Virus record (IMG/VR): IMGVR_UViG_3300010430_000003 | Coordinates: 1 to 64,000 of that record | Length of the DNA stretch: 64,000 nucleotides | Strand: one strand, 5' to 3' | Shown: in pieces, positions 1 to 64,000 of the stretch | Numbering within the stretch: the first letter of the stretch is position 1 | Layout of the letters: each line of letters begins with the position of its first letter | Notes under the pieces: generated by a model | The model's database searches: none | Told to the model about the DNA's origin: nothing | What the model saw: only the letters and a program-made list of their open reading frames with translations | Translations under genes and position numbers: made by a program

Positions 1-216
1 AAAGAAAGTAAAACATATAGTCAACCACAAAAAGAACTGTCAATCGCAAAATCAGTAGCAAAACTATTTGAAGTGTTGCAAAAAATCAATTCCGAAATAA
101 TTAAGATAAGCACGCAGATCGAACGATACGAATCAGAAGAGGTCGTGTTCAGCGAGATCGGTGATGAAGTTTATGACTCAATCCCTGATGAAATATCGAT
201 TGAGAGTGAGGAATGA
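1..216 (+). CDS. Hypothetical protein, 3' part (truncated by window edge)
   Basis: Frame 1 is open from base 1 to TGA at 214-216 (KESKTYSQPQ...ISIESEE) and abuts the next gene. Confidence 0.6.
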   Translation, partial: KESKTYSQPQKELSIAKSVAKLFEVLQKINSEIIKISTQIERYESEEVVFSEIGDEVYDSIPDEISIESEE

Positions 217-219
217 TGA

Positions 220-1980
220 TTGACAGACTACAAAAATCTTAACCCTGTAACAAAAAAATCTTTCAAGCGCAGACTTGAATTTGAGTCAAGTGGAATCTCT
301 CATATTCAAGATGCTGTAATGAAAACTCTCTATGAAGATGAATTAGATCTCGCAGGAGAGTATTCAGGCGTTGTTCTGTCTGTTTTAGGGGAGCCCACTA
401 CTTTCACTGATGCGTTTAAAGCGGCTGTATTAGGGGCTTTAGATTTCGATTTAGATAGTCAATTTTATAAAATTCGTGTGGAACCTATCCACAATATGAT
501 TCCAATGCCTACCTCTGCTGATGATTGTTTACCAATCAACATGCACCACACTTTTTCACAACCAATCGAGAATCTTGATCACGAGGATTTAATGCCCGGT
601 GATATTGTTGTTGTTTCATTTATTGATGGTTCTGGTGTTTTGAATCCGAAGGTTCTTAGAAAAACGCAAAAGAAAGATGTGTCGGTTGTTAATTGGTCTG
701 AGAAATTAAGTCCTGAAAAGTTAAGCGAAGTCAAACCCCAAGAAGTTCAAATCACTAAACCTGCTGGAGATGAGATTGGATCTGGAGTTAAGTGTAAGAG
801 TAATCAAGTTCCAACGGTATTCAATACGGTTGATGAATCTCAATATTCAAGCGACAATGTGTTAAGATGGTTACCAATCATTAGAGGTGTAAGAAACGAA
901 ATAGAAGAAAAAGCTAATATTGACATTTCATATATAAATGATTCTGTTATTCTTGCTTTAATTGATGTTGAGAGTAATGGTAAAACTGGATTGAATTTTG
1001 ATACGAGCATAAGAAAAAACAGATCTGGCAAGAGAGTTAGATCTCAATTCTATGGAATTCTGCAGCAGAGAGATGACAATATTCATTTTGCATATGATTG
1101 GAGAGTTGGAAGGGCTGTCTTGGGAACTTCATTTGCTGCTTCTAATTTAAACAACTTTCCGGGACATCCAAATCAATCTGGTGCTACTAAAATTCACCAA
1201 ACAGTAAGAAAGGGTGGATCAGCGCGCCGGAAGAAAGCTCAACAGAAAGTTATTGATGATATTAAGTCTGGACAAACAAGAGAATTTTCAAATTTTGAGG
1301 AAGCAGGAGCAATGGCTATTACTGTTGCTATGTTAAATTTTCATAGAGCAGTTAAGAGACATGAAAGAATTCCTGATTTAATTGCCTCTTATCATAATGG
1401 GGGAGGAGGAGCAGCGAGTCGTGTGAAAGAACGAGCCCGCGCAGATGGTATTGAATATTTAGCCGCAGCGAAGCTTCTAAAAAAGGAAGGAAAGTTAGCT
1501 GGTATCGCTCCTAATAATGAGAAATATATTGAAGACTTTCTTAGAGATTATAACAAGTATAAACAAAAATTAGGTGAATATAATCCTGATGCTGCAAATG
1601 TTGTGTTAAATGATTGCGAAGAAGAATTTCAATTTGTTGGCCCTATTCCTCCTGAGAGCGATGAAACTTCACAAGCTCTTGTTCAATCTCCTGAGAACAG
1701 TGAGACAACTGAAGAGATAAAAGATAGTGCATCTGTAGTATTAAATAAACTTACTGAAACTTTTGAAGTTGAGTTTGAAAACTTTACTTTAGAAGATTCA
1801 AAATTTGTAGCTCTTTACGTTGTCAATGATGGAAAAATTGATTATGATGAAATTTTTGCTGTAACGAATCAACAGAAAGATTGGCAATCATCTTTTAGTG
1901 GAAAACCGCTATATACTGATGGTACCCCATATACTAAAGAAAGAATGTTTGAGAAGCTAATAGAGAGAGCGAAAGAATGA
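220..1980 (+). CDS. Baseplate hub-like protein with central lytic transglycosylase (SLT/lysozyme-like) domain
   Basis: ALIDVESNG (catalytic Glu), YGILQ and ASYHNGG resemble the three SLT motifs. The N-terminus is beta-rich like gp5/VgrG OB regions. It precedes the spike, gp25-like and gp6-like genes. Confidence 0.6.
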   Translation: MTDYKNLNPVTKKSFKRRLEFESSGISHIQDAVMKTLYEDELDLAGEYSGVVLSVLGEPTTFTDAFKAAVLGALDFDLDSQFYKIRVEPIHNMIPMPTSADDCLPINMHHTFSQPIENLDHEDLMPGDIVVVSFIDGSGVLNPKVLRKTQKKDVSVVNWSEKLSPEKLSEVKPQEVQITKPAGDEIGSGVKCKSNQVPTVFNTVDESQYSSDNVLRWLPIIRGVRNEIEEKANIDISYINDSVILALIDVESNGKTGLNFDTSIRKNRSGKRVRSQFYGILQQRDDNIHFAYDWRVGRAVLGTSFAASNLNNFPGHPNQSGATKIHQTVRKGGSARRKKAQQKVIDDIKSGQTREFSNFEEAGAMAITVAMLNFHRAVKRHERIPDLIASYHNGGGGAASRVKERARADGIEYLAAAKLLKKEGKLAGIAPNNEKYIEDFLRDYNKYKQKLGEYNPDAANVVLNDCEEEFQFVGPIPPESDETSQALVQSPENSETTEEIKDSASVVLNKLTETFEVEFENFTLEDSKFVALYVVNDGKIDYDEIFAVTNQQKDWQSSFSGKPLYTDGTPYTKERMFEKLIERAKE

Positions 1981-2906
1981 GTAATAAAAAACCTGTAGAA
2001 CTTGGCTTATCAAAACAGAAAAAATCTGAATTAGAAAATACTGAAAGCTATGCGGACGCTGGTATAGGTAAGGGGGTTGGAAATGAAAGACTCCACGAAG
2101 GAATTCCAACTTTCATTCGAGCGGGTTCTGAGACTGTTATAGAAGGTCACAACAACACATGGCTTGTTTTGGGTCGTGACAGGCCCGGTAACCGCCTCTC
2201 AGGCTATGGGGGGAGGGGGGATACCCAAGCAGGTGCAATTGATTTGGTTGTCGGACGCGGCGCTCACATGGCTAAGAGCGTGAACGAAGATGGAGAAAGA
2301 CTTTTTGTTGACCCCAATTTCAAGTTTGATGCTGCTCGGATCCATATCTCCCAGAAAACTGACATTGATAGAAATTTTGATTTAGCTGATGGAACAATAG
2401 GCGATATTCGTGCACGATCCGGCATTGGATTAAAAGCTGATAGTATTAGATTGGTTGCACGAGAAGGAATTAAGATTGTTACTGGTATGGATGGATTCAA
2501 TTCACAGGGCGGTGAGGTCAGTTCTGTGCACGGTATTGATTTGATTGCTAATAATGATGATAGAGATATGCAACCTATCGTGAAGGGCGACAACTTAGTT
2601 GAGGCTTTAGAGAGACAGGCGGAACACTTAAAAGGATTGACTTCAATCGTTGAAACTTTTTTAACTACACAAATGAAATACAATTTATCGACCATGGCTC
2701 ACACTCATATTGCAACGGCCCCCGGCACTCCAACTCTCCCGTCTGTTGAGCTTGTAGCTGCTGGGATCATCGCGCAAGCCCAAATGCTCATTCAGACACT
2801 GGCTTCTTTACCTCTGCATCGTGCTAATGTTGAGATGATGAAAACAAACTATTTGCAGCCGTTTGGTTCAAAGTTTATTAATTCAAGATATAATAACACA
2901 AATTAA
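1977..2906 (+). CDS. Baseplate central spike-like protein (gp5-C/gpV-like)
   Basis: Short beta-repeat character, C-terminal AHTHIA (HxH metal-binding spike-tip motif), baseplate context; ATGA overlap with the previous gene. Confidence 0.6.
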   Translation: MSNKKPVELGLSKQKKSELENTESYADAGIGKGVGNERLHEGIPTFIRAGSETVIEGHNNTWLVLGRDRPGNRLSGYGGRGDTQAGAIDLVVGRGAHMAKSVNEDGERLFVDPNFKFDAARIHISQKTDIDRNFDLADGTIGDIRARSGIGLKADSIRLVAREGIKIVTGMDGFNSQGGEVSSVHGIDLIANNDDRDMQPIVKGDNLVEALERQAEHLKGLTSIVETFLTTQMKYNLSTMAHTHIATAPGTPTLPSVELVAAGIIAQAQMLIQTLASLPLHRANVEMMKTNYLQPFGSKFINSRYNNTN

Positions 2907-5900
2907 AATGCCAATTACTACAAACGATAAAGCTCTGGTTCCTGACTGGACTCAAATTGAAGCAAATACTCCATATCTCAATCAGAGAAATGGAAGATAT
3001 GAAATGCCATATCAATCAGAATTTGTTTCTACTGGTGGTGATGAACTCAATGAACGATTAAGAATTGCCACGCGAAAGGGAATTCAAATATTAGCAAGAT
3101 ATTATAATAGAACTATTCAAGATCAACAAAACTTAGAACAACTTGTTGATAAGTCTCTAGTGCATACAAAATATTGGATTGATCCGAGACCAACCTGCTC
3201 TTTTATGAGAGTTTTGATTTCAATTGAATTCGATGAGCTTGCCAAACTGACTAAATCATCAGAAGTGCCTTCTGATGAAAGGAGATATATTGCCTCCTTT
3301 AATATTAAAGAAATGTTAGGTGCTTATAAAGGACTATCTTCTTTTTTGAGAAGTTATGGTGAATTAAACAAACATACAAAATATTCATTATATGTTAATA
3401 ATACAAAAATAAATTTAATAAAGGAAGCTGATTATTTCGAGAAATTAATTGAATTCCTAAGTGGGCTATCATCAGAAGAAGATTCTGTCTTAACCCTTCT
3501 GTTTAATGAAAATTTAAGTTTGTTGGATGTCAAAAATACTGAAGAAGAAATTCTGAGAGGTGAATGGCGTAAAATTGTTGATAAAAGATTTTATAATGTT
3601 ATCTCAACTTCTTTTTTGATAAATTATCCTAAAGTCCTAAGAATTGCGGGCAATGGTAGAACTCCGCCGTCCTTAAATGAATTCTTAAATACCTTCATTA
3701 TAGGCAACATCATTCTCAAAGATGATAAGCAGTATATCGAAGATAGAGTTTACGATCCCGTTCAAGAGGCGAAAGATAGAGTAAATGATTTCTACGATGA
3801 TAGGAAAGAAAAAGTTCTCAATGAGATGAGACGTATTGGAGAGATTAAAAGCCCCATCATTGTTGACCTAAATTGCGGAAAGATTCCAATTGGGCAAGCC
3901 ACTGCGGAAGTTGCTAATATTGTTTATAAAACATATCAAAAAAAGAATGTTGAAGATGATGTGTTAAATAACTCAATCATTACAGCAAAATACTTTGATT
4001 CAACAATTAACTTAGGAGACTTTGTTGGTGACAAAGCCGTCAATGATCTTCTTGGATTTGATAATGGGATGCAAGGTCCAACAAATATCAAAGAGTTTTA
4101 TAAAGCTGTTCTAAATCAAATTGATGTTAGAACCCTTACAAATAAATTGATGCAATGTCTTTTTACTGGCGGTGATATTCAAACAGTCTGTGTTGAGTTT
4201 CACAATCCACTTTCATTTAGATTGCCTGACACTTTAAAGATTCCTTCGATTTTTGATTTTATTTCTAAATTAGTATTTAAGCTTCTGTTAGCTCTCGTCA
4301 CAGAGATATTAAAGTGGTTGATGTCACTTATTATCAATGAGTTGAATAAGTGCATTAGAAGTCGTGAACAAGGTGTGGCTGCATTTGAAGATGAGAGGAA
4401 CATCTCAGATTATTTTGGACCTAACATACCAACAGTTACCGACTATTTGTCGGATTCTATAACGGATTTACTGGGAGATGATTCTCTTGTTGATTTTGTA
4501 TCAACTGAGACAGCGCATGATTTTTTGAGAGACGTTATTGATCTTCTAACAATTATTGAGTTCTGCCAACTTGTAAATGGAGAAGCATCTGATGATGTAT
4601 TAGATCTAATTCGCTGCCTCGTCGAAACTAAATACACAGAATTTATGAGTGCTCTTGACACAAATCACAAGATCGAGTCAGTATTTTCAACATTGGGCGG
4701 AGTTATTAATAGTGATTTTTGTGATTCAATTATTGATTCCTTTGCAGATGACGAATCAATATGTCAACCTGATGAAGCCAATCAAGCACTACGTCGTCTT
4801 CTGCAGAATAAAGGAGATAAGATCACTCCTGACCAGATTGACGAACAAATTGAATTGGCTAGAGAGATTAAAAAGGAGCAGGCAGAAATCTATTTAGACT
4901 TGCTCAAAAACAAGGGTGACTTAACCGAAGCACTTCTAGCCGGAGATTCACCAGAAGATTTTGTTAAAAAGCTCTTGCCATGCGCAGAACAAAATGAGCC
5001 AATGGCCCACATGGTTCGATTATTCTTGAACAATGTTGTTGAACCACTCCGAGATTCTCTTACACAAAATATGGCAGATAATGATTTTTTATCTGTTGTG
5101 AGTATATTAGAAGGAATTGAGGATGAAACATATAGGGGTTTAGCAACCTCATATAAGAATATAGCAAAAGTTTATGTTGATGAAGATAAAGTGGTTGTTG
5201 GTGATGTTCGTGTTTCATTTGAAGATTTTTTAGAAGAGTCAGAAACCGTTATGAAAGCGACAACATCTTCAGGGGCACTAAATATTATTCGGAACACAGG
5301 AAACTTCACCCCTGATGTTACTGGCAATGCTCACAAAGATATCTTTAGCAAACACTTTTTAGATAAAATGATTGAGAAGGGTGTGGACGTTCAAGGTCTT
5401 GATCGCAGAGGATTTAGAAATAGTATATCTGATTCTTATCTAGCTGTTCTTAGGGAGATGCTGAGATTGTATTCGGATGATCTCGGTCAATCTTATGTTT
5501 CTACAAAAAAGGAAGAGTTAATAGAGAGCATAGAAGAGTTGTTCGATGAAGAAAAGATTGAATTTCTTGAGAATATGTGGAGAGCAACACAAGAAGATCT
5601 TATCAAGGGGGTATCAACAACATTCTTTGCAGAAGAATGTAAAAGCAGAGATTTTAGAGATTTACAGAAAGTAATATTTGAAATGTGTTTATATCTTTAT
5701 ATTAGAATTCACATTTTTGAGTTTTTCTTTAAAGCGATCTATTCTATAACTGAATATAATTCAGCCGATTGGAATCGGGGCGCTTGGAAGGAATTTTTCA
5801 ATAGACGCATTCAAAACGATGTTGTGATACGGGAAGCAGAAGAATTCATTGAGGATTTAGAAAAGAAAAGAAATTTGGAATTTCCTGATTTTATTAGTGA

Positions 5901-6792
5901 ACAATTCTCAAATATTTCAAATTCTCTTAAAAACACCGATGATATAAACTCTGTATTTAAAAATATTAGAAACACAAGATCGAATACTGGCTCAAAAGTA
6001 TTTATATCAAATATTAGATATATGGATGCATACTCTAATGAGGCTGTTCCAAGATTTTTTGCAGTGCAACTTCTTCAAGAAACTCCACCTTCACGAAATT
6101 TAAAGTTTGATTTAAACTCAAGAATTTCTTGGAATTTAGATGATTTGAACGTGGGTCGATTCTTTCTTGAACGATACATTCGTGTTGTAGATAAACCTTC
6201 AAGTCCCCTCGCCGCTCGCTCTAAAGAACTGAAGGGGGTAGTAAATTTGGATAGATGGCAATCTTCAATCTCTCAAGTTACTGATGGTTCTGATTTTCAA
6301 GAACATTTTGAGAGTTGGTCGTATGGGTTAAGATTGAATATCTTGTGGCCAAAACTTTTTTCAAGTGTTCTTGGTCCAATTAAAAACTTGCCGAACATGA
6401 CAGAGATCTCTGAACTTGAGAAGATCTTTTTCATAAAAGAATTAGATACTGATTTATTTGTTTTACCACTATTAGAGTTCGAGGAAGAGATTCCAAATGG
6501 GCCGACAAATCGGACTCTGGAATATCCAGAGCAAAGGCTGCTGCAACTGATGGTGGAAGGAATCCAGCAATCACAATTGATGGATATTGCCTTTCCATTA
6601 AAGGATATGATATCAATTATGTCTTTAAGAGATTATGATTATTTTAATAAAAATCACTTCGGGGGACAAAGAATATTCGGAGAAACTCTTAAAATATTGA
6701 AATTTGTCATCCAAGGGATAATTAACTTGGAGGACTTTACATATGAGAATAAAGAACTTCAAACAAATTCTAGACGCGGAAGACAAAGTTAA
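2863..6792 (+). CDS. Large hypothetical protein (likely start ATG 2908), probably virion-associated
   Basis: About 1300-aa ORF between spike and gp25-like genes; no recognisable motif. Confidence 0.6.
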   Translation: MVQSLLIQDIITQIKMPITTNDKALVPDWTQIEANTPYLNQRNGRYEMPYQSEFVSTGGDELNERLRIATRKGIQILARYYNRTIQDQQNLEQLVDKSLVHTKYWIDPRPTCSFMRVLISIEFDELAKLTKSSEVPSDERRYIASFNIKEMLGAYKGLSSFLRSYGELNKHTKYSLYVNNTKINLIKEADYFEKLIEFLSGLSSEEDSVLTLLFNENLSLLDVKNTEEEILRGEWRKIVDKRFYNVISTSFLINYPKVLRIAGNGRTPPSLNEFLNTFIIGNIILKDDKQYIEDRVYDPVQEAKDRVNDFYDDRKEKVLNEMRRIGEIKSPIIVDLNCGKIPIGQATAEVANIVYKTYQKKNVEDDVLNNSIITAKYFDSTINLGDFVGDKAVNDLLGFDNGMQGPTNIKEFYKAVLNQIDVRTLTNKLMQCLFTGGDIQTVCVEFHNPLSFRLPDTLKIPSIFDFISKLVFKLLLALVTEILKWLMSLIINELNKCIRSREQGVAAFEDERNISDYFGPNIPTVTDYLSDSITDLLGDDSLVDFVSTETAHDFLRDVIDLLTIIEFCQLVNGEASDDVLDLIRCLVETKYTEFMSALDTNHKIESVFSTLGGVINSDFCDSIIDSFADDESICQPDEANQALRRLLQNKGDKITPDQIDEQIELAREIKKEQAEIYLDLLKNKGDLTEALLAGDSPEDFVKKLLPCAEQNEPMAHMVRLFLNNVVEPLRDSLTQNMADNDFLSVVSILEGIEDETYRGLATSYKNIAKVYVDEDKVVVGDVRVSFEDFLEESETVMKATTSSGALNIIRNTGNFTPDVTGNAHKDIFSKHFLDKMIEKGVDVQGLDRRGFRNSISDSYLAVLREMLRLYSDDLGQSYVSTKKEELIESIEELFDEEKIEFLENMWRATQEDLIKGVSTTFFAEECKSRDFRDLQKVIFEMCLYLYIRIHIFEFFFKAIYSITEYNSADWNRGAWKEFFNRRIQNDVVIREAEEFIEDLEKKRNLEFPDFISEQFSNISNSLKNTDDINSVFKNIRNTRSNTGSKVFISNIRYMDAYSNEAVPRFFAVQLLQETPPSRNLKFDLNSRISWNLDDLNVGRFFLERYIRVVDKPSSPLAARSKELKGVVNLDRWQSSISQVTDGSDFQEHFESWSYGLRLNILWPKLFSSVLGPIKNLPNMTEISELEKIFFIKELDTDLFVLPLLEFEEEIPNGPTNRTLEYPEQRLLQLMVEGIQQSQLMDIAFPLKDMISIMSLRDYDYFNKNHFGGQRIFGETLKILKFVIQGIINLEDFTYENKELQTNSRRGRQS

Positions 6793-7169
6793 TGGCCTTA
6801 GCACCCAAAATTCCATTATACATAGATGATATCTATGGAGCATATGGCTTAATTGATAATTATCGAGAGTTAATTAAACAGAATCTTAAAATGCTTGTGT
6901 TGACTGCTCCCGGTGAAAGGATGATGGATCCACTATTTGGAGTTGGAATTAGAAACTATCAATTTGAAAATTTTGATCCAATAACGGTTGGTGAAATTAA
7001 AGGGAATATTGTTGCACAAGTAGCGACATATTTACCCTTTGTTTTAATTCAAGAAATTAATGTTAGTTTTAGTGAAACTGATTATATACTTTCTGTATCC
7101 GTTAATTATAAAGTTCCTTCCATCAATTTGACTGACAATGTTTCAATTTCAAGTAATATAGAGAGGTAA
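6792..7169 (+). CDS. gp25: Baseplate wedge subunit, gp25/gpW-like
   Basis: 125 aa, LKMLVLTAPGERMMDPLFGVGI matches the typical gp25 family pattern (T..GER...P.FG); precedes a gp6-like gene. Confidence 0.9.
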   Translation: MALAPKIPLYIDDIYGAYGLIDNYRELIKQNLKMLVLTAPGERMMDPLFGVGIRNYQFENFDPITVGEIKGNIVAQVATYLPFVLIQEINVSFSETDYILSVSVNYKVPSINLTDNVSISSNIER

Positions 7170-7174
7170 AACTT

Positions 7175-8968
7175 GTGCCTAAGAAATCACCATTAATAAG
7201 ATATACTAGTAGAGATTATGAATCTATTAGAAATGATCTAATTGAATATACTAAAAGATATTATCCAAATACATTTAAAGATTTTAATGAAACATCTTTT
7301 GGTATGTTGATGTTGGAGACTGTTGCTTATGTTGGAGACATCTTATCATTTTATGTCGATTATCAAGCAAATGAAAGTTTCCTAGATACAGCGATAGATT
7401 ATAATAATGTCTTGCGTCATGCAAGGAATATGGGATATAGATATAAGTTAGCAAACTCTTCCATGGGAATGCTCTCGTTTTATGCTCTCATCCCCGCAAA
7501 CACTGTTGGTCTAGGCCCAAACACAAATCTTATGCCTATCCTTAGAAGAGGCTCTCAATTTGCAACACAAGGCGGTGTTAATTTTGTTTTAACAGAAGAT
7601 GTTGATTTTACAAAAAGCACAAATGAAGTTGTTGCCGGTAGAGTTAATGAAACAACCGGTGTCCCAACATCTTATGCTGTCAAAGCAACTGCAAGAGCGA
7701 TTTCAGGTAAGATTCTTCGGAAGACAATTACAGTTGGAGCTTTTGAAAGATTCCGAAGAGTAGAAATAGGCAATCTTCTGGTTGCTGACATTATTAGCGT
7801 TACTGATGATGAGGGACATGAATATTATGAAGTCCCCCACTTGTCACAAGACGTCGTATATCTCCCAGTCCCAAACTACAACTCAGATAAAGAATCGGTT
7901 CCATCAATTCTTAAACCAGTTCCAATCCCAAGAAGATTTACAGTTGAACGTGATGCTGGAAAAGTGTATCTGCAATTTGGATATGGTTCTGATACTGAAC
8001 TAACAACAACATCTGTTGTTGATCCCTCTGAAGTAATTTTAGAATTACACGGACGAAATTTTGTTTCCGATACCTCTTTTGATCCTGCAAAAATTATCAG
8101 CACTGATAAATTTGGTATTACTCCTGCAAATACAACTTTGACAATTGAATATAGAGTCAATACAGCAGATTCTGTAAATGCTGCGGTCGGCACAATTACA
8201 AGAGTTGTTGACCCTGAATTTAAATTTTTAAACAGAAACAATCTATTAAGCTCCGATGTTGATTTTGTGATTCAATCTCTTGAAGTCAATAACGATGAGT
8301 CTTTCGTTGGTGATGTGAGCACTCCATCTTCTGACGAGGTTCGTATTCGAGCTAAGAACTATTTCAGTACCCAAAATAGAGCAGTTACTGCAAAAGATTA
8401 TGAATCACTCATTTATTCAATGCCTCCATATTTCGGAGCAGTAAAGCGGTGTAAAGTTGTTCAAGATAACAATTCATTTAAGAGAAATCTAAATTTATAT
8501 GTTTTGGCGGAAGACACAGAAGAAAAGCTTACAACTGCAAATACAACATTAAAGAGAAATGTTAAAAGCTGGATCAATCGCCATAGAATGATTAATGATA
8601 CAATTGATATTCTTGATGCAAAGGTTGTCGATTTTGCTGTCAGGTTCCAAATCATTCCGGAACTTACATATGATAAACATGATGCTTTAAGAAATGCAAT
8701 TGATGCTTTGCGAGATCTTTTTGAAATTCCTTTAGATATTGGTGAACCAATTAGCATTTCTAAGATCTATAATGCCTTAAACGAAACAGAAGGCGTTGAA
8801 GATACTTTAGATGTTGAGATAGTTGAGAGAGTTGGCTCAAATTATAGCACTATCCGATTTTCATTTGATAAATACATTACATCTGACGGCAGAATGGTTC
8901 GAGGTTTTAAAAATATCTGTTATCAGTTAAAATATCCATTAAGCGATTTGGAAGGAACTGTGATATGA
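7175..8968 (+). CDS. gp6: Baseplate wedge protein, T4 gp6 / baseplate J-like
   Basis: YTSRDYESIRNDLI, LETVAYVGDILSFY.D.Q.NE.FL, YLQFG and QNRAVTAKDYE are typical gp6 segments; GTG start. Confidence 0.88.
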   Translation: MPKKSPLIRYTSRDYESIRNDLIEYTKRYYPNTFKDFNETSFGMLMLETVAYVGDILSFYVDYQANESFLDTAIDYNNVLRHARNMGYRYKLANSSMGMLSFYALIPANTVGLGPNTNLMPILRRGSQFATQGGVNFVLTEDVDFTKSTNEVVAGRVNETTGVPTSYAVKATARAISGKILRKTITVGAFERFRRVEIGNLLVADIISVTDDEGHEYYEVPHLSQDVVYLPVPNYNSDKESVPSILKPVPIPRRFTVERDAGKVYLQFGYGSDTELTTTSVVDPSEVILELHGRNFVSDTSFDPAKIISTDKFGITPANTTLTIEYRVNTADSVNAAVGTITRVVDPEFKFLNRNNLLSSDVDFVIQSLEVNNDESFVGDVSTPSSDEVRIRAKNYFSTQNRAVTAKDYESLIYSMPPYFGAVKRCKVVQDNNSFKRNLNLYVLAEDTEEKLTTANTTLKRNVKSWINRHRMINDTIDILDAKVVDFAVRFQIIPELTYDKHDALRNAIDALRDLFEIPLDIGEPISISKIYNALNETEGVEDTLDVEIVERVGSNYSTIRFSFDKYITSDGRMVRGFKNICYQLKYPLSDLEGTVI

Positions 8969-10437
8969 TTAAAAGGTATGTAGCCTCAAAAGATGCAACC
9001 ATTACAAATGCATATAAGTATAATAATGATGCTGTTCGTGCTACAGGCAGTAATGTTGGCGGTGCGGATTCTGGCCAAGTCTTTTCTCTATTCGGAAATA
9101 TCTCAACAGGTTCCATTGAAAAATCAAGGATGATTATTCAGTTTCCAGTCAATAATATTGATGCGGATAGAAGTCTAGGACTCGTGCCTGCTTCCGGGTC
9201 AGTCTCATTCTATCTTAAAATGTATAATGTTAAGCATACTGAAACACTTCCAAGAAATTTTATATTAAATGTTTCACCAATTTCATCTAGTGTGGATTGG
9301 GAAGAGGGAGAAGGTTTAGATCTTGACGACTATACTGATTGGGGTCGAGGTTTCGGTGGACAAGGAGTCACATGGTCAACATATGCAAGCTCTACTCTCG
9401 GAGCCTTATCATGGTCAGTTGGCGGAGGAGACTTTTATAATGATCTTCTTTTCTCACAGAGCTTTGAAGAGGGTTACGAAGATTTAAGTATCGATATTTC
9501 TCCTTTAGTAGAAGAATGGATTGACGGGACAAAAGATAATCGTGGTGTTTTGTTATATTTAACCTCTTCACAGGAAAATCATTCTTCATCCATTTCTTAT
9601 TACACAAAACGTTTTTCAATGCGCAAGAGTGAATTTTTCTATTCACGACCTGTCATTGAAGCAGTGTGGGATGATTCCAAGAAAGACAACCGTGGAAATT
9701 TCTATCCGAGTTCATCTTTCCTTCCAGCAGATGATAACTTAAATACAATTTATTTTTATAATTTTGTAAGGGGACAACTTACCAATGTGGCTGGCCTGAC
9801 AGATGATTTAATGTATGTGCGAGTTTTTGAATCATCATCAAATGGTTCTGAAATTACAACAACACCGTCTTCACCTATTACTGGCGGCCTTACATCAGAA
9901 GTTGGAATTTATTCAGCTTCACTTGCAGTTGCAACAAGCGGAACAATGTCAGTTATGTTTGACCGGTGGTATGTTGATACAACAGGCTCCGCGACAAATT
10001 GTGTTCATACTGGAACTATTATTATTGAAGATTGGGCCGCAAACAACACAGCAACAAGAAAAGAGTATGAATTAAAAATCTCCAATCTTAAGAATGAATA
10101 TTCTACTCGTGAACAAGATACTAGGCTAAGACTTTTTACTAGAGAAAAGTGTTGGAATCCATCTATTTATTTGGTAGCTGTAAATGAAACTCCTTTATCG
10201 ATTGTCGATGATATTTATTACAGGGTTATTAGAAGTGCAGATGACAAAGAAGTCGTTGGGTTTGGAACTGGTTCATTAAATGAAACAAGAGTCTCTTATG
10301 ATGTGTCAGGCTCTTATTTTGATTTTGATATGGGAATATTAGAACCTGATTTTGGTTATGAATTTAGATTTGCTATTTATGAAAATGGTAATTACGTAGA
10401 GCATCCATATATTGCAAAGTTTAGAATAGAGGATTAA
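8965..10437 (+). CDS. Putative virion structural protein (beta-rich)
   Basis: Ser/Thr/Gly-rich 490 aa, ATGA-coupled to the gp6-like gene. Confidence 0.55.
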   Translation: MIKRYVASKDATITNAYKYNNDAVRATGSNVGGADSGQVFSLFGNISTGSIEKSRMIIQFPVNNIDADRSLGLVPASGSVSFYLKMYNVKHTETLPRNFILNVSPISSSVDWEEGEGLDLDDYTDWGRGFGGQGVTWSTYASSTLGALSWSVGGGDFYNDLLFSQSFEEGYEDLSIDISPLVEEWIDGTKDNRGVLLYLTSSQENHSSSISYYTKRFSMRKSEFFYSRPVIEAVWDDSKKDNRGNFYPSSSFLPADDNLNTIYFYNFVRGQLTNVAGLTDDLMYVRVFESSSNGSEITTTPSSPITGGLTSEVGIYSASLAVATSGTMSVMFDRWYVDTTGSATNCVHTGTIIIEDWAANNTATRKEYELKISNLKNEYSTREQDTRLRLFTREKCWNPSIYLVAVNETPLSIVDDIYYRVIRSADDKEVVGFGTGSLNETRVSYDVSGSYFDFDMGILEPDFGYEFRFAIYENGNYVEHPYIAKFRIED

Positions 10438-10439
10438 GA

Positions 10440-11582
10440 ATGTCGAAAGAGCTAGAAATGGAAAACCTTCTCAAAAGAGTTGCTGATAAATTTAAGAAAA
10501 AGAAACCACAAGCAAAAGATCCTTCGCAATATAAAGGATATTTTGATAAAAAGAAGAATTCTACAATTACGACTAATACTGCTGATAATCCTTTTGACAT
10601 GGAAGAAAGTGAAGAAAATCTTGATGAGAAATCCTTGGAAGAAGAAGGAGATGGGGGCGGAGGTGAAGGTGCTTCTACTGGGCAAGGTGGTGGTGGCTCT
10701 TATGGCTCTGAAGCAAGTGTTACTTATGACGGAGATGATGCCACATTCTGGGCTGGAAAACAAACTGGTAAACGCAAGAAAATGAAAACTGGGGGTCTTA
10801 CTTCTATGGGCGGTAATAAATATCTTGGTGAAATTATTGATAACTTTGAAGAGCAACAAGTTTCAAATTTTTTTGAAGAACTTGGCTATGGTGAGCTTTT
10901 TGAGCAAGTAAGGGGAGAAGTCTTGCAAGAAAAACAAAAACAGCAAGAATTTAATATTCTTTTGGAAAATTTATTTGAAGCTAACAAAAGACAAAAGGTA
11001 CCCGTTGGATGGCACATAGAAAGAATTAATAGATTAGTTAATGAGTTGCAAGAAAGATTTACAATAATTTTGCAAGGGAACGAAGATATAGATTTCTTTC
11101 AACCTATTATAGAAGAGCATTTGCAACAATTAGTTTATATTGCAAGTAGGATTGAACAAGATGATACAGGAAAATGGTTGGAAGAAGATTGGAAAGCAGA
11201 GCCAATCTCTGGTGCAGCTGATGAAGGTCCAACATGGGAAAAGAATTTAGCTGGTATGACAAAAATGTTAGATAATATGGTTACTGCTCTTAAATCTCTT
11301 GAAAAAGATAAGCCCGGTGCATCGGGCATTGATATTCAAGTATTTGGTGCTTTAAATAAAGCAAGAAATGCAATTCGACAAGGAGATATTGGAGTTGGAA
11401 TTCAAGCCCTCGCCGCAGTATTGAAATCAAACGTCCCGAAAAAAGTTATGAACATGTTATATCCAGTGTATGCAAATCTTCAAGATCTTCAGGGCGAAGT
11501 TGATGTCAGTAAGGTTAGCAGGGCAACAGATGTTTCTGGTGATGAAGATGAGGAAGTTACAGTCCCCGGTGGAATGGAATAA
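10440..11582 (+). CDS. Acidic, Gly-rich low-complexity hypothetical protein
   Basis: 380 aa with a GGGGEGASTGQGGGG tract and Glu-rich blocks. Confidence 0.6.
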   Translation: MSKELEMENLLKRVADKFKKKKPQAKDPSQYKGYFDKKKNSTITTNTADNPFDMEESEENLDEKSLEEEGDGGGGEGASTGQGGGGSYGSEASVTYDGDDATFWAGKQTGKRKKMKTGGLTSMGGNKYLGEIIDNFEEQQVSNFFEELGYGELFEQVRGEVLQEKQKQQEFNILLENLFEANKRQKVPVGWHIERINRLVNELQERFTIILQGNEDIDFFQPIIEEHLQQLVYIASRIEQDDTGKWLEEDWKAEPISGAADEGPTWEKNLAGMTKMLDNMVTALKSLEKDKPGASGIDIQVFGALNKARNAIRQGDIGVGIQALAAVLKSNVPKKVMNMLYPVYANLQDLQGEVDVSKVSRATDVSGDEDEEVTVPGGME

Positions 11583-11597
11583 GGAAAAGTATAAATT

Positions 11598-14500
11598 GTG
11601 TCAATACGAGAACTATTTGAAAACTATGCGGGCTCCGCATTGTCGGCAAAAACCCTTCAATCAGCATCCGTTGATGTTGAGTCTGCTGACTATATTGAAG
11701 AATATCTTCAGAAGGCCAATCGCGTTTTACCATCAGTCGATTATTCCGATCCTCGACAATTTGTTAAGTATGGTTCGGCAGCCCAGTACTATGCGGAGTC
11801 CTTCGATAGAATAACTGAAGTATATCCCTTTGATGGTTCAAAGAAAGAAAGAATTCAATGGGAAAATAGTTCTTCACAATTTGATCTTTATGTATTTGAG
11901 AATTTATATCCAAGAACCAATGGTCATGTTATTCTTGGATATGATTGGTCAGAAAGTTCGACAGATACCTTCAATGGCAAGGGGTACTCCCTAGCCACCG
12001 CCCCCTCCTATATATCAGTTAAGGGAGTTATGAATACTGGTTCCTATAAAGGGAACCAAATGTCTGATTTATCAGATGGGTTCGAAAACTCCAATTACTA
12101 TAATACAGAAAAGAATAGAGCAGCAAACCTTAAATATGATATTGCAGGTTCTGGTGTTACTGTAGAGTTTTGGGCTAAGCATGGTTCCAATGTAGGTTCT
12201 GAAACCGAAGTCTTTTTTGATCTATGGAATGGTGTTATTTCTGGCACAGCCGATGATGCTTATGATGATTATGGTCGCCTTACTGTTGAAACATCTGGAT
12301 CGATTAGTGGATCAAATTCTCTCTATGTTACTGCACAGTCAGGAACAAATGGAATTTTTCAACAATCTCTTGGTGACTTCACTAGTTCAACAAATTGGAA
12401 TCATTATGCCCTTAGAGCTTATGCAGATTCTGGTTCTCATTTAGTAACAGATTTTTATCTCAATGGTGAGTTGAATGATTCACAGCGTTTCACGAGCGCT
12501 TCATTTAATGAAGTCACAGGCTCGTTGATTGCGCATGTGGGAGCCCTTCAAATCGCTCCTAGCGGCTCTTTGACACTCGCCGAGGGTTGGGCATCCTACA
12601 GCGGTTCGATGGATGAGTTTCGCTTCTGGAAGGTCAAGAGGACACACCAACAAATCGGTCGGAATTGGTTTACACAAATCGGCGCAGGAACTAACACAGA
12701 TGATGCAAATACTGACTTAGGAATTTATTATAAGTTTAATGAGGGAATTGTTCAAAATGATGCGAATGATTCAATTGTCATTGATTATTCTGGACGAACT
12801 TCTCATGGAATTTGGACAAATTATGTATCTGGCTCTCGTCAAACTTCATCTGCCATGGTTGAAGCGGACGTCGCCGAATCTGAGTTTGCAGACCCAATCA
12901 TCTATTCTTTTCATCCAACAGTCTCAACAGAAAGAACTAATTGGGTTGCAAGTGGCTCGAATTATGATTATACAAACAATTCATCAATCTTTAACTCAAT
13001 TCCTGCTTGGATTACCGAAGAAGATGTAGAGTTAGTTAAACTTACTCAAATCATGGCAAGTTATTTTGATAGTTTGCACTTGATGATTGAAGAGTTACCA
13101 AAGATTAAATCTATTCAATATCTTTCTGGTAGTGGTAATAAACCATATCCTTTTGCAGATAGATTGCTTATTGATGCTGGTTTCGATGATGGACGAGTTT
13201 TCTCTGCGATTGAAAATCTTGAAAAGCTTTCTGATCGAGATGAAGATAGAGAATTCACAGAAAAGCTTTATAATGTTAAAAATATTATTTATCAAAATTT
13301 GTATAATAATGCTGTTGATATTTTCAAAAAGAAAGGAACAGAAGATGCATTTAGAAATGTGATTAGATGTTTTGGAGTTGATGATGAATTAATCAAAATC
13401 AATTACTATTCAAATAATGAAGAATATCAAATTGAAGACAACTTCAAAACTATTTCTATTGGTAAAAAGTTCATTGATTTTAATCGAAATACACGCTTTA
13501 ACGGAAATGTTTATCAGCAAACATCCTCCACCGTACCTGAGTCAGTATCTTATGTTTATGGATCAGGGCTAGCTAAAACAGAACAATATGTTCCGTTCAC
13601 TGTTGAATCAGAAATTATCTTTCCGCTCAAGCCAGATCAATCAAGCAAGTTGTATCCGTCTTCGTCATTTCCAGATTTATCTTCTTCACTATTTGGATTC
13701 TATGGGCCAACTACAGGTACATTAACTGATACCACATTTGAGACAGGCACATTTGGTGTTGATATGCAGGTTTATGCAGTTCGAGATCTCATTGATTCAA
13801 AGAATATAAAGTTCGTTTTAACAGGGAGTACCTTCAACGAGATTACTTCATCTTTTATCGAGGATGTTTATGATAACTCTCGCTGGAACGTCGCGCTTCG
13901 AGTTGCACCCGTTAAACGAGAAAGTGCGGGCATCACAACTGGCAGTAATAGTGGGGAATATCTGCTTGAGTTGATTGGGTATAATTCTGTTTTAGATCAG
14001 GATTATAATTCAGTTCATCTCACAAGCACAGTTAGTTATGATGTTGGCAGCACTTTAGCTTCTGCTCCAAAGAGACTTTATATTGGAGCAAATAAAACAA
14101 ACTTTACTGGTGCTACGTCTATAAAATCAGATGTGAAAGTTGGACAATTTAGATATTGGTCCTCTTATCTTGATAATGATACGATTAAGAAGCATTCTTT
14201 CGATGTGCAGAATTATGGTTTGCAGAGTCCTGTAGTTGAGAACTATAAGACAATCCCCGGCTTGGATTTAAAATCCGTATCAGATATTGATACTCTTGCT
14301 CTGAACTGGGACTTTGAAAGAGTAACTGGTTCGAATGCCGGCGGCGAGTTCCTAGTGGATGATTTCACCTCCGGTTCGGCAGATCTTGTTTCAAGGTATA
14401 ATATCATTGGTAATGCTGTCAAAAATCAACATACCGGTATAGGTTACGGTTTTAATGGCAATGATGCGAAAGTTGTAGATAAGGAATTTATTGCGTCTGC

Positions 14501-16205
14501 AAAACTACAACGTCCAGATTCTCTTAATTCTGAAAATATGGTAAAAGTTCTTAAGAGAGATGATGAAGTTTATACTTTGGGAACGAGGCCAATTAAGTAC
14601 TTTATTGCATTTGAAAAGAGCATGTATCAAAACATTTCTGATAAAATGCTTGAATGGTTTGCAGGGGCGAGAGATTTTCACAATTTGATAGGCGCAGGTG
14701 CGAACAGATATTCGAGCCAATATTCAGGACTTCGAGTTCTAAAGAAACTTTTCTTTGAGAAGGTAGAGAATATACCTTCATCAGAAAAATATACTGAATA
14801 CTATAAATGGTTTGATAATTCAATCTTTACTTTCCTGAGAGATTTAATTCCTGCATCTGCCAACACTTCTAAAAGAATTAGAAACGTAATTGAAAGTCAT
14901 CTGTTTGAAAGAAATAAATACTGGACTAAATATCCAACAATGGAATTCTATGATGCAATTCCAACTGTGGCAACAAGAGCAATCAATGAGCTTAAATATC
15001 CATGGAAGTATGGCCACCATCCAGTATCTTTTGATGAAAACAGCAACTGTTTTTATTGGAAAGAAAGAGCAGAGAGAAGTGGATCTGTTATAACTAGCGG
15101 TGATAGTTTTGTTGATGATAATCGGGGTGCTTATCTTTCTGCCTCTATAGAAAGGCTTGAGAGAGATTATGGAACTCCCATTGATTTAACTTCTGATCTT
15201 TCTATTACTGATAAAGGGATGAATAGAAAAAGGAGTTTCACATTCTATAGAAGTCTACCATCTCTTACATCACAAAAAAGAATGTATACATCACAAACAC
15301 AGATAAAAGCTCTGCCTGTGTGTTTTGATGGCACAGAATTGGATAAACGATACCACGCCTTTGGTGCTGTGGTCACTGACAATACAGTTGAATTATTTGA
15401 AGGCAATCAAGTCTTTCCATTCTCAATTCTATCAGCTTCAATTAGCGGTGGCATCCACGATAAGTTTACCAGCAATATTGGTTTATCGATTGATGTGTCA
15501 AATTACCATAATGAATATTACAATGACTTTGCTTACAATGCTATGCAGGGTCCATTCACAAATAAAAGTGTGGGTGGTTTCAAAACTCTTCATCAAAATT
15601 TGAATAAAGATTTGAATGGTGCGACAGAGAGGGTTGAGAATAAGTATACTGTTTTAGAACCGGATAATAACAGAGTTTTTGTATATTCTGTTGACACAGA
15701 GCAAATTGAGAGTGATGTTGCAGCAGCAGGTAATTTAACAACCTCTCCATGGCCAAAAGAAAGATTTTGGAGAGAAGAATATGCAAAGCGACCGATTAAT
15801 ATCAGAAACATTGCAATTGGAACTGGCTCTTTAACAGAACTTGGAAATTATTTTCGAGAATATGATTATGTCATGACTCATGAAAACGATTACTGGTTTA
15901 GAGATCACACAGGATCTCTTCAAGAAACATCTCACACTGTAGTGAGAACTGTTGGAGATTCCAATTATCCTTATGAGCTTCCAAGAAGAGATGAGGTTAA
16001 GTACAAGACTAACATTGTCGAAAGGTTCAGTTCTCCCGGTGAAGTCAGAACAATGTCTCGTGGGTATCTCGATTTTAAATCAGAAACTAGAAGTCAATAT
16101 AATGCTCTCCCGTTTAGAAATTTAAGATATAGAGAGTTTATTAATGACCATATTAGTGGTACGGTTGTTGGAAATGTAATTAGTTCAAGTATTTTGGAAC
16201 TCTGA
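11598..16205 (+). CDS. Large baseplate/tail protein with LamG/ConA-like domains
   Basis: 1535 aa; WNHYAL...FYLNGEL and YSGSMDEFRFWK...QIGRNW are LamG-3-like motifs, a second LamG-like block follows (RWNVAL...LYIG...QFRYW). FKKKGTEDAFRNVIRCFG resembles wedge gp7-type segments. Confidence 0.7.
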   Translation: MSIRELFENYAGSALSAKTLQSASVDVESADYIEEYLQKANRVLPSVDYSDPRQFVKYGSAAQYYAESFDRITEVYPFDGSKKERIQWENSSSQFDLYVFENLYPRTNGHVILGYDWSESSTDTFNGKGYSLATAPSYISVKGVMNTGSYKGNQMSDLSDGFENSNYYNTEKNRAANLKYDIAGSGVTVEFWAKHGSNVGSETEVFFDLWNGVISGTADDAYDDYGRLTVETSGSISGSNSLYVTAQSGTNGIFQQSLGDFTSSTNWNHYALRAYADSGSHLVTDFYLNGELNDSQRFTSASFNEVTGSLIAHVGALQIAPSGSLTLAEGWASYSGSMDEFRFWKVKRTHQQIGRNWFTQIGAGTNTDDANTDLGIYYKFNEGIVQNDANDSIVIDYSGRTSHGIWTNYVSGSRQTSSAMVEADVAESEFADPIIYSFHPTVSTERTNWVASGSNYDYTNNSSIFNSIPAWITEEDVELVKLTQIMASYFDSLHLMIEELPKIKSIQYLSGSGNKPYPFADRLLIDAGFDDGRVFSAIENLEKLSDRDEDREFTEKLYNVKNIIYQNLYNNAVDIFKKKGTEDAFRNVIRCFGVDDELIKINYYSNNEEYQIEDNFKTISIGKKFIDFNRNTRFNGNVYQQTSSTVPESVSYVYGSGLAKTEQYVPFTVESEIIFPLKPDQSSKLYPSSSFPDLSSSLFGFYGPTTGTLTDTTFETGTFGVDMQVYAVRDLIDSKNIKFVLTGSTFNEITSSFIEDVYDNSRWNVALRVAPVKRESAGITTGSNSGEYLLELIGYNSVLDQDYNSVHLTSTVSYDVGSTLASAPKRLYIGANKTNFTGATSIKSDVKVGQFRYWSSYLDNDTIKKHSFDVQNYGLQSPVVENYKTIPGLDLKSVSDIDTLALNWDFERVTGSNAGGEFLVDDFTSGSADLVSRYNIIGNAVKNQHTGIGYGFNGNDAKVVDKEFIASAKLQRPDSLNSENMVKVLKRDDEVYTLGTRPIKYFIAFEKSMYQNISDKMLEWFAGARDFHNLIGAGANRYSSQYSGLRVLKKLFFEKVENIPSSEKYTEYYKWFDNSIFTFLRDLIPASANTSKRIRNVIESHLFERNKYWTKYPTMEFYDAIPTVATRAINELKYPWKYGHHPVSFDENSNCFYWKERAERSGSVITSGDSFVDDNRGAYLSASIERLERDYGTPIDLTSDLSITDKGMNRKRSFTFYRSLPSLTSQKRMYTSQTQIKALPVCFDGTELDKRYHAFGAVVTDNTVELFEGNQVFPFSILSASISGGIHDKFTSNIGLSIDVSNYHNEYYNDFAYNAMQGPFTNKSVGGFKTLHQNLNKDLNGATERVENKYTVLEPDNNRVFVYSVDTEQIESDVAAAGNLTTSPWPKERFWREEYAKRPINIRNIAIGTGSLTELGNYFREYDYVMTHENDYWFRDHTGSLQETSHTVVRTVGDSNYPYELPRRDEVKYKTNIVERFSSPGEVRTMSRGYLDFKSETRSQYNALPFRNLRYREFINDHISGTVVGNVISSSILEL

Positions 16206-16218
16206 GATAATTAAATAG

Positions 16219-17550
16219 ATGGGTATATTAGACAGCAAACCAAATACTAATCCTCGTGTTAGATTAACTTTTGAAGGTAATTCAGGATACGCTAATCAGA
16301 ATAGCGAGACAATTCCTGAATCTTTCATTACTAGATCGTCAGAAGATAACTTCTATATTAATAGACCAATTCCCGCCTCCGATCATCAGTATCGTTGGAT
16401 CTCCTCTTCCTTGTTATCAGATGACAGAGTTCTGTTTCCTTATGGATATGCCACCTCTTCTGCTGATATTACATTTGTCTCAAGCTCTGAGATAGCATTA
16501 GGAGTGCACACAACAAACTTTTGGACAAACCTTCTTAGCGAAACTGGTTCATTCACTGCTTCTGCCTATCAAATTGATTCTGATGCAAGAACTCTTGAGA
16601 CTCCCGACGGAATTGTCATTGATGCAGTTAGAGCAAGAGGATATTTATCAAGGATGGGTCCATATGCTTTTAGCGGGCCAACTTTATCTAGAGTAGGAGA
16701 ACATCCAGTAGCTCAATATATGAAAGAGAACAATAAACTCTTTATTCATGACGCTCCAAGAATCAGACAATTTAGAGATGATTCAAATAACATATATGTT
16801 TCTGGTGAAAAGAGAAATATTAATGGCATAGAGTATGAAGAACCATTAATTTCTATTAAGTATCACCCACTTATTCACAAGCTAAGTACTGCAACTTCTC
16901 AAAAGGGATTCTATGTTCCTACGAGAATGAAGTATACTCATGCCAATGATCTTGGTTATTTTGCAAACAAAGATATTGATGATAAATTAAGTGTTGAAAG
17001 TAATGTATATGTTATATATGATTCATTTACCAAGTTTTATCTTAAAGAAGAGCCTGAATTAGAAACTGTTGGGAAGTTTATCTCAATTAGATATGAGGAA
17101 ACTGTGTGGCCAAAAGAGGCAACAACCTTCCTTGAGAAAGCAAGAGTTAGAACCAACTTCCAATACAATTGGAGAAATAATAGAATAGATAGAACTGAAT
17201 ATAGTGAGTCAAACTCACAAGGTCATAATATCCCGACAGCATCAATGTGGCCGTTAGATGCTAGGCCGGGACCATATGAGACAGATTCTTTATTTACAAC
17301 AGCTTCTACTAATAACGGTGGAAACGTGGGAGAGCTTGCTTCTGTGACTTCTGTATTCCACAATGGAACAATCAGTAGATTAACAGCGAGCGCACTATTT
17401 ACAATGCCAATGCCTGATTCAAGCAGTGCAGGAGTTTTCTTCACAAATGATACGGTATTCAATTTATGTTCATCATCATTTGATACAAACTTGGAAATTC
17501 ACTTTAGTCTTGGTTTTGTAACAAGGGGTGTAACGGGGACATTAGGATGA
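16219..17550 (+). CDS. Putative structural protein (apparent continuation of the giant baseplate protein)
   Basis: 443 aa with the same Ser/Thr-rich composition as flanking giant ORFs; starts 13 nt after the previous stop. Confidence 0.55.
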   Translation: MGILDSKPNTNPRVRLTFEGNSGYANQNSETIPESFITRSSEDNFYINRPIPASDHQYRWISSSLLSDDRVLFPYGYATSSADITFVSSSEIALGVHTTNFWTNLLSETGSFTASAYQIDSDARTLETPDGIVIDAVRARGYLSRMGPYAFSGPTLSRVGEHPVAQYMKENNKLFIHDAPRIRQFRDDSNNIYVSGEKRNINGIEYEEPLISIKYHPLIHKLSTATSQKGFYVPTRMKYTHANDLGYFANKDIDDKLSVESNVYVIYDSFTKFYLKEEPELETVGKFISIRYEETVWPKEATTFLEKARVRTNFQYNWRNNRIDRTEYSESNSQGHNIPTASMWPLDARPGPYETDSLFTTASTNNGGNVGELASVTSVFHNGTISRLTASALFTMPMPDSSSAGVFFTNDTVFNLCSSSFDTNLEIHFSLGFVTRGVTGTLG

Positions 17551-18509
17551 TTGGAATGATATTTGTTACATTGGGGGCCGCCGCAGGCGCTTTTTTAGAA
17601 TCTGTAATTTTGAGCCACTTTTTTAAAGGAGAGTCTCAACCGACCTCCCAAGGATATATTGGTCTTTTAACAGGGACTCTTGGGTTTGAGTACAGTAGAT
17701 ATTCAAACTTCCAGAATCATTTTAATTTAGGAGAAATGACCGCTTCTACAAATCCAAATTATTCAAGACAAACGGTGACATGGTCAGAACCCGATGGAGA
17801 TGGTTCAATACACAACGAAGTGGTAGTACAATTTAGTGCATCTGCAGGTCATACTGATACTATTGATTTTATAACAATTTATGATTCTGCAACAGAAGCC
17901 ACTGGAAATATTTTAATTACTATATTTCCTGATAATGATTGGAACACTGTTCTTACTCCCGATAGTCCTTTAAGTGGTGGGGATTCATATGAAATTAATC
18001 CCGGTGACTTAAGAATTGGTCACGGCACGCAATTTCTCAGTTTAACAAATGCTTGGGTTTCAAAGATGACTCCCTATTTGCAAGAAAAGATGTCAAGAAA
18101 ATTTTTGATGAACGAAGATATACCCGCTGCAAATGGACAATATTTAGGACTATTAACAGTCGTACCATCTTGGGATACTAACTTTTTTGATGGAACAAGT
18201 ATCACTTGGAACCCTGGACAAGAGGTTACTTCTTCTGATTATAATAGAACTCCTTTATCTTGGGGTGAGATATTGAATATTTCCACCCTGCCGGCATTGA
18301 GAAATACCAACAAGATTAAAATTATTCCTAATTCTAATTGGGGAACTTTAAGAGCGCTAGGTATATGGGATGCCCCATCAGGCGGCAATCTTTTGATATA
18401 TTCAATACTTGTTGATTCACAGGTAAGAGAGATGATTCCCGGTAGAGAAATTAATATTAAATCAGGCTCGATAGAAGTTTCTGAACTTAATACTGGAATA
18501 GGGTTTTAA
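17547..18509 (+). CDS. Tail-fibre-associated protein with two tandem copies of a roughly 140-aa beta domain
   Basis: Internal repeat: YIGLLTG...NYSRQTV...TIYDSAT..GNIL versus YLGLLTV...DYNRTPL...GIWDAPSGGNLL. Confidence 0.6.
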   Translation: MIGMIFVTLGAAAGAFLESVILSHFFKGESQPTSQGYIGLLTGTLGFEYSRYSNFQNHFNLGEMTASTNPNYSRQTVTWSEPDGDGSIHNEVVVQFSASAGHTDTIDFITIYDSATEATGNILITIFPDNDWNTVLTPDSPLSGGDSYEINPGDLRIGHGTQFLSLTNAWVSKMTPYLQEKMSRKFLMNEDIPAANGQYLGLLTVVPSWDTNFFDGTSITWNPGQEVTSSDYNRTPLSWGEILNISTLPALRNTNKIKIIPNSNWGTLRALGIWDAPSGGNLLIYSILVDSQVREMIPGREINIKSGSIEVSELNTGIGF

Positions 18510-18518
18510 AGAGGAAAA

Positions 18519-18776
18519 ATGATACTAACAGGAATGGTTATAGTTTATGTTATCATGATGATAACATTAACAGTTTATGAACTTGGAAATAGTTATCCAA
18601 TTACAGCAAGGGGATTAATTATCCAATTTTGTATTTGGGGTTTTATTTATTTTGCAGGCTATCAAGCCGGACAAATAAATTATTTTGATTTAAATAAACC
18701 AAAAGAGCAACATATGAACTCGGAACAAACAGAAGAGTTTTTTGGAGATTGGAAAAATGTCAAGACCAATCAATGA
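18519..18776 (+). CDS. Small membrane protein (two hydrophobic segments)
   Basis: MILTGMVIVYVIMMITLTV and GLIIQFCIWGFIYFAG; GAGG SD upstream. Confidence 0.6.
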   Translation: MILTGMVIVYVIMMITLTVYELGNSYPITARGLIIQFCIWGFIYFAGYQAGQINYFDLNKPKEQHMNSEQTEEFFGDWKNVKTNQ

Positions 18777-21702
18777 TACAATTAACAAGCACACTCAAGA
18801 TGCAAAAGCGAAAGGTAAGGACTACTCTTTAATTCCTGAATTCAACATTTCTGAGCATATTGATTACTATATTGAGTCAAATGGCGGAAATTTCCTAGCT
18901 GATAACAATTCCCTATTTACTATCAATGGTGGTCAAATTGCCGATTCTGGTGAGGATCAGTTTGCAAAAGTGTATTCAAATTCAGACTTCCTTAAGGATT
19001 TCGCAAGAGTAAGAAAAGAACATAAAGACGAGGCACTACCAACAAGAATTGATTTGAAAGCCTCTGCGATCATGAAGTTTGTTCCCTATGAGGGCTTCTA
19101 TCCAGTTGAAAGGTGTGTAAAGTTGTCAGAGCTTTTTAGTCAAAGTTATGGAGACAACATTGAATTAACAGGCACAGAAGCAAATTATAGAACAGCCATT
19201 CAACCATTATTTGCTCCCGGTATTCTTTTTAATTCAATCAAGAGTGGTCTCGGTGTTTCAACGTTGTTGATGAGTGGTTCTTCTTTTATGATTGACACTG
19301 AATATGGGGATATTCAACATACAGCAGGTGGGAATAAAACAGCAAGATGGTATTTGAATTCTTTTCCAACCAGCACTGAAGCTATAAAAGATAAAGTTAA
19401 ATTAAAGAGACCATTTGAGACAATCTTGGAACCGGAAAGATATTTAGCTGAAACCTATATTCGTGATAATATTATTCACCCCTCTGGGATTCTTGATAGC
19501 ACTGCCTCATTGGGATCTGGAAAACCACTATATTCAATGGCGGCTCACAATTTTGTTGCCTCTACAATTGACTTTTTTATTAGAAACAAATCTCTATCAT
19601 CAATTGTGTCTGCTGATGATAATGACGCCTCCTTCTTTAATTTTGAATTGAAAAAAGAGTATAGGATGAGATTTTGGCTTCGCGGTTGCGATAATTATGA
19701 TTTGGTTTCTATCATTGATAATGCACAAGCTGACGCAATCTCTGACTTTGTCACTCTTGGTTGGGCAACTGATGAAGGTAACAAGATTCATAGAGCTTCC
19801 ATGGCTATGGCTAAAAATAGTTCAAGGGCCTATTCTCTACCAAATTTTGAGATGTATGAAAGACCATTTTTTGACACTGGTTCATTAGATGATACTTTGC
19901 AAGCAACTGATTATTCAAAAGCAGAATCATATATTCATGGAGGATCAGCTTTTGGACCTCCAATCAACTCCGCAATTATATTGGGCTTTCAGCAGGGTGG
20001 AAATAACGCCGGTTGGGGTCCATTTGGTGATCTAACCTATACAGCTTGGACTCCCCCTTATTATGAAGGTTTCGCGTACGTTGATTTGATTTATAAACCT
20101 GATGATAATGGCACCCTTCACAAAGATGGTGTTGATAGAGGGTCAGTTAGAAAAAGTCTGACAGATATTTTAAATAATGTAACAGCTTCCTATTTTCGAT
20201 ATTCTCAAACACCAGTAGTAGATTATTATAATTATGACTTTAGCAATAAAGTGATTTCGTCTGATGATATCACTGGAAGTGATATGTCAATAGGAAATAC
20301 TGGAACAACTTATGCCACTACTACAACTTCTATTACAATGCAAGTGGCAGATGTCATGAATTTATTCGGAACTATCAAGAACAAGAGTGTAAGTTATGAT
20401 GAAAACGGGAAAATAATATCTGTTGATGATGATACTACGGCAGGAAATAGATGGGTTATAAGTCCTAAATGGGAATTGCCAATTTTTGATTATACAAATT
20501 CTTGTATATCTGATTTACCCACATCGGGTTCACAAAATATTGGCAGAGGTGTGTGGCATAATTATGGAGAGGATCTCCTTCCCGAACAAGGGTTATTTAT
20601 GCAAATGACTGATTTCCCTAAGAAGTTCTTTAAGAAAGAAGATGCTGACACAATACCATCTGTTGTTGTTGAAACTAATACCGACACTACTGGCTCTTTT
20701 GCTGATGCAATCGGATTCACCCCCGAAGCCGTTAAGCTGGGACAGCTTAACGAGGGGTTTACTGTATCGGAAGCGATCGTTGCAATACCCTTTATTGATA
20801 ATGGCAATGATAGGGAGTTCTTTAAGCTAGATCAAGATTTGGTTGATTTAGCCATTCTTGGTGATACGTTCACTCTTAATGGAAGAGAAATTGCTGCAGG
20901 AATGTCAGTGAATAAAACAGTAGAATCAATGAAGAAATATGTTGTGCCACCCAAATTTGATTTTGTGAAATATAATGGAAAGGATGGAAAAAATAAAGTT
21001 GATCCAATTGTAATGTATTTCTTTGAATTTGATTATTCACTCTCAAGAGAAGACTTAAAGCGAATTTGGCATAATATAGAACCACAAGCCAAAATGATGG
21101 AGTCAGAGGTAACCATTGGTCATGAATTATTTGATAATGAATTAATGTCTGAATTTGAAGATAGTGTCCGTTGGATGGTATTTAAAGTTAAACAAAAAGC
21201 GGAATGGAATTATTATAGCAAAACCGCTGATTCATCTGATGACAAAAGATTTAAATTCAAGCTTGGTGTTAACGATGCTGTGGCCGAACCAGATTATTCA
21301 TATAACTGGCCATTTGATTTCATGTCAGTAATTGAGTATGGAAAGTTTGATGTCGCAGTTACTATTGAAACTGAAGAAGAATCATTACGCCGCCGCTCAA
21401 ACTTCATTTCAACAAAGAAATTTAACAAAGAGATAGTTGAACAAATTGATATTAGAGAAAGGCTGAAGAACTCTAGTTTGGGAGCTAAGGCTCTTAGAGG
21501 GAGCGTTGTTTCGAATACTACTTCTAGAAAAATAAAAGGAGGTGATGTCCAAGAAGTTGTTAAAAGAATTAGTAAATTACAAAACAACAATAAAGTTCAA
21601 AACAAGGAAGAAGAACTTAAGCAGGCTCGACAGGAACAACCTGCTGGCAGCGGAGCCGATATCAGGACGATTAAGCTGCCAGGCTCTCTTAAAGATAACT
21701 AA
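18757..21702 (+). CDS. Large putative structural protein (apparent C-terminal part of the giant baseplate protein)
   Basis: About 980-aa ORF; likely start is ATG 18757 after GGAG (ORF track starts at 18742). Confidence 0.55.
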   Translation: MSRPINDTINKHTQDAKAKGKDYSLIPEFNISEHIDYYIESNGGNFLADNNSLFTINGGQIADSGEDQFAKVYSNSDFLKDFARVRKEHKDEALPTRIDLKASAIMKFVPYEGFYPVERCVKLSELFSQSYGDNIELTGTEANYRTAIQPLFAPGILFNSIKSGLGVSTLLMSGSSFMIDTEYGDIQHTAGGNKTARWYLNSFPTSTEAIKDKVKLKRPFETILEPERYLAETYIRDNIIHPSGILDSTASLGSGKPLYSMAAHNFVASTIDFFIRNKSLSSIVSADDNDASFFNFELKKEYRMRFWLRGCDNYDLVSIIDNAQADAISDFVTLGWATDEGNKIHRASMAMAKNSSRAYSLPNFEMYERPFFDTGSLDDTLQATDYSKAESYIHGGSAFGPPINSAIILGFQQGGNNAGWGPFGDLTYTAWTPPYYEGFAYVDLIYKPDDNGTLHKDGVDRGSVRKSLTDILNNVTASYFRYSQTPVVDYYNYDFSNKVISSDDITGSDMSIGNTGTTYATTTTSITMQVADVMNLFGTIKNKSVSYDENGKIISVDDDTTAGNRWVISPKWELPIFDYTNSCISDLPTSGSQNIGRGVWHNYGEDLLPEQGLFMQMTDFPKKFFKKEDADTIPSVVVETNTDTTGSFADAIGFTPEAVKLGQLNEGFTVSEAIVAIPFIDNGNDREFFKLDQDLVDLAILGDTFTLNGREIAAGMSVNKTVESMKKYVVPPKFDFVKYNGKDGKNKVDPIVMYFFEFDYSLSREDLKRIWHNIEPQAKMMESEVTIGHELFDNELMSEFEDSVRWMVFKVKQKAEWNYYSKTADSSDDKRFKFKLGVNDAVAEPDYSYNWPFDFMSVIEYGKFDVAVTIETEEESLRRRSNFISTKKFNKEIVEQIDIRERLKNSSLGAKALRGSVVSNTTSRKIKGGDVQEVVKRISKLQNNNKVQNKEEELKQARQEQPAGSGADIRTIKLPGSLKDN

Positions 21703-21711
21703 AGGAGAAAG

Positions 21712-22341
21712 ATGTTTAAAAAAATAATATTATTATTAATGATAATTGTGATCTCATCATGTGGGCTATGTCAGCAAACACTTGATCTGCCAGATACAAA
21801 AGAGCCAACTGTAGAAATTATTACAGATGAAGATAATGCAGATAGAGGAGTGCTATTATATAAATCTCTTCCTGTTGAAGTAGATAATTTTGTTGAAGAG
21901 CAGAAAGAAGAGGTCTGCGAGTTTGAAGTTGAAAGATATACTTCTGAAACAATAGAGATTAAAAGGAATGCAGTTCAGGGTGTTTATGTTAATTTAAACG
22001 AAGAGTTTAAGGAAAAAATACTTTACTGGGCAAGAACCAAGGCCCGCCAATCGAAATATGTTTTTGTTAAAGACAATCTTCTTTATGTTGCAGCAGGATC
22101 GCCGTTAAATTTTATTGACTGGGCAATTGTAGATATTGATAATCAAGATATTCTATGGGGCGAAGACTTTTTTGAATATGGAAAAAGAATGAATTTTGAT
22201 GGAACCATCAACCTTCGAGAGTATTTCACAGAACAAGAAATTATATTCAATGTGGAAGGAAGAGGTAAATCCCCCGGTCAAAGAACTCATGTTGGTTTTT
22301 ATATTGATTTTCTGTTTTTAAGTAATTGTGAAGAAACTTAA
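21712..22341 (+). CDS. Putative lipoprotein
   Basis: MFKK + hydrophobic core + lipobox ISS-C17; AAGGAG SD. Confidence 0.7.
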   Translation: MFKKIILLLMIIVISSCGLCQQTLDLPDTKEPTVEIITDEDNADRGVLLYKSLPVEVDNFVEEQKEEVCEFEVERYTSETIEIKRNAVQGVYVNLNEEFKEKILYWARTKARQSKYVFVKDNLLYVAAGSPLNFIDWAIVDIDNQDILWGEDFFEYGKRMNFDGTINLREYFTEQEIIFNVEGRGKSPGQRTHVGFYIDFLFLSNCEET

Positions 22342-22377
22342 TAATAAAACTTATTAAAATAAGAAAAGAGGTTTCTT
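22331..22377 (+). promoter_or_regulatory. Candidate SD-occluding hairpin (variant; loop has TATTAA rather than TATTTA)
   Basis: AAGAAACTT (22331-39) pairs with AGGTTTCTT (22369-77), one G-U, overlapping the GAGG SD of the gene at 22381. Confidence 0.35.
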
Positions 22378-22380
22378 TGC

Positions 22381-23358
22381 ATGTCATTTTTAGACAATAA
22401 AGAAGAGGTTGTAGTAATTGAATTAACTCCTCATGGAAAGCGTTTGATGAGGGACGGTAAATTCAAACCAACCTTTTATTCATTTGAGGACGAGGGGATT
22501 ATTTATGATTCTCTCTATGTAGATTTAACGGAAAATCAATCGGATGTTGAAGGTAGAATTTTGGACAATTCTGTTGTCACAGATCCTTTACCTGTAACAT
22601 ATGGCATTGAGACAAAATTTAGTCGCAAATCTAATGCAGCAACGCAGCATGAAAATGATCGGACCTATCTGGCCTCTCTGTACAGTCTGGGGACATCTGA
22701 GCTAAAGAACCAATATGCCCCTGCGTGGGAGGTGGATGTGCTTAGGGGTGAGATTACTGGCTCCTATGCGTACATCACAGGTAGCGGTGCAGATTCAATC
22801 TGGGATGTTCCCATACCGCAGATCACCCTTGCTACGCCAGAAATTAATCTAAATATTATCAATGGTATTACAGAAGTTCTTTTAGAGAAACTTGATTTGG
22901 GTGGATTGATTCAAGGGCTAGACTATGAAGTTCTTGAGGAGGACAACGCAATCATTGAAGTTACAAATGATTATCTCCTTATAGAACTTGATGAAATCAA
23001 TTCCGTATTTAAAAATGAGAATTTTGATGTTGAAGTCTTCCTTGTTGAAAGAGATGAATCAGTTACTGGGTCGAATGAAATATTGAGCCCTTTGTATTTT
23101 GAACCAACAGTAGTGGAAGGGGATATCTGGGTTCCTCCTTCTGAAGATGCTGATAGAGATCTCGTGCCAGAAGATGTTGAGTATTATCTTGAAATTCTAA
23201 TGGATTCAGAGATTGAAGAAGACATTTTATGCAAATATACTCAACCAGAGAAGAGAAAGGGTATTTATGGGAATAGGCTAACTGAGTGCGAAGATCAACT
23301 AATCTCCGACAACACTATTTATGATACAGATAATGACCAAGAAGAGGAAGAGTGCTAA
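22381..23358 (+). CDS. Putative tail/baseplate structural protein, N-terminally paralogous to 29899..30813
   Basis: MSFLDNK...ELTPHGKRLM..G.FKPTFYSFEDEGIIY versus MAFLPNN...VLTDEGRARL..G..FKVVKFSLADDEIDY. Confidence 0.55.
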   Translation: MSFLDNKEEVVVIELTPHGKRLMRDGKFKPTFYSFEDEGIIYDSLYVDLTENQSDVEGRILDNSVVTDPLPVTYGIETKFSRKSNAATQHENDRTYLASLYSLGTSELKNQYAPAWEVDVLRGEITGSYAYITGSGADSIWDVPIPQITLATPEINLNIINGITEVLLEKLDLGGLIQGLDYEVLEEDNAIIEVTNDYLLIELDEINSVFKNENFDVEVFLVERDESVTGSNEILSPLYFEPTVVEGDIWVPPSEDADRDLVPEDVEYYLEILMDSEIEEDILCKYTQPEKRKGIYGNRLTECEDQLISDNTIYDTDNDQEEEEC

Positions 23359-26300
23359 TGTTTCATAAAGAAGATCTTCCACCAATTTTAATTGAAAAAA
23401 TAACTCTTGAGACCGTAAGAAGTGATTCTAGAAAAAGAGTATCTCCTCACATAGAAGATGATGTTGAAGAAGATATTACTAGAAATAGACATGGCCTCCG
23501 ACAAAGAAGACAAAGTAAACAGGGCAGAGACAAGATAATTGAATCTTCTATTATTGAACAACAATTTGCGAATATTGATTCTCAATTTGATTCTCTTAGT
23601 CAATCTCCAACAAGTACTTTAAAAGTAACTTTAGATATGCTCTTGCAAGATGTTGTGCAGGATGATAGTGTTCTTATGTCATTGCTAGACGATGAGATGA
23701 TTAGAAAATATCTTAAAATCTCTGTTGTTCAAATAACAGATAGCAATGTCTTAAAAGAATTTATTGATGGGTTTGATGACTTATCTCCTCAAGATTTGAA
23801 TATTTTGAAAGTGCTGGGGAAGGTTAGTTCAAAGTCTATCTCTCTAGAAGAAAATCAGATTTCTACTAACTCACAGCAAGAAGGATCAATTCCCACACAA
23901 AGTTTAAAAGTGGAGGGAACTACTGTTGAGGATGTCTTTAGTTCGCAACCAACACATAGCGTTTCTTTTAAAGTAGTTTTTGAAAGCAAAGATCCTTTTC
24001 CAAAAGAGTTGTTCTATGTTGTGTATACTCATATAGACATTGAAGCCCTTGCCCAGGATTTTGAATTTGAGATTGGAGATTCTTTTAAAAATATTAGTTC
24101 GAACTTGATTATAGAAACAGCTATTCAAAAGGGTGAAATTACTTCTGAGGGATTTTTATTTATTAGCAAGAATGGAGATATTTGGAATGGTCTTGTAACT
24201 CTTGACGATGAAGGCAAATATTTCAAATATGATACTCTTGAAGAATTAAGTGTTAGAACTGTTCCCCACAACGTGATTCAAGACTTCCGAGAAGTTGATC
24301 AAATTAAAAGAATTAATATTGATTATAATTTTATTGAAAGAGAGCTAACTAAGACAATTTTCTCTGGTCGTGTAAATAAAGAAATAGAAACAAGAAGTAA
24401 AAACAATTTCTTTTCTGAATTGTGTTTGACAATTGATGAGGATAATAACACAAGAGGTTCTCTCTCTTTTGATATAAGAGAATTTCTTGAATCAAAATCC
24501 GCTTATGGTTCTCTGCTTTCTGGCAACAACATAAAAAGATTAGATGAGATTTACAATAGAACTAAAATTAAAGAGCTTTTAATTTATAGAACAAGAATTA
24601 GAAACGATAAAGATATTAACAAGTTGGGAGTTTTAAATTTCACAACTGCTCCTTTTGAAGATGGTAAGGAAGAGTATGAATTAGTTATTTCTACTGGTGA
24701 AACAAATCCCGGCAATCTTATCTCTGCTAATACTGATGCTGGTTTCATCAGAGCGATACGATCATATCATCAGGGTGGTAATGTTGGGAAGCAAATTAAG
24801 ACTTATACTTTCTTAGATAAAACTTTCGAAAAAATTACTTATGGACTTTATAGATATAAAATTGTTGTTAAGGTAGAAGATGGTGCTCTTAAATTTTTGG
24901 AAGATTCTCTGAAGACATTAGAAGACACCAGAGTTACGCTCCAAAGATATCAAGCAGAAGCTTCAAATCCTGAGTATTATTCAATTTCAACTGATCGGTT
25001 TACCCCGAAATTTATTGAGGATCAGAGAAGGAAATACATCACAACTCATAGTTCTAATGATGCTCCTTGGATTAAAACCGTTATTGATTTTATAACCATG
25101 GTGGAATTGTTTGGTGGTAAAGGAACTTCAAGACTTGATCTCTTATACAAATTAGTCGCTCCCGAAACAGGAAATCTTTCTGGTATAAGAACTCTTGACA
25201 CTCTGTATGGTAGAGTGATAGATCAATTAAAAATGTTGGTTGGTGGAACATCCTCTAATAGAACATCAACTTTTCCTAAGAAGAGTGCTGTGAGGAGAAA
25301 GTCAGAGTATACTGGTGTTCTTGAGGGCAGCAGAACGTTTTATGATGTCATTGATGCTGATATTTCAATAGATAGTGGTCTTGATTTTCTTGAGTTCTCA
25401 ACTGTCAAGAATGAGAACAAGACTGGTTTAAAGACTCTTTCTGGAGAGGCTTACCGAGAAAGAGTAGAAGAAGAAACTCAAAAATATTTTCATGATGCAC
25501 AAGGTGTTGTTGATATTATTTCTGATAGAAGAGTATATGCGGAAGCATTATCCCTTGAATCCACTAAATTAACATATTTAACTCCATCGAGAATCGTTAA
25601 CAAGTTTAATGGCAATATTGATTTAACTAAAAAGAACTCTTCGCAATGGGATAAGAATTATATGAACAAAGCCTTTATGTTCTTAAGTGATAAGAGACAA
25701 AAGATTGATGAGAGAGATATTGCTCAAGTCTATGATAAAAAATCACGAGAGAATAACATTGTCTTCTTAAAAGAAGAGAGTGCTGATAAGAAAGGGTTTA
25801 AATATAAGAATTCTCGTGATATGCTTGGAACTTTATTTAAAAATGAGCAATCTAATACTGTCATAGCAAATAACAAGGAAGAGAAAGAAGAAGTGAATGA
25901 TAACAATGGTATTGTTATTTCTGTGTTGCATGATAAAAGTAGCAAGAGATTGTATGGAAACAGAACAAATTATTCTTCTAAACAACAACCCGTTAAATAT
26001 GATGTGAACAGTTCAAGAAATATCCTTGATGTGAGAGATTTCACTATTAAAGAAATAGAGGAACTACCCAATCATATTAAATCAATATTGGGTGGTACTA
26101 GCGGTCATGAGAATGTTAAGGATAATATTTTTGTTAATCCAACAGAGCGCTCTCTTAAAGAAGTTGATACTGAAAATAAATCATCTTTTGATTTTAATTA
26201 TAACTTATTGAAAGTTGTTGAAGTGTTAATTGGTTATAAACGAAATAACGATCATCGAATAAATATTAGAAAACCTTCTTGGAAAAGACTAACAATTAAT

Positions 26301-26705
26301 ATTTATAATGATGCTGTGGGGTTTGAAATGATTTGTCGATTGCGCAATTATAATGGCAAGGGCATTGAAAACAACTATATAAATGACATGTCAATTAAAA
26401 CATATAATGACTATTTCATTATAACTCCCCTGAGAACAATTGCTCCTCCATCAACTGGTGAAGGAACAAATGTACTCGAAGAGATTGAAAGAGAACTTGC
26501 GGAGAATATTCTTATTGCTTCTGGACAGCTTCCCGAAGGGGGAATTCCCGATCAAGTGGAAGGGTTTGAAATACCGTTGATTGTAAGAGAAGAAAATGCA
26601 AAGCGCGATAGAGCGATTCAGAAGAAAATGCAAGAGGTTGATGACGAAGTTAGTGGTATTCCAGCCAAACATGTTAGTACAACAGTTCTAAGAAGGAAGT
26701 TATAA
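23352..26705 (+). CDS. Large hypothetical protein
   Basis: 1117-aa ORF within the structural cluster; no motif recognised. Confidence 0.6.
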   Translation: MLMFHKEDLPPILIEKITLETVRSDSRKRVSPHIEDDVEEDITRNRHGLRQRRQSKQGRDKIIESSIIEQQFANIDSQFDSLSQSPTSTLKVTLDMLLQDVVQDDSVLMSLLDDEMIRKYLKISVVQITDSNVLKEFIDGFDDLSPQDLNILKVLGKVSSKSISLEENQISTNSQQEGSIPTQSLKVEGTTVEDVFSSQPTHSVSFKVVFESKDPFPKELFYVVYTHIDIEALAQDFEFEIGDSFKNISSNLIIETAIQKGEITSEGFLFISKNGDIWNGLVTLDDEGKYFKYDTLEELSVRTVPHNVIQDFREVDQIKRINIDYNFIERELTKTIFSGRVNKEIETRSKNNFFSELCLTIDEDNNTRGSLSFDIREFLESKSAYGSLLSGNNIKRLDEIYNRTKIKELLIYRTRIRNDKDINKLGVLNFTTAPFEDGKEEYELVISTGETNPGNLISANTDAGFIRAIRSYHQGGNVGKQIKTYTFLDKTFEKITYGLYRYKIVVKVEDGALKFLEDSLKTLEDTRVTLQRYQAEASNPEYYSISTDRFTPKFIEDQRRKYITTHSSNDAPWIKTVIDFITMVELFGGKGTSRLDLLYKLVAPETGNLSGIRTLDTLYGRVIDQLKMLVGGTSSNRTSTFPKKSAVRRKSEYTGVLEGSRTFYDVIDADISIDSGLDFLEFSTVKNENKTGLKTLSGEAYRERVEEETQKYFHDAQGVVDIISDRRVYAEALSLESTKLTYLTPSRIVNKFNGNIDLTKKNSSQWDKNYMNKAFMFLSDKRQKIDERDIAQVYDKKSRENNIVFLKEESADKKGFKYKNSRDMLGTLFKNEQSNTVIANNKEEKEEVNDNNGIVISVLHDKSSKRLYGNRTNYSSKQQPVKYDVNSSRNILDVRDFTIKEIEELPNHIKSILGGTSGHENVKDNIFVNPTERSLKEVDTENKSSFDFNYNLLKVVEVLIGYKRNNDHRINIRKPSWKRLTINIYNDAVGFEMICRLRNYNGKGIENNYINDMSIKTYNDYFIITPLRTIAPPSTGEGTNVLEEIERELAENILIASGQLPEGGIPDQVEGFEIPLIVREENAKRDRAIQKKMQEVDDEVSGIPAKHVSTTVLRRKL

Positions 26706-29700
26706 TGCCTGATGAAAAGCAGCCAGGGTACGAAAGACTATCCAAGGCGCAGAAAAAGGAAATCATAAAAGGGGGTAATGAACAAGAAGGAATTGTTGTA
26801 ACTGAAAACAAGGCTGCAAGAATCTTGCCTAGCAGTTTATTAGAGAACAATGCTGATGAAGAACAGCAAGAAGAGCAAGAGCTTCCTTCTATCTTTAAGA
26901 ATATTGATCGCTTTAAGAATCTGACAGATTCAGAAAAAGAAGCTATGGCTAACGCAAGAAATAACCCGCCATCCGTTTCTGAAATTTTAAAAAGATTTTA
27001 TGAAAATTATCCAACCTCACTTAACGGTAAAAGAACTACCATTATTGACAAGGGTAATTTTACTCCCGGTGTAGCAGATATAGTTGCGAATATTTTTGAG
27101 ACAAGTGCAGCAACTAATCCAAATGAAGAGATTAGAGATTTCTTTAGAGACCGTTCTGGAAAATATTGGTATAAGACTTCTAACAATGAACCTGTTTTTT
27201 TGAACAGAGAATTAAACAAAAGTGACAACAATCCATATTTTGATATTTTAGTTAAGGAAGAAGCTACCATTAAAATCTCTACTGGTGATTTTTATCTTGA
27301 GAAGACACCAATGAGATTGGTTCCTGCAACAAACACTTTTGCAGACTCACAAGGAAATCTGGATGTAAACAGGTGGAATGCGTTTCTAAATGGCGGAACA
27401 TATTCTGGATACACCCACACTCCTCTCTTTGAACTTGGAGTTGAATTTGAAGATCATGTCACAAGTCTCCACCGCCCATATACTGTCAAAGAATCAAAGA
27501 TAGTTGATATTGGTATTGGAGTCAACACCATTGAAGTAAACCCTGAGTATCATTTCTTAATTGATAATTTTGAAACAATTTCTGGGTATCAAGGTGTTTT
27601 AGAACACAACATGCCAAACTTATATGCTCTTGCTTCGCAACTGGTTGAGGGTAATGAATATACTAATGGTGACAAAGTTTCATTAAAGCTTAATACGCTA
27701 TTCGGCAAACTTCAAAAAATATTGGCTACGATTACAAATAATGGTCAAACTGAAATTGTTGACTTTGATCAATATTTTGACGCATGGGCTGAAAACGTAT
27801 TGAAGTTAACACAAAGCCAGAGACAGGAACTTCGGAGGAGATTCAAGTATCAAATTTTTACACAAGAAGATTTGGAGCTTATAAGAAAGAAGGATTTTTA
27901 TAAAAGATCATTATTAACGCCTTGGAGTGTTTATATTAATTTTGCTACTGATGTAACAACGGAGATAGCAGAAGTTTTACAGGAAACAAAATATAGCAAG
28001 AAGTTTATTTCTTCAATCGTTAAAAACGAAGTTGCTACAGCAGAATTTGGAGAAGACTTAGGTTTATTTAAAGAGAAAGAGTTTAACGTTTTTAATGAAA
28101 ACATCTTAATCAGTGATACAGGAACTGGTCGCCAAACTGCCAAGAAAATTATAGAACATGATATTTCATTACTTAAAACTTTTGATGTTTATGAGTGGTG
28201 GGATAATCTTGAAGCTGAAGTTAGTTCATTAAAATATGCTGCCGCGAAAGTAGAGCCCTCCGATTTCATTAGACAATCATCAGAAGGTGGTCTCGCACAA
28301 GTAGCTGCTAATCAGGAAAGAGATTTTTCTGAAGCAATTGCTGAAGCAAACGAAGATGAAGATGAAGTTGTTTCTAAAATTAGAGGTGCACAAAAAAGCA
28401 ATCAACTCTCTGGTGGCGGCATTACGAATTTTGAAGATGTACCTACATCCGAGATCAAGGTCTCCGATTATGCCAAAAAGAGTAGTGAATTACCCGGTCG
28501 TAGAAGCAAACCTACAACTGTACTAAATGAACGAGATTTGAAAGATTATGGAGTTGCTTTTAACATTGAGCCGATTCCTTCTGCTACCAATCCTGTTTTA
28601 GAATCTTTGAGAAAGATTATTTTTGCAGGAAAGCTCAACAAGATTGTGCAAAAGTACTTTAGAACACACAGTAGATTCCTTCGAGGCGAGATGTCCTATT
28701 CAGAAACAATACTGTATAAAGTTTCTAAATATCGTGTTGTTGATGGAGAAACAGATAACATTCCAATACAAATAACATATTTACCAAATTCTAATGAAAT
28801 TGATTATCTTGAATTTATTGATACTCAAGTTAAATACAACAAAGATTATGAATATGATATTGTTGCTTATCAAGCAGTAATTGGAACTGCATATGAATAC
28901 CGAAACGTGTTTGGTGAACTAAATCAAGTTCATATTAATAGCGATGGTTCTGCTGATGTTGTTGTGATCTCTAGACCAAGCATTAAGATAATTGAAATGC
29001 CATATCATGTTGACTCGGTTAGAAGGGTAGTAGATAGCCCGCCCATTCCACCTGAAGTTTCATTCATGCCAATTAAAGATGTCAAGGATGAGTTTTACAT
29101 TCAATTGACTGATGGTGTTGGAGAAAGGGTTGAAGATCCGGTCGCAATCCTCCCAGAAGACCAAGATAGAATTGAGCAAATGTTAAAAGCTCAGAGAGAT
29201 GAATTAGAAGACGGAATGGTTGTTTATGATGAAGACGATATTATCAAAACATATCAAATTTTTAGGATAACGAGCAAGCCTGAAGTCATAGAAGATTTCT
29301 CAGAAAACCTCTACGCCGTGCTGCATACTAATATTCTCTTAAACGAATTTAGATATCTATCTAATATAGCGTTCAAAGATAAAGTTCGAGCGAACGTTAA
29401 ATATTATTATATGGTCCGAAGCATAGATTATCACGACAATATGTCTAACCCTTCTTTCATTTATGAAGTTGAAAATGTTCTCAACTCTGGTGCAACTTAT
29501 TTAAAAGTAAATGTTATATATTTGAATGGTGAAAGAGAGAAGAGCAAAACCAAAAAAGTGAGACGCTTTATGAAGATTGCTCCTTCCTCTATACAAAAGG
29601 AAATAAACTTAGACAGATTAGATTTGGAGAATCTAGATAAGGTGAATAAAAATGTCTTATTGGGAGACGAAGAAAACTCTGTTTGGGATCGAGAGATTAA

Positions 29701-29884
29701 GATCAGATTGAGTTCTCGTTCAACTGGTAAGAAAATTGATTTCAATATTGTAATGTCTCATGGCATTAAAGAAAAGAATTTTAAAGGAATTGCAGGAAAG
29801 AATAAGTCAATTCCCGATTCTAGACGCGGAGAGAAAACTGTGCTAGAATATGCTAATTTAATGGAAGAAGATAAAAAGAAGTAG
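26705..29884 (+). CDS. Large hypothetical protein with FnIII-like C-terminal beta domains
   Basis: FIDTQVKYNKDYEYDIVA and FKDKVRANVKYYYMVRSID resemble fibronectin type III strand patterns. Confidence 0.5.
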   Translation: MPDEKQPGYERLSKAQKKEIIKGGNEQEGIVVTENKAARILPSSLLENNADEEQQEEQELPSIFKNIDRFKNLTDSEKEAMANARNNPPSVSEILKRFYENYPTSLNGKRTTIIDKGNFTPGVADIVANIFETSAATNPNEEIRDFFRDRSGKYWYKTSNNEPVFLNRELNKSDNNPYFDILVKEEATIKISTGDFYLEKTPMRLVPATNTFADSQGNLDVNRWNAFLNGGTYSGYTHTPLFELGVEFEDHVTSLHRPYTVKESKIVDIGIGVNTIEVNPEYHFLIDNFETISGYQGVLEHNMPNLYALASQLVEGNEYTNGDKVSLKLNTLFGKLQKILATITNNGQTEIVDFDQYFDAWAENVLKLTQSQRQELRRRFKYQIFTQEDLELIRKKDFYKRSLLTPWSVYINFATDVTTEIAEVLQETKYSKKFISSIVKNEVATAEFGEDLGLFKEKEFNVFNENILISDTGTGRQTAKKIIEHDISLLKTFDVYEWWDNLEAEVSSLKYAAAKVEPSDFIRQSSEGGLAQVAANQERDFSEAIAEANEDEDEVVSKIRGAQKSNQLSGGGITNFEDVPTSEIKVSDYAKKSSELPGRRSKPTTVLNERDLKDYGVAFNIEPIPSATNPVLESLRKIIFAGKLNKIVQKYFRTHSRFLRGEMSYSETILYKVSKYRVVDGETDNIPIQITYLPNSNEIDYLEFIDTQVKYNKDYEYDIVAYQAVIGTAYEYRNVFGELNQVHINSDGSADVVVISRPSIKIIEMPYHVDSVRRVVDSPPIPPEVSFMPIKDVKDEFYIQLTDGVGERVEDPVAILPEDQDRIEQMLKAQRDELEDGMVVYDEDDIIKTYQIFRITSKPEVIEDFSENLYAVLHTNILLNEFRYLSNIAFKDKVRANVKYYYMVRSIDYHDNMSNPSFIYEVENVLNSGATYLKVNVIYLNGEREKSKTKKVRRFMKIAPSSIQKEINLDRLDLENLDKVNKNVLLGDEENSVWDREIKIRLSSRSTGKKIDFNIVMSHGIKEKNFKGIAGKNKSIPDSRRGEKTVLEYANLMEEDKKK

Positions 29885-29898
29885 GAGCATAATTTAAT

Positions 29899-30813
29899 AT
29901 GGCATTTTTACCTAATAACGGGTCAATTATTCTTGACGCTGTTTTGACTGACGAAGGAAGGGCAAGACTAGCACGAGGAGATAACTCTTTTAAAGTTGTT
30001 AAATTTTCACTCGCAGATGATGAAATTGATTATTCATTATATCAAAAGAATCATGCATCCGGTTCTGCTTATGCAGATTTGGATATCCTCCAACTCCCAG
30101 TTATGGAAGCGTGGACGGATAATGCTGCAAGCGCTAAGTATAAGTTGATTTCAATCCCCCGCGACAACCTTCTGTATCTGCCTGTGGTGAAGTTGAATAA
30201 CGTCTATGATGGTGCTACTGCACTTCACTCTCTTGGCTTGTACGTCGCTGCTGTGGACGCTAACACCGAGACTGATTTCACGCCGAGCACACAAGGGATT
30301 ATGTATTCAGAAAATCCTGATTCTGGTGGATCATATGTTCGTGTAGATCAAGGGTTGGATACTTCTGATGTTTCTCCCAACAGACTTCTTGACAGTTCTC
30401 TTGTAGAAACACAATACATTGTATCGATTGATAATCGTCTCGGTGAAATCGTGACAAAAGATGGCAAAAATCAAGCGAGACCCTCTTTCATTGACGACGA
30501 CAATATTGCTTACTATTTCTTCTCACTTGGGACTGATGTAGATTTCGTATCTGAGAATACAATTACAACAAGCGACGGTCAGGTGATTGCAGGACCAAGA
30601 GGTACTTATTTAGAGCTTAAGTTGTTTAGTTCTTTGGAATTAAATACTAGCGAATCCTTATTTGATGATCTTGGATCAACTACAACCATGACAAATAAAA
30701 ATAACGGAACAACAAATATTAAATATATTGATTCATTTGTTAGTATTATGGGAGCTACTACTGGCTATAAAGTTGATGTTCAAGTTAGATGGATTAAAAA
30801 GTATACACCATAA
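29899..30813 (+). CDS. Putative tail/baseplate structural protein
   Basis: N-terminal LTDEGRARLA...KFSLADD resembles the N-half of tail-collar fibre (DUF3751-like) domains; AGGAG SD. Confidence 0.55.
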   Translation: MAFLPNNGSIILDAVLTDEGRARLARGDNSFKVVKFSLADDEIDYSLYQKNHASGSAYADLDILQLPVMEAWTDNAASAKYKLISIPRDNLLYLPVVKLNNVYDGATALHSLGLYVAAVDANTETDFTPSTQGIMYSENPDSGGSYVRVDQGLDTSDVSPNRLLDSSLVETQYIVSIDNRLGEIVTKDGKNQARPSFIDDDNIAYYFFSLGTDVDFVSENTITTSDGQVIAGPRGTYLELKLFSSLELNTSESLFDDLGSTTTMTNKNNGTTNIKYIDSFVSIMGATTGYKVDVQVRWIKKYTP

Positions 30814-30828
30814 GGAGTAATTGATTAG

Positions 30829-31890
30829 ATGGCTATTTATAAGAATTTAGAAAGAAAGGATATTGCTACCACAAGGCAGTTGCTGCATGAAGCAATTCCA
30901 ATTACTGGTACAATCGTTTCTGGCACTTACTCCGATGAGAATATCTTCAACTATAGTCATGGGATGTTCCAAAGTGTATACGATTACCCTTATCTGTCTT
31001 CATCAGCCAATCACTTGTTTGATATTACAGTAGGATATTCCAACAACTCATCGCTTTCCTCATCAACTAATCCTGAGAACGCCAAGAAGATTAATATTTA
31101 TAATCAGATGGCACAACTTTTAGTGGGGTATGATATTACTGGTTCAATTCTTGAATTTGACCAAGATGGAGACATTGCTGCTGGTGGAACGAAATTAAAA
31201 GAATGTGTTTTTGTTAATTTTTCAAGACTCATTCAAAAAGATGAGATCAAGAAAGGAACACTCAATCTACAGTTATATACAGGTGGAACTCTTTCTGGAG
31301 CGCTATCAGCATCAACAACTGTAACAGATTCGGGAGCGCAAAATAACTACCGCGTCAACTCTCCAGTTGGAGAATATGCGATATTATCAGCTTCCAGTGG
31401 ATTTTTCTCTGGTAATCTTGGACCAAGTGTAGGTTTGATTTATTATCAAGCTGGTGTTGCAGTGCTGACAGCTTCTCTATTTGATGTAACGGGTTCTGGT
31501 GATGCCTCACAAGACATTCAAGATTTTGGTACTTTTGCTAGTTCATCCGATATTAATGCGGTTTTAACAGGCGCAACAATTCAGCATACTTGTGATGCAT
31601 TGCGTTCAAGATGGAAAGATCTTGATTTTAACAACACTGTAGAATTGAATTCAACAATCTATTTTGTTCGCGCGAATCACAATGAGTTTAATTATTCAAG
31701 TAACCCGACTTATTTGAGTTCTTCAAAAATCCGTGTTAAGAGTACAACTCAAGACGAACCAGTAACATACATTACTACTGTTGGACTTCATGCTGCTGAT
31801 GGTGCTTTGCTGGCTACAGCTAAACTGTCAGAGCCAATCAAGAAGACCTCAAGCAATGAGATCATTCTTAGAGTAAGAACGGATTTCTAA
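30829..31890 (+). CDS. Putative tail/baseplate structural protein, paralog of 39536..40627
   Basis: C-terminal EFNYSSNPTY...ITTVGLHAADGALLATAKLSEPIKK; AAGGAG SD. Confidence 0.6.
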   Translation: MAIYKNLERKDIATTRQLLHEAIPITGTIVSGTYSDENIFNYSHGMFQSVYDYPYLSSSANHLFDITVGYSNNSSLSSSTNPENAKKINIYNQMAQLLVGYDITGSILEFDQDGDIAAGGTKLKECVFVNFSRLIQKDEIKKGTLNLQLYTGGTLSGALSASTTVTDSGAQNNYRVNSPVGEYAILSASSGFFSGNLGPSVGLIYYQAGVAVLTASLFDVTGSGDASQDIQDFGTFASSSDINAVLTGATIQHTCDALRSRWKDLDFNNTVELNSTIYFVRANHNEFNYSSNPTYLSSSKIRVKSTTQDEPVTYITTVGLHAADGALLATAKLSEPIKKTSSNEIILRVRTDF

Positions 31891-32486
31891 TGCAACATAT
31901 TATTGATAAAGAAGAAGCTCTTGTCGAACAAAATACGAGTTATCGAGAGCATCGGATGATTTCTGATCAATATAAAATTCTAGCAACAAAGTTCTATAAT
32001 AAAATTTCTCATCGTCTTTCTAAGTTTGATGGGAATTTTTTGGAAATTGGAACATTCAATGGAATGGGAACCTCTAATCTTGCCAAAGAGTTCCCCGAAA
32101 AACAATTTTATGTAATTGATCCTTTTATTGAAGATGGTAATACAGGCTATATTGTAAACTCCTCATTAACCTCGCAGAGAAGAAATGCTCTGGCAAATTT
32201 TGAAGAACTTGAAAATATAGTATTGTTTGAAATGCGAAGTGATACGTTTAAAGATAAATGGATTGACAAAGTAGAAGATATTGATGTTATTTTTATAGAC
32301 GGCTCTCATATTTATGAAGATGTTAAAAATGATTTGGAGATAGTTGATCAAGTTTTAAAAATTAGTGGATATGTTTTTGTTGATGATTATCAAATTGAAG
32401 GTGTTAAAAAAGCATGTTTAGAGTTTTTGGATTCCCATGATAATTATGATAGAGTCGAGGAAGGCGTATTTAGAAGAATTAAATAA
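31890..32486 (+). CDS. Class I SAM-dependent methyltransferase (Methyltransf_24-like)
   Basis: FLEIGTFNG (motif I), VIDPF, IFIDGSH.YEDVKND, VFVDDY. Confidence 0.85.
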   Translation: MQHIIDKEEALVEQNTSYREHRMISDQYKILATKFYNKISHRLSKFDGNFLEIGTFNGMGTSNLAKEFPEKQFYVIDPFIEDGNTGYIVNSSLTSQRRNALANFEELENIVLFEMRSDTFKDKWIDKVEDIDVIFIDGSHIYEDVKNDLEIVDQVLKISGYVFVDDYQIEGVKKACLEFLDSHDNYDRVEEGVFRRIK

Positions 32487-32497
32487 GGGTTTGATCA

Positions 32498-33586
32498 ATG
32501 GAAGAGCTTGGAGCATATGTTTGCAAAGCCAACATACCATCAGAAGGTTTAGAACATAATAGGAAAAAGAAGGGGTTTGCTCTTGGCTTTAGAGTTCTTT
32601 TTGAAGAATCTGTCAAAGACGGTGAGTTAGGGATTTTCTTCCCATTCGGTGCTGCACTGTCTGAAAAAGTAATAAATATAATCAATAACAATTTATCTTT
32701 AGCTAAAACCATTTCCATTAATAGAGTGGGGCATGTTATCCCTATTAGTTTAAATGGATCTTTTAGTGAGGGTGTTTTTATTTCAATGAAACACGCCCGA
32801 CATCTTTTTAGACAAAAAATAAATGAAGGATACAAAATTACTTCTAATAATCATTTGACTATTATTGGTAAAACAATGGATGTTTTTGCGCATGATTTGC
32901 GGAACAATCTCAAAAACCTCCCTATTGGTTCAATAGTATATTGTGTAGAGAAGATTGAAGGAAAGAATGTTGATATTGAATTTAGAAAAACAATTTTTGG
33001 AAGGATGAAATATAAGATAAATTCTGATTTGCACAAAGAAGAAGTTAAAAGAATTCTTACTAATGTTATTTTTAATGAAAAGGGAAAGATTATTATCCAC
33101 CCCAAAAATGGTGAGATTTTTAATTTTAAAATTATTGGGAGGGATGGGCATGGAACTTCTTTTAAAACTCTAGAAGTACTAAAGCCTGCCACATTAACAA
33201 AAGAATTTCAAAGAAAGATTCCATTTGATTATAATCTTAAAGATGCTGATGTATATTTAACTTCAATAAGAAGAAAGATTTCAAAAAAGGAGATAATTAA
33301 CTATACTTGGAAGGTTATTGAAAACAGAGCTTATGAAAATAATCTTAAAACAGTCCCTCTATTAAGAGAGATGAAAGTTGTTGAACATAATAAGTTGCTA
33401 ATGCAGTGTGTTGGTTTAACTGATACCCGCTCGTCAATTAACAACTTTGCTTTTAAAAAGGGCATCAATTTGTTTATTGAGCACGAAGAGAAAATAGATA
33501 GAATTCCATATTATTCATTTAAATATATTGATGCTTATTATAATTCAACCTTTCTTTGCAGAGCAAACTTTGATTTGGGTTTTTAA
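32498..33586 (+). CDS. RNA ligase-like protein (DRB0094/Rnl2-type), partly degenerate
   Basis: N-domain GELGIFFPFGAAL...ISLNGSFSEGVF; motif I VEKIEG; motif III NGEIF; motifs IV and V altered (REMKVV, LMQCV). Confidence 0.6.
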   Translation: MEELGAYVCKANIPSEGLEHNRKKKGFALGFRVLFEESVKDGELGIFFPFGAALSEKVINIINNNLSLAKTISINRVGHVIPISLNGSFSEGVFISMKHARHLFRQKINEGYKITSNNHLTIIGKTMDVFAHDLRNNLKNLPIGSIVYCVEKIEGKNVDIEFRKTIFGRMKYKINSDLHKEEVKRILTNVIFNEKGKIIIHPKNGEIFNFKIIGRDGHGTSFKTLEVLKPATLTKEFQRKIPFDYNLKDADVYLTSIRRKISKKEIINYTWKVIENRAYENNLKTVPLLREMKVVEHNKLLMQCVGLTDTRSSINNFAFKKGINLFIEHEEKIDRIPYYSFKYIDAYYNSTFLCRANFDLGF

Positions 33587-33603
33587 TGAAGAAGGATAAG
33601 TAA

Positions 33604-34029
33604 ATGGCAGGTATATGTTTTTTTTATGAGGACTCTGATGTTGATGTGTGGTCTGGTCATAATCTTGATGCGTGGAACTATGCTATTAAAGCCTCTGGTG
33701 GTATTAATAAGATAATCGTTGTAAATAAGACTGATCAAGTTCTTAACACTCCTGATGGTAATTTAGATTTTCAAGTGGTGTCTGAACTTCCGATTTTAGA
33801 GGATGCAATATATTTGGTTTGTCCATGGGAAGCTAACGAGTCATCAATCTCTCTTTGGGATTATGATCACTCCGCCGATTGGTATATTTTTGGACCTGCT
33901 CGTGGTTGGGTTTCCGAACCGAGAGAAAAGGCACAAACCATACATATTCCACAATCTGGGATTGGTGCTTTGCACTCTGTACACATAGCATCTGTTGTAA
34001 TGATGCATAGATATAAGGTTTTATTATGA
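33604..34029 (+). CDS. Minimal SPOUT-fold (TrmL/TrmH-like) methyltransferase-like protein
   Basis: WYIFGPARGW...TIHIPQSGIGALHSVHIASVVM parallels TrmL YLMFGPETRGL...IRIPM...SMNLSNAVSVVV; 141 aa single domain. Confidence 0.6.
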   Translation: MAGICFFYEDSDVDVWSGHNLDAWNYAIKASGGINKIIVVNKTDQVLNTPDGNLDFQVVSELPILEDAIYLVCPWEANESSISLWDYDHSADWYIFGPARGWVSEPREKAQTIHIPQSGIGALHSVHIASVVMMHRYKVLL

Positions 34030-35606
34030 CTGTAGTGTTAAACGACGGTGAAGTTATAAATTCGGCGGACGCAACCACAGGTTTCAATGTTGGCAACATC
34101 AGCACCGATGATGATTTCGTTGAAGGAACTGGAGCTATTGGTCTGAAAGGGTCGCTCGGCCTTAATGAAATATACACGACTTCATTGGGAGCGGGCGCCC
34201 CATATGGTTTTGATGAAGGTAGTGGTGCTGACTTTGCTAATCATATTATAATGTGGTTCAATACAAAAACTTCAGTAAACACTACCACAGGTATTCAAAT
34301 TGTTGTCGGAAATGGCACAGATCGGGGTCGGTGGAACGTTATACCTTCCGGATTTTATAAAGGGGGATTCATTACTGCTGTTATTGACCCGGCTCGGGAT
34401 TTTGATGCGATTTCAGCAGGCACATGGAATCTTACAGGGAATCCGGGCCAGCTTACTAGCATTTCTGAAGTTGGTGGTGCATTTACTACATTGACTTCTA
34501 TCATGGGTAATTTCAATAACATTCAGTTAGATCAGATGACCCTCGGTCGTGGTTTGCGAATATATGATGGATCCGCTGGTTCACCAAATACTTTCGAAGA
34601 GGCAAGAGCACAAGACGAAGATACATCATTTTGGGGGTGGTGGTCATCTAAAGCAGGAAGTATTGTCGGTAAAGGTGGCCTAACGATTGGCCCTGCAACT
34701 GGGTCTGTTTCATGCAATTTTGATTCTACTGCGGAAAGTATTGTTTTTGAAGATGAACGTGTTTCCACGAATTTTTATAACATTAATTTAGAGGGGTCGG
34801 ACACAGATGTGATGTTTGATTTGATAAGCATTAGGGCTGCCGATTCCAGTATGGCTCGTTGGAATTTTGATGCTGCCAACCGTGGCGAGCCCAAATCTTT
34901 CTCGGATACGAACGGCGTTTGGGCCGGTGCTAATACATTAGCATTTCATTCCGCCAGCACATTAACGAATACGACATTTATTGATTGTACAACCGCCACA
35001 CAGAATTCTGGGACTTTAACAGGGATCTCTGTTTTGAGTGCCGATACCACGGATGGGGTTGCTTTCCTTCAAGTTGATGCCCCTCAACTACTTACTAATT
35101 CTTCTTTTGAGTTCTCTGCAGGTCATGCAATTGAACTGACAGAACCTGGAACATCATCATTTGCTGGTAATACGTTTACTGACTATTCTGGAGCGCTGGG
35201 GTCAAATTTAACACCAGCGTCAGGTTCAACCGGTGCCGCAATTTATAATAACAGCGGGGGTGGGGTTACTTTAAACATTCCACCGGGGGATGATATACCA
35301 AGTGTTCGAAATGGTGCAGGCTCATATACAGAGATTGCTGTAGGAGTTACTCATACAACAACTGGCTTAATTTCAGGTAGTATTGTTAGATACATTCAGT
35401 TGAGTGATACTTCTGTGCTACTAGACACAGGTTCATCTGGTTTAGGAATTGTTGAATATCCATATTCATATAGTTCCGATATCGACATTTGCATTTCAGT
35501 ACTTTCATTAGAATATCAAATCGAGCAATTTGATATTACGCTTGGCAACTCAGACGCAACGCTGGTTGTGGGGCAAGATGTCGATCGCATTTACAATAAT
35601 CCATAA
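34026..35606 (+). CDS. Tail fibre/adhesin-like beta-rich protein
   Basis: Gly/Ser/Thr/Asn-rich with beta-helix-like repeats; C-terminus DRIYNNP. Confidence 0.55.
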   Translation: MTVVLNDGEVINSADATTGFNVGNISTDDDFVEGTGAIGLKGSLGLNEIYTTSLGAGAPYGFDEGSGADFANHIIMWFNTKTSVNTTTGIQIVVGNGTDRGRWNVIPSGFYKGGFITAVIDPARDFDAISAGTWNLTGNPGQLTSISEVGGAFTTLTSIMGNFNNIQLDQMTLGRGLRIYDGSAGSPNTFEEARAQDEDTSFWGWWSSKAGSIVGKGGLTIGPATGSVSCNFDSTAESIVFEDERVSTNFYNINLEGSDTDVMFDLISIRAADSSMARWNFDAANRGEPKSFSDTNGVWAGANTLAFHSASTLTNTTFIDCTTATQNSGTLTGISVLSADTTDGVAFLQVDAPQLLTNSSFEFSAGHAIELTEPGTSSFAGNTFTDYSGALGSNLTPASGSTGAAIYNNSGGGVTLNIPPGDDIPSVRNGAGSYTEIAVGVTHTTTGLISGSIVRYIQLSDTSVLLDTGSSGLGIVEYPYSYSSDIDICISVLSLEYQIEQFDITLGNSDATLVVGQDVDRIYNNP

Positions 35607-35633
35607 GATTTTAACTTTTAGAGACAAAATCAC

Positions 35634-35639
35634 TATTTA
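35634..35639 (+). promoter_or_regulatory. TATTTA late-promoter-like motif (no SD-occluding hairpin found)
   Basis: ACTATTTATA in the intergenic gap 35607-35676; the motif recurs in most long intergenic gaps. Confidence 0.5.
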
Positions 35640-35676
35640 TATATGAAATTAACTTTCATTAGAGGAAACATGAAAA

Positions 35677-37248
35677 ATGGCAAAGTTGGTCGATCCGGAT
35701 TCCCTAAACAGGGCCACAGAAATTGTATTCAATACTGGTACAAAAACAATTCAGTTGGTTGTAGCAGGCAACCTTGATGATACAGCCCCCGGTAAAACCT
35801 CTGGTGTTACCCTCCAAGCTGTTTATTCTAAATGTAAAGAGTTATGGCAGTCTGAAACTTCTGACCTCGGAAGGCTTAAGTTTCCTTTTGACCCAATTAC
35901 TGAGGTTAAATTCGATCTTATCAATACTTGGGATTGGGAAGATCAACAAACTAAAGATCTAATTCGTGACGGCGGCTGGTCGTTGCGTGATACTGCAGGT
36001 GTTGCTACCGAAGAATACATGGGCATTATTTCTCTCGGTACTATGGATGATTCTGGTGCTGATCTTGGATACTATCAACAGATTTCAGGATTTAATCAAG
36101 TAACTTCTTCTTTTGATAAGACTGGTGAAATTAACGAACCTGTTCAAATTTCTGGATCTGGTTTTGATTATGATTCATTCTTCAAGATTTATCTCCGAGA
36201 ACAAGCAAAGCTTTATGACGAGTCGAATCTTTTGAGTGATCAGGATATTACAAGTCTTGACTATACTGTTTATCGTATTCCTCTCGCAAACACTGCTGAT
36301 CCAAAAGTTACACAAACAGATGGTTATATTGATGGCAATACGCCATACACTGGTATGACCATTGATTATCTTACAGGTAGTTTATATGAAACATATACGT
36401 CAGGGACGAATTATGTAATTGGTGATGTTGTCCAAGACACAGACTTAAGGTGGTATCGTGCTAACACTGCGCACAATGGACCTGCAACACGAACACCCTC
36501 CGCTTCACTTTGGGATGCTTATATTGGCGAAAGACAAATTGGTTCGTCATATTATGCCTATAATAGAATCGTTGAAGGTAATTCGGGTTCTCTAGAAGAA
36601 ATTTATGAATTCTGTCAGAGAGAGTTAAGACGTGATGGTGAAGTAAATGATGATGTAAGTGGTGATGCTTATGGTATTGTTTCTGGTGCTATTGCCGTTC
36701 CCTTCTGTACATTTGTTGGTGACACCTTGCAAACACAGGGTGGTGTCTATATTGATAACTTTGATGTAAATGATACGAACAGAATTCAGCTTTTTGATAT
36801 TACAGTTGATGGTGGTGGTATTGATACTGAATTAGTTCCTGTAACCACAACTCAAAGAACATTCCCATTCGTTGCTGCTGGTACAATGACCTTTAATGAT
36901 GAATTAGTAAATGATGCTAATGCAACATATGTTATGTACTTCACCAATGATGATGCCGGCGATGATGCCGGCAATGATTTTGATACTATTAATGCCATTG
37001 TTGTAGAAGATAATAATGGTAATGATATCTCTGGAACAATTACTGTTTCCGATGTTGCATTTGATTTCGATTATGACGGCAATGTCCAAAGGGGTGCTAT
37101 TTCATCAGGAACAGATGCCCCAGTAACTATTGTTGCACAGGGTCTTGATGGTGCACAGTGGGTTTCCGCTGAGTTCACAATTTCAAGAGCCACTGGACTT
37201 AGTTTCCCGGTCAACGCCGCGAAAGAGCGTGTTTACAATAATCCTTAA
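35677..37248 (+). CDS. Putative virion/tail-associated protein
   Basis: Acidic, beta-rich 523 aa; C-terminus ERVYNNP shared with the previous gene. Confidence 0.55.
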   Translation: MAKLVDPDSLNRATEIVFNTGTKTIQLVVAGNLDDTAPGKTSGVTLQAVYSKCKELWQSETSDLGRLKFPFDPITEVKFDLINTWDWEDQQTKDLIRDGGWSLRDTAGVATEEYMGIISLGTMDDSGADLGYYQQISGFNQVTSSFDKTGEINEPVQISGSGFDYDSFFKIYLREQAKLYDESNLLSDQDITSLDYTVYRIPLANTADPKVTQTDGYIDGNTPYTGMTIDYLTGSLYETYTSGTNYVIGDVVQDTDLRWYRANTAHNGPATRTPSASLWDAYIGERQIGSSYYAYNRIVEGNSGSLEEIYEFCQRELRRDGEVNDDVSGDAYGIVSGAIAVPFCTFVGDTLQTQGGVYIDNFDVNDTNRIQLFDITVDGGGIDTELVPVTTTQRTFPFVAAGTMTFNDELVNDANATYVMYFTNDDAGDDAGNDFDTINAIVVEDNNGNDISGTITVSDVAFDFDYDGNVQRGAISSGTDAPVTIVAQGLDGAQWVSAEFTISRATGLSFPVNAAKERVYNNP

Positions 37249-37268
37249 TGGTTAGATGAGAGATTTAA

Positions 37269-37646
37269 ATGGCTATTACTCTTAAAGATATTAATAACTT
37301 GTTGCTGCCTGGATTTCCTCATAGATTTCGACTTGAGAAAACAAAGGCAGAGGTTAGATATCGTCTTTATCGGAAGCGCAAGGAAGCGCAGGATGGTGTC
37401 CCTTATGATCTTGAAGAATGGATAATTGATTTCTTTGAAGAACAGGAAGATTTCCTAGGATGGGAAAATTTTGCAATTTATTGGGATGTTCATTATGAAG
37501 AAGGAGTTTGGGTTACTTTTATAAGAGACCACTCTGAATATGATGAATGGAATGCAAGAGTAAGAAAATTAACTGATGTGTTGCCAATGAAAAGAAAGAT
37601 TAAACAGCAACTTAAAAAGAGTGGTAACGATGGGAGTGAAAGTTGA
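37269..37646 (+). CDS. Hypothetical protein
   Basis: 125-aa ORF in series with its neighbours. Confidence 0.6.
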   Translation: MAITLKDINNLLLPGFPHRFRLEKTKAEVRYRLYRKRKEAQDGVPYDLEEWIIDFFEEQEDFLGWENFAIYWDVHYEEGVWVTFIRDHSEYDEWNARVRKLTDVLPMKRKIKQQLKKSGNDGSES

Positions 37647-38133
37647 GTTCTTGCCCACTACAAGGGTTATTCAAGTAACGGAAGCTCCCGATCTTTCTGG
37701 TAATATTTCTATTGATTTTCAAACTGATATATATTCTGATGGAAAAGAGGATTGGCAACTTACGGGAACATTAACAGGAATGAATTTTCCTGTTCGTCCT
37801 GTTGGCGGCGATGAAATTAGTGCTGAGTTATCTCTCGGTGCCACTTTCTTCTTGCAGTATGGATGGAGAATAAGACCATATGAAGCAGATCATACATTAT
37901 TGATTGATGGTAATGTTTATACTGATGAAGGAGATTCCCCATATATCGCAACCACCGGATCATTTAATGTTCAAGTTCTTAACGCTCGGTCTAATCTAAT
38001 CGATCAGGTTGCTTCAGCAGCAGATATTGCTGATGCGGTTTGGGAAGCACCTCTTAATGAGTACCTTGATGAAAATGGTTCAATGGCATATAAAGTAATT
38101 AAGATTTCAAATGATGTTATCTTCACTAAGTAA
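37621..38133 (+). CDS. Putative virion protein
   Basis: Beta-rich, ending with ADIADAVWEAPL, a motif type seen in tail-associated proteins. Confidence 0.45.
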   Translation: MVTMGVKVEFLPTTRVIQVTEAPDLSGNISIDFQTDIYSDGKEDWQLTGTLTGMNFPVRPVGGDEISAELSLGATFFLQYGWRIRPYEADHTLLIDGNVYTDEGDSPYIATTGSFNVQVLNARSNLIDQVASAADIADAVWEAPLNEYLDENGSMAYKVIKISNDVIFTK

Positions 38134-38144
38134 GTAGGTTATAA

Positions 38145-38522
38145 ATGGCAGATAGAATTTTAAGTGTACAGTGGTTGTATTTAACACAGTCAGCAGATTT
38201 TACTTCCCCATCAGGGAGTGCTGAAATTGATATACCGTCCCCACAAGAAGTCCAGCGTTCTTGGGGTAGTTATAATACTAATGGTGCTCAATGGTTCCCC
38301 GCAGATGCTGTTACATATGTATTTGATGGAAGTAATACGGCTGATTTAGAATTGGTACAATCTGGATCAGTTGATGGACTCTCAACTGAAGGAATTAAAT
38401 TGGTTGCTGGTACAGAAAAAACAAATGGGCCATGGAGATTAAGAGGTGGACCACCTCATCATGTTTATTTGCCAACTTCTGGATCAAATCAAGTCCGAGT
38501 TACAGTGGTATTAGGTAGATAA
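38145..38522 (+). CDS. Small putative structural protein
   Basis: 125 aa, Ser/Thr/Gly-rich; TAG stop. Confidence 0.5.
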   Translation: MADRILSVQWLYLTQSADFTSPSGSAEIDIPSPQEVQRSWGSYNTNGAQWFPADAVTYVFDGSNTADLELVQSGSVDGLSTEGIKLVAGTEKTNGPWRLRGGPPHHVYLPTSGSNQVRVTVVLGR

Positions 38523-38531
38523 GGAGAGAAG

Positions 38532-38957
38532 ATGAGCAGTCACAGAAATGAACCACAATTAGGAAGTGTTGGACAATATCAGATGAGTGGCATTCCCTAT
38601 GCAACTTCTTCTTTTGATGTAAATTCTCATAGTGGTGGGGGTGGACCAACTGTTATTGAATTTCCAAATGTTACAAACTGGTTTTATGTTTCAAACCATG
38701 GAACTATAGACATTAGAGTTTCATTTTCTGAACTTGGGATTACGGGATCTGATGGCGGTGGAACAAACAACTATTTTATTATTCACAGAAGAACAGATAG
38801 TATAGCCCCTCCAGTATTTCATGCAAAGGTTTCAAGGATTTATCTGCTTGGGGATGATGGTGCAGCTACCGGTGATATTAGCATTTTCGCTGGATTGACA
38901 GGGATTGCTGGTGAGAAATTAATTACCAATTGGTCTGGTTCTATAGGCGTGGGCTAA
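38532..38957 (+). CDS. Small putative structural (decoration-like) protein
   Basis: 141 aa, beta-rich; AAGGAG SD. Confidence 0.5.
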   Translation: MSSHRNEPQLGSVGQYQMSGIPYATSSFDVNSHSGGGGPTVIEFPNVTNWFYVSNHGTIDIRVSFSELGITGSDGGGTNNYFIIHRRTDSIAPPVFHAKVSRIYLLGDDGAATGDISIFAGLTGIAGEKLITNWSGSIGVG

Positions 38958-38976
38958 TCTCTTATATTCTTATTTT

Positions 38977-39015
38977 ATCCTCTTGATGACTATTTAAGTT
39001 GCAAGAGGATTTTTT
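38977..39015 (+). promoter_or_regulatory. Hairpin enclosing TATTTA, with the SD in the 3' arm
   Basis: ATCCTCTTG (38977-85) / CAAGAGGAT (39002-10) form a perfect 9-bp inverted repeat; TATTTA at 38991-96 is in the loop; a T-run follows; ATG at 39016. Confidence 0.7.
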
Positions 39016-39549
39016 ATGTCTTTAATCACTGTTAAAAAACGTCGGAAGGTCTATGTACAAGGTCAAAAAGCAGAATTGCGTATCAAGGGTGATTGGCATT
39101 GGGCTCATTATTATCTCGCAATATTTGCCTTTATTTCAAATATCTTTATTAAGGGATATAAAAAGAGATTCATGGAAGATTTCATTACCGTAAGTAAAGT
39201 TATCAAACCAGTTATTTATATTCCTATCAATCGCAAGGGAATCTCAAAGCAATCTCTTGAGCATGAGGTTGTTCACCTAAAACAAATGGGCGGTTTTTTC
39301 AAGAAGGTTGCTTATTCGTTTAATTATTTGTTAAGACCTAAAAAGAGATTTTTCTATGAATTGGAAGCCTATGAAGTCGAGCTTGGTTATATCTTGAAAG
39401 AAGAAGGAGAAATTCCTATTCGTGATAGAATTAAATATGCCAAGATAATGTCTAGCAAAATGTATTATAGCCCTGTTTCTTTTGAAGTTGCCTTGGAAGA
39501 AGTTCATAAGGTTTGTGATAAAATGGAGAAAGAGAGTGTCAATATTTAA
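39016..39549 (+). CDS. Putative zincin-like metallopeptidase (HExxH)
   Basis: SLEHEVVHLKQ plus downstream ELEAY; one hydrophobic segment near the N-terminus. Confidence 0.6.
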   Translation: MSLITVKKRRKVYVQGQKAELRIKGDWHWAHYYLAIFAFISNIFIKGYKKRFMEDFITVSKVIKPVIYIPINRKGISKQSLEHEVVHLKQMGGFFKKVAYSFNYLLRPKKRFFYELEAYEVELGYILKEEGEIPIRDRIKYAKIMSSKMYYSPVSFEVALEEVHKVCDKMEKESVNI

Positions 39550-40627
39550 GTTTAAAGAAGAGGACATCTTCAGAAATACAGTTAGAACACATCCTTATGT
39601 GTCCTTTTTTATTTATGACGGAGAGATTTATCACAATCAACTCTTCCCCTCTTCTTCGTTGGGAGTATATTCCTTCATAACAAAACAAGGAACTCGCGAA
39701 TCATTTAAGACAGTTTCAACTTCTGAGTTTAATGAAAACTTTTTGTTTGGTGACACTCTAACTGGTAGTTCTATATCATATTTTTCAAGCACCTTGGAAC
39801 GAACAAGATATGATTCAAGTGCAAGAACTAAGATTAATGCTCTAAGAAATACGTTGGATTATTACAAGTATATTAGCCCACACTTTGCATATTCTTCTGA
39901 TTTGGGTAATAAGTCATCACAAGATATCAATTTAATTGAAATACCTGCCATCTTCTATGGGTCACGGATAAAACCAAAAAGCATGGAATGTAAGTTTTAT
40001 GTATCAGGTACGCTTGTTGGACATATTCAAGATCAGAACGGAAATGGTGAACTTATTCAAATAGGGCCAGAAGGAAGCGTCGGTTCTGGTTCTGTGGCGG
40101 GAGTTGTTTTATATAAAGAAGGTTTCTTGATTCTTACAGGTAGTTGGGATTTAACAGAAGAGGGTTTTGACTTCGAAGATGGTGCGGGCAATATTGATGG
40201 CAATTGGACTCACTTTGGAGGTGGCATTGATCCTTCTTTTGGGCCAAGTGTGATGCCCGAGATTTCATTTGAAATGAATTTTTCAGGGACACAAAGGGTG
40301 CAGAATGTTACGATGATGTGTCATGCTCTTGAGAGTGAATTGAATTATTCAAATAATCCCACATATGTTCAATACGGTCAGAAGAATACTGGTTCCTTAG
40401 ATTATGCTACCAAAACTCAATATAAAGAAGACGCACAACTTGTGATCAAAAATATTGCAAATAACGGTTATGCAGACCCCACTGGAAGTTTTGAGAAAAT
40501 TACATATATTAGTAAAGTTAAAATTTATGACGAAGATATGAACGTGATTGGTGTGGCAAAATTAGCTCAACCATTAAAGAAAAAAGAAAATCGTTCGTAT
40601 ACTGTTAAACTAAGTGTAGATGTGTGA
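39536..40627 (+). CDS. Putative tail/baseplate structural protein, paralog of 30829..31890
   Basis: ELNYSNNPTY...ISKVKIYDEDMNVIGVAKLAQPLKK; likely GTG start at 39536 (ORF track starts at 39482). Confidence 0.6.
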   Translation: MSIFKFKEEDIFRNTVRTHPYVSFFIYDGEIYHNQLFPSSSLGVYSFITKQGTRESFKTVSTSEFNENFLFGDTLTGSSISYFSSTLERTRYDSSARTKINALRNTLDYYKYISPHFAYSSDLGNKSSQDINLIEIPAIFYGSRIKPKSMECKFYVSGTLVGHIQDQNGNGELIQIGPEGSVGSGSVAGVVLYKEGFLILTGSWDLTEEGFDFEDGAGNIDGNWTHFGGGIDPSFGPSVMPEISFEMNFSGTQRVQNVTMMCHALESELNYSNNPTYVQYGQKNTGSLDYATKTQYKEDAQLVIKNIANNGYADPTGSFEKITYISKVKIYDEDMNVIGVAKLAQPLKKKENRSYTVKLSVDV

Positions 40628-40634
40628 GGTTTAA

Positions 40635-41156
40635 ATGATTGTAATTGGTCTTGATGTTTCAACTAGTATTACCGGCATAGCTGTAATGGATAATGGAAAA
40701 TTAATCCATTCTGTATCTGTTAATACAAAGAACAAAAAGCATTTCCCAGAACCCACCGATGTTGCCTTCAAAATTCGAGAAGAATTAATTAGTCTTAACT
40801 TATTGCCAGATAAGATTATAATAGAGGAGTCATTGTTTGGTTTTGCTGGCGGAAGAACAACAGCAAAAACTCTCATTAAACTTGCTCAAATAAATGGTTT
40901 GGTTTGTTTCATTTGTGAGGATTTATACAGACAGAAACCTGAAAAGATTTCTGCTCGGAAAGCTCGGAAGAAAGTTGGAATTGTTATACCTGCCAAAACT
41001 GATAGAAAAGAAGTAAAGAAAATTGTCTTGAAAGAGATGAATTCACGACTTGAAAATTTCACATTTGAACATACAATTCATGGGAATCCACGAGAAGAGG
41101 CGTTCGACCGAGCAGACGCCGCTGTAATCGCTTTATCCCATGATATAGATGAATGA
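40635..41156 (+). CDS. ruvC: RuvC-like Holliday junction resolvase
   Basis: VIGLDVSTSITGIA, IIIEES and DRADA supply the RNase H-fold acidic residues. Confidence 0.85.
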   Translation: MIVIGLDVSTSITGIAVMDNGKLIHSVSVNTKNKKHFPEPTDVAFKIREELISLNLLPDKIIIEESLFGFAGGRTTAKTLIKLAQINGLVCFICEDLYRQKPEKISARKARKKVGIVIPAKTDRKEVKKIVLKEMNSRLENFTFEHTIHGNPREEAFDRADAAVIALSHDIDE

Positions 41157-42090
41157 AAAGAAGAAGGTTTTAGATTCGATTCTAGGTGCTCCCGTCCGTT
41201 CTGGTCGGGAGTTTTTGCATTATTGCAAGTTATGTAATCATCATAAAAGAAAATTATCAGTCAATTATGAGAAAGATTGTTGGAAGTGTTGGATTTGTGA
41301 TGATGCTGGTTATGACCTATCTAGATTAATTAAAAGATGGGGAACCTTCCAAGATAAGCAACAGTGGGCAGAGATCGACTCTACCATTGATCTCTCAATG
41401 TTCAAGGAGCAGTTCTTCTCTTTATTGGAATCTGATTCTGTTGAGAAGGAAGAGCAGGTTATATCACTACCTGACGATTTTGAAACCCTTGCAACTAAAC
41501 AAAGAAATTTTGAATCCATCCAAGCTAGGATGTATTTGAAAGAGAGGGGAATAGCATTCAATGATATTGTTCGATGGAAGATTGGTTATGCACGAACCGG
41601 AGAGTATCGTAATCGAATTATAATTCCTTCCTTTAATCGCAATGGTGAAGTTAATTTCTTTATAGCCAGATCATATACAGATGATTGGATGAAGTATAAG
41701 AATCCAGATTTGAGTAAAGATATCATTTATAATGATTTGTTCATCGATTGGGTTAATGATGTTATCATTGTTGAAGGTGTATTTGATGCCATTAGAGTTA
41801 AGAATGCAATTCCAATTTTGGGCTCAACTTTAACAGAAAAATCAAAACTGTTTGCTGCTTTGGTACGCCATAAGCCACGCATCTATGTGGCACTAGATCC
41901 TGATGCCGAAAAGAAGAGTCTAAAACTAATTATTAAGCTGTTAGAATACGGCATGGAAGTTTACAAGATTAATACTTTTGGATATGAGGATGTGGCAGAA
42001 ATGCCACTTGAGATTTTTAATAAACGCAAGAACGAAGCGCTTAAAATGGATTCTGAGTCCTTCTTGTTTTATAAGATCTTGTCCCTCTGA
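41149..42090 (+). CDS. DNA primase (zinc-binding domain + TOPRIM)
   Basis: CKLC...CWIC zinc motif, NRIIIP, KYKNP, IIVEGVFDA, ALDPDA. Confidence 0.9.
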   Translation: MNEKKKVLDSILGAPVRSGREFLHYCKLCNHHKRKLSVNYEKDCWKCWICDDAGYDLSRLIKRWGTFQDKQQWAEIDSTIDLSMFKEQFFSLLESDSVEKEEQVISLPDDFETLATKQRNFESIQARMYLKERGIAFNDIVRWKIGYARTGEYRNRIIIPSFNRNGEVNFFIARSYTDDWMKYKNPDLSKDIIYNDLFIDWVNDVIIVEGVFDAIRVKNAIPILGSTLTEKSKLFAALVRHKPRIYVALDPDAEKKSLKLIIKLLEYGMEVYKINTFGYEDVAEMPLEIFNKRKNEALKMDSESFLFYKILSL

Positions 42091-42099
42091 GGGAAAGAA

Positions 42100-42396
42100 A
42101 TGTCGCAAGAAGATGAGTTTACTTTAGGGTTATTTCTGCACGGAACATGCATTTATAACCGCATTGATGAAGATAATAGTAGAATAAATTATTATTGCAT
42201 ATCTTGCAAGCGCTCGGTGGGGAAAGAGCTTTATAAGAGGTTTGGTGAATGTCCATCCTGTAGGCTTAATTCTGTTATTCCCCTTGAGGGGAGAAATATT
42301 TTCAATAGACTCCAAGTAGAAGTTCTAAGAGAAAGAATAATATTGGATACATTGAGAAATTTTGATTTTGAAGAGTTTGATGATTTGGAGGATTAA
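42100..42396 (+). CDS. Small zinc-ribbon protein
   Basis: CISC...CPSC. Confidence 0.6.
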   Translation: MSQEDEFTLGLFLHGTCIYNRIDEDNSRINYYCISCKRSVGKELYKRFGECPSCRLNSVIPLEGRNIFNRLQVEVLRERIILDTLRNFDFEEFDDLED

Positions 42397-42485
42397 TGAG
42401 TCATGATTGGCAAGAGTATTATAAAGAAAAGTATGAAAAGGTTCTTGAACAATTAGAGCCACACTTTTTTAAGAGGAATAAATGA
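42396..42485 (+). CDS. 29-aa micro-ORF MSHDWQEYYKEKYEKVLEQLEPHFFKRNK
   Basis: Read manually; TAATG overlap with the upstream stop and ATGA overlap with the downstream start; GGAGG upstream. Confidence 0.55.
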   Translation: MSHDWQEYYKEKYEKVLEQLEPHFFKRNK

Positions 42486-45400
42486 AAATTGCTCACCTCG
42501 CCGACATTCATATTAGAAATTTGAAGTATCATGAAAATTACAAAAAAGTTTTTAATAAATTATATTCTTCTCTTAAAGAAAACGAGCCTGATGTAATAAT
42601 AGTTGCTGGGGATATAGCACATACAAAAATCTCCATCTCTCCAGAATATATTGACATCTCTTCTGATTTTTTGCGTAGTTTATCGTCACTACAAAAGACG
42701 ATAGTGATTCCGGGGAATCATGATATGGTCTTATCCAATCTCAACAGGCAAGATTCCATTTCACCAATTGTTAAAAATATTAATAATGATAATTTAATTT
42801 TTTTGAAAAAATCAATTAATTATCAAGTTGGAAATATTAATTTTGGCAATATATCAATTTGTGATGATATAATTCTAAAACCCAAGGAAGGTTATATTAA
42901 CATTGCTCTATATCATGGAGCTATCAAGGGTGCTAAAACAGATACCGGCTGGATTATTGAAAAGGGCGATCATGACGTTGAGATCTTTGATGGTTTTGAT
43001 TTTGCGATGCTTGGTGATATTCACAAATCAAACCAAGTCATGGATACAGAAGGCAGGGTAAGATACTGCGGGTCACTCATCCAGCAAAATTTTGGTGAAG
43101 ATCAAGAGAAAGGATATCTCATGTGGGATATTCAAGACACAGATAACTTTGAGTGTGAATTCATTCCATTGGAAAATGAATGCCCATTTGTTACTACTGA
43201 GTATGGAAACATGGGCACTATCCCTTCTAACTCAATGCTCCGAATCGTATTAACTGAGGCTCTCACTAAGAAGGAAGTAGATGATTATCTGATGTATGTG
43301 TCTGATACCTTTACTCCAAAGCTATTAACAACGATAACTGAGAAGAACTTTACAAAAACTGGAAACAATCTCAAAATCAATAATGATGATATTTTGCTTG
43401 ACGCAGTTCAAGAAAAGTTTTTAACAAATTATGTTGAGAGGGAGATTGAAGACGAAAGAATAAAAGGTAGAGTGTTGGAACTTGCCAACAACTACAAGCA
43501 AGATGTTAAAGATACTTCTTCAATTAATTGGACAATCGAAACAGCAGAATGGAGTAACCTTTTTTCTTATAAGGACAATAACAAAATATCCTTTGCAGAT
43601 AAACAAGGGATAACAGGGATTTTCGGTGCGAACTATTCAGGCAAATCATCTGTGGTAGAAATAATTCTGCTTGGCCTGTTTAATTCAACATCCAAATCAA
43701 TTCCGAAAAGTGTTGATTATATTAATGAAGACGAAAACTATGCAGAGGTTACTGTAACCTTAGTATCTGGTGAGGATGAAATTGAAATTGTCCGTTCCTT
43801 TACAAGAAAGAAGAATTCCGCAGCTACTACTGTTGATTTCTATATCAATGAAGAAAAGTTCAATGGTCAGTCAAGAACTGAGACTGATAAAATCATTCAG
43901 GCTTATTTGGGCTCTAAAGATGATTTCATGAATACGACAATTGCCACGCAGTTCGGCTCTCTCCAGTTTGTTGAATCCAAACCAACAGCTAGGAGGGAGA
44001 CAATCTCTCGGTTTTTTGGATTGGATGTATTTAGTGAAAAGCATAAAAGAGTGTCAGATGACTATTTGGAGAGCAAAGGAATTGTTGATCTCTTAAAGAA
44101 GAAGATTGACAGTGGTATTTCCATTTCTGATATTGAAGAAGAAATTGACAGGAAAAAGAAGTATTTGGAGGCTCACATTTCAACCAAGAACGTAAAAGAA
44201 CAGAGTCAATCTGAATATGCTGTGAGAGCCTCTGAGCTTGAATCTAAGCTAAAGAAGGTTCCCGCTGATATAGGAGATGTCTCTAGTCTGGAACAGAAGG
44301 TGAGGCAATATGAGAGCGCTGAAGGGCTAACTAAAAAAGAACTTGCTTCACTTCAAGAACGTGAGACTAATGTTGATGAAAAAATATCAAGAGTTAAGAA
44401 GGAACTTTTAAACATAGATTATGAAGCATTGCTAAGTAAGCGTGAAGTGTTGGATGGTTTTAAAAGTAAGAAGGAGACTGCCTTATCTATTAAAAGAGAC
44501 TTTGAGTTGCAAAGAGGTAAAATTGAGAGGGCAAAAGAAACTATAGCTAGCCCACCATGTCACAAGAACAATCTTAATTGCTGCAAGGTAAAAGAAGCTC
44601 AAAAGTTCTTAGATAGTCAAGATAAGCTTATAGAGAATGTCGAAAAGTCTCAAAAATTAATTGAAGCTGTTAATTCTAAAATTAGCCAATTTAATGAACA
44701 GGAGTTAAGGCTTCAAATTCAAGAAAAAGAAGACAAAGATAATCTTCTAAGAGAGTTAGAGACTTTGAAGATCAGTGTAGCTAACAAAATTAATAGCGCG
44801 CAGTTTAAAATAGACAAGATACTCTTTGAAAAGAAGAAGAGTAATGAAGCTCTTGAGAAGAGCAGAGAGAATACTAGTCTCTTTGAAGAAAAAGAGCAAA
44901 TGGAGAGTAAACTTGCAAGCTTAAAAAAGATATCTTCTAACATTGAAGGTGAAATTAAGAGCATTGATTGTGAAATAGCAAACTTAAATAAGTTTATTGG
45001 TGCCCAAGAAGAGAAAATTAAGACCGTCAATGACATGAGAGAAGAATACAACGACAAATTGTTTGATTTTGAAGCTTTGGAGTATTTAAGGAAAGCTTAC
45101 CACAATAAAGGAATTCCATTATTAATTATCAAGGACAAAATTCATATTTTGAACTCGAAAATTGATGAATTGCTTAGTGGAATTGTGGATTTTTCAATAT
45201 ACATCGAAGAGAATGAAAATATTGAAATTATGATTCATCACCCAAGACAAAAACCAAGAAAAATCAACTTGGGGTCTGGTGCTGAAAAGATCTTTGCTTC
45301 AATTGTTATCCGAATTGCCCTTATGAGTGTTACAAGTCTTTCTAAAGCAGAACTGTTCATTCTAGATGAACCAGCTACTGGCTTGGACGAGGAACATATG

Positions 45401-45541
45401 AGTGCTTTTATGAAGATTTTGGATGTTGTGAAGTATAATTATGAAAATGTGATTTTGATCACTCACTTGGGCATGTTAAAGGATAAAGTAGATTATGCTT
45501 TTGATGTTCAAAAGAGTGAAAACGTGTCGAGGATATTATGA
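42482..45541 (+). CDS. Fused SbcD/Mre11 (gp47-like) nuclease and SbcC/Rad50 (gp46-like) ATPase
   Basis: LADIH, AGD, PGNHD, LGDIH phosphoesterase motifs; Walker A GANYSGKSS; coiled coil; signature LGSGAEK; Walker B ILDEP; H-loop LITH. Confidence 0.92.
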   Translation: MKIAHLADIHIRNLKYHENYKKVFNKLYSSLKENEPDVIIVAGDIAHTKISISPEYIDISSDFLRSLSSLQKTIVIPGNHDMVLSNLNRQDSISPIVKNINNDNLIFLKKSINYQVGNINFGNISICDDIILKPKEGYINIALYHGAIKGAKTDTGWIIEKGDHDVEIFDGFDFAMLGDIHKSNQVMDTEGRVRYCGSLIQQNFGEDQEKGYLMWDIQDTDNFECEFIPLENECPFVTTEYGNMGTIPSNSMLRIVLTEALTKKEVDDYLMYVSDTFTPKLLTTITEKNFTKTGNNLKINNDDILLDAVQEKFLTNYVEREIEDERIKGRVLELANNYKQDVKDTSSINWTIETAEWSNLFSYKDNNKISFADKQGITGIFGANYSGKSSVVEIILLGLFNSTSKSIPKSVDYINEDENYAEVTVTLVSGEDEIEIVRSFTRKKNSAATTVDFYINEEKFNGQSRTETDKIIQAYLGSKDDFMNTTIATQFGSLQFVESKPTARRETISRFFGLDVFSEKHKRVSDDYLESKGIVDLLKKKIDSGISISDIEEEIDRKKKYLEAHISTKNVKEQSQSEYAVRASELESKLKKVPADIGDVSSLEQKVRQYESAEGLTKKELASLQERETNVDEKISRVKKELLNIDYEALLSKREVLDGFKSKKETALSIKRDFELQRGKIERAKETIASPPCHKNNLNCCKVKEAQKFLDSQDKLIENVEKSQKLIEAVNSKISQFNEQELRLQIQEKEDKDNLLRELETLKISVANKINSAQFKIDKILFEKKKSNEALEKSRENTSLFEEKEQMESKLASLKKISSNIEGEIKSIDCEIANLNKFIGAQEEKIKTVNDMREEYNDKLFDFEALEYLRKAYHNKGIPLLIIKDKIHILNSKIDELLSGIVDFSIYIEENENIEIMIHHPRQKPRKINLGSGAEKIFASIVIRIALMSVTSLSKAELFILDEPATGLDEEHMSAFMKILDVVKYNYENVILITHLGMLKDKVDYAFDVQKSENVSRIL

Positions 45542-45798
45542 TGCACATTAAAGAGTTGTTTGTAGAGAATGGTGAAGGAGATAAACTTTCAATGGGAAGG
45601 ATCATGGCATGGATGGTTTTCATCGTCATGATTATTTGGTGGTTCGCGAAGACTGGCGATATCCCAGAAAACATGCTTTATGTATTTGGTTTTCTTATGA
45701 GCTATAACTTTGGTAAGAAAGTTAAAGAGCTTGGAACCAACTATGTTGATGTTATTTCAACTAGAGCCGGCAAAACTGTTGAAAAACTAGAGGATTAA
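45538..45798 (+). CDS. Holin-like small membrane protein
   Basis: 86 aa, two hydrophobic segments, charged C-terminus. Confidence 0.5.
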   Translation: MMHIKELFVENGEGDKLSMGRIMAWMVFIVMIIWWFAKTGDIPENMLYVFGFLMSYNFGKKVKELGTNYVDVISTRAGKTVEKLED

Positions 45799-45802
45799 TA
45801 TT

Positions 45803-46177
45803 ATGACTTGGTTAAAGAAAGTATATTATTGGATTACTCAATATTGGTGGGTTTTGCTTACCATTATTGCTGGTGTATTAGTAATGTTGTTATTTCCGTC
45901 TAGCAATAGAAAACATTGGAAAGCCGTTGAGTATTTCCAAGGCAATGTCAGGAAAAGAAAGAAAAACTATGATGATCTTGTTTCAGATGTTAAGAGAGCA
46001 GAAGAAAGGAAATCTGAAACTCTTAAAAAGATTGAGAAAGAATACGGCAAAAAGAAGGAAGACTTAGATCGCAAGGAAAAGAAAGAGGTTGATCGAATCC
46101 TCAAGGAAACGGAGAACGATCCTGAGTTGGTAGCTAGAGAACTCGCGGAAAAGATGGGATGGACATATGTTGAATAA
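45803..46177 (+). CDS. N-terminally anchored coiled-coil membrane protein (i-spanin-like)
   Basis: Hydrophobic WWVLLTIIAGVLVMLLF followed by a charged helical region. Confidence 0.45.
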   Translation: MTWLKKVYYWITQYWWVLLTIIAGVLVMLLFPSSNRKHWKAVEYFQGNVRKRKKNYDDLVSDVKRAEERKSETLKKIEKEYGKKKEDLDRKEKKEVDRILKETENDPELVARELAEKMGWTYVE

Positions 46178-46604
46178 GATGGTAGTGTTCTTAAGTATTA
46201 TTTTGTTTTCAACAACCGCTTTTGCTCAAGAAGCCAAAATTGCTTATGTAAAACAGGGGGAGAAAGCTCCATATGCTGGATATCTCTTATCACCCTTGGC
46301 ATTGGCTGAACAGCAAGCAAAGTTAACTGTGGTTGAGGCTGAGTGGTCTGCTAAAATGAAATATGAACTTGATAAACAAAAAGCAGAAAATGATTATAAA
46401 CTAGCCGTTGAAAAATCAAACAGCAACTTTCTTAAAAAAGAAAATTTGATTGTTATTGATGAGAAAGAGTTTTGGAAAAAGCAATCAAAAAGAACTTTGT
46501 GGGAAAAGATTGATATGCCTGTTGGAATCGGAATTGGTTCTGTTGCTACCTATTATTTAATTACTGTGATGCTTAAGACGGTGAGACCTGATGAATTACA
46601 TTGA
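46167..46604 (+). CDS. Secreted/membrane coiled-coil protein (spanin-partner-like)
   Basis: SPase I-like signal (TAFA|QE), coiled coil, C-terminal hydrophobic segment; no lipobox Cys. Confidence 0.4.
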   Translation: MLNKMVVFLSIILFSTTAFAQEAKIAYVKQGEKAPYAGYLLSPLALAEQQAKLTVVEAEWSAKMKYELDKQKAENDYKLAVEKSNSNFLKKENLIVIDEKEFWKKQSKRTLWEKIDMPVGIGIGSVATYYLITVMLKTVRPDELH

Positions 46605-46950
46605 AGAAAGACCTTGGGGTAAGTTTGAAATAATTTATGAAAGTGATCAAATTAAGGTTAAAAAGATTACTGTAAATCCATATTCACGCTTATCATTGCA
46701 ATCTCACAACCACAGAGAAGAAGAGTGGACTGTTGTTGAAGGCGTATTGGGAGTTTCATATGGTGAGCACGTTGATGATATATTTGAAGTATATGTGCAT
46801 GTTGCTGGGTCGAAGCACATCCCACAAGGGGTGATTCATAGAGCTTTTAATGACACGTCTAAGAAAGCTGTTTTCATCGAAATCCAGAAAGGTACTTATT
46901 TTGGAGAAGATGATATCTTAAGATATGAGGATGATTATGGGCGAGATTAA
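46591..46950 (+). CDS. Cupin, mannose-6-phosphate isomerase type II C-terminal-like
   Basis: ERPWG, LSLQSH.HREEEW, HR..N, IEIQ.GTY.GEDDI.R.EDDYGR. Confidence 0.85.
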   Translation: MNYIEERPWGKFEIIYESDQIKVKKITVNPYSRLSLQSHNHREEEWTVVEGVLGVSYGEHVDDIFEVYVHVAGSKHIPQGVIHRAFNDTSKKAVFIEIQKGTYFGEDDILRYEDDYGRD

Positions 46951-47764
46951 AAGAGCGTTAGTTTTATCTGGTGGTGGTTCTAAGGGAGCATATCAAGTTG
47001 GTGTGCTTAAAGCACTTGCAGAAATGGGTCATAAATATGATGGTTATTATGGTGTATCTGTTGGTGCTCTTAATGCTGCATACCTCGGAATGTATTATGA
47101 TTTTGCAGATGGTGTAAAAGATTTAGAACAGAAATGGCTAAGTCTTGAAACTAAACGAATTTATAAGAAGTGGTTTGCGTGGCCTTTATCTATTCCATTT
47201 AAACCAAGTATTTATAACAGCACACCTCTTGAAAAGTGGGTGGGAGAAGAGATAAAAGAAGAAAAGTATATTAGACCTGTATCGGTTGGCTGGACTTCTC
47301 TTGCTACTGGTGAATATAGATCTATGAATAATGAGCACCCTGCTTTTAAGAAGTCTGTTATTGCCTCTGCTTCTTTTCCGGGGTTTTTTAAACCCGTTGA
47401 GTTTAGGAATGAATGGTTAATTGATGGTGGTGTCCGAAATGTCACACCACTTAAAGAAGCAATTGATTCTGGTGCTACGGAAATTGATTGTGTAGTTTTA
47501 GATGCCGCAGGTATTGAGTATTCTAATAAAAAACCCAAAACCCTTAATGTGTTATCACGCACAATCAATATCATGTTAGATGAAATTGTGGAGAACGATA
47601 TCAAAATGTGTCAGCTTTATAACAAGCACAATCTTGGTAGAAAGATCAAGTTAACAGTGTATAGACCTTCAAGCCCACTTGGTGTTAACTCACTTGATTT
47701 TAATTCTGAACAAAATAAAAAGTTGATGAAGTGGGGATATCAAGAAACATTTGAGTTAGTCTAA
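46925..47764 (+). CDS. Patatin-like phospholipase (likely start 46937)
   Basis: LVLSGGGSKG oxyanion loop, GVSVG nucleophile elbow, IDGG catalytic Asp. Confidence 0.92.
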   Translation: MRMIMGEIKRALVLSGGGSKGAYQVGVLKALAEMGHKYDGYYGVSVGALNAAYLGMYYDFADGVKDLEQKWLSLETKRIYKKWFAWPLSIPFKPSIYNSTPLEKWVGEEIKEEKYIRPVSVGWTSLATGEYRSMNNEHPAFKKSVIASASFPGFFKPVEFRNEWLIDGGVRNVTPLKEAIDSGATEIDCVVLDAAGIEYSNKKPKTLNVLSRTINIMLDEIVENDIKMCQLYNKHNLGRKIKLTVYRPSSPLGVNSLDFNSEQNKKLMKWGYQETFELV

Positions 47765-48165
47765 TGAAAATGTCAGAACAGGAAAAGCTGTGGTATCGAG
47801 TTGCAAGACTTGAGAAAGCAATCAGAGAGAAGTTTGGAGACCTCCCCGTTTCCAATTTTAAGAAGTTTTGGACTGAACAACATGAACAGTTATATCTTAC
47901 ACAATTGAAAGAGAAATGGGCCAAGAGATACTCTTTAAAAATTAAGACTGAGGAAGTAGAAGAAAAGTCTGGATATCTTATTAAGCGAAAACTATTTAAG
48001 GGGAGGCAAGAGGGTTGTAGACAATGTCCTGTTTGTAGTTCTTATAGCTTTGAGATTAAAGACGAATACTATTTTAATAAGTTTGAGTGTTGCTTCACTT
48101 GCTATATCCAGTGGGTCGAAGACAGAGTTGAAAGATGGAAAACAGGCTGGCGACCGAACTTGTGA
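47764..48165 (+). CDS. Zinc-finger-containing hypothetical protein
   Basis: CPVC...CCFTC. Confidence 0.6.
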   Translation: MKMSEQEKLWYRVARLEKAIREKFGDLPVSNFKKFWTEQHEQLYLTQLKEKWAKRYSLKIKTEEVEEKSGYLIKRKLFKGRQEGCRQCPVCSSYSFEIKDEYYFNKFECCFTCYIQWVEDRVERWKTGWRPNL

Positions 48166-48176
48166 GGAATTAATTA

Positions 48177-48695
48177 ATGGCTGATATTTACGAAATTACT
48201 AAGTTGATTAAACAAGCTGCGGCTGATGCCAAAGACCACCCATATGGTGGCAAAGATACTGGAGCGCTGGCAAGAGAAAAAGGACACGTAGTTAATGATT
48301 CACGAATTGTAGACGGATTTTCTGTTGGTGTTGGTGGCAACATTGTCACTATCACCTATGAAATTGAGTGCAAAATGAAAGACACTCATGCTAATAAATT
48401 TGATACTGATATTGAAACAACAATTAATGACTTAGCCTCTTATCTCAAAAAAGAGTATAAGAGTGCTAGTGGCGACACCCTAACTCTAACTCCTGATGGT
48501 GAAATGGATGTATTTATGCAAGAAGTTTCAAGGGTTAGGGTGCTCGTCAGAGCTTCCAAACATTATAAGATCGGGGGTGTTGACGAACCTGCCGATTCTC
48601 GTAAAGACAGAAAGAAGAAGTTTGATTCTTTAGAAACTATGTTAGAAACTAAATACAGCCCTGAAGTGGCATGGAAGAAGTACTTTGAGCAATAA
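48177..48695 (+). CDS. Hypothetical protein
   Basis: 172-aa ORF with GAGG SD. Confidence 0.6.
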   Translation: MADIYEITKLIKQAAADAKDHPYGGKDTGALAREKGHVVNDSRIVDGFSVGVGGNIVTITYEIECKMKDTHANKFDTDIETTINDLASYLKKEYKSASGDTLTLTPDGEMDVFMQEVSRVRVLVRASKHYKIGGVDEPADSRKDRKKKFDSLETMLETKYSPEVAWKKYFEQ

Positions 48696-49311
48696 ACTTA
48701 AAGAAGAAGATATTATAACAATCATTAAAGAAGAGTATAAAAGAGCTAAGCGTCGTGCCTCTGTTAGAGAGCAAGAGCTTGGTTCCCTCTCTGGCATCGA
48801 GATTGAAGAGTTGCTTGCCAATTACTTTTATCGGCACGGCGGGAAGATTCCAGAAAACATTATGAAGATGTCTGTTCTTTTCCCCATTTTGCAAAATGCT
48901 GGTTTGGGTAATATTGTTTCTTCTTATAAAAAGACTGCTGATACTTTTGGTAAAGATGCAGCGAGATTCATCTTGGCAGATGTGAAGAACGCCATTAAGA
49001 AGATCTCTGGCAATGATTTTGATTATGACGCAATTATTCAAAAGAGAGAGACAGAGTTATATGAACTTCTGAATAATCTTGCAATTGGAGATAAATTGAA
49101 TATTCCTTTTACATCTGGAAAACTTGCTAGGAATGAAATGGGAATATTGGATGAAACTGGTGAGCGCTTTATGTGGTCTGTGCAAGAGATTATGAATAAC
49201 ACAACAGATCTTCTAGAGTCTGAACTTACACTGCAACACGAAGCCACAGGGACACGAGCCAAAATGACATTTGGTGAGTTGATGGATTATCATGCTTACA
49301 AGGCGGAATAA
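48685..49311 (+). CDS. Hypothetical protein, possible internal head protein
   Basis: 208 aa with an N-terminal IITIIKEE leader. Confidence 0.5.
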   Translation: MSNKLKEEDIITIIKEEYKRAKRRASVREQELGSLSGIEIEELLANYFYRHGGKIPENIMKMSVLFPILQNAGLGNIVSSYKKTADTFGKDAARFILADVKNAIKKISGNDFDYDAIIQKRETELYELLNNLAIGDKLNIPFTSGKLARNEMGILDETGERFMWSVQEIMNNTTDLLESELTLQHEATGTRAKMTFGELMDYHAYKAE

Positions 49312-49401
49312 ATGAATCAGAAAGGCTTTACTCTCATCGAATTGATGATTTGGCTGTTATCAATTTTTGGACCATGTGCGTTCGGTGCTTTTTATCTTTA
49401 A
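49312..49401 (+). CDS. 29-aa type IV prepilin-like micro-peptide MNQKG|FTLIELMIWLLSIFGPCAFGAFYL
   Basis: Read manually; class III signal peptide QKG|FTLIEL with Glu+5; ATG abuts the upstream TAA; followed by a terminator. Confidence 0.7.
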   Translation: MNQKGFTLIELMIWLLSIFGPCAFGAFYL

Positions 49402-49426
49402 TTAGATAATTAGTTTGATGATGTGG

Positions 49427-49452
49427 CGAGACACACCGTGTCTCGTTTTTTT
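49427..49452 (+). terminator. Intrinsic terminator
   Basis: CGAGACAC-ACC-GTGTCTCG 8-bp stem followed by T7. Confidence 0.85.
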
Positions 49453-49475
49453 GTGTCTAAGGTGAATGAAAAATC

Positions 49476-49481
49476 TATTTA
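49476..49481 (+). promoter_or_regulatory. TATTTA late-promoter-like motif upstream of terminase
   Basis: TCTATTTAAG between the terminator and the GTG start at 49498. Confidence 0.5.
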
Positions 49482-49497
49482 AGGGTGATAACGTAAG

Positions 49498-51165
49498 GTG
49501 TCGTATATGCTCTCAAAGAAAAAATTACAACAAGAAATAATTAAATGCGGAAGGGATCCGATTTATTTTATCAAAATGTATTGCATGATTCAGGAGCCAA
49601 TTAAGGGTCATATCCCCTTTAATCTATTTCCATATCAGGAAGAGTTAATTCATGAATTTATCAACAATCGTTTTAATATTGTTTTAAAGGGCAGACAACT
49701 TGGTATTTCATGGTTATCATCTGCTTTTTGTTTATGGTTGATGATGTTCCGTCGAAACAAAGTTATCATGTCGGTTTCCACAAAAGAGAAAGTCGCAGCT
49801 AAAATTATTGAAAAAGTTAAGTATCAATATAAACACTTGCCAACTTTCCTTAAAGAGTTTAACGGTATTGATACCGATAATAATGCTAAATTTAAGTTTA
49901 TGAATGGATCGGAAGTTGTTGCTGAAACAACCACCTCTGATTCAGGTCGCTCATATTCCTTATCTCTTCTTATTATTGATGAAGCAGCTTATGTTGAAAA
50001 CCTTGATGGCGATCAGGGTCTTTGGACAGCGCTTGCCCCAACTCTTTCAACTGGTGGTCGAGCCATTGCATTCTCTTCTCCCGCTGGTGCCTCTGGTTGG
50101 TTTTATGAAACATATACAAGAGCCGCTGAAAACGAAATAAGACACGAGGCTGATTGGAACCCAATTAAATTAATGTGGTGGGTACATCCAAATAGAGATG
50201 ATGAGTGGTTCAAAGCACAAGAAGCAGCTATTCCAAATCCCAAAGCTCTTGCTCAAGAGCATTTGTGCGATTTTAGTGCTTCTGGTGATACTGTTATTTC
50301 TTCAGATGATTTGATTGATCTTAAGAGATTTTTAGATAGTATTAATGAAGAAACTGACGAAGAGCACAAAGAGCCCAAATTTAAAACATCTATAGATAGA
50401 AATTATTGGATTTGGCAAAGATACAATCCTGATCACAAATATGTGATGGGGGTTGATACATCGCGTGGTGATGGGAAAGACTTTTCAACGTTTCATATAA
50501 TGGATGTTGTTACTGATGAGATTGTAGCAGAATATAAAGGAAAAGTTCCCGCTGATATATATGCTGAGATAATTTACTCTGCTGCCGAAGAATATGGATT
50601 TCCACTTTTAGCTGTTGAGAAGAATATGGGTGAGGCTGTCCTGATGAAACTTCAGGAAATGGACACCCCTAATCTATATTGTCAAAAGAGAGGAACGAGT
50701 GAATTTATCCCTTATTCACAAATGGCGTATGATAATTCTGTAGTTCTTGGATTTGTTACGTCAGCTAGAAGCAAGGATTTGATTATTGCAAAAATGGAAG
50801 AGTTTATCCGTATGCGGAAGGTGAAGATATATTCAGAAAGATTATACAATGAATTCCTTAATTTCATGTGGGATGATAGTGGAAGGGCTAAAGCGAAAAG
50901 GGGATATAATGATGATCTCGTTATGTCTTTTGCAATAACAATTTGGATTAGGGAAACTGCAATTGAGCAAGATAAAAGAAAAAGATTGCATGACTCTGCC
51001 ATGTTGAATGCATTTAAGGCAGTCGGTAAAAAGTTTGACTATTCCCTTGAAGCATCGAAAGGGTTCGAAGCGGGGCCTTATTTAAAGAGGCAAAGCAAGC
51101 GTCAAGAAGATATAACTAATCGAAAGAAATATAGTTGGTTGTTTGATCCTGTTTACAAAGGCTAA
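49498..51165 (+). CDS. gp17: Terminase large subunit (T4 gp17-like)
   Basis: VLKGRQLGIS (Walker A-like), LLIIDEAA (Walker B), nuclease MGVDTSRGDGKDFS and DDLVMS. Confidence 0.95.
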   Translation: MSYMLSKKKLQQEIIKCGRDPIYFIKMYCMIQEPIKGHIPFNLFPYQEELIHEFINNRFNIVLKGRQLGISWLSSAFCLWLMMFRRNKVIMSVSTKEKVAAKIIEKVKYQYKHLPTFLKEFNGIDTDNNAKFKFMNGSEVVAETTTSDSGRSYSLSLLIIDEAAYVENLDGDQGLWTALAPTLSTGGRAIAFSSPAGASGWFYETYTRAAENEIRHEADWNPIKLMWWVHPNRDDEWFKAQEAAIPNPKALAQEHLCDFSASGDTVISSDDLIDLKRFLDSINEETDEEHKEPKFKTSIDRNYWIWQRYNPDHKYVMGVDTSRGDGKDFSTFHIMDVVTDEIVAEYKGKVPADIYAEIIYSAAEEYGFPLLAVEKNMGEAVLMKLQEMDTPNLYCQKRGTSEFIPYSQMAYDNSVVLGFVTSARSKDLIIAKMEEFIRMRKVKIYSERLYNEFLNFMWDDSGRAKAKRGYNDDLVMSFAITIWIRETAIEQDKRKRLHDSAMLNAFKAVGKKFDYSLEASKGFEAGPYLKRQSKRQEDITNRKKYSWLFDPVYKG

Positions 51166-51172
51166 AAGATAA

Positions 51173-53212
51173 ATGGCAAATAAGATTAAGAAGCATGTTA
51201 GGAACCCTGAATCTACGTTATTCAAGAGATTAACGAGAGTATTCTCTGGTCCTATCACAAACAGAAGATCACAGACTTATAAAAGGCTGCGCATGCAGCA
51301 CATGGATAAGTATGCTAATAAATTCAAGACTGTTACTGGTCAATCATTCAAGAAATCAGCATACAATCCCGCTTCGATGTTACAGTCTGAGCGCATTTTA
51401 AATTATAATCGAGCAGAGCGTTATAAGGAATTTAACCAATTTGAGTTCATTGCAGAAACTTCTGCCGCCCTAAATATTTACGCTGATGAATTAACTCTAT
51501 CTACTACATTAAGTCCAATTCTTAAAATTGATTGTCCTAATGAAGAGATAAAAATTGTTCTTGAGTCTTTATATTATAACATTCTTAATGTAGAGCAGAA
51601 CCTCTATTGGTGGTCTCGTAATATGGTTAAATATGGAGACTTCTTTCTCTATATTGATATTGAAGAAGGTGAGGGAGTTGTTGGAGTTCTTGGGTTACCT
51701 CCTGCTGAAATTGAAATTCTGGAGGGCGAGGATGAAACAAATCTCAATTATATCCAGTACCAATGGAACTCTCGTGGCTTAACATTTGAAAATTGGCAAA
51801 TTGCCCATTTCCGGAATCTTGGTGATGATAAGTATTCACCATATGGTCAAAGCGTATTTGACCCAGTAAGACGTCATGTTCGACAGTTAATGCTTCTTGA
51901 AGATACAATGATGTCTTATCGTATTGTTCGCTCTCCTGAAAGAAGGGTATATTATATTGATGTTGGTGATATTGCATCACAAGATGTAGAGCAGTATGTT
52001 GAGAAAGTAATCACTTCAATGAAGCGCCATACGATTGTTGATGAAGATAGTTCAAGAATTGATTTAAGATATAATCCATGGAATGTTGAGGAAGATATTT
52101 ATATCCCTGTGCGAGCAGGCAACAATACAAGAGTTGAATCTCTGCCCGGTGGTTCGTTTGTCGGAGACATTGATGATGTTAAGTACATCAGAGATAAAGT
52201 CCTCACAGGTCTTCTAATCCCGTTCTCATACCTCTCACGAGAAGAAACAGGAGAGAGTCAAGAAACTCTTGCACAAAAAGACGTTCGCTTTGCTAGCGCG
52301 ATTCAGAGACTTCAACAGCCTGTAATTGCTGAGCTTGAGAAGATTGGTCAAGTGCACCTTTTGTCTCTTGGTTATGAGAGCGAAGATATTGTTTCTTTCA
52401 AACTTGGTCTCAACAACCCATCAAGAATTGCAGAACTTCAACACCTTGAAGAATTTAGAACAAAACTTGAAACTTCTTTACAAGCTCAAGAAATGTTCTC
52501 ATATCGATGGATCGCCCAGAACATTCTAAACCTTTCTGAAGATGAAGCTATGCGTATTAAGAGAGAAAGGTATCATGATGCTAAATATGAAGCAATCCTC
52601 ACAGGAATTAAGGAAGGTGATATTAATGGTGAGTTGGGCATGCCGTCAGAAGAAGGAGATTTATTGGGTCTCGGCGATGGAGAGATGGATCTCGATGCTG
52701 AACCAGAAGCTGGAGGTGATGACTTAGGTCTTGATCCCGAACCAGATGATTTGGGTGGCGGTGATGATGACGGAGGTCTTTTAGTTACTCCTGATGATGA
52801 ACCTGGCCCTTCACCCGGCAAAAGGGATGAATATGTAACTGCTGGCTCTAAAGGGAAAGAGTACAAAAGAGTCGCTACTGATAAAAGAAGAGGTATGGGT
52901 CCTCGCAAGAAGAACTATGCAGGCAAGGTATCTTCTGAAAAGGGGAGAAATACCAAAAGAAATATAGTTCCCGGTGTGAAACATAAAATCAACTCTTTAG
53001 CTTATGGGATTACCGAAGAGCAAGATATTGATGAAATTCTTAAAGAAATGTTTGGAGATATCGAAGAAGACAAGAAAGTTGTTAATTATTCAAAAATTGA
53101 GAGAGATTTCCGAAAAAGCAATCAGGGCACCAAAAAAGTATTGACTGAAATTAAGGATGCTTTAACTAAAGGTGAATATAATAGATTAAACACTGAACAA
53201 GGAGAAGAATGA
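51173..53212 (+). CDS. gp20: Portal protein (T4 gp20-like) with acidic/basic C-terminal extension
   Basis: PYGQSV, YRIVRSPERRVYYIDVG, EDIYIP, VESLPGG. Confidence 0.95.
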   Translation: MANKIKKHVRNPESTLFKRLTRVFSGPITNRRSQTYKRLRMQHMDKYANKFKTVTGQSFKKSAYNPASMLQSERILNYNRAERYKEFNQFEFIAETSAALNIYADELTLSTTLSPILKIDCPNEEIKIVLESLYYNILNVEQNLYWWSRNMVKYGDFFLYIDIEEGEGVVGVLGLPPAEIEILEGEDETNLNYIQYQWNSRGLTFENWQIAHFRNLGDDKYSPYGQSVFDPVRRHVRQLMLLEDTMMSYRIVRSPERRVYYIDVGDIASQDVEQYVEKVITSMKRHTIVDEDSSRIDLRYNPWNVEEDIYIPVRAGNNTRVESLPGGSFVGDIDDVKYIRDKVLTGLLIPFSYLSREETGESQETLAQKDVRFASAIQRLQQPVIAELEKIGQVHLLSLGYESEDIVSFKLGLNNPSRIAELQHLEEFRTKLETSLQAQEMFSYRWIAQNILNLSEDEAMRIKRERYHDAKYEAILTGIKEGDINGELGMPSEEGDLLGLGDGEMDLDAEPEAGGDDLGLDPEPDDLGGGDDDGGLLVTPDDEPGPSPGKRDEYVTAGSKGKEYKRVATDKRRGMGPRKKNYAGKVSSEKGRNTKRNIVPGVKHKINSLAYGITEEQDIDEILKEMFGDIEEDKKVVNYSKIERDFRKSNQGTKKVLTEIKDALTKGEYNRLNTEQGEE

Positions 53213-54060
53213 TGTCATTCAAGCATAATAAGAAAAGAAATACCGCTTTTCTTTTTGAAGTGATGGTTAGAGAAGTGTCAGAGCAAATTCTCGAAGAAAA
53301 TAAAAGTAGGCGTGAACACCTATTAGAGCTTATTAAAAAGTATTTTGGGAAAGATAGCATTCTTGCTGAAGAGTTGCAGCTTTACCGTGATATTTACGAA
53401 GATAATAGTGTTACAACCAACACTTTGCAAAATATTGTTTTGGAGTCAAAGAGAAAATTTGATAAGATTAACAAAAAGAATGTTTTTAACAAACAAACCA
53501 AGTTAATTTCTGAAATCAATAAGATTGATAAAAATATTTTCAATAACTTTATTAAAAATTATAAAGTTCTTGCCTCGATTAATCAGTATTTCTTAGAAGA
53601 GTCACTTGGCAGTAAAGAGATGGTTAGTCTGAAAGAGCAAATTGTTGAATTTGTCATTGATGAGCCCGAGCAGAGTAATGGTGTTCTTGAAGAAGTTGAT
53701 TCTATTGTTTATAGAACTTTTATTGATAAGTTTAATAATGAATATGCCGAACTGTTAAGTGAACAGAAGGAGCTTTTGCAATTATATGTTTTATCTTCAA
53801 GTAAAGATGGCAAATTATCATTCGCTTGCTATTTAAATGAAGAAATTGCAAGGTTAAAGCAAGAGGTCAGTAGTTCTTTCGAATTAAAAGAAATTAAAGA
53901 AGACCTTTACATGAAAGAGAAAGCGGAGACTGTAATTGTAATGCTGGAAGAGTTTTCGACACGGGAAATCCAAGAGAATGATTTTGAAAAAATTCTAATG
54001 ATTCAAGAGTTAGTTAGGGAGATTAATACTGATGCCGATCAAGATAATTCTGCACAATAA
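53209..54060 (+). CDS. Hypothetical helical protein in the head cluster
   Basis: 283 aa starting MSFKHNKKRNTAFLFE; coupled to the portal gene. Confidence 0.6.
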   Translation: MMSFKHNKKRNTAFLFEVMVREVSEQILEENKSRREHLLELIKKYFGKDSILAEELQLYRDIYEDNSVTTNTLQNIVLESKRKFDKINKKNVFNKQTKLISEINKIDKNIFNNFIKNYKVLASINQYFLEESLGSKEMVSLKEQIVEFVIDEPEQSNGVLEEVDSIVYRTFIDKFNNEYAELLSEQKELLQLYVLSSSKDGKLSFACYLNEEIARLKQEVSSSFELKEIKEDLYMKEKAETVIVMLEEFSTREIQENDFEKILMIQELVREINTDADQDNSAQ

Positions 54061-54880
54061 GGGTAGGTCTAAGACATATTCAGATCCCTCGGATGATCCA
54101 AACTTCTCTGGCCCAACAATAGAAATTAATGTTCGGAAGAATATTAGAGGGGATTTCATGGTCATGGATCATGCCGACGTTGATATTGTTTATTCTGGAA
54201 AGACTAATAAAGTAAGTGCTTTTGCTAAGAATGTGAATGTTAATGCTGATCTTGTGTACGACGCGCAAAACAGGTTATTTCAGTTTCTTGCTCAAAAGGG
54301 TGTTATTGATCCTGAGAGCGTTCAAGGCGGCTCATTATATTCTTCAATGGAAGCAGACGTTTATAAGGAAAACGAAGTTCAGGAAAATCAGGTTGTCTTA
54401 TTTTCAATCGGTCAGTTTATTGAACAAGAAAGGCCATTCTTCAAGTGGAAAGAAGCATTCCGAGATAAGATGATTGATAAGTATACAGAACCCGATGAAG
54501 AGCACTCAACAGAGCTTGGTGATGTGCCACATGGTGATCGTAAGGGACAAATCGATCCGTCAGGATGGCTTAGTGGAGCTTCATATCAGCTTTACGAAGG
54601 TGACGAAAAGTGGGATGAAGTTAAAGAATATGCTGGAAGAATCATGGCAAAAAATCGAGAGCTTAATGTTCCATCTTGGGCCTTGTTAAAGAACGGGAAA
54701 TTAGCTAGAATATGGGATATGCCTGATAGAGAGCTTGGAATTTCCGTTTCTTGGGATGGAGAGCCTAACGTGCTTGATGTTCCACTAAATGCGGTTAAAC
54801 AAGTTGTTTGGTATGATATTGAAGATCAATACGCGGAAACAGCACCCGCGCAAAAACCACTTCATATTGAAGTAAGATGA
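54032..54880 (+). CDS. Hypothetical protein
   Basis: 282-aa ORF in the head cluster. Confidence 0.6.
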   Translation: MPIKIILHNKGRSKTYSDPSDDPNFSGPTIEINVRKNIRGDFMVMDHADVDIVYSGKTNKVSAFAKNVNVNADLVYDAQNRLFQFLAQKGVIDPESVQGGSLYSSMEADVYKENEVQENQVVLFSIGQFIEQERPFFKWKEAFRDKMIDKYTEPDEEHSTELGDVPHGDRKGQIDPSGWLSGASYQLYEGDEKWDEVKEYAGRIMAKNRELNVPSWALLKNGKLARIWDMPDRELGISVSWDGEPNVLDVPLNAVKQVVWYDIEDQYAETAPAQKPLHIEVR

Positions 54881-54889
54881 GGAAGGAAA

Positions 54890-55027
54890 ATGACTGAAGA
54901 AAATAAAGGATGGATTTGTCCAAAGTGTGGACAAGTATATGCTCCTACGGTTGAGAAGTGTTCGACCTGCATTCCAGAACCTGTTAAGGAAAACCAAGAA
55001 AAGAAGAAGAAGATATTAAAGGATTAA
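54890..55027 (+). CDS. 45-aa zinc-ribbon micro-protein MTEENKGWICPKCGQVYAPTVEKCSTC...
   Basis: Read manually; GWICPKC...CSTC; GAGGAAGG upstream. Confidence 0.75.
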   Translation: MTEENKGWICPKCGQVYAPTVEKCSTCIPEPVKENQEKKKKILKD

Positions 55028-55028
55028 T

Positions 55029-55340
55029 ATGACTGGAATTATTACGTTTATTTTAATATGTTACGGCGCAACTAGCATAATTGTTAACGGCAAGATTTTT
55101 GAGAACGTGCGTGGAAAAAGTTATATGCTTAACTGCCAAATGTGCATGGGTTTTTGGGTTGGTCTCCTTGTTGCATACTTAGACTATAATACTCATCTTT
55201 TTACATTTGACAATAACATTGTAACATTAGTAATGTTGGGTGCTCTTTCATCTGGAACAAGTTATATTCTTGATAGACTATTTAATGATGATGGAATCCA
55301 ACTAAGTTTGGGAGTTAAAGGTGAAGGAAATTCTGAATAG
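55029..55340 (+). CDS. Membrane protein, DUF1360-like
   Basis: LNCQMCMGFWVG (C..C...W) flanked by hydrophobic helices. Confidence 0.6.
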   Translation: MTGIITFILICYGATSIIVNGKIFENVRGKSYMLNCQMCMGFWVGLLVAYLDYNTHLFTFDNNIVTLVMLGALSSGTSYILDRLFNDDGIQLSLGVKGEGNSE

Positions 55341-55671
55341 TTGGAAAAAGTATCTTAATGAAGAACCTTTAGCTGAAGCCAAGGTTTATTCTCTTGGAGA
55401 TCAATATGCAATTGCGTTTCATCCTGAAAATATAGTTTATGTTACTCAACGTGGTGGTATGCAGCAAAAAAAGAAATGGTTTCTTCAAACGGATGATGAG
55501 TCGTATAAATATCTTATGAGTGTTTTGCGTAAAGCAGATCCATATCAAGTAGAAGTAACAAGAGATGAATTATTAAGAGGTCGTTATGGTAAGTTAACTG
55601 TAGTGGGTCATCAATTACCTGATGATGACGATGAGATTGAAACAATTGATGATATCAGTTTTGACTTTTAG
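55321..55671 (+). CDS. Hypothetical protein, possible internal head protein
   Basis: N-terminal MKEILNSWKKYLNE leader ending in L-x-E; GTG start. Confidence 0.5.
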   Translation: MKEILNSWKKYLNEEPLAEAKVYSLGDQYAIAFHPENIVYVTQRGGMQQKKKWFLQTDDESYKYLMSVLRKADPYQVEVTRDELLRGRYGKLTVVGHQLPDDDDEIETIDDISFDF

Positions 55672-55681
55672 GAGGTGACAA

Positions 55682-55747
55682 ATGTTCAAGTCAAGAAAAC
55701 TGCGGTATCCCCGCAGATGTAAATCTGGTTGCATACTAAAATCCTGA
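55682..55747 (+). CDS. 21-aa basic micro-ORF MFKSRKLRYPRRCKSGCILKS
   Basis: Read manually; preceded by AGGAGGTGA (55670-78), the strongest SD match noticed in the window. Confidence 0.5.
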   Translation: MFKSRKLRYPRRCKSGCILKS

Positions 55748-55770
55748 GCAAGATGTAAAACTGCTCGTTT

Positions 55771-55821
55771 CCTTTTTCTAAACTATATATTTATAGATGT
55801 GTATAACATTTAGAGAAAGGT
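55771..55821 (+). promoter_or_regulatory. Hairpin enclosing TATTTA, with the SD in the 3' arm (prohead protease gene)
   Basis: CCTTTTTCTAAA (55771-82) / TTTAGAGAAAGG (55809-20), 12 bp with one G-U; TATTTA at 55788-93; ATG at 55825. Confidence 0.65.
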
Positions 55822-55824
55822 ATT

Positions 55825-56448
55825 ATGTCACAACAGTTTTTAATCAAAGAATTCTTAAGCTTCAAGAATGAAGCAGACTCTGTCGAGGCAGTTTTAACAG
55901 AGCAAGAAAAAGTTGAGAGAAATAACGGCACCATGTTCCTTGTTGGTGTTGTACAGCGAGCCGATGCTGAAAATGGCAATGGCCGCCGCTATCCCCGCAA
56001 AATTTTAGAAAGAGAAGTTGTCAACTATATGAAGTTGGTTCGAGAGAGCCGCTCCGTTGGTGAATGTGATCATCCAGGCGATGACCGAGTAGAGATTGAA
56101 TTAAAAAATGTATCTCACGTTATTACTGATCTTTGGTGGGAAGGACAAGACCTTAAAGGAAAGTTGAAAATTCTTAACACTCCTTGTGGTCAAATTGTAA
56201 GCAACTTAGTTAAAGATGGAATTACACTTGGTATCTCTTCACGAGGCTTAGGATCAACAAGACAAGATACTCGTGGTAATACAATTGTTGAAGATGATTT
56301 TCAATTGATTTGTTGGGACATCGTTTCAGAACCTAGCACTCAAGGAGCCTTCGTAACACCCTTAAGAGAGGGAGTTAATTATACTAGGAAGGTATTTGAT
56401 AAATCTTATCGCATTAATTGTCTACTTAATAATATTGTGGAAGAGTGA
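55825..56448 (+). CDS. gp21: Prohead protease (T4 gp21-like)
   Basis: NGNGRRYP, GECDHP (catalytic His), GISSRGLGS (catalytic Ser), WDIVSEPS. Confidence 0.95.
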   Translation: MSQQFLIKEFLSFKNEADSVEAVLTEQEKVERNNGTMFLVGVVQRADAENGNGRRYPRKILEREVVNYMKLVRESRSVGECDHPGDDRVEIELKNVSHVITDLWWEGQDLKGKLKILNTPCGQIVSNLVKDGITLGISSRGLGSTRQDTRGNTIVEDDFQLICWDIVSEPSTQGAFVTPLREGVNYTRKVFDKSYRINCLLNNIVEE

Positions 56449-56451
56449 GCA

Positions 56452-56895
56452 ATGAAACAAGAAGAATTTGAAAGGCTGGTAGAAAGAATTGTAGAAGAGA
56501 AAATTAAAGAAAAATTAGAAGAGAGAGTGGAAGCCCTTTTCTATAAGACTCTTGTTGAAAGTAACATGATGTCTAACATCATCTCAACAATTTATGAGAA
56601 CATGGAGCGTGAAGACAAAATTCCGCTAAAAGAGTCTAAGGTAGAAACAACCCTAAAAGCAAAGCCGCGAAGAAAACCAACCCCAAATCCCGCCATTGAA
56701 TCAATGGGAATGTACTTTGAAGGGACTAGTCCTATTGATGATGCTGAAGGCGGTTCTGCTAAATTGAAAGCGGAATCTCTTCAAGAAGGAGTTCGACCAG
56801 AACTAATTGGTGACGAGGGTGTTGATTTAGGAATTTTTGCTAACGTTGCTGATTTTTGGCGTGATGATGTTGAGAAATATAATAGTGGTGAATAA
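56452..56895 (+). CDS. Acidic hypothetical protein (prohead core-like)
   Basis: Glu-rich with repeated L-x-E (LVE, LKE, LQE). Confidence 0.5.
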   Translation: MKQEEFERLVERIVEEKIKEKLEERVEALFYKTLVESNMMSNIISTIYENMEREDKIPLKESKVETTLKAKPRRKPTPNPAIESMGMYFEGTSPIDDAEGGSAKLKAESLQEGVRPELIGDEGVDLGIFANVADFWRDDVEKYNSGE

Positions 56896-57150
56896 ATGAA
56901 GAGAAAAAGAGCAAGACGCAATACAAAGTTCATGGAATATTTTGATAACTGTAATGTAGAAGTGTTTGTAGACGACTACGATAGTTTAGATAAGGCCATT
57001 AGAAAGTTTACTAAGAAAGTTAAGGAAGATGGTGTATTAGAACAATGTTGGGAAGCTAAAGTATATGAGAAACCTTCTGATAAAAAGCGAAGAAAGAGGA
57101 AGGAAGCAAAATATAATAGAAAAAAGAATCTCACTAAGAATAAGTATTAA
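56896..57150 (+). CDS. rpsU: Ribosomal protein bS21 (phage-encoded)
   Basis: VEVFVDDYDSLDKAIRKFTKKV..GVL...YEKPSDKKRRKRK matches the bS21 pattern. Confidence 0.88.
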   Translation: MKRKRARRNTKFMEYFDNCNVEVFVDDYDSLDKAIRKFTKKVKEDGVLEQCWEAKVYEKPSDKKRRKRKEAKYNRKKNLTKNKY

Positions 57151-57158
57151 TATATAAT

Positions 57159-57218
57159 TTCCTTTATAAGCGATATTGCCATATTTATAGTGCAATATTG
57201 TATTTTCCTTTATAGGAG
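57159..57218 (+). promoter_or_regulatory. Hairpin enclosing TATTTA upstream of the scaffold gene; imperfect outer stem reaches the AGGAG SD
   Basis: CGATATTGC (57171-79) / GCAATATTG (57192-200), 9 bp with one G-U; TATTTA at 57182-87; TTCCT (57159-63) can pair with AGGAG (57214-18). Confidence 0.55.
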
Positions 57219-57227
57219 TGTTTCATA

Positions 57228-58886
57228 ATGTCTTCTTTGCTTAAGCAAGCTATAATCGACGCCAATCTATTAAAAGAGTCGGCAGAACAACAGGCTGAAA
57301 AAGCCATCCTCGAAAAATATTCATCTGAAATTAAAGATGTATACGAATCAATGCTAGAAGTAGCACCCGATCCTCTTGCCGATATGGCAGGGGAAAAGTC
57401 TGCTGAAAGAGATCTTGATTTCGAAGATGATCTTGATTTCGAAGGCGATTCAATGGATGCACAAATTCCCTATTCATTCTCTGATGGCGAAGAAATGATG
57501 GGTGCTCCTAATGAAGAAGAGGAGATCGAAATCGACTTTGATAAACTTGCCGCAATGCTTGGGGATGTTGAACCCGATGTTGATATGGATGAGCCACTGG
57601 GAATGGATATGGGTCTTGCAGGCGGAGATGAAGACGTAGAAGATTTAGAAATGGGCGCTCCCCCTGAAGAAGAATTCCCAACTCCTCGCCTTAAAGAAGC
57701 AGACAAATTTAAGTTTCAAAGCAAAGCGATGGGCAATGCCCCCGAAGACAGATTAAAAAACGTATCTCCTAATGTTAAAGACAAAGATGTTAAAACTGCT
57801 CCAAAGAGTGTTGTTGAGCCGGTTGATGCTATTGATGTAGAAGAAGGAAGATCAACAGTTTGTGAAAAGTGCGGTGCAACTCATATGGGTGAAGCTTGTT
57901 CTGGCCAAGTACACGAGGGAGAAGTTGAAGACCATCTTGAACTAAGAATCCAAAAGGCGCGTGAAGCATTTGAAGAATATACTAAGGCATCCAAAGCAGC
58001 AAGAAAGCAACCGGATCAATATCCAACTGGAGCAACGCCAGTTATTGCTGCTTTTGAAAGAAAAGCTGAAGAGGCTAGAAAAGAATATATTCGATTGCAA
58101 AATGTTCTTCGCAACCGTTTGAAAGCGGCAAGTGGAGAAGATCCTGATGCTGATTATCAAGCTGATAAACCATCATGGATGAGTGAGGAAGGAGAACTTG
58201 AAGAGAAAGTCGTAATGGATGACACTGGTAATAAGTCAGGTTGGACATCCAGATCAACTGACATTCTCGCACATGAACTTGATAAAGTTATCTCTCACAA
58301 TAAGTTTGATAAAACGGATGGTGAAGAATTTAAAGATGGGGATTATAAGAAGGACTTAGAAGATAAGGACACTGAATATGACTCATTAAAAGAAGAATAC
58401 AACATTCTTAAAAAGAATTTTAAAGAAATTTTCAAAGAAAATTCGAATTTGAAAGAAGTGAAGAGTAATTATGAAGTAAGAGTAGTATCGTTATCTGATA
58501 AGAATAAACAATTCCTATCTTTGCTTGAAAGAGCACAACAGGAATTGCAAGAAAATCAACTTAAGATGACAAAGCTATTTTTTGAAAATAAGGTATTTAG
58601 GGATGCCTCCTTGAATGAGCGACAAAAAAATAATATTGTCGAAGTCATTTCTGAAATTGATACCGCTGAGCAAATTAAGCCTGTTTATGAAGCGCTTTTG
58701 AAAACTAAGGGAACGGTTACTCAAAAAAGAGAATCGTCAAACTCTTTACATGAAGCACTTAAAAATAGACCCAAAATCGCTCGGATGGCTGCCGCCGCTA
58801 AAGATAGTGGGGAGTCAAAGGAACAGCAAGTTAACAGCGATCCTCTAACGGAGAGGATGCAAAAACTGGCTGGGATTAAGAAATAA
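57228..58886 (+). CDS. Prohead scaffolding/core protein (gp22-like), long and acidic
   Basis: Immediately upstream of the capsid gene; coiled-coil C-terminus ending RMQKLAGIKK; many L/F/I-x-E sites. Confidence 0.75.
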   Translation: MSSLLKQAIIDANLLKESAEQQAEKAILEKYSSEIKDVYESMLEVAPDPLADMAGEKSAERDLDFEDDLDFEGDSMDAQIPYSFSDGEEMMGAPNEEEEIEIDFDKLAAMLGDVEPDVDMDEPLGMDMGLAGGDEDVEDLEMGAPPEEEFPTPRLKEADKFKFQSKAMGNAPEDRLKNVSPNVKDKDVKTAPKSVVEPVDAIDVEEGRSTVCEKCGATHMGEACSGQVHEGEVEDHLELRIQKAREAFEEYTKASKAARKQPDQYPTGATPVIAAFERKAEEARKEYIRLQNVLRNRLKAASGEDPDADYQADKPSWMSEEGELEEKVVMDDTGNKSGWTSRSTDILAHELDKVISHNKFDKTDGEEFKDGDYKKDLEDKDTEYDSLKEEYNILKKNFKEIFKENSNLKEVKSNYEVRVVSLSDKNKQFLSLLERAQQELQENQLKMTKLFFENKVFRDASLNERQKNNIVEVISEIDTAEQIKPVYEALLKTKGTVTQKRESSNSLHEALKNRPKIARMAAAAKDSGESKEQQVNSDPLTERMQKLAGIKK

Positions 58887-58913
58887 CATTAGATTAAAAA
58901 GGAAAACTTACTC

Positions 58914-60614
58914 ATGTCTGGTAAAATCGTTGAAAAGTTAACCGGTGACATTCAATCCTACGATGTAGTGAAAGAAGGTCAACTTTTGGTTAATAAATGG
59001 ACGCGAGCCGGTCTTCTTGAAGGCATCTCTGATGACGTAAAAAGAACCAATATGGCTCGTTTGCTTGAGAACCAAGCAAAACAAATTCTAAAAGAGGCTT
59101 CCACTATGGCAGCCGGTGACGTCGAAGGTTACGCTTCTGTAGCGTTCCCCCTCGTTCGTCGAGTATTCGGTAATCTTCTGGCTAATGACCTTGTGTCAGT
59201 TCAGCCAATGAATCTTCCTGCGGGACTGATTTTCTTCTTGGATTTCCAATACAATTCATCTCGCCTTGGGAGCGTTGCTGAAGATTCAGTATTCGGTCAA
59301 GGCATTGTCGGTCGCGAGTTGACTGGTGGTGTTGATCTTTCAAATGCTGAGCAGGATAAAGGCCCGTATAACCTGAATAACGGTTATTCAAGCCCGACTG
59401 CTTCATTTACTGTCACAACCACACTGCTCGCTTCTGGTACAGTAGGCGCATCAACAAATTCAGGCTCTAATGCTGATGTTGATAAGCTTGTTAAATATGA
59501 TCCTGACTTGTCGGGTTCAACTGTTGCGATTGCAACTGTTCCACTTTCAGAGCTTACCACTGGTGGCAATGAATTTAATGAGAGTGACCTTGTCGCTCTT
59601 AACTTCACTAACCTTTCAAGCTCTGGTGCAGCTTATCGACAAATTCGTCGACTTACAAGCTACTCTGGTTCGAAGACAGACGGAACTCTGTTATTTGTGA
59701 TTGAAGTGGCGTCAGGCTCACATACTGAGGTCCTTGCAGGTGCTGCTATTGATGCGGTAACTACACTTGATGCTCCGCTTGCTGATAACTTCGATGGCGG
59801 CGGCGCTCTCGGTTCTGTTGTTGGTGCTGATGTTTGGGGCCTTGAGGCTGACGAAGGTATTCCTGAGTTGGATATCAAAGTTGATTCCATCGCTCTGACA
59901 GCTATCACCAAAAAGCTGAAAGCTAAATGGTCTCCTGAGCTTGGTCAAGACCTCAATGCTTATCATAATGTCGATGCGGAAGTTGAGCTTACCTCAATTC
60001 TTGCTGAGCACATTGAGCTTGAGATTGATCGAGAGATCTTGGAAGATCTTACTAAGCTTGCTACAGGCTCGACAAAGTTCTGGTCACGACTTCCGGGTAA
60101 GTTTGTGAACGAGGACACTGGTGCGGATATTTCTAATACTACTGCACCGCCTGACTTCACCGGTAACGTATCCGAGTGGTACGAAACACTTATCGAGAAA
60201 GTCAATGGCGTCTCGGCTGTTATTCAGCGTAAGATTCTGTCTGGTGGAGCTAACTTCCTTGTTTGCTCACCTGAAGTTGCCAATATCCTTGAGTTTACTA
60301 ACGGATTCCGTGGAAACGTTTCAGTGGGCGAAGAGCGTGGTACTGCCGGTGCGGTTAAAACTGGTCAGATCAACAAGAAGTTCGACGTATATGTCGATCC
60401 TTACTACTACCGAAATGGTCTTCTGGTAGGACGAAAGGGCTCCTCTTTCCTTGAAAGCGGATTTGTATATGCTCCTTATGTCCCTCTGCAGATGACACCA
60501 ACCATCTTCGGTACTGAGGACTTCGTGCCTCGTAAGGGCGTCATGACACGCTATGCGAAGAAGATGGTTCGTCCTGACTTCTATGGCACGGTCATTGTCC
60601 TAGACCTTGTATAA
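58914..60614 (+). CDS. gp23: Major capsid protein (T4 gp23-like)
   Basis: LLENQ, PLVRRVF..L.A..LVSVQPM..P.GLIF, KLKAKWSPELGQDL.A.H..DAE.EL..IL, ESGFVYAPYVPL, KGVMTRY. Confidence 0.97.
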   Translation: MSGKIVEKLTGDIQSYDVVKEGQLLVNKWTRAGLLEGISDDVKRTNMARLLENQAKQILKEASTMAAGDVEGYASVAFPLVRRVFGNLLANDLVSVQPMNLPAGLIFFLDFQYNSSRLGSVAEDSVFGQGIVGRELTGGVDLSNAEQDKGPYNLNNGYSSPTASFTVTTTLLASGTVGASTNSGSNADVDKLVKYDPDLSGSTVAIATVPLSELTTGGNEFNESDLVALNFTNLSSSGAAYRQIRRLTSYSGSKTDGTLLFVIEVASGSHTEVLAGAAIDAVTTLDAPLADNFDGGGALGSVVGADVWGLEADEGIPELDIKVDSIALTAITKKLKAKWSPELGQDLNAYHNVDAEVELTSILAEHIELEIDREILEDLTKLATGSTKFWSRLPGKFVNEDTGADISNTTAPPDFTGNVSEWYETLIEKVNGVSAVIQRKILSGGANFLVCSPEVANILEFTNGFRGNVSVGEERGTAGAVKTGQINKKFDVYVDPYYYRNGLLVGRKGSSFLESGFVYAPYVPLQMTPTIFGTEDFVPRKGVMTRYAKKMVRPDFYGTVIVLDLV

Positions 60615-60635
60615 TCTAACCTAGTTTGGATTATG

Positions 60636-60663
60636 AAACCTCCCAGAAATGGGAGGTTTTTTT
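60636..60663 (+). terminator. Intrinsic terminator after the major capsid gene
   Basis: AAACCTCCCA-GAAA-TGGGAGGTTT followed by a T-run. Confidence 0.92.
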
Positions 60664-60675
60664 ATTATATCATTA

Positions 60676-60703
60676 TTGATTTGCTGTTCTGTGTTAATAT
60701 AAT
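60676..60703 (+). promoter_or_regulatory. Sigma70-like promoter for the accessory island
   Basis: TTGATT (60676-81), 16 nt spacer, TATAAT (60698-703); AAGG upstream of ATG 60721. Confidence 0.55.
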
Positions 60704-60720
60704 AAAGGTAAGGAATCTTT

Positions 60721-60942
60721 ATGAATAAAGACAACATTAATTTGATGATGAGTTCCGTATATGTCCATGAAATTTTGTGGGGAGCAACTATGGATACGGG
60801 CTTCGCATGTTATTTCTCCTTGGGGCGTAGAAGGTCATCCTCATATTGGATGAGATGCAACTATGGTTTTATAGCAAAAGTGAAAGGGGAAAACCAATTC
60901 ATACAAGGTTATTATCCCTCTTGCAGCATCACTCTTGTATGA
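60721..60942 (+). CDS. Hypothetical protein
   Basis: 73-aa ORF after the promoter and SD. Confidence 0.5.
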   Translation: MNKDNINLMMSSVYVHEILWGATMDTGFACYFSLGRRRSSSYWMRCNYGFIAKVKGENQFIQGYYPSCSITLV

Positions 60943-60951
60943 AAGAATAAT

Positions 60952-61278
60952 ATGAAAAATGGTTTTCTAAAGAAAATTTTTGAAAGTGGATATGTCTATG
61001 CACCCTATATACCGATGCAAGTAACGCGAAATTTCAACCAGTCCCCGAAATATAAAACAGAGGTTGTGGCGGAGAATATTAATAAAATCATTGCAATGCA
61101 TTGGGTTTTGGATACAGTGCAATTTCATATGGTTCATCGGGTTGGTAACCCACACCTCCGCAAACGAACTGTGGATTTTGACGTGTCGAACATGTATGGA
61201 TTTCAAATGAGATATTATGATCAATATTGCCCTCTCAGAATAAGAGTAGCTTTAAACTGGTTAAGACAATATGAATGA
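60952..61278 (+). CDS. Small protein carrying a copy of the major capsid ESGxVYAPYxPxQxT motif
   Basis: Residues 11-25 ESGYVYAPYIPMQVT versus capsid ESGFVYAPYVPLQMT (60453-60497). Confidence 0.75.
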   Translation: MKNGFLKKIFESGYVYAPYIPMQVTRNFNQSPKYKTEVVAENINKIIAMHWVLDTVQFHMVHRVGNPHLRKRTVDFDVSNMYGFQMRYYDQYCPLRIRVALNWLRQYE

Positions 61279-61558
61279 AGTAATGGCTCATAAAGCCCGC
61301 GCCACTGGCTCACGTTCCAATCGCCATCGCCGACGCAGGAGAGGTCGTCGCAGCCACCACCGTATTTCCATGGAGCCTAAAGATATTAATTTGTATGTTG
61401 CTCGGCATTGTCTGGTTCCACGAGTCACTTTTATTGAAGCATTTCTATTTTTTAGAAAATCATCTTATTCTTGTAATAATCTTTACCGGGCACACGGCCC
61501 CGCTAATATACAGGATGTGAAGATGTGGTTAAATGTTCGCGCTGAGAGCCAGTTATAA
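61271..61558 (+). CDS. Arginine-rich small protein
   Basis: RSNRHRRRRRGRRSHHR tract. Confidence 0.5.
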   Translation: MNEVMAHKARATGSRSNRHRRRRRGRRSHHRISMEPKDINLYVARHCLVPRVTFIEAFLFFRKSSYSCNNLYRAHGPANIQDVKMWLNVRAESQL

Positions 61559-61560
61559 AA

Positions 61561-62217
61561 ATGAATGTGTTGTTATCATATCCAAGATCCGGCAATACGT
61601 GGACTCGTTATTGTGTTGAATTTCTGACAAAGAAGCCAACGCAAGGAGTTATGGGTTCTTCCGCAACAATTAAGACGCCTATGGGATTGCATAATTCTGA
61701 TATGGAAGTGGATTTTGAGCAAGAAACAATCTTGAATAAATTTCACCATCCACCGGAGTGTGTTGGAATTCGACCCCTCCCAGAAAAGCTGATATTGCTG
61801 GTTAGAAATCCTCTAGAAAGCATCACAAGACATGATCCCGCAAGCATTCCAGCCTTCACTATCCCATCAATACGACACTATATAAGCTTGTTGTATTATT
61901 ATGATTTGTTTGAAAATGAAAAAATGATTGTGTTTTATGAGGACTTAATTAAAGACGAAACACTCCCCCACACTTTAAATGAAATTCTTGATTTCCTTGG
62001 TGAACCTAAAGATAATCTAATTCCTTTTATGGAGGGGATTGAATACCATCGTTCGGAAGGGGTGAGGATTTACAATACAAACGGAAACCGTTCTCAAACT
62101 GAAGGTAACGAAGAGAACTATCATAGAAAGAAAATCAAAATTGAAAGATCGTTAGAAAAACTTCTTGAATGGGATCAGGGTGGATATTTCCACAAATACT
62201 GTCATAGATATTTATGA
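61561..62217 (+). CDS. Sulfotransferase domain protein
   Basis: LSYPRSGNTW (5'-PSB loop), KFHH, LLVRNP (3'-PB), VFYEDL. Confidence 0.85.
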   Translation: MNVLLSYPRSGNTWTRYCVEFLTKKPTQGVMGSSATIKTPMGLHNSDMEVDFEQETILNKFHHPPECVGIRPLPEKLILLVRNPLESITRHDPASIPAFTIPSIRHYISLLYYYDLFENEKMIVFYEDLIKDETLPHTLNEILDFLGEPKDNLIPFMEGIEYHRSEGVRIYNTNGNRSQTEGNEENYHRKKIKIERSLEKLLEWDQGGYFHKYCHRYL

Positions 62218-62423
62218 ATTTATTGATTGCGCAATGTTATGTTAACTCTTGGATTGCATCATCTTTCGCGTGGCACACACCCGATCCGATGGTTTTTACT
62301 CCAAAACAAAGAAAGACAGTGATGGGTTGGGGATATTTTCCCTTAAGAGCATATAAAGATATAAAACTCTCCATTAATATAATTTTGGAAAATATAAAAT
62401 TCAATGACTTCTTTAAATGTTGA
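62214..62423 (+). CDS. Hypothetical protein
   Basis: 69-aa ORF, ATGA-coupled to the previous gene. Confidence 0.45.
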   Translation: MNLLIAQCYVNSWIASSFAWHTPDPMVFTPKQRKTVMGWGYFPLRAYKDIKLSINIILENIKFNDFFKC

Positions 62424-62985
62424 TATGAAAAAAGATATTAAACTAATTGTTATTTGTGGGCCTTCTGGTGTAGGGAAGACGTCAATTGCATCGTTTTTGG
62501 TAAAGAGGATTTGGAATTCCTGTTTTTGTGTTTCTCATACAACTCGGAAATCTAGAATTACTGAAATGGATGGAATTGATTATTATTTTGTGTCTGAAGA
62601 TAAGTTTGAACAAATGAAAAGCAATAATGAGTTTGCAGAACATGCCCATGTATATGGCCAACAATATGGAACATCATGGGATGTTGTTGAAGAAGACCTT
62701 GAAGATGAAATCAAGATTCTTGATGTTGATTATAACGGCGCTGAAGCGATCTACAGTAGATATCCAGACAACACCATTGTCTTTTCTATATTACCACCTT
62801 CAATCAAAGAACTCCAAACAAGGCTGAGGCTTCGTGGTACCGATTCTTTAGTTACAATACAGCAACGATTGTTGAGAATTGAAGAAGAGCTTGAATATGA
62901 ATTGCAAGTTCCTCATGTGGAAATTATCAATTCAGATATGAGAGAAACCCAGAAAATGGTTATGAAATGTCTTCAACCTCAATAA
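62404..62985 (+). CDS. gmk: Guanylate kinase (likely start 62425)
   Basis: GPSGVGKT, VSHTTR.SR..E.DG.DYYFVS, YGT, LRLRGTDS. Confidence 0.95.
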   Translation: MTSLNVDMKKDIKLIVICGPSGVGKTSIASFLVKRIWNSCFCVSHTTRKSRITEMDGIDYYFVSEDKFEQMKSNNEFAEHAHVYGQQYGTSWDVVEEDLEDEIKILDVDYNGAEAIYSRYPDNTIVFSILPPSIKELQTRLRLRGTDSLVTIQQRLLRIEEELEYELQVPHVEIINSDMRETQKMVMKCLQPQ

Positions 62986-63179
62986 ATCTTGATGTGGTGC
63001 ATTCTTGGATATCTTCTAACTGGTATTGGTATGTTCAAACTCATCACTCTCGCGATCAGATAAATAAGAGGGAGAGTTTTATAGTAATACAAGACTATAT
63101 TGAGGTTGAGGAGATGATTGCTGAAGCTCTCCATGAAGGAATTCTTGATCTTTTTGAGAATGATTATTATGAATATTGA
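62967..63179 (+). CDS. Hypothetical protein
   Basis: 70-aa ORF overlapping its neighbours. Confidence 0.45.
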   Translation: MSSTSINLDVVHSWISSNWYWYVQTHHSRDQINKRESFIVIQDYIEVEEMIAEALHEGILDLFENDYYEY

Positions 63180-63354
63180 AATTGCACGTTTATGGTTCGT
63201 ATCATACTGGTGGGGATTTGTTGTTGATGATGCTTGTCATCATACTGTTGATGATAATTCAAGAACAAGTTATATGCATCTCACAATATGTGAAGACTAT
63301 TATGAAATGGTTGATGATGCTCTTTATTATGGAATTTTAAGTGTAGTTCAATAA
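63118..63354 (+). CDS. Hypothetical protein (likely start 63169)
   Basis: Short ORF closing the island. Confidence 0.45.
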   Translation: MLKLSMKEFLIFLRMIIMNIEIARLWFVSYWWGFVVDDACHHTVDDNSRTSYMHLTICEDYYEMVDDALYYGILSVVQ

Positions 63355-63375
63355 TCATAAATCAAAATTTTAGAT

Positions 63376-63423
63376 AAAGCCTCTTGTTGTAGCTATTTAT
63401 TAGTGAATAACAAGAGGCTTTTT
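63376..63423 (+). promoter_or_regulatory. Hairpin enclosing TATTTA, with the SD in the 3' arm (neck gene)
   Basis: AAAGCCTCTTGTT (63376-88) / AACAAGAGGCTTT (63409-21) form a perfect 13-bp inverted repeat; TATTTA at 63394-99; GAGG in the right arm; TTG start at 63426. Confidence 0.75.
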
Positions 63424-63425
63424 CA

Positions 63426-64000
63426 TTGTCTGGAACATCACCTACATTACTGCCAGTTTCGTCAGTATCAAAGATTATCCTGCCGGCTACGGGTTCCACT
63501 CCCAATGTGACGGCTTCTATGCCTTTCGGTATTTATACTGATAGTGCATCTCCATTATATTCAACAGACTTCATTTCTGGCGCCGCCGATCAAGTTGCCT
63601 ATACCTATTGGAAAATGGTGGGTAATGGTCTTGATATTGAATTGTCTGAATATAATGTCTATGCTGCTTATGAAGAAGCAGTATTAGAGTATTCATATCA
63701 TCTAAATCTACATCAGGCCAAGAACTCTCTCGCAGACGTTCTAGGAGCCTCCACAGGGACTTTTGACCATGATGGAAACCTCAAGGACGGCGAACTTAGT
63801 TCATCGCTTGACGGCTCTCATGTGTCTCTTAAATACCCTAATTTTCAATTCTCTTATTCAAAGAAAGTTGGCATTGGAATTTCTCAAGAAGTTGGATTGA
63901 ATGGATATATTACTGAATACTCTGCTTCTGTCTCTACTACTGTAAATCAACAGGATTATGATCTTCAAGATCTTATTTCATCTCAAGCTGAGTTTTCGGG
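63426..64000 (+). CDS. Neck protein, T4 gp13-like (5' part, truncated by window edge)
   Basis: Read manually, open to the window end: ...KMVGNGLDIELSEYNVYAAYEEAVLEYSY resembles the gp13 LG..i.vELt.dqiy.ci..ALe.Y pattern. Confidence 0.7.
   Translation, partial: MSGTSPTLLPVSSVSKIILPATGSTPNVTASMPFGIYTDSASPLYSTDFISGAADQVAYTYWKMVGNGLDIELSEYNVYAAYEEAVLEYSYHLNLHQAKNSLADVLGASTGTFDHDGNLKDGELSSSLDGSHVSLKYPNFQFSYSKKVGIGISQEVGLNGYITEYSASVSTTVNQQDYDLQDLISSQAEFS

What the first reader, a model, noticed from the sequence alone, without database searches (positions are those of the whole stretch)
38977..63423. Promoter-in-the-loop hairpins that hide the Shine-Dalgarno: a repeated late-gene switch
Seen at four sites with different stem sequences but the same layout: 38977-39010 (9 bp perfect), 55771-55820 (12 bp, one G-U), 57171-57200 (9 bp plus an imperfect outer stem) and 63376-63421 (13 bp perfect). 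In each the TATTTA motif is in the loop. In three the SD is in the 3' arm, and two are followed by T-runs. A weaker fifth case lies at 22331-22377. Known: T4 silences a few genes (e, soc, 49, I-TevI) on early read-through RNA with an RBS-sequestering hairpin whose 5' arm is absent from late transcripts. Inference: this phage applies that logic systematically to protease, scaffold, neck and a peptidase gene, possibly doubling as terminators.
Basis: partly seen in the sequence, partly recalled or inferred. Interest (0 to 1): 0.75.

Follow-up and report, generated by a model that had tools for sequence, protein, structure and literature searches.

The report
Late-promoter-in-loop hairpins hiding ribosome sites
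A distant marine relative of phage T4 places a late-promoter-like motif inside RNA hairpins that bury the ribosome-binding site of three or four virion-module genes, the trick T4 uses for lysozyme and a few other genes, so this is a well-supported new example of a known switch.

Summary
The hairpins are real, at the stated coordinates, and not chance. Sites 1, 2 and 4 (38977-39010, 55771-55820, 63376-63421) each carry TATTTA in the loop and the Shine-Dalgarno in the 3' arm. They rank among the most occluded ribosome sites of about 300 genes in the 210-kb phage genome. The computed cost of opening the ribosome site is 13-22 kcal/mol on read-through RNA. It is 2-3 kcal/mol on RNA started about 6-7 nt after the motif, matching my T4 gene e control (15.9 versus 3.8/0.8).

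The site 4 stem is kept in five lineages with four compensated pairs. Site 1 shows U-A to U.G to C-G.

The motif, [A/C]TA[T/C/G]TTA, is strand-specific and lies 15-30 nt before start codons. It precedes terminase, protease, scaffold/capsid, neck, sheath and tube genes, and it replaces TATAAATA in 79 related uncultured loci. It is very probably the late promoter.

Site 3 has the motif in a hairpin loop but does not hide its SD. Site 5 has no motif and looks like a translational-coupling hairpin. Sites 1 and 4 also look like terminators.

No RNA data exist, so the start sites are inferred. Verdict: a new member of the T4 e/soc/49 class, used at several genes but not systematically.

The parts
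38977..39010 (+). Site 1 hairpin. 5' arm 38977-38985, loop 38986-39001 with motif cTATTTA (38990-38996), 3' arm 39002-39010 holding SD AAGAGGA. T-run 39010-39015, ATG 39016 (177-aa protein of unknown function).
   Evidence: MFE -15.2, z -4.8. Ribosome-site opening cost 13.3 (long) versus 3.0 (short) kcal/mol. The stem is kept in L089, L091 and L092, with U-A, U.G and C-G at one pair and a re-positioned 5' arm in L092.
55771..55820 (+). Site 2 hairpin. 5' arm 55771-55782, loop 55783-55808 with aTATTTA (motif 55788-55793), 3' arm 55809-55820 holding SD GAGAAAGG. ATG 55825 (prohead protease, Peptidase_S77 / gp21-like).
   Evidence: z -4.1. Opening cost 13.0 versus 2.2 kcal/mol. Kept in L082 and L083 with only C-to-U (G.U-preserving) changes; absent in L085/L086.
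57170..57201 (+). Site 3 hairpin (10 bp, two G.U) with aTATTTA at 57182-57187 in the loop. SD AGGAG 57214-57218 and ATG 57228 (552-aa scaffold candidate, then major capsid protein) lie outside it.
   Evidence: z -2.7. No long/short difference (5.7 versus 6.8). The motif and 3' side are invariant in all relatives, but the 5' arm is not conserved in L085/L086.
63376..63421 (+). Site 4 hairpin. 5' arm 63376-63388, loop with cTATTTA (motif 63394-63399), 3' arm 63409-63421 holding SD AAGAGG 63412-63417. T-run 63419-63423, TTG start 63426 (gp13-like neck / head-tail adaptor).
   Evidence: MFE -26.9, z -8.4. Opening cost 22.2 versus 3.1, rank 1 of 301. Five lineages: 4 of 13 pairs compensated, 93.8% of cells paired, 2-7 of 500 shuffles reach this. 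L103 has a different stem with CTAATTA in the loop. gp13 identity from PF26809 and phrog_211.
22327..22381 (+). Site 5: a 13-bp (three G.U) hairpin covering the SD and the A of ATG 22381. It has no promoter motif. The 5' arm 22327-22339 lies in the last codons of the upstream ORF (stop 22339-22341).
   Evidence: opening cost 8.6; z -3.1. Read as a translational-coupling hairpin, not part of the promoter-in-loop set.
60635..60660 (+). Canonical intrinsic terminator after the major capsid gene (11 bp, GAAA tetraloop, T-run). It shows what an ordinary terminator looks like in this phage.
   Evidence: z -4.9. Conserved with compensatory changes in L083 and L085.
60676..60703 (+). Sigma70-like promoter (TTGATT-16-TATAAT) heading the variable small-gene cluster 60721-63354, which runs into site 4.
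   Evidence: The equivalent TTGATA-16-TATAAT sits after the terminator in L085. The cluster is not conserved between relatives.
49425..49481 (+). Uncompacted version of the arrangement. A canonical terminator (49425-49447) is followed 28 nt later by the motif cTATTTA (49475-49481), about 25 nt before the terminase ATG.
   Evidence: conserved in L083 and L085.
35634..35639 (+). Motif site without a hairpin, 37 nt before ATG 35677. Conservation with L089 begins exactly at TATTTA and runs to the start codon.

Best explanation
These are differential-leader switches of the T4 e/soc/49/I-TevI type.

The phage's late promoter is a -10-like element, [A/C]TA[T/C/G]TTA, with no -35. It is presumably read by the phage's gp55-like sigma. 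At sites 1, 2 and 4 it sits in the loop of an RNA hairpin whose 3' arm contains the Shine-Dalgarno.

RNA arriving from upstream carries both arms. The hairpin forms, the ribosome site is locked (13-22 kcal/mol to open), and the gene is not translated. At sites 1 and 4 the stem is followed by a U-run, so much of that RNA probably also terminates there.

RNA initiated about 6-7 nt after the motif starts in the loop or at the first bases of the 3' arm. It lacks the 5' arm and has an open ribosome site (2-3 kcal/mol). Each such gene is therefore expressed only from its own late promoter.

Shown: the hairpins, their exceptional stability, selection for pairing at sites 4 and 1, and the motif's strand bias, position and gene association.

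Inferred: that the motif is a promoter, where transcription starts, termination, and the translational effect.

Site 3 shares only the motif-in-loop geometry. Site 5 is a different device.
For: - Hairpins and statistics.
- Long versus short leader energies: site 1, 13.3/3.0; site 2, 13.0/2.2; site 4, 22.2/3.1. The T4 positive controls with the same script gave gene e 15.9 versus 3.8 and 0.8, gene 49 16.1, and soc 8.7 versus 5.1. T4 e is reported as 100-fold repressed on long RNA (PMC3014915).
- No upstream ORF ends within 20 nt of any 5' arm at sites 1, 2 and 4. Ribosome-driven melting is therefore unavailable, and a conserved prohead protease and neck protein need another route to translation.
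- Covariation at site 4: 4 of 13 pairs changed on both sides, 93.8% of cells paired, and 2-7 of 500 shuffles reach the observed values. Slid controls give 38-68% paired.
- Covariation at site 1: U-A to U.G to C-G, and a 5' arm re-created at another distance in L092.
- An orthologous site with an unrelated stem and a variant motif in the loop occurs in L103.
- G.U pairs and C-to-U changes fit RNA on the + strand, not a DNA cruciform.
- Motif in this genome: TATTTA in 24 upstream regions versus 6.9 expected, CTATTTA 10-fold enriched. It is concentrated in the 30-90 kb virion module, 7 of 18 versus 3 of 52, Fisher p=0.002.
- The motif precedes TerL, protease, scaffold/MCP, the gp13-like gene, a head protein, the tail sheath and the tail tube.
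- Motif in 79 distant loci: ATATTTA in 81 upstream regions versus 7 for its reverse complement, and TATAAATA in only 5. The distance to the start codon peaks at 15-30 nt, with A/C at -1 and no flanking conservation.
- Conservation begins at the motif.
- A gp55-like ORF is present (phrog_234, E 8.6e-7).
- Site 4 has the T4-like geometry: a conserved terminator, then a sigma70-like promoter, then variable small genes running into the hairpin.
Against: - No transcript 5' or 3' ends are available. No RNA run was listed.
- The motif differs from the T4 and cyanophage late promoter (N)ATAAATA.
- The gp55-like match is weak, and its profile also hits cellular sigma factors. No gp45 clamp was found with phrog_223.
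- The site 2 stem is lost in the 74%-identity relatives, and site 3 has no SD effect.
- In distant relatives, motif-spanning stems are only marginally more frequent than with a control flank (13 versus 8 of 145 at p<=0.05). The device is occasional, not a rule.
- The genes upstream of sites 1 and 2 are not shown to be early.
- Only 3-5 lineages are available per site.
Confidence: 0.62

Rival explanations
1. Terminator-first reading. The hairpins at sites 1 and 4 are primarily intrinsic terminators, or 3'-end stabilisers, that insulate transcription units. The next promoter is squeezed into the loop to save space, and SD occlusion is a by-product of the short promoter-to-start distance rather than a selected translational switch.
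For: - U-runs directly follow the stems at sites 1 and 4, and A-tract/U-tract outer pairs are invariant at site 4.
- An uncompacted terminator-then-motif arrangement lies before terminase.
- Distant loci have perfect terminator-like stems whose short loop is the motif itself, followed by T-runs (L007:3072, L010:3320).
- With leaders of 19-31 nt, a 3' arm almost has to overlap the SD.
Against: - Site 2 has no U-run, yet it has a 12-bp SD-covering stem.
- Loops of 16-26 nt are unlike the 3-4-nt loops of this phage's clear terminators, and the terminator scan does not list these sites.
- Even after partial read-through, the RNA would still have a locked SD, so the two effects cannot be separated and probably coexist.
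Confidence: 0.2
2. The motif is an RNA-level signal, such as an endonuclease processing site or the binding site of a translational regulator. The hairpins display it in a loop, and processing or binding there, not a new transcription start, controls access to the SD.
For: - The AU-rich motif sits at the apex of an inner mini-helix in sites 1, 2 and 4.
- Strand specificity and a fixed distance upstream of start codons fit an RNA signal as well as a promoter.
- The phage carries its own ribosomal protein bS21, hinting at unusual translation control.
Against: - Most motif sites, here and in relatives, are not in hairpins.
- A cut in the loop would leave a 9-15-bp duplex intact.
- A motif with no flanking conservation, 15-30 nt before the starts of virion genes specifically, mirrors T4-type late promoters.
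- No Rfam family matches the window.
Confidence: 0.1
3. DNA-level element. The inverted repeats extrude as a cruciform or hairpin that presents the promoter single-stranded (as phage N4 early promoters do), or they are operators for a dimeric DNA-binding regulator.
For: Inverted repeats flank a promoter-like motif at four sites.
Against: - The arm sequences differ between sites, so there is no common operator.
- G.U (G.T) pairs and C-to-T changes keep pairing only in + strand RNA.
- Most motif sites have no inverted repeat.
- The arms track the SD sequence.
Confidence: 0.04
4. Chance. AT-rich intergenic DNA happens to contain palindromes, and TATTTA is a common AT-rich word.
For: The genome is 36.7% GC. 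Many 8-bp stems occur by chance (538 genome-wide).
Against: - The joint probability of the motif in the three large loops is about 1.5e-5.
- Folding z-scores are -4.1 to -8.4.
- Compensatory changes occur at sites 4 and 1.
- The sites are top-ranked for ribosome-site occlusion.
Confidence: 0.02

Closest known systems
Phage T4 gene e (lysozyme) leader hairpin with internal late promoters
   Same: An RNA helix covers the SD on transcripts coming from upstream. A late promoter lies between the arms, in the loop, so late RNA lacks the 5' strand and is translated. Computed opening costs are alike: T4 e 15.9 versus 3.8/0.8, here 13-22 versus 2-3 (PMC3014915).
   Different: The promoter word is [A/C]TATTTA rather than TATAAATA. 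The regulated genes are core morphogenesis genes (prohead protease, gp13-like neck protein), not lysis genes. Two of the hairpins are followed by U-runs and may also terminate. Nothing here has been tested experimentally.
T4 soc, gene 49, I-TevI/II/III and segB, and Aeh1 mobE ribosome-site-sequestering hairpins
   Same: Late genes lying downstream of earlier transcription units on the same strand are silenced on long polycistronic RNA and released by a promoter-proximal late start (PMC2988022). Site 4 has this geometry: a sigma70-like promoter plus a variable small-gene cluster upstream.
   Different: In T4 these are accessory or mobile genes. Here the device is conserved with covariation in front of a conserved structural gene across lineages at 81-92% protein identity, and it is rebuilt with another stem at 65%.
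Rho-independent (intrinsic) terminators, including terminator-promoter junctions between phage operons
   Same: GC-containing stem followed by a U-run at sites 1 and 4, with an A-tract on the 5' side at site 4. They sit at the boundaries of gene blocks.
   Different: The loops are 16-26 nt and carry a conserved sequence. The 3' arm is the SD of the next gene, and the U-run is the SD-to-start spacer. This phage's clear terminators have 3-4-nt loops.
Translational-coupling hairpins (as in RNA phage MS2 and many operons)
   Same: Site 5 only. A stem covers the SD and start of the downstream gene, and its 5' strand lies inside the end of the upstream ORF, so a terminating ribosome would open it.
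   Different: This does not apply to sites 1-4, where the 5' arm begins 20-100 nt after the upstream stop codon.

Membership tests
T4-type ribosome-site-sequestering leader hairpin with internal late promoter (e, soc, 49, I-TevI class) | A stable RNA helix includes the Shine-Dalgarno and/or start codon of the regulated gene | tested here: met
   Met at sites 1, 2 and 4, with opening costs of 13.3, 13.0 and 22.2 kcal/mol against a genome mean of 5.5 +/- 2.6. Not met at site 3 (5.7).
T4-type ribosome-site-sequestering leader hairpin with internal late promoter (e, soc, 49, I-TevI class) | A late promoter is positioned so that late transcripts lack the 5' strand of the helix | tested here: inconclusive
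   A strand-specific, position-specific, late-gene-associated motif lies in the loop at all four sites. Promoter activity and start sites could not be measured.
T4-type ribosome-site-sequestering leader hairpin with internal late promoter (e, soc, 49, I-TevI class) | Earlier or upstream transcription on the same strand reads into the gene | tested here: inconclusive
   All genes in the window are on the + strand. A conserved sigma70-like promoter heads the cluster upstream of site 4. There is no comparable evidence for sites 1 and 2, and no RNA data.
T4-type ribosome-site-sequestering leader hairpin with internal late promoter (e, soc, 49, I-TevI class) | Translation is repressed on long RNA and active on promoter-proximal RNA | not testable with these tools
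   Only computed energies are available. They are comparable to T4 e and gene 49 run through the same script.
T4-type ribosome-site-sequestering leader hairpin with internal late promoter (e, soc, 49, I-TevI class) | The helix is under selection (conserved or compensated in relatives) | tested here: met
   Site 4: 4 of 13 pairs compensated in 5 lineages, 2-7 of 500 shuffles. Site 1: one compensated pair plus a G.U intermediate, underpowered. Site 2 holds only in the ~91-92% relatives, and the site 3 5' arm is not conserved.
T4-type late transcription system (gp55 sigma, gp33, gp45 clamp; TATAAATA promoters) | The phage encodes a gp55-family late sigma | tested here: inconclusive
   The ORF at G000:209166-209882 matches phrog_234 at E 8.6e-7 as its only family. 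T4 gp55 itself finds nothing, and the profile also hits cellular genomes.
T4-type late transcription system (gp55 sigma, gp33, gp45 clamp; TATAAATA promoters) | Late promoters read TATAAATA | tested here: not met
   TATAAATA occurs only twice in intergenic DNA here and in 5 of 422 upstream regions of relatives. ATATTTA/CTATTTA dominate.
Intrinsic (Rho-independent) terminator | GC-rich stem, short loop (about 3-8 nt), U-run immediately 3' | tested here: inconclusive
   The stem and U-run are present at sites 1 and 4. Loops are 16-20 nt, or 5 nt if the weak inner helix forms. The consensus scan does not list them. Site 2 has no U-run.
N4-type DNA hairpin promoter | Promoter recognition requires an extruded hairpin at every promoter | tested here: not met
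   Nine of 13 intergenic motif sites have no significant flanking inverted repeat.

The most novel reading that the evidence does not exclude
A whole clade of uncultured marine T4-like phages has swapped the canonical late promoter TATAAATA for [A/C]TA(N)TTA, read by a divergent gp55-like sigma. In this lineage the phage builds three-in-one cassettes in which a single hairpin terminates incoming RNA, locks the next gene's ribosome site on any read-through, and carries the next late promoter in its loop. These would be compact transcription-unit insulators in front of essential morphogenesis genes.
Probability: 0.4. Interest if true: 0.6.

Novelty: new member of a known kind. Interest (0 to 1): 0.45.

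Why it matters
It extends the T4 promoter-inside-the-inhibitory-hairpin logic to a far-T4 lineage from marine sediment whose capsid is under 40% identical to that of any cultured phage. In T4 this logic was known for lysis, decoration and homing-endonuclease genes. Here it guards core assembly genes and is maintained by compensatory evolution.

It also yields a candidate late-promoter consensus, [A/C]TA[T/C/G]TTA, for a large group of uncultured T4-like phages. That would improve operon and timing annotation of such genomes. It also suggests compact terminator-promoter-ribosome-site parts of possible use in synthetic biology. None of this overturns current understanding.

Tried and rejected
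- RNA evidence: no RNA run was listed for the capsid region.
- DNA runs X3-X6 hold the same strain at low depth and show no variants.
- More relatives by pattern: the viral-contig scan with the site 3 block found only a fragment of the same phage. The metagenome-contig scan, anchored on the site 4 loop plus the coding start, found two contigs identical to the window.
- The megablast of 55000-60000 against cultured phages found nothing. The nearest cultured capsid and protease are 33-48% identical, so no relative with TSS data exists.
- The 80 IMG/VR loci found with the protease mostly have no spacer before the protease gene, so orthologous comparison of site 2 was impossible there.
- The test for motif-spanning stems in those loci was only marginal against a control flank (a first version timed out).
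- T4 gp55 and gp45 as single queries, and phrog_223, found nothing in the genome.
- The Logan contig behind L089 could not be extended towards site 5.
- Rfam: no family in the window.
- Literature: no paper describing an ATATTTA/CTATTTA phage late promoter was found in the held library.
- Sigma70-type promoters occur at chance level in 48-64 kb (46 versus 47.1). I therefore rejected the idea that TATTTA is a host -10 box; it also lacks the invariant final T.
- Other highly occluded 'starts' in the genome-wide ranking were tRNA-like false ORFs.

Full report
CONTEXT

The window is the first 64 kb of a 210,326-bp IMG/VR virus record with direct terminal repeats. Its GC content is 36.7%, and it is found in marine-sediment metagenomes. 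All long ORFs in the window are on the + strand.

The window carries a T4-like virion module:
- large terminase, 49498-51165
- portal, 51173-53212
- prohead protease, 55825-56448 (Peptidase_S77)
- major capsid protein, 58914-60614
- a gp13-like neck protein starting at 63426

No cultured phage is close. The capsid is at most 39% identical and the protease at most 48% identical to any cultured phage.

My own scan for stems of 8 bp or more with loops of 3-30 nt, and ViennaRNA folding, recover all four hairpins.

- Site 1: 38977-39010, 9 bp, loop 16 nt, z -4.8.
- Site 2: 55771-55820, 12 bp with one G.U, loop 26 nt, z -4.1.
- Site 4: 63376-63421, 13 bp perfect (15 with a G.U), z -8.4.
- Site 3: a 10-bp stem with two G.U, 57170-57201, z -2.7.

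TATTTA is in the loop of all four. The SD is in the 3' arm at sites 1, 2 and 4. T-runs follow sites 1 and 4.

The gene after site 4 starts at TTG 63426. The substitution pattern in relatives is codon-wise from that triplet, and the relative's gene call starts there.

In site 3 the SD (57214-57218) is outside the hairpin, and the proposed outer stem is not predicted. Site 5 (22327-22381) is a real hairpin but has no motif.

By contrast, the phage's evident terminators have 3-4-nt loops: 60635-60660 after the capsid gene and 49425-49447 before terminase.

MORE THAN CHANCE

- From the intergenic frequency of TATTTA (23 in about 12.7 kb), the probability that all three large loops contain it is about 1.5e-5.
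- Among 13 intergenic motif sites lying 8-45 nt before a start codon, four have a stem spanning the motif with shuffle p<=0.03 (38991, 55788, 57182, 63394). None does when the 5' flank is taken 60 nt further upstream. The binomial probability is 5e-4.
- I computed the free-energy cost of unpairing -16..+3 around every start codon in a 111-nt read-through context. The genome mean is 5.5 +/- 2.6 kcal/mol. Site 4 (22.2) ranks first of 301 and site 2 (13.0) ranks fourth. Site 1 scores 13.3; it is absent from the ranked list only because my crude gene caller used another start.
- Several other high scorers are tRNA-like false ORFs.

THE MOTIF BEHAVES LIKE A LATE PROMOTER

In this genome, TATTTA is the second most enriched hexamer in oriented upstream regions (24 regions versus 6.9 expected). 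CTATTTA is 10-fold enriched and TATTTATA 8-fold.

The motif lies 16-40 nt before the starts of these genes:
- terminase
- protease
- the scaffold/capsid pair
- the gp13-like gene
- a head protein (phrog_240)
- the tail sheath
- the tail tube

It is concentrated in the 30-90 kb virion module: 7 of 18 spaced + strand genes there, versus 3 of 52 elsewhere, Fisher p=0.002.

Where a relative can be aligned at a site with no hairpin (35634), conservation starts exactly at TATTTA and continues to the start codon. The DNA upstream has diverged.

In 79 loci of uncultured T4-like phages fetched with the protease (45-55% identity), I found the following:
- ATATTTA is the top upstream 7-mer: 81 regions versus 7 for its reverse complement.
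- Variants ATACTTA, ATAGTTA and CTATTTA are also enriched.
- TATTTA occurs in 127 of 422 upstream regions, TAAATA in 28 and TATAAATA in 5.
- Over 188 distinct sites the distance to the start codon peaks at 15-30 nt.
- Position -1 is A (70%) or C (20%).
- There is no conservation on either side, so no -35 element.

This is the architecture of T4-type late promoters with a different word. T4 and cyanophages use (N)ATAAATA (PMC2984593).

The genome has one gp55-like ORF (phrog_234, E 8.6e-7). I found no paper describing this motif in the held library. Sigma70-like promoters occur at chance level in 48-64 kb.

LONG VERSUS LATE-START LEADERS

I assumed a start 7 nt after the motif; offsets of 6-9 nt were also computed. 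In T4 the +1 is the sixth nucleotide after TATAAATA. Under that assumption the ribosome-site opening cost changes as follows:

| Site | Long leader (kcal/mol) | Short leader (kcal/mol) |
|---|---|---|
| 1 | 13.3 | 3.0 |
| 2 | 13.0 | 2.2 |
| 4 | 22.2 | 3.1 |
| 3 | 5.7 | 6.8 |

Site 3 shows no release of the ribosome site.

There the motif and its 5' flank themselves pair with the SD, and the cost is 10.6 versus 3.9.

As a positive control I ran the same script on T4. Gene e gave 15.9 versus 3.8 and 0.8 for its two late promoters. Gene 49 gave 16.1 for the long form. soc gave 8.7 versus 5.1. The T4 e structure lowers lysozyme synthesis 100-fold on long RNA (PMC3014915). In the T4 e fold, one TATAAATA occupies the loop, which is the same layout.

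At sites 1, 2 and 4 the upstream ORF ends 20-100 nt before the 5' arm. A terminating ribosome therefore cannot melt the stem. A conserved prohead protease and neck protein with a locked SD (and, for gp13, a TTG start) require some route such as an internal start.

CONSERVATION

Few relatives exist. Protein searches and contig look-ups gave lineages at about 70-85% DNA identity.

Site 4:
- The window, L083, L101, L085 and L102 align without gaps.
- The outer eight pairs never vary.
- Pairs 9, 11, 12 and 13 change on both sides (U-A to C-G, G-C to A-U, U-A to A-U twice).
- 93.8% of cells are paired.
- Only 2-7 of 500 column shuffles reach the observed values, and slid registers give 38-68% paired.
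- The loop GCTATTTAYTAGTGA is conserved in four of the five. L102 has CATAATTAC instead.
- L103 (65% protein identity) has an unrelated 16-bp stem covering its SD, with CTAATTA in the loop and an opening cost of 16.1.
- Two more distant lineages, L104 and L105, have no hairpin.

Site 1:
- The 3' arm, U-run and ATG are invariant.
- One pair runs U-A (window), U.G (L089), C-G (L091).
- In L092 a complementary 5' arm sits at a different distance.
- With three alignable sequences the shuffle test has no power.

Site 2:
- L082 and L083 keep the stem, with only C-to-U changes that preserve G.U pairing.
- L085 and L086 have neither the stem nor TATTTA; they read TATATAATAG.

Site 3:
- The motif and everything downstream are invariant.
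- The 5' arm is replaced by unrelated sequence in L085/L086.

In distant loci there are striking individual cases. In L007:3072 a 15-bp stem has a loop that is just acTATTTA, followed by a T-run and ATG. Others are L010:3320, L024:5449 and L041:17631. As a class, however, they are only marginally enriched over a control flank.

MECHANISM

The best reading is the T4 e/soc/49 logic. For sites 1 and 4 it is combined with termination. RNA from upstream forms the hairpin and stops at the U-run or, if it reads through, cannot be translated. RNA begun in the loop lacks the 5' arm.

Site 4 has the classical geometry. After the capsid gene comes a conserved terminator, then a sigma70-like promoter (60676-60703, with TTGATA-16-TATAAT in L085). 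A cluster of small genes follows, including a guanylate kinase, which differs between relatives and runs into the hairpin.

Before terminase, the same elements are laid out side by side rather than nested.

G.U pairs and one-sided C-to-U changes argue for RNA rather than a DNA cruciform. The different arm sequences argue against a common operator.

Site 3 may serve as a 3'-end structure for the protease-bS21 unit, or it may have no function. Site 5 looks like a coupling hairpin, because its 5' arm is inside the last codons of the upstream ORF.

WHAT IS NOT SHOWN

These steps are inferred, not shown:
- promoter activity
- start sites
- termination
- the translational effect
- the early status of upstream transcription at sites 1 and 2

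No RNA run was listed. The DNA runs add no variants.

VERDICT

It holds for three of the four listed sites plus one additional site, is not systematic, and 'peptidase' is unsupported. This is a new member of a known kind, of moderate interest. The clade-wide non-TATAAATA late-promoter candidate is the most novel by-product.

Noticed in passing
window 56896-57150: The phage encodes a ribosomal protein bS21 homologue (84 aa; PF01165 in orthologues, phrog_21469). It lies between the prohead-protease unit and the scaffold gene and is conserved in all close relatives.
   Followed up: partly
window 55727-55770: A 40-nt intergenic block (TGCATACTAAAATCCTGAG.AAGATGTAAAACTGCTCGTTT) just upstream of the site 2 hairpin is nearly invariant, even in the 74%-identity relatives where the hairpin itself is lost. 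It is more conserved than the neighbouring coding DNA, and its function is unknown.
   Followed up: no
L003-L081 (79 IMG/VR loci) and G000: A clade-wide upstream motif [A/C]TA[T/C/G]TTA (ATAATTA/CTAATTA may also belong), 15-30 nt before start codons and with no -35, replaces the T4/cyanophage late promoter (N)ATAAATA. I found no description of it in the searched literature.
   Followed up: partly
window 60676-63354: Between the capsid terminator and the gp13-like gene lies a cluster of small genes (including a guanylate kinase at 62404-62985) headed by a sigma70-like promoter. Its gene content differs in every relative, so it is a hypervariable accessory island inside the late module.
   Followed up: partly
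G000 74031-74079 (L093:11031-11079), outside the window: This is another long-versus-short leader case, before the tail sheath gene. The motif TCTATTTAA itself forms the 5' arm that pairs with the SD region (opening cost 10.6 versus 3.9 kcal/mol).
   Followed up: partly
It looks like a translational-coupling hairpin.
   Followed up: partly
L085:3725-7348: The portal gene of the 74%-identity relative is interrupted by an intein with a LAGLIDADG endonuclease domain. The window's portal gene (51173-53212) is not.
   Followed up: no
L087:18856-18946 (phage T4 gene 49 leader, - strand): The loop of the T4 gene 49 ribosome-site-sequestering hairpin reads CTATTTAA, identical to this phage's motif. 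This is probably coincidence.
   Followed up: no
G000 about 129.5, 131.0, 141.5 and 179.5 kb, outside the window: Several of the most structured 'start regions' are tRNA-like sequences (GGTTCGAATCC T-arms) miscalled as ORFs by my crude caller. The phage probably carries a set of tRNA genes.
   Followed up: no
L101:3163-3837: In one close relative, a Peptidase_C1 (papain-like) gene directly follows the gp13-like gene. The window's genome has a 95-aa ORF at that place.
   Followed up: no

What the first reader, a model, noticed from the sequence alone, without database searches (positions are those of the whole stretch)
49312..49401. Hidden 29-aa type IV pilin mimic: only the signal peptide and membrane helix
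Seen: an ORF below the track cutoff, MNQKG|FTLIELMIWLLSIFGPCAFGAFYL, between a stop codon and a strong terminator, just upstream of terminase. FTLIELMI is the canonical type IVa pilin N-terminus including Glu5, and there is no globular domain. Known: prepilin peptidase PilD cleaves such G|F sites, pilin helices drive T4P/T2SS assembly, and some Pseudomonas prophages block pili with pilin-like proteins. Inference: a minimal dominant-negative pilin or PilD decoy that shuts down the pilus (receptor masking or superinfection exclusion), here in a large lytic-type phage. It also hints that the host has type IV pili.
Basis: partly seen in the sequence, partly recalled or inferred. Interest (0 to 1): 0.8.

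Follow-up and report, generated by a model that had tools for sequence, protein, structure and literature searches.

The report
Phage mini-pilin: 29-residue prepilin-like peptide
A T4-like phage from marine sediment carries a real, conserved 29-codon gene that encodes only the signal peptide and membrane helix of a type IV pilin; it probably interferes with the host's pilus-type machinery, but that function is untested.

Summary
Window 49312-49401 (+) is a 29-codon ORF that starts directly after the stop of a 208-aa gene. An SD-like AAGGCGG precedes it, and the best terminator in 10 kb follows it, 105 nt before the T4-type large terminase.

It passes the curated cut-offs of both prepilin N-terminus models (PF07963 24.7/21.2 bits; TIGR02532 20.8/16.3). 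The predicted mature product is a 24-residue hydrophobic helix with no globular part.

It is a real gene. A relative whose flanking proteins are 85-92% identical keeps a 29-codon ORF with the same start, stop, G-1, F+1 and E+5. Of 23 nucleotide changes, 14 fall at third codon positions (pN 0.13, pS 0.75; permutation P about 5e-5), and no other frame is open in both.

It is lineage-specific and sits in a variable accessory slot. Other relatives carry unrelated genes there. A search of 1.84 billion representatives found no further member.

Short pilin-like genes are not new in virulent phages: 58-82 aa in all 28 KVP40-like Vibrio phage records found, 36-95 aa in many IMG/VR contigs, and a 60-residue PilA-like family noted in print in 2026. 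All are functionally untested.

I read this one as the extreme, membrane-helix-only variant. It most likely acts as a PilD-processed pseudo-subunit or decoy of type IV filament machines.

The parts
49312..49401 (+). Mini-prepilin gene: 29 codons plus TAA. The leader MNQKG is 49312-49326, and the predicted PilD cleavage site lies between G5 (49324-49326) and F6 (49327-49329). The predicted mature 24-residue hydrophobic helix is 49327-49398, with E+5 at 49339-49341.
   Evidence: ORF. (PF07963 and TIGR02532 above their cut-offs). (ortholog in L024/L025: 72% amino-acid identity, pN 0.126, pS 0.75, differences by codon position 6:3:14, P about 5e-5). (identical copies in L031 and L036-L038).
49300..49306 (+). 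SD-like AAGGCGG, 5 nt upstream of the ATG and embedded in the last codons (K-A-E) of the upstream gene.
   Evidence: (SD-like cores precede 28 of 43 long ORFs in the window, against a background of 0.17). L024 has AAGG at -13 to -10.
48685..49311 (+). Upstream 208-aa gene of unknown function, the conserved left flank of the slot. Its stop abuts the mini-prepilin start codon.
   Evidence: relatives at 58-85% identity. (no family hit). (AF2 pLDDT 70.7, no PDB fold match at E<=0.001).
49425..49454 (+). Intrinsic-terminator-like hairpin (10-bp stem, 3-nt loop) plus T-run. It ends the transcription unit that carries the mini-prepilin gene.
   Evidence: The stem and T-run are conserved in L024.
49402..49506 (+). 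105-nt spacer, 90% identical between the two phage variants, which is more than the flanking coding DNA (74-86%). It holds the terminator and a conserved box with CTATTTAAG (49475-49483), a candidate promoter for TerL.
   Evidence: alignment. (CTATTTA lies 26-44 nt upstream of four further start codons; three of the five sites lie in the few long intergenic gaps).
49498..51165 (+). Large terminase subunit (T4 type), the right flank of the slot. The likely start is the ATG at 49507.

Best explanation
Shown: window 49312-49401 is a genuine protein-coding accessory gene under purifying selection in a roughly 210-kb T4-like phage from marine sediment. Its product has a complete bacterial class III (prepilin) signal peptide: a short basic leader, G-1, F+1 and E+5. 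This is followed only by a hydrophobic, aromatic-rich membrane helix, and there is no periplasmic domain.

Inferred:
1. The peptide inserts into the host inner membrane N-in/C-out, as a prepilin does.
2. The host prepilin peptidase PilD cleaves it after Gly5 and N-methylates it.
3. The resulting 24-residue pseudo-subunit, or the precursor itself, engages the parts of type IV filament machines that handle pilin membrane helices. These are PilD, the PilC/PilMNO platform and the base of the growing fibre.
4. Because it has no head domain, it cannot extend a stable filament. It would therefore act as a competitive or dominant-negative inhibitor of pilus assembly. T2SS or competence-pilus assembly are equally possible targets.

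The likely payoff for a virulent phage is exclusion of pilus-dependent competitors, or avoiding loss of progeny on infected cells and debris.
For: Gene reality:
- An ortholog in L024/L025 has the same length, start and stop. It lies in a different phase relative to the upstream stop (TGA-A-ATG against TAA-ATG), so the ORF is an independent cistron and not a read-through tail.
- 14.5 synonymous against 8.5 non-synonymous changes, with pN/pS 0.17, similar to the neighbours at 0.08-0.14. Binomial P 7e-5, permutation P 5e-5. None of the other five frames is open in both variants.
- An SD-like site precedes it.
- Identical copies occur in at least 5 independent assemblies and 4 sediment runs.

Prepilin nature:
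- PF07963 and TIGR02532 are above their curated cut-offs in both variants.
- G-1, F+1 and E+5 are invariant.
- The mature part is 24 residues with GRAVY 1.75-2.04.

Accessory character: the slot between the 208-aa gene and TerL carries different genes in relatives. This is typical of host-interaction genes.

Precedent:
- Sztanko et al. 2026 (PMC12952977, section 17) report a family of 60-residue PilA N-terminal fragments in six virulent Pseudomonas phages. They propose either incorporation into the pilus or inhibition of T4P assembly.
- The 30-residue membrane protein PfsE blocks T4P by binding PilC (PMC8764522).
- Short pilin-like genes are conserved in all 28 KVP40-like records found and are common in IMG/VR.
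Against: - There is no functional, expression or processing evidence. No RNA run was listed.
- The host is unknown, so the presence of PilD or T4P is assumed.
- Only two sequence variants exist and dS is saturated, so the selection test rests on one pairwise comparison.
- The pilin HMMs align only to residues 1-13. The rest of the helix (from W9, with G15-P16-C17) resembles no pilin.
- A 24-residue product may be too short for PilD or platform recognition.
- The gene ends an operon that lies next to the packaging genes. Expression may therefore be late, which fits classical early superinfection exclusion less well.
- The closest other relatives lack it.
Confidence: 0.45

Rival explanations
1. 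It is a generic small membrane peptide whose target is not a type IV filament machine. Examples are a holin/antiholin-like lysis-timing factor, a membrane-depolarising peptide, or an exclusion factor acting on DNA entry. On this view the prepilin-like N-terminus is retained only as an efficient insertion and topology signal, inherited from a captured pilin 5' end.
For: - Only residues 1-13 match the pilin models. Residues 14-29 are unique to this lineage.
- T4-like phages encode many small membrane proteins, and further unannotated small TM ORFs lie in gaps of this window.
- The operon-end position next to the packaging genes is compatible with late expression.
Against: - G-1, F+1 and E+5 are exactly the residues needed for PilD processing and pilin assembly. 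A charged Glu inside a TM helix is costly unless used, yet all three are invariant while neighbouring positions change.
- Convergent retention of the same motif in many unrelated short phage ORFs points to a motif-dependent function.
Confidence: 0.25
2. It is a camouflage subunit. The mini-pilin is co-polymerised into otherwise functional pili, as proposed for P-FimU and as one option for the 60-residue phage PilA fragments. This would dilute or alter phage-binding surfaces without stopping assembly.
For: The P-FimU precedent and the authors' suggestion for truncated PilA (PMC12952977, sections 17-18). E+5 and F+1, which make the inter-subunit salt bridge in filaments (established pilus structural knowledge), are conserved.
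Against: The mature product has 24 residues, less than half of the roughly 53-residue alpha-1 helix. It has no alpha-1C or head to contact neighbours in the outer shell. A gap of that kind is more likely to stall or weaken the fibre than to be tolerated.
Confidence: 0.08
3. It is a regulatory upstream ORF. Translation of the short ORF just before the hairpin would tune termination or read-through into the terminase gene, and the peptide itself would be irrelevant.
For: The stop codon lies 23 nt before the terminator stem. The spacer is unusually conserved, at 90%.
Against: - Selection acts on the amino-acid sequence along the whole ORF, including a specific protein motif.
- Relatives that lack the ORF still place TerL behind the same kind of gap.
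- A ribosome at the stop codon would not reach the stem.
- There is no Rfam match.
Confidence: 0.05
4. It is a non-functional relic or a spurious ORF: a captured 5' fragment of a bacterial pilin gene that runs into non-coding DNA.
For: - It is very short and lineage-restricted.
- The gene caller skipped it on most contigs.
- In the same sediment runs, pilin 5' ends of co-occurring bacteria match 33-39 nt of it at 82-91% identity.
Against: - The length and reading frame are preserved at 26% nucleotide divergence, with a third-position bias.
- Only 35% of permuted sequences even stay stop-free, and 5e-5 reach the observed amino-acid identity.
- The C-terminal half is also constrained: four synonymous codon changes, and five conservative replacements that keep it hydrophobic.
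Confidence: 0.05

Closest known systems
Truncated PilA-like proteins of virulent Pseudomonas phages (about 60 N-terminal residues), noted by Sztanko et al., Cell Rep 2026 (PMC12952977)
   Same: A non-temperate phage encodes only the N-terminal helical part of a type IV pilin. The proposed roles are incorporation without phage-binding sites, or inhibition of T4P assembly. Function is untested in both cases.
   Different: This one is half that size: 29-residue precursor, 24 mature. It has only the membrane-embedded alpha-1N and none of alpha-1C. Beyond residue 8 of the mature part it does not resemble PilA. The host and environment differ (marine sediment, unknown host). I did not hold those sequences, so no direct alignment was made.
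Short pilin-like hypothetical proteins of KVP40-like Vibrio phages (Schizotequatrovirus; for example phi-Grn1 ALP47300.1 at 67 aa and NVP1081O_058 at 82 aa), and the weakly matching PHROG families 13280 and 10597
   Same: A T4-like virulent phage carries the same leader-G|FTLIEL motif and a short product. The gene is conserved across the whole phage group (28 records).
   Different: Those proteins keep a canonical alpha-1N (VLIAILGILA...) plus a 30-50-residue periplasmic tail that often contains Cys. They sit next to thymidylate synthase rather than next to TerL. Similarity to the window peptide is weak: tblastn E=2-7 and PHROG E=0.001-0.009.
PfsE (PA0721) of Pseudomonas filamentous phage Pf4
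   Same: A phage-encoded inner-membrane peptide of about 30 residues, rich in aromatic residues. PfsE binds PilC, transiently blocks T4P extension and excludes T4P-dependent phages (PMC8764522). It is a working model for how a peptide of this size can disable the machine.
   Different: PfsE has no prepilin signal and carries a YAWGW cluster that is absent here. It comes from a temperate, chronic inovirus. No homology was tested or is claimed.
Prophage FimU mimics (P-FimU) of F10-like Pseudomonas phages
   Same: A phage-encoded type IV pilin family member used in phage-versus-phage competition (PMC12952977).
   Different: P-FimU are full-length minor pilins with extra loops. They are built into functional pili and do not inhibit assembly. 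They are prophage-expressed.
Bacterial type IV pilins and pseudopilins, including the shortest known (Flp/Tad pilins and the Geobacter PilA-N type, as I recall them)
   Same: A class III signal peptide, G-1, F+1, E+5 and a hydrophobic alpha-1N.
   Different: Even the shortest known pilins, with roughly 40-60 mature residues (from my own knowledge), contain a full alpha-1. This peptide stops at the membrane boundary and is not encoded with any pilus biogenesis genes.

Membership tests
Prepilin-type N-terminal cleavage/methylation (class III signal peptide) proteins: PF07963 / TIGR02532 | Score above the curated HMM cut-off | tested here: met
   PF07963 scores 24.7 bits against a cut-off of 21.2. 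TIGR02532 scores 20.8 bits for the window and 16.9 for the L024 variant, against a cut-off of 16.3.
Prepilin-type N-terminal cleavage/methylation (class III signal peptide) proteins: PF07963 / TIGR02532 | Short basic leader ending in Gly(-1), hydrophobic +1 (Phe), Glu at +5, then about 20 hydrophobic residues | tested here: met
   The leader is MNQKG in the window and MNKKG in L024. F+1 and E+5 are invariant in both variants. The mature part is 24 residues with GRAVY 1.75 and 2.04.
Prepilin-type N-terminal cleavage/methylation (class III signal peptide) proteins: PF07963 / TIGR02532 | Cleavage and N-methylation by a prepilin peptidase (PilD/GspO/ComC) | not testable with these tools
   This needs biochemistry or MS. 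The host, and therefore its PilD, is unknown.
Type IV pilin / pseudopilin proper (a filament subunit) | A full alpha-1 helix (about 50 residues) plus a C-terminal globular or periplasmic domain | tested here: not met
   The ORF ends 24 residues after the predicted cleavage site. No pilin-like continuation exists in any frame before the terminator.
Type IV pilin / pseudopilin proper (a filament subunit) | Encoded with, or dependent on, pilus biogenesis genes, and polymerises into a filament | not testable with these tools
   The context is phage structural and packaging genes. Polymerisation cannot be tested in silico here.
Phage truncated PilA-like proteins (PMC12952977) | Encoded by a non-temperate tailed phage | tested here: inconclusive
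   T4-type TerL, portal gp20 and MCP gp23 are present in the window, and the contig is 210 kb. Only 64 kb was read, so the absence of lysogeny genes in the rest is not shown.
Phage truncated PilA-like proteins (PMC12952977) | Comprises about the N-terminal 60 residues of PilA, with recognisable PilA similarity | tested here: not met
   The protein has 29 residues in total. The HMM alignments cover only residues 1-13. A profile search of 1.84 billion representatives found no relative other than the protein itself.
KVP40-like short pilin-like proteins / PHROG 13280, 10597 | Significant profile match over the whole protein | tested here: inconclusive
   PHROG E-values are 0.001-0.009, driven by the N-terminal motif. 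tblastn E-values are 2-7.
PfsE-like T4P inhibitors | A small single-pass inner-membrane phage peptide with an aromatic cluster (YAWGW) that binds PilC | tested here: inconclusive
   Size and hydrophobicity are alike, and the mature part has 5-6 aromatic residues. The YAWGW motif described in PMC8764522 is absent. Binding cannot be tested here.

The most novel reading that the evidence does not exclude
A 24-residue mature 'pilin' that consists only of the membrane-embedded alpha-1N helix would be a natural minimal inhibitor of type IV filament machines. It would be processed by PilD and then jam the platform or cap the fibre base. That would make it the smallest known class III signal-peptide protein. 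It would also be the end point of a widespread, functionally unexplored series of phage mini-pilins (29 to about 95 aa) that virulent phages use against pili, T2SS or competence machinery.
Probability: 0.35. Interest if true: 0.75.

Novelty: new variant of a known kind. Interest (0 to 1): 0.55.

Why it matters
If the peptide acts as inferred, it defines the minimal sequence that the type IV filament machinery (PilD, the PilC/PilMNO platform and the fibre base) recognises. It would also be a compact natural tool for switching off pili, type II secretion or competence.

It further connects scattered observations into one class of phage accessory genes whose biology nobody has tested. Those observations are the 60-residue PilA fragments in Pseudomonas phages, a conserved 58-82-aa gene in all KVP40-like phages, and dozens of 36-95-aa pilin-like ORFs in IMG/VR.

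On the practical side, gene callers skipped the ORF on most contigs, the 210-kb one included. Such genes are therefore systematically under-annotated.

Tried and rejected
- **DNA search against isolate phages:** blastn of the locus against 50,697 phage records found no match. The nearest isolate by TerL is Flavobacterium phage immuto at 36%.
- **Distant TerL relatives:** 21 IMG/VR relatives at about 43% identity have no pilin-like motif near TerL.
- **Degenerate DNA pattern for G-F-T-L-[IV]-E-L-[ML]-I-W:**
  - Viral contigs returned only the window's own contig.
  - Metagenome contigs returned the same phage, ordinary full-length pilins, and one uninformative ORF cut by a contig end beside galE.
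  - Genome contigs returned only ordinary minor pilins or chance hits, so no host clue and no bacterial homolog.
- **Profile search:** a profile of the two variants against 1.84 billion representatives found only the window's own protein at a convincing level. The two other hits (E about 4e-4) are longer proteins matching the motif alone.
- **ESM Atlas:** it lists clusters of 26-39-aa N_methyl proteins at score 0.89, below the level the tool treats as reliable, and these may be contig-end fragments. I did not use them as evidence.
- **Is the 208-aa neighbour the small terminase?** There is no family hit. The AF2 model has pLDDT 70.7, and no PDB fold match reaches E<=0.001. The question stays unresolved.
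- **Read-through fusion with the upstream gene:** rejected. The two ORFs are in frame in the window but out of frame in L024.
- **Known structured RNA:** no Rfam match at E<=1.
- **RNA evidence:** no RNA run was listed. The laid DNA contigs only confirm presence and identity.
- **tRNAs as a host clue:** none in the window.
- **Recurring 12-mer around the TerL promoter box:** not above chance. Only the shorter CTATTTA is suggestive.

Full report
**1. The observation**

Window 49312-49401 (+) is an ATG-initiated ORF of 29 codons ending in TAA.

- It starts on the base after the TAA stop of a 208-aa gene (48685-49311).
- An SD-like AAGGCGG lies at 49300-49306. The phage does use SD sites: 28 of 43 long ORFs have an SD-like core, against 17% at random positions.
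- 23 nt after its stop comes the best terminator-like hairpin in a 10-kb scan (49425-49447, 10 bp, followed by a T-run).
- The T4-type large terminase (PF03237) starts at 49498/49507.

The peptide passes the curated cut-offs of both models of the prepilin N-terminus: PF07963 at 24.7 against 21.2 bits, and TIGR02532 at 20.8 against 16.3 bits.

Its layout is a five-residue basic leader ending in Gly, then Phe+1 and Glu+5, then an unbroken hydrophobic stretch to the C-terminus. The predicted mature part has 24 residues, GRAVY 1.75 and six aromatic residues.

The pilin motif is expected 0.005-0.035 times per shuffled window over six frames. It occurs once, here.

**2. What the genome is**

The window equals positions 1-64000 of IMGVR_UViG_3300010430_000003, a 210-kb contig.

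- It encodes a T4-type portal (PF07230), a gp23-type major capsid protein (PF07068) and a fused Mre11/Rad50-like protein.
- The closest isolate by TerL is only 36% identical (Flavobacterium phage immuto).
- Runs holding the locus are marine sediment metagenomes.
- No tRNA gene and no bacterial homolog of the peptide point to a host. SD usage argues weakly against an SD-poor host such as Bacteroidota (inference).

**3. Is it a gene?**

The 208-aa neighbour has relatives at 85, 83, 75, 67 and 58% identity. I fetched their contigs.

In the 85% relative (L024/L025, from two runs) a 29-codon ORF sits in the same place. It has the same start and stop and 72% amino-acid identity.

Evidence for selection on the protein:

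- Of 23 nucleotide differences, 6, 3 and 14 fall at codon positions 1, 2 and 3.
- Nei-Gojobori counts are 14.5 synonymous and 8.5 non-synonymous changes (pS 0.75, pN 0.126).
- The flanking genes are comparable: pN/pS is 0.14 for the 208-aa gene and 0.08 for TerL.
- None of the five other frames is open in both sequences.
- A binomial test gives 7e-5. A permutation that re-places the same substitutions gives 5e-5 for reaching the observed amino-acid identity without a stop, and only 35% of permutations stay stop-free.
- G-1, F+1, E+5, W+9 and the block I-F-G-P-C-A-F are invariant.
- Both halves of the ORF carry synonymous changes, so the unique C-terminal half is constrained too.

In the window the ORF is in frame with the upstream gene (TAA-ATG). 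In L024 it is out of frame (TGA-A-ATG). It is therefore an independent cistron, not a read-through extension.

Identical copies occur in L031 and L036-L038 and in four sediment runs. Gene callers recorded the peptide on only one 1.7-kb contig.

The limit of this evidence is that there are only two sequence variants and dS is saturated.

**4. Distribution and context**

The slot between the 208-aa gene and TerL is variable:

| Relative (identity of the 208-aa protein) | What occupies the slot |
|---|---|
| 83% | three genes of 335, 232 and 387 aa |
| 75% | one 169-aa protein with a hydrophobic, signal-peptide-like N-terminus |
| 67% | one 87-aa protein |
| 58% | another, non-pilin ORF |

- None of 21 more distant TerL relatives has a pilin motif nearby.
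- Pattern scans of viral, metagenome and genome collections found nothing beyond the same phage.
- A profile search of 1.84 billion representatives found nothing convincing beyond the window's own protein.

The gene is therefore a lineage-specific accessory gene in a hot spot.

The 105-nt spacer after it is 90% identical between the two variants, more than any coding part (74-86%). It contains the terminator and a CTATTTAAG box. CTATTTA also lies 26-44 nt upstream of four other start codons. I infer that TerL has its own promoter and that the mini-prepilin gene closes the preceding transcription unit. That unit also holds a cupin, a patatin-like phospholipase and three unknown genes. Its timing is unknown.

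**5. Comparable genes elsewhere**

- PHROGs holds several unknown-function families of 59-72 residues that match weakly through the N-terminus.
- tblastn found short pilin-like genes in KVP40-like Vibrio phages, 67 and 82 aa, with a canonical leader-G|FTLIEL start and a short tail. The gene is present in all 28 records of that group, KVP40 and nt-1 included.
- KVP40's receptor is OmpK, not a pilus (PMC13609209).
Among 110 complete ORFs the mature length runs from 14 to 321 residues, with a median of 137.
- That set has a distinct population of 32-90 residues. Two are 36-aa ORFs (L078, L133) with no pilin continuation in any frame.
- The window's ORF is the shortest convincing one, but it sits at the end of a continuum.

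**6. Literature**

- Sztanko et al. (Cell Rep 2026, PMC12952977) show that prophage FimU mimics are built into functional pili and block tip-binding phages.
- In section 17 of that paper they note four groups of PilA-like proteins in non-temperate phages. One is a family of 60-residue N-terminal fragments in six Pseudomonas phages. They suggest either incorporation without phage-binding sites or inhibition of assembly. Neither was tested.
- PfsE, a 30-residue membrane protein of phage Pf4, inhibits T4P by binding PilC (PMC8764522). A peptide of this size can therefore disable the machine.
- I found no paper on the KVP40 gene, and no paper on phage-encoded truncated pilins in a phrase search.

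**7. Mechanism**

Shown: a conserved, SD-preceded, terminator-followed cistron that encodes a class III signal peptide plus one membrane helix.

The following rests on established pilin biology and is inference for this peptide. Prepilins insert N-in/C-out. PilD cleaves after G-1 and methylates F+1. E+5 pairs with the N-terminus of the neighbouring subunit, and alpha-1N is both the membrane anchor and the fibre core.

- The peptide should be inserted and processed like a prepilin.
- Lacking alpha-1C and a head domain, it would compete for PilD and for the platform's pilin-docking site, or it would enter the fibre base and stall or weaken it.
- The invariant Glu inside a membrane helix is hard to explain unless the pilin-specific interactions are used.
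- Which machine is hit (T4aP, T2SS or competence pilus), and whether the benefit is exclusion of competitors or protection of progeny, cannot be decided here.

I give this explanation 0.45. The rivals are:

| Rival | Confidence |
|---|---|
| A membrane peptide with a non-pilus target that merely keeps a prepilin-type insertion signal | 0.25 |
| A camouflage subunit in functional pili | 0.08 |
| A regulatory upstream ORF | 0.05 |
| A relic or spurious ORF | 0.05 |

**8. Membership**

It belongs to the prepilin-type N-terminal motif family by HMM thresholds and motif. It fails the definition of a pilin proper, because it has no alpha-1C and no globular domain. It is not demonstrably homologous to the KVP40-type or 60-residue phage families beyond the shared motif.

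It works most like the proposed truncated phage PilA proteins and, by size and location, like PfsE. It is a member of neither.

**9. Verdict**

The finding is real and better supported than a first reading could show. Conservation and selection are now demonstrated. Its interpretation is plausible and is paralleled by a recent published suggestion, but it is untested.

It is a new, extreme variant of a kind of phage gene that has been noticed but never studied. Interest is 0.55.

Noticed in passing
window 49402-49506; L024:2538-2642: The 105-nt spacer between the mini-prepilin gene and TerL is 90% identical between two phages whose coding DNA is only 74-86% identical. It holds the terminator and a fully conserved stretch with CTATTTAAG. 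CTATTTA also lies 26-44 nt upstream of the start codons at 23352, 35677, 39016 and 55321, so it is a candidate (late?) promoter element.
   Followed up: partly
window 42482-45541: A single 1019-aa protein combines an Mre11-like phosphoesterase (PF00149) with a Rad50-like SMC_N/AAA_23 part. It is a fusion of what T4 encodes as separate gp47 and gp46. The same 1019-aa architecture occurs in relative L027.
   Followed up: no
window 46591-47764: A cupin (mannose-6-phosphate isomerase C-terminal type, 93 bits) and a patatin-like phospholipase (120 bits) lie in the same gene string as the mini-prepilin gene. Both are conserved in relatives (L024, L027, L036). A phospholipase next to a membrane peptide could be a coordinated envelope-directed module.
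   Followed up: no
slot between the 208-aa gene and TerL in L026:1156-1665, L027:4669-4932, and the contig of P0005: The slot is an accessory-gene hot spot. In different relatives it holds a 169-aa protein with a hydrophobic signal-peptide or lipoprotein-like N-terminus, an 87-aa protein, or three genes (335, 232 and 387 aa). None has a Pfam or PHROG match on record or in my PHROG scan.
   Followed up: partly
L026:3881-5159 (the gene runs off the locus): The portal gene of the 75% relative is recorded as 1207 aa, with intein-splicing, Hint and LAGLIDADG hits inside Portal_T4. It is an intein-containing portal.
   Followed up: no
L040:1501-1704 (Vibrio phage phi-Grn1), L041:1501-1749 (Vibrio phage 1.081.O), and 26 further records: All KVP40-like Schizotequatroviruses found carry a 58-82-aa pilin-like 'hypothetical protein'. 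In the two records inspected it lies immediately upstream of thymidylate synthase. KVP40 itself uses OmpK as its receptor, so this is a cultivable system for testing phage mini-pilins.
   Followed up: partly
IMG/VR loci L045, L046, L058, L061, L074, L101, L119, L142 and others: A recurrent family of about 77-94-aa pilin-like proteins occurs in viral contigs. It has a conserved C-terminal block (…NGMTE.RCI(E/D)GYKF(V/I).G..GQARQ(I/V)(L/M)DEFGKG(V/A)(R/K)C). The family is distinct from the window peptide and its function is unknown.
   Followed up: no
window 18510-18741 and 45542-45802: Two gaps longer than 230 nt between long ORFs each contain an unlisted short ORF that encodes a hydrophobic, probably membrane-spanning peptide. 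Small membrane proteins may be generally under-called in this genome.
   Followed up: no
window 49313-49356, runs X4 and X5: In the same sediment runs, unrelated contigs of higher depth (up to 19.7 kb) align only to the motif-coding 33-39 nt, at 82-91% identity. They then continue as canonical pilin sequence. Bacteria with canonical pilin-type (class III) N-termini therefore co-occur, but this does not identify the host.
   Followed up: no

What the first reader, a model, noticed from the sequence alone, without database searches (positions are those of the whole stretch)
60952..61278. Capsid-motif mimic: a 108-aa protein displaying a conserved major-capsid segment
Seen: residues 11-25 (60982-61026) ESGYVYAPYIPMQVT match the capsid's ESGFVYAPYVPLQMT (60453-60497) at 11 of 15 positions, and the other four are conservative. 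Seven of the 11 identical codons differ at the third base (AGC/AGT, GTA/GTC, GCT/GCA, CCT/CCC, CCT/CCG, CAG/CAA, ACA/ACG), so the peptide rather than the DNA appears to be preserved. The rest of the protein is unlike the capsid. Known: YAPY is a hallmark gp23-family motif, and capsid proteins trigger host defences (CapRel; Lit via the T4 Gol peptide). Inference: an early-made decoy that pre-occupies a capsid-sensing immune receptor or chaperone, or a strand-swapping modulator of capsid assembly or a competitor's capsid. I know of no described system of this kind.
Basis: partly seen in the sequence, partly recalled or inferred. Interest (0 to 1): 0.85.

Follow-up and report, generated by a model that had tools for sequence, protein, structure and literature searches.

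The report
Small phage protein carrying copied capsid strand
A rare 108-residue protein of an uncultured T4-like phage begins with a roughly 30-residue copy of a conserved beta-strand of its own major capsid protein; the copy is preserved at the protein level in related phages, so it probably acts on capsid folding or assembly, but this is untested.

Summary
ORF 60952-61278 carries ESGYVYAPYIPMQVT, which matches the neighbouring gp23-type capsid protein at 11 of 15 residues. That is far beyond chance (best of 3000 shuffles: 9 identities), and the DNA differs mostly at third codon positions.

It is a real gene, not a relic:
- Two orthologs sit at the same place, just after the capsid-gene terminator, in related phages.
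- One keeps 16 of 16 motif residues through 8 synonymous codon changes, while the rest of the protein is 38% identical.
- Across the orthologs the capsid-derived piece spans about 34 residues, equivalent to capsid residues ~499-533.
- In T4 gp23 this is the P-domain strand that holds the gp31-bypass site A455, followed by the P loop that holds capsid-length mutations.

The remaining ~80 residues are a helical "domain X" found in only seven proteins among 5.8 billion clusters. One has no capsid piece. Three are tandem paralogs with arginine-rich N-termini.

The genes lie in an accessory island inserted between the capsid and neck genes.

My best guess for mechanism, inferred and not shown, is strand mimicry acting on capsid-protein folding or assembly. 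An immune decoy remains possible.

Separately, I found a large unannotated family of free-standing ~85-residue copies of the capsid C-terminus.

The parts
58914..60614 (+). Major capsid protein gene (gp23 family, 566 aa), the source of the copied segment
   Evidence: Pfam Gp23 E 2e-67. Matches T4 gp23 structures 5vf3 and 6uzc at E about 1e-29.
60408..60512 (+). Capsid residues ~499-533: loop, P-domain beta-strand (motif at 60453-60497) and P loop. This is the segment that reappears in the small protein family.
   Evidence: Alignments. By alignment to T4 gp23 (offset 65) this is gp23 ~435-463. It contains A455 (gp31-bypass site, P-domain beta-sheet) and T457/R460/G461 (length mutations at the P loop), per PMC9546572.
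60635..60660 (+). Intrinsic-terminator-like hairpin plus T-run ending the capsid transcript
   Evidence: The same hairpin is present in L081 and L088.
60676..60703 (+). Sigma-70-like promoter (TTGATT, 16 nt, TATAAT), the best match in the 5.5 kb scanned
   Evidence: 10 of 12 positions. An equivalent -35, 16-nt spacer and TATAAT are conserved after the terminator in L088 and L081. This is a consensus match only.
60721..60942 (+). ORF73, first gene of the island; possible third paralog of domain X with no N-terminal extension
   Evidence: Ortholog in L088 at 9793-10008 (37% identity). hhalign against domain X gives E 2e-4, probability 47%, starting at the shared NINL block. Weak.
60952..61278 (+). 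ORF108 (P0001), the finding. Residues 1-26 (60952-61029) are capsid-derived; residues 26-108 (61027-61275) are domain X.
   Evidence: AF2 is low-confidence (pLDDT 52-55): N-terminus without regular structure, helices at ~40-60 and ~84-106.
61271..61558 (+). ORF95 (P0122), tandem paralog: arginine-rich N-terminus plus domain X. Its start overlaps the ORF108 stop by 8 nt.
   Evidence: The domain-X profile hits the equivalent neighbour in L088 at E 1.6e-6. Alignment. Recovered as a family member (E 5e-17).

Best explanation
ORF108 is a genuine, selectively maintained accessory gene of a ~210-kb T4-like phage. It is a chimera. About 35 codons copied from the 3' part of the phage's own capsid gene (loop, P-domain beta-strand, start of the P loop) are fused in frame to a small helical domain (domain X). 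Domain X also exists without that piece and as tandem paralogs with other N-termini. The gene sits in an accessory island inserted at the capsid/neck-gene junction and is probably transcribed from its own promoter. Those points are shown or nearly shown. The mechanism is inferred: domain X presents the capsid strand as a free, flexible N-terminal peptide. That peptide would occupy the site where the native strand normally docks, either the partner strands of the capsid protein's P-domain sheet or the quasi-threefold contact. It would thereby chaperone, time or modulate capsid-protein folding and assembly, in the manner of donor-strand complementation. The C-terminal strand of a 566-residue protein is the last part to be made, so a surrogate strand acting in trans is a plausible aid.
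For: Real gene under selection: orthologs P0002 (L081) and P0003 (L088) sit at the same position after the capsid terminator. Overall pN is 0.36 against pS 0.73. In the 16-residue block ESGYVYAPYIPMQVTR (motif plus the following R), 16 of 16 residues are identical with 8 synonymous codon changes, against 38% identity elsewhere; over the 15-residue motif alone one search counts 15 of 15 with 7. Against P0003 the motif is 9 of 15 identical with only conservative changes, and the rest is 39% identical.
Capsid origin: the union of the three orthologs matches 17 of 19 positions of the lineage's own capsid segment, and all three share one derived L-to-M change. A two-sequence profile hits capsid proteins at about 1e-7.
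Modular build: P0004 begins exactly where the capsid piece ends and has an in-frame stop upstream. Paralogs carry arginine-rich heads.
Role of the strand in T4: A455V in this strand removes the need for the gp31 co-chaperonin, and T457A, R460C and G461S just after it alter capsid length at quasi-threefold contacts (PMC9546572; numbering).
Other: AF2 leaves the N-terminal peptide unstructured beside two helices. The island lies at a hotspot: in most related loci gp13 follows the capsid gene within ~200 nt, against 2.9 kb here.
Against: No binding, expression or phenotype data exist. The AF2 models are low-confidence (pLDDT 52-55), so 'flexible displayed peptide' is weak. The family is tiny (three motif-bearing proteins), so the conservation statistics rest on three genomes. 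58 related loci with at least 2.5 kb of sequence downstream of a capsid gene that is 56-63% identical carry no such gene, so it is dispensable for assembly of this capsid type. P0004 works, whatever it does, without the piece. The motif is not the only conserved block (ENINKII.MH and NP.LRK are as conserved). A separate sigma-70-like promoter would not obviously match late capsid synthesis.
Confidence: 0.4

Rival explanations
1. Immune decoy. The displayed capsid peptide binds a host sensor that recognises this most conserved part of gp23-type capsid proteins. It occupies the sensor without activating it, before capsid protein accumulates.
For: The motif is the most conserved stretch of the capsid family, so it would be a good pattern for a sensor and hard for the phage to mutate. 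A sigma-70-like promoter suggests expression independent of the late capsid transcript. The gene lies in a fast-evolving accessory island with tandem diversified paralogs, as is typical of counter-defence loci. Capsid-sensing defences exist: CapRel (PMC13728456) and Avs7 and Dsr1 (bioRxiv 10.64898/2026.01.04.697583).
Against: No known sensor targets this strand. The Lit trigger (Gol) is gp23 residues 93-122 (from established knowledge), not ~446-460. In a folded capsid protein this strand is buried in the P-domain sheet, so it is a poor surface epitope. A free peptide could just as well trigger a sensor as block it. A November 2026 review of phage counter-defences and my searches mention no capsid-fragment decoy.
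Confidence: 0.15
2. Co-opted leftover with no mimicry. The capsid piece arrived by accident when the island was inserted at the 3' end of the capsid gene. It is now kept simply as a hydrophobic N-terminal element that packs on domain X or mediates self-association, and its function is unrelated to capsids.
For: The gene lies exactly at the capsid-gene junction of an insertion hotspot, which is where a partial duplication would arise. P0004 and the paralogs show that domain X works with other N-termini or none. Other blocks of the protein are equally conserved.
Against: The capsid piece has stayed capsid-like (all substitutions fall within the capsid family's own repertoire) through saturating synonymous divergence. 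AF2 does not pack it on the helices, though at low confidence.
Confidence: 0.2
3. Chaperonin-directed or competitor-directed action. The strand is the element that makes gp23 depend on GroEL and gp31. The small protein would use it to engage the chaperonin. Alternatively, it poisons the capsid assembly of co-infecting related phages as a dominant-negative fragment.
For: T4 A455V lies inside this strand and bypasses gp31 (PMC9546572). The motif is near-identical across many gp23-type capsids, so a fragment could act on relatives.
Against: No co-chaperonin gene was seen in the 64-kb window, and I made no targeted search for one. A dominant-negative fragment would also threaten the phage's own capsid, which carries the same strand. 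There is no direct evidence.
Confidence: 0.15
4. Untranslated relic of a second capsid gene, or the alternative 3' exon of a split capsid gene.
For: Adjacency to the capsid gene and in-frame similarity to its 3' part.
Against: The capsid gene is complete, and a terminator and a promoter-like site separate it from the ORF. No further capsid similarity exists in any frame downstream. The ORF is intact in three divergent genomes with dN well below dS. The two DNA copies are only 32 of 45 bases identical.
Confidence: 0.03

Closest known systems
gp23-family major capsid proteins (Pfam PF07068; T4 gp23 and gp24)
   Same: Residues ~2-26 (up to 34 in orthologs) are homologous to the loop, P-domain strand and P loop at profile positions 313-333. 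They include the YAPY hallmark.
   Different: Only ~6% of the capsid protein is present, with no HK97 fold. The score is below Pfam's gathering threshold (12.2 against 24.4 bits). The remaining 80 residues are unrelated helices.
Free-standing 'mini gp23 C-terminus' proteins found here (alignment A3; P0006-P0120, all annotated 'hypothetical')
   Same: These are small phage proteins that begin with the same GYVYAPYIP strand. hhalign against the ORF108 family gives E 2.5e-14. They are stand-alone ORFs in myovirus-like contexts.
   Different: The minis keep the whole capsid C-terminus (residues 503-562, E 9e-14) plus a 22-residue basic insert, and they lie far from the capsid gene. With the motif masked, ORF108 shows no significant similarity to them (E 0.12). 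ORF108's motif is best explained by descent from its own lineage's capsid gene.
Donor-strand complementation chaperones (the PapD/FimC class of chaperone-usher pili). This is a functional analogy from established knowledge.
   Same: The concept is the same: a separate protein supplies a beta-strand to an incomplete sheet of a structural subunit until the proper strand replaces it.
   Different: There is no sequence or fold relationship. The analogy is untested here.
DSAD1, which blocks DSR2 sensing of the tail tube protein (PMC11087589, listed)
   Same: A phage protein that interferes with sensing of a phage structural protein by a defence protein.
   Different: As far as I know DSAD1 is not a sequence copy of the structural protein. 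No sensor is known for the motif studied here.
T4 Gol peptide (Lit trigger) and T4 capsid-targeting sequences of internal proteins
   Same: Both are short capsid-related peptides with a biological role of their own.
   Different: Gol is gp23 residues 93-122, not this strand. A capsid-targeting sequence ends in a (L/I)xE cleavage site; that fits P0001 (IFE) but not P0002 (WCE) or P0003 (YLD).

Membership tests
Gp23 major capsid protein (PF07068) | Match to the profile above the gathering score (24.4 bits) across the HK97-fold core | tested here: not met
   12.2 bits, E 0.11, profile positions 313-333 only.
Gp23 major capsid protein (PF07068) | Homology of the motif segment to the capsid P-domain strand | tested here: met
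   Profile of P0001 and P0002 against capsid ORFs gives E ~1e-7. Shuffle test. P0003 is 18 of 34 identical to the capsid segment.
Mini gp23 C-terminus family (A3) | Presence of the capsid C-terminal block (SRYSKK..YYG) and the basic insert after the motif | tested here: not met
   The hhalign alignment stops at column ~50. The motif-masked comparison gives E 0.12 over 8 columns.
Domain X family (A5; defined here) | Conserved blocks ENIN(K/L)xI(A)MH, NPx(L/I)R(K) and P..I...L.WL in a ~80-residue helical region | tested here: met
   Alignments. Only 7 proteins were recovered among 5.8 billion clusters, and 4 clusters among 1.84 billion representatives.
T4 Gol / Lit-trigger peptide | Corresponds to gp23 residues 93-122 | tested here: not met
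   The motif aligns to mature gp23 positions 380-391, which are full-length residues 445-456.
T4-type capsid-targeting sequence | N-terminal ~10 residues ending in (L/I)xE, cleaved by the prohead protease | tested here: inconclusive
   P0001 has I-F-E before SGY, but P0002 has W-C-E and P0003 has Y-L-D. A prohead protease gene is present. Cleavage is not testable here.
Anti-defence decoy of a capsid sensor | Binds and blocks a host sensor of the capsid protein | not testable with these tools
   The host and its defence systems are unknown, and no complex prediction is available.

The most novel reading that the evidence does not exclude
ORF108, and independently the much larger mini gp23 C-terminus family, would be trans-acting mimics of the capsid protein's P-domain strand and P loop. 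They would dock on gp23-type capsid proteins, either the phage's own or a competitor's, or on a chaperonin or immune sensor that reads this strand. That would make them a previously undescribed class of capsid-directed regulators or decoys built from pieces of the capsid gene itself.
Probability: 0.3. Interest if true: 0.85.

Novelty: new variant of a known kind. Interest (0 to 1): 0.6.

Why it matters
If the copied strand really acts on the capsid protein or on something that reads it, phages would be shown to recycle fragments of their own structural genes as regulators or decoys. This would point to the P-domain strand and P loop as a control point; in T4 that region governs chaperonin dependence and head length. 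A whole unannotated family of free-standing capsid C-terminus mini-proteins in many uncultured phages suggests the phenomenon is general rather than a curiosity of one genome. If instead the piece is only a co-opted leftover, the locus still documents how new small genes arise by partial duplication at an insertion hotspot next to a core gene.

Tried and rejected
- Relic or extra homology in other frames: tblastn of the capsid protein against all other window sequence found only the in-frame segment.
- Second motif copies in relatives: none in 80 IMG/VR loci with a capsid gene 56-63% identical.
- Polymorphism-based selection test: the other seven contigs carrying P0001 have DNA identical to the window over the ORF and almost everywhere else (one mismatch outside the ORF in L087), so they are uninformative.
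- Membership in the mini family: rejected after masking the motif.
- Structure: two AF2 runs (4 and 7 sequences) gave pLDDT 55 and 52. I ran no fold search because matches to such models are meaningless. A PDB sequence search with the profile found nothing.
- Family libraries: Pfam, PHROGs and NCBIfam gave no real hit. The only matches were sub-threshold hits to Gp23 and to a 43-residue PHROG of unknown function that covers the motif.
- A capsid-like counterpart for the arginine-rich head of ORF95: no match in the window.
The scan for domain X returned only the window's own contig.
- Cultured phages: tblastn with ORF108 or with a mini hits only annotated capsid genes.
- Literature: five searches (one was rejected for a too-short term) and three papers read found no description of capsid-fragment small proteins.
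- Late-promoter motif hunt (TATAAATA) was uninformative.

Full report
**1. The observation**

The window carries a complete gp23-family major capsid gene at 58914-60614 (566 aa; Pfam Gp23 E 2e-67; T4 gp23 structures at E ~1e-29). 338 nt downstream of its stop codon lies a 108-codon ORF at 60952-61278.

- Residues 11-25 of the ORF (ESGYVYAPYIPMQVT) match capsid residues 514-528 (ESGFVYAPYVPLQMT) at 11 of 15 positions. The four differences are conservative.
- The coding DNA is 32 of 45 bases identical, with 12, 14 and 6 of 15 matches at codon positions 1, 2 and 3. Seven of the eleven identical residues use different codons.
- In 3000 shuffles of the small protein the best 15-mer never exceeded 9 identities or a BLOSUM62 score of 44 (mean 24.3, sd 3.6). 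The observed values are 11 identities and a score of 70.
- tblastn of the capsid protein against the rest of the window gives E 0.001 for this segment and nothing else.
- That alignment also pairs KNGFL (residues 2-6) with capsid RNGLL (500-504) across a 5-residue gap.

**2. It is a real, conserved gene**

A word-indexed search of 5.8 billion protein clusters found one homolog, P0002. An exhaustive HMMER pass over 1.84 billion representatives added P0003 and P0004, plus P0005, which is just a capsid C-terminal fragment.

P0002 (L081) and P0003 (L088) sit at the same place as ORF108, just after the capsid-gene terminator and upstream of a guanylate kinase gene and the gp13 neck gene. The capsid proteins of these phages are nearly identical to the window's: 205 of 210 residues for L081 and 539 of 565 for L088. 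Guanylate kinase is about 70% identical. The small protein is only 33-39% identical outside the motif.

- Window against L081: the block ESGYVYAPYIPMQVTR is 16 of 16 identical although 8 of its codons differ synonymously, including an AGT/TCA serine switch. For the whole gene pN is 0.36 and pS is 0.73.
- Window against L088: 9 of 15 motif residues are identical, and all six changes are conservative and lie within the capsid family's own repertoire.

The other contigs carrying P0001 are essentially identical in DNA, so they are the same phage seen in several samples. The longest is a 210,326-bp contig, and the window is its first 64 kb.

**3. Extent and origin of the capsid piece**

- P0002's N-terminus aligns without gaps to about 32 residues of related capsid proteins.
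- P0003's first 34 residues are 18 of 34 identical to capsid residues ~503-536, running on into the TPTIF stretch that follows the motif.
- Taken together, the three orthologs match the lineage's own capsid segment at 17 of 19 motif positions. They share one derived change, L to M.

I infer that the piece descends from this lineage's capsid gene by a partial duplication of about 35 codons (capsid residues ~499-533; 60408-60512).

The location fits that origin. 58 related IMG/VR loci have at least 2.5 kb of sequence downstream of the capsid gene. In about 40 of them the gp13 match begins roughly 180-235 nt after the capsid gene, and the other 18 carry inserts that put it about 0.46-2.3 kb away. 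In the window the gap is 2.9 kb. The capsid/neck junction is therefore an insertion hotspot, and ORF108 is the first or second gene of the island.

**4. The rest of the protein**

P0004 comes from a 1.2-kb AT-rich contig. It starts exactly where the capsid piece ends (MTRP...), with an in-frame stop just upstream, so it lacks the motif.

The shared C-terminal ~80 residues ("domain X", with blocks ENINKII.MH, NP.LRK and P..I...L.WL) also occur in the gene immediately downstream:

| Genome | Paralog position | Evidence |
|---|---|---|
| Window | ORF95, 61271-61558 (overlaps the ORF108 stop by 8 nt) | |
| L088 | 10323-10667 | profile E 1.6e-6, |
| L089 | 826-1125 | weak alone (profile E 0.36); E 8.6e-14 with the 7-sequence profile, |

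In these paralogs domain X follows a different N-terminus: strongly arginine-rich in the window and L088, only mildly basic in L089. ORF73 (60721-60942) may be a third paralog with no N-terminal extension (hhalign E 2e-4, probability 47%).

A final search with a domain-X alignment recovered only these seven proteins. Domain X has no match in Pfam, PHROGs, NCBIfam or PDB sequences.

AF2 is low-confidence (pLDDT 55 and 52). In both runs it gives two long helices (~40-60 and ~84-106) and an N-terminal peptide without regular structure.

The architecture is modular: a variable N-terminal "head" on a small helical body.

**5. What the copied strand does in a capsid**

Alignment to T4 gp23 shows that the mature chain numbering is offset by 65 from the full-length numbering. 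The motif therefore falls on gp23 residues ~446-456, and the residues that follow fall on 457-463.

According to PMC9546572:

- T457A, R460C and G461S alter head length. They sit where three P loops meet at the quasi-threefold axes, which are the anchor points between capsomers.

The small protein therefore carries the strand and loop that, in the model phage, govern capsid-protein folding and capsomer-to-capsomer geometry. This mapping rests on homology. It has not been tested for this phage.

**6. Transcription context**

An intrinsic-terminator-like hairpin (60635-60660) ends the capsid gene. The best sigma-70-like match in the region follows it: TTGATT, 16 nt, TATAAT at 60676-60703. Both elements are conserved in L088 and L081. 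In those two genomes the -10 hexamer lies only 6 nt from the first ATG, which suggests a leaderless transcript. These are consensus matches, not evidence of timing.

**7. Mechanism**

- Shown: a chimeric, conserved gene whose capsid-derived peptide is under purifying selection.
- Inferred, best guess (confidence ~0.4): the peptide acts by mimicry at the site where the native strand docks, modulating or chaperoning capsid-protein folding and assembly.
- Rivals: an immune decoy (0.15), a co-opted leftover with no mimicry (0.2), chaperonin- or competitor-directed action (0.15), and a non-coding relic or split gene (0.03, effectively excluded).
- Against any essential assembly role: most relatives with this capsid type lack the gene.
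- Against a decoy of a known sensor: the motif is not the Gol region, and it is buried in the folded protein.

**8. A related, larger phenomenon**

The alignment search also surfaced more than 100 clusters of ~85-residue proteins (A3).

- They reproduce the whole capsid C-terminus (residues 503-562; hhalign E 9e-14) with a 22-residue basic insert.
- They are stand-alone ORFs with an in-frame stop just upstream. They lie far from any capsid gene, in phage contexts of 29% and 53% GC. One lies next to an SbcD-like gene with a tail-tube-like gene about 1.7 kb away.
- All are annotated as hypothetical.
- They were not found in cultured phages at the sensitivity used.

ORF108 shares only the motif with them, so I do not file it as a member. 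They do show that free-standing capsid-C-terminus peptides are recurrent in phages.

**9. Novelty and verdict**

No curated family or paper I could search describes a small phage protein built on a capsid fragment. I rate it a new variant of a known kind: gene birth by partial duplication and domain fusion, possibly molecular mimicry. There is a 0.3 chance that it represents a new class of capsid-directed mimic. Interest is 0.6.

Noticed in passing
L090 6001-6267, L094 6001-6267; proteins P0006-P0120 (alignment A3): A large unannotated family of free-standing ~85-residue phage proteins. They equal the last ~60 residues of gp23-type capsid proteins plus a 22-residue basic insert, and GYVYAPYIP is invariant. 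They lie far from capsid genes, in genomes of 29% and 53% GC.
   Followed up: partly
window 61271-61558: ORF95 is a tandem paralog of ORF108 whose N-terminus is an arginine-rich tract (about 16 Arg in 30 residues) in place of the capsid piece. It may bind nucleic acid. No counterpart of this head was found elsewhere in the window.
   Followed up: partly
window 56896-57150: A ribosomal protein S21 homolog (Pfam E 4e-13) is encoded inside the head-morphogenesis module, between the prohead protease and the scaffold-like gene. It is also present in L088.
   Followed up: no
window 42482-45541: A single 1019-residue ORF combines a Metallophos (SbcD/gp47-like) domain and an SMC_N/AAA_23 (SbcC/gp46-like) domain. 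This looks like a fusion of the two T4 recombination-nuclease subunits.
   Followed up: no
window 46925-47764: A patatin-like phospholipase gene (Pfam E 2e-34) lies in the structural region.
   Followed up: no
window 61561-62217 and 62404-62985: The accessory island also carries a weak sulfotransferase-like ORF (Pfam E 6e-5) and a guanylate kinase (E 5e-36). The kinase is the conserved island gene in L081 and L088.
   Followed up: no
L081 ~690-733; L088 ~9755-9795: In the two related phages the conserved TATAAT lies only 6 nt before the first ATG of the island. This suggests a leaderless mRNA.
   Followed up: no
window 35634, 55788, 57182: The octamer TATTTATA lies 37-46 nt upstream of three gene starts, including the prohead protease and the scaffold-like gene. 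It could be a phage promoter element. The other eight occurrences lie inside genes.
   Followed up: no
window 1-64000: Every ORF of at least 130 residues that looks like a gene is on the + strand. This is one long co-oriented structural block: baseplate and tail genes, terminase, portal, protease, capsid.
   Followed up: no
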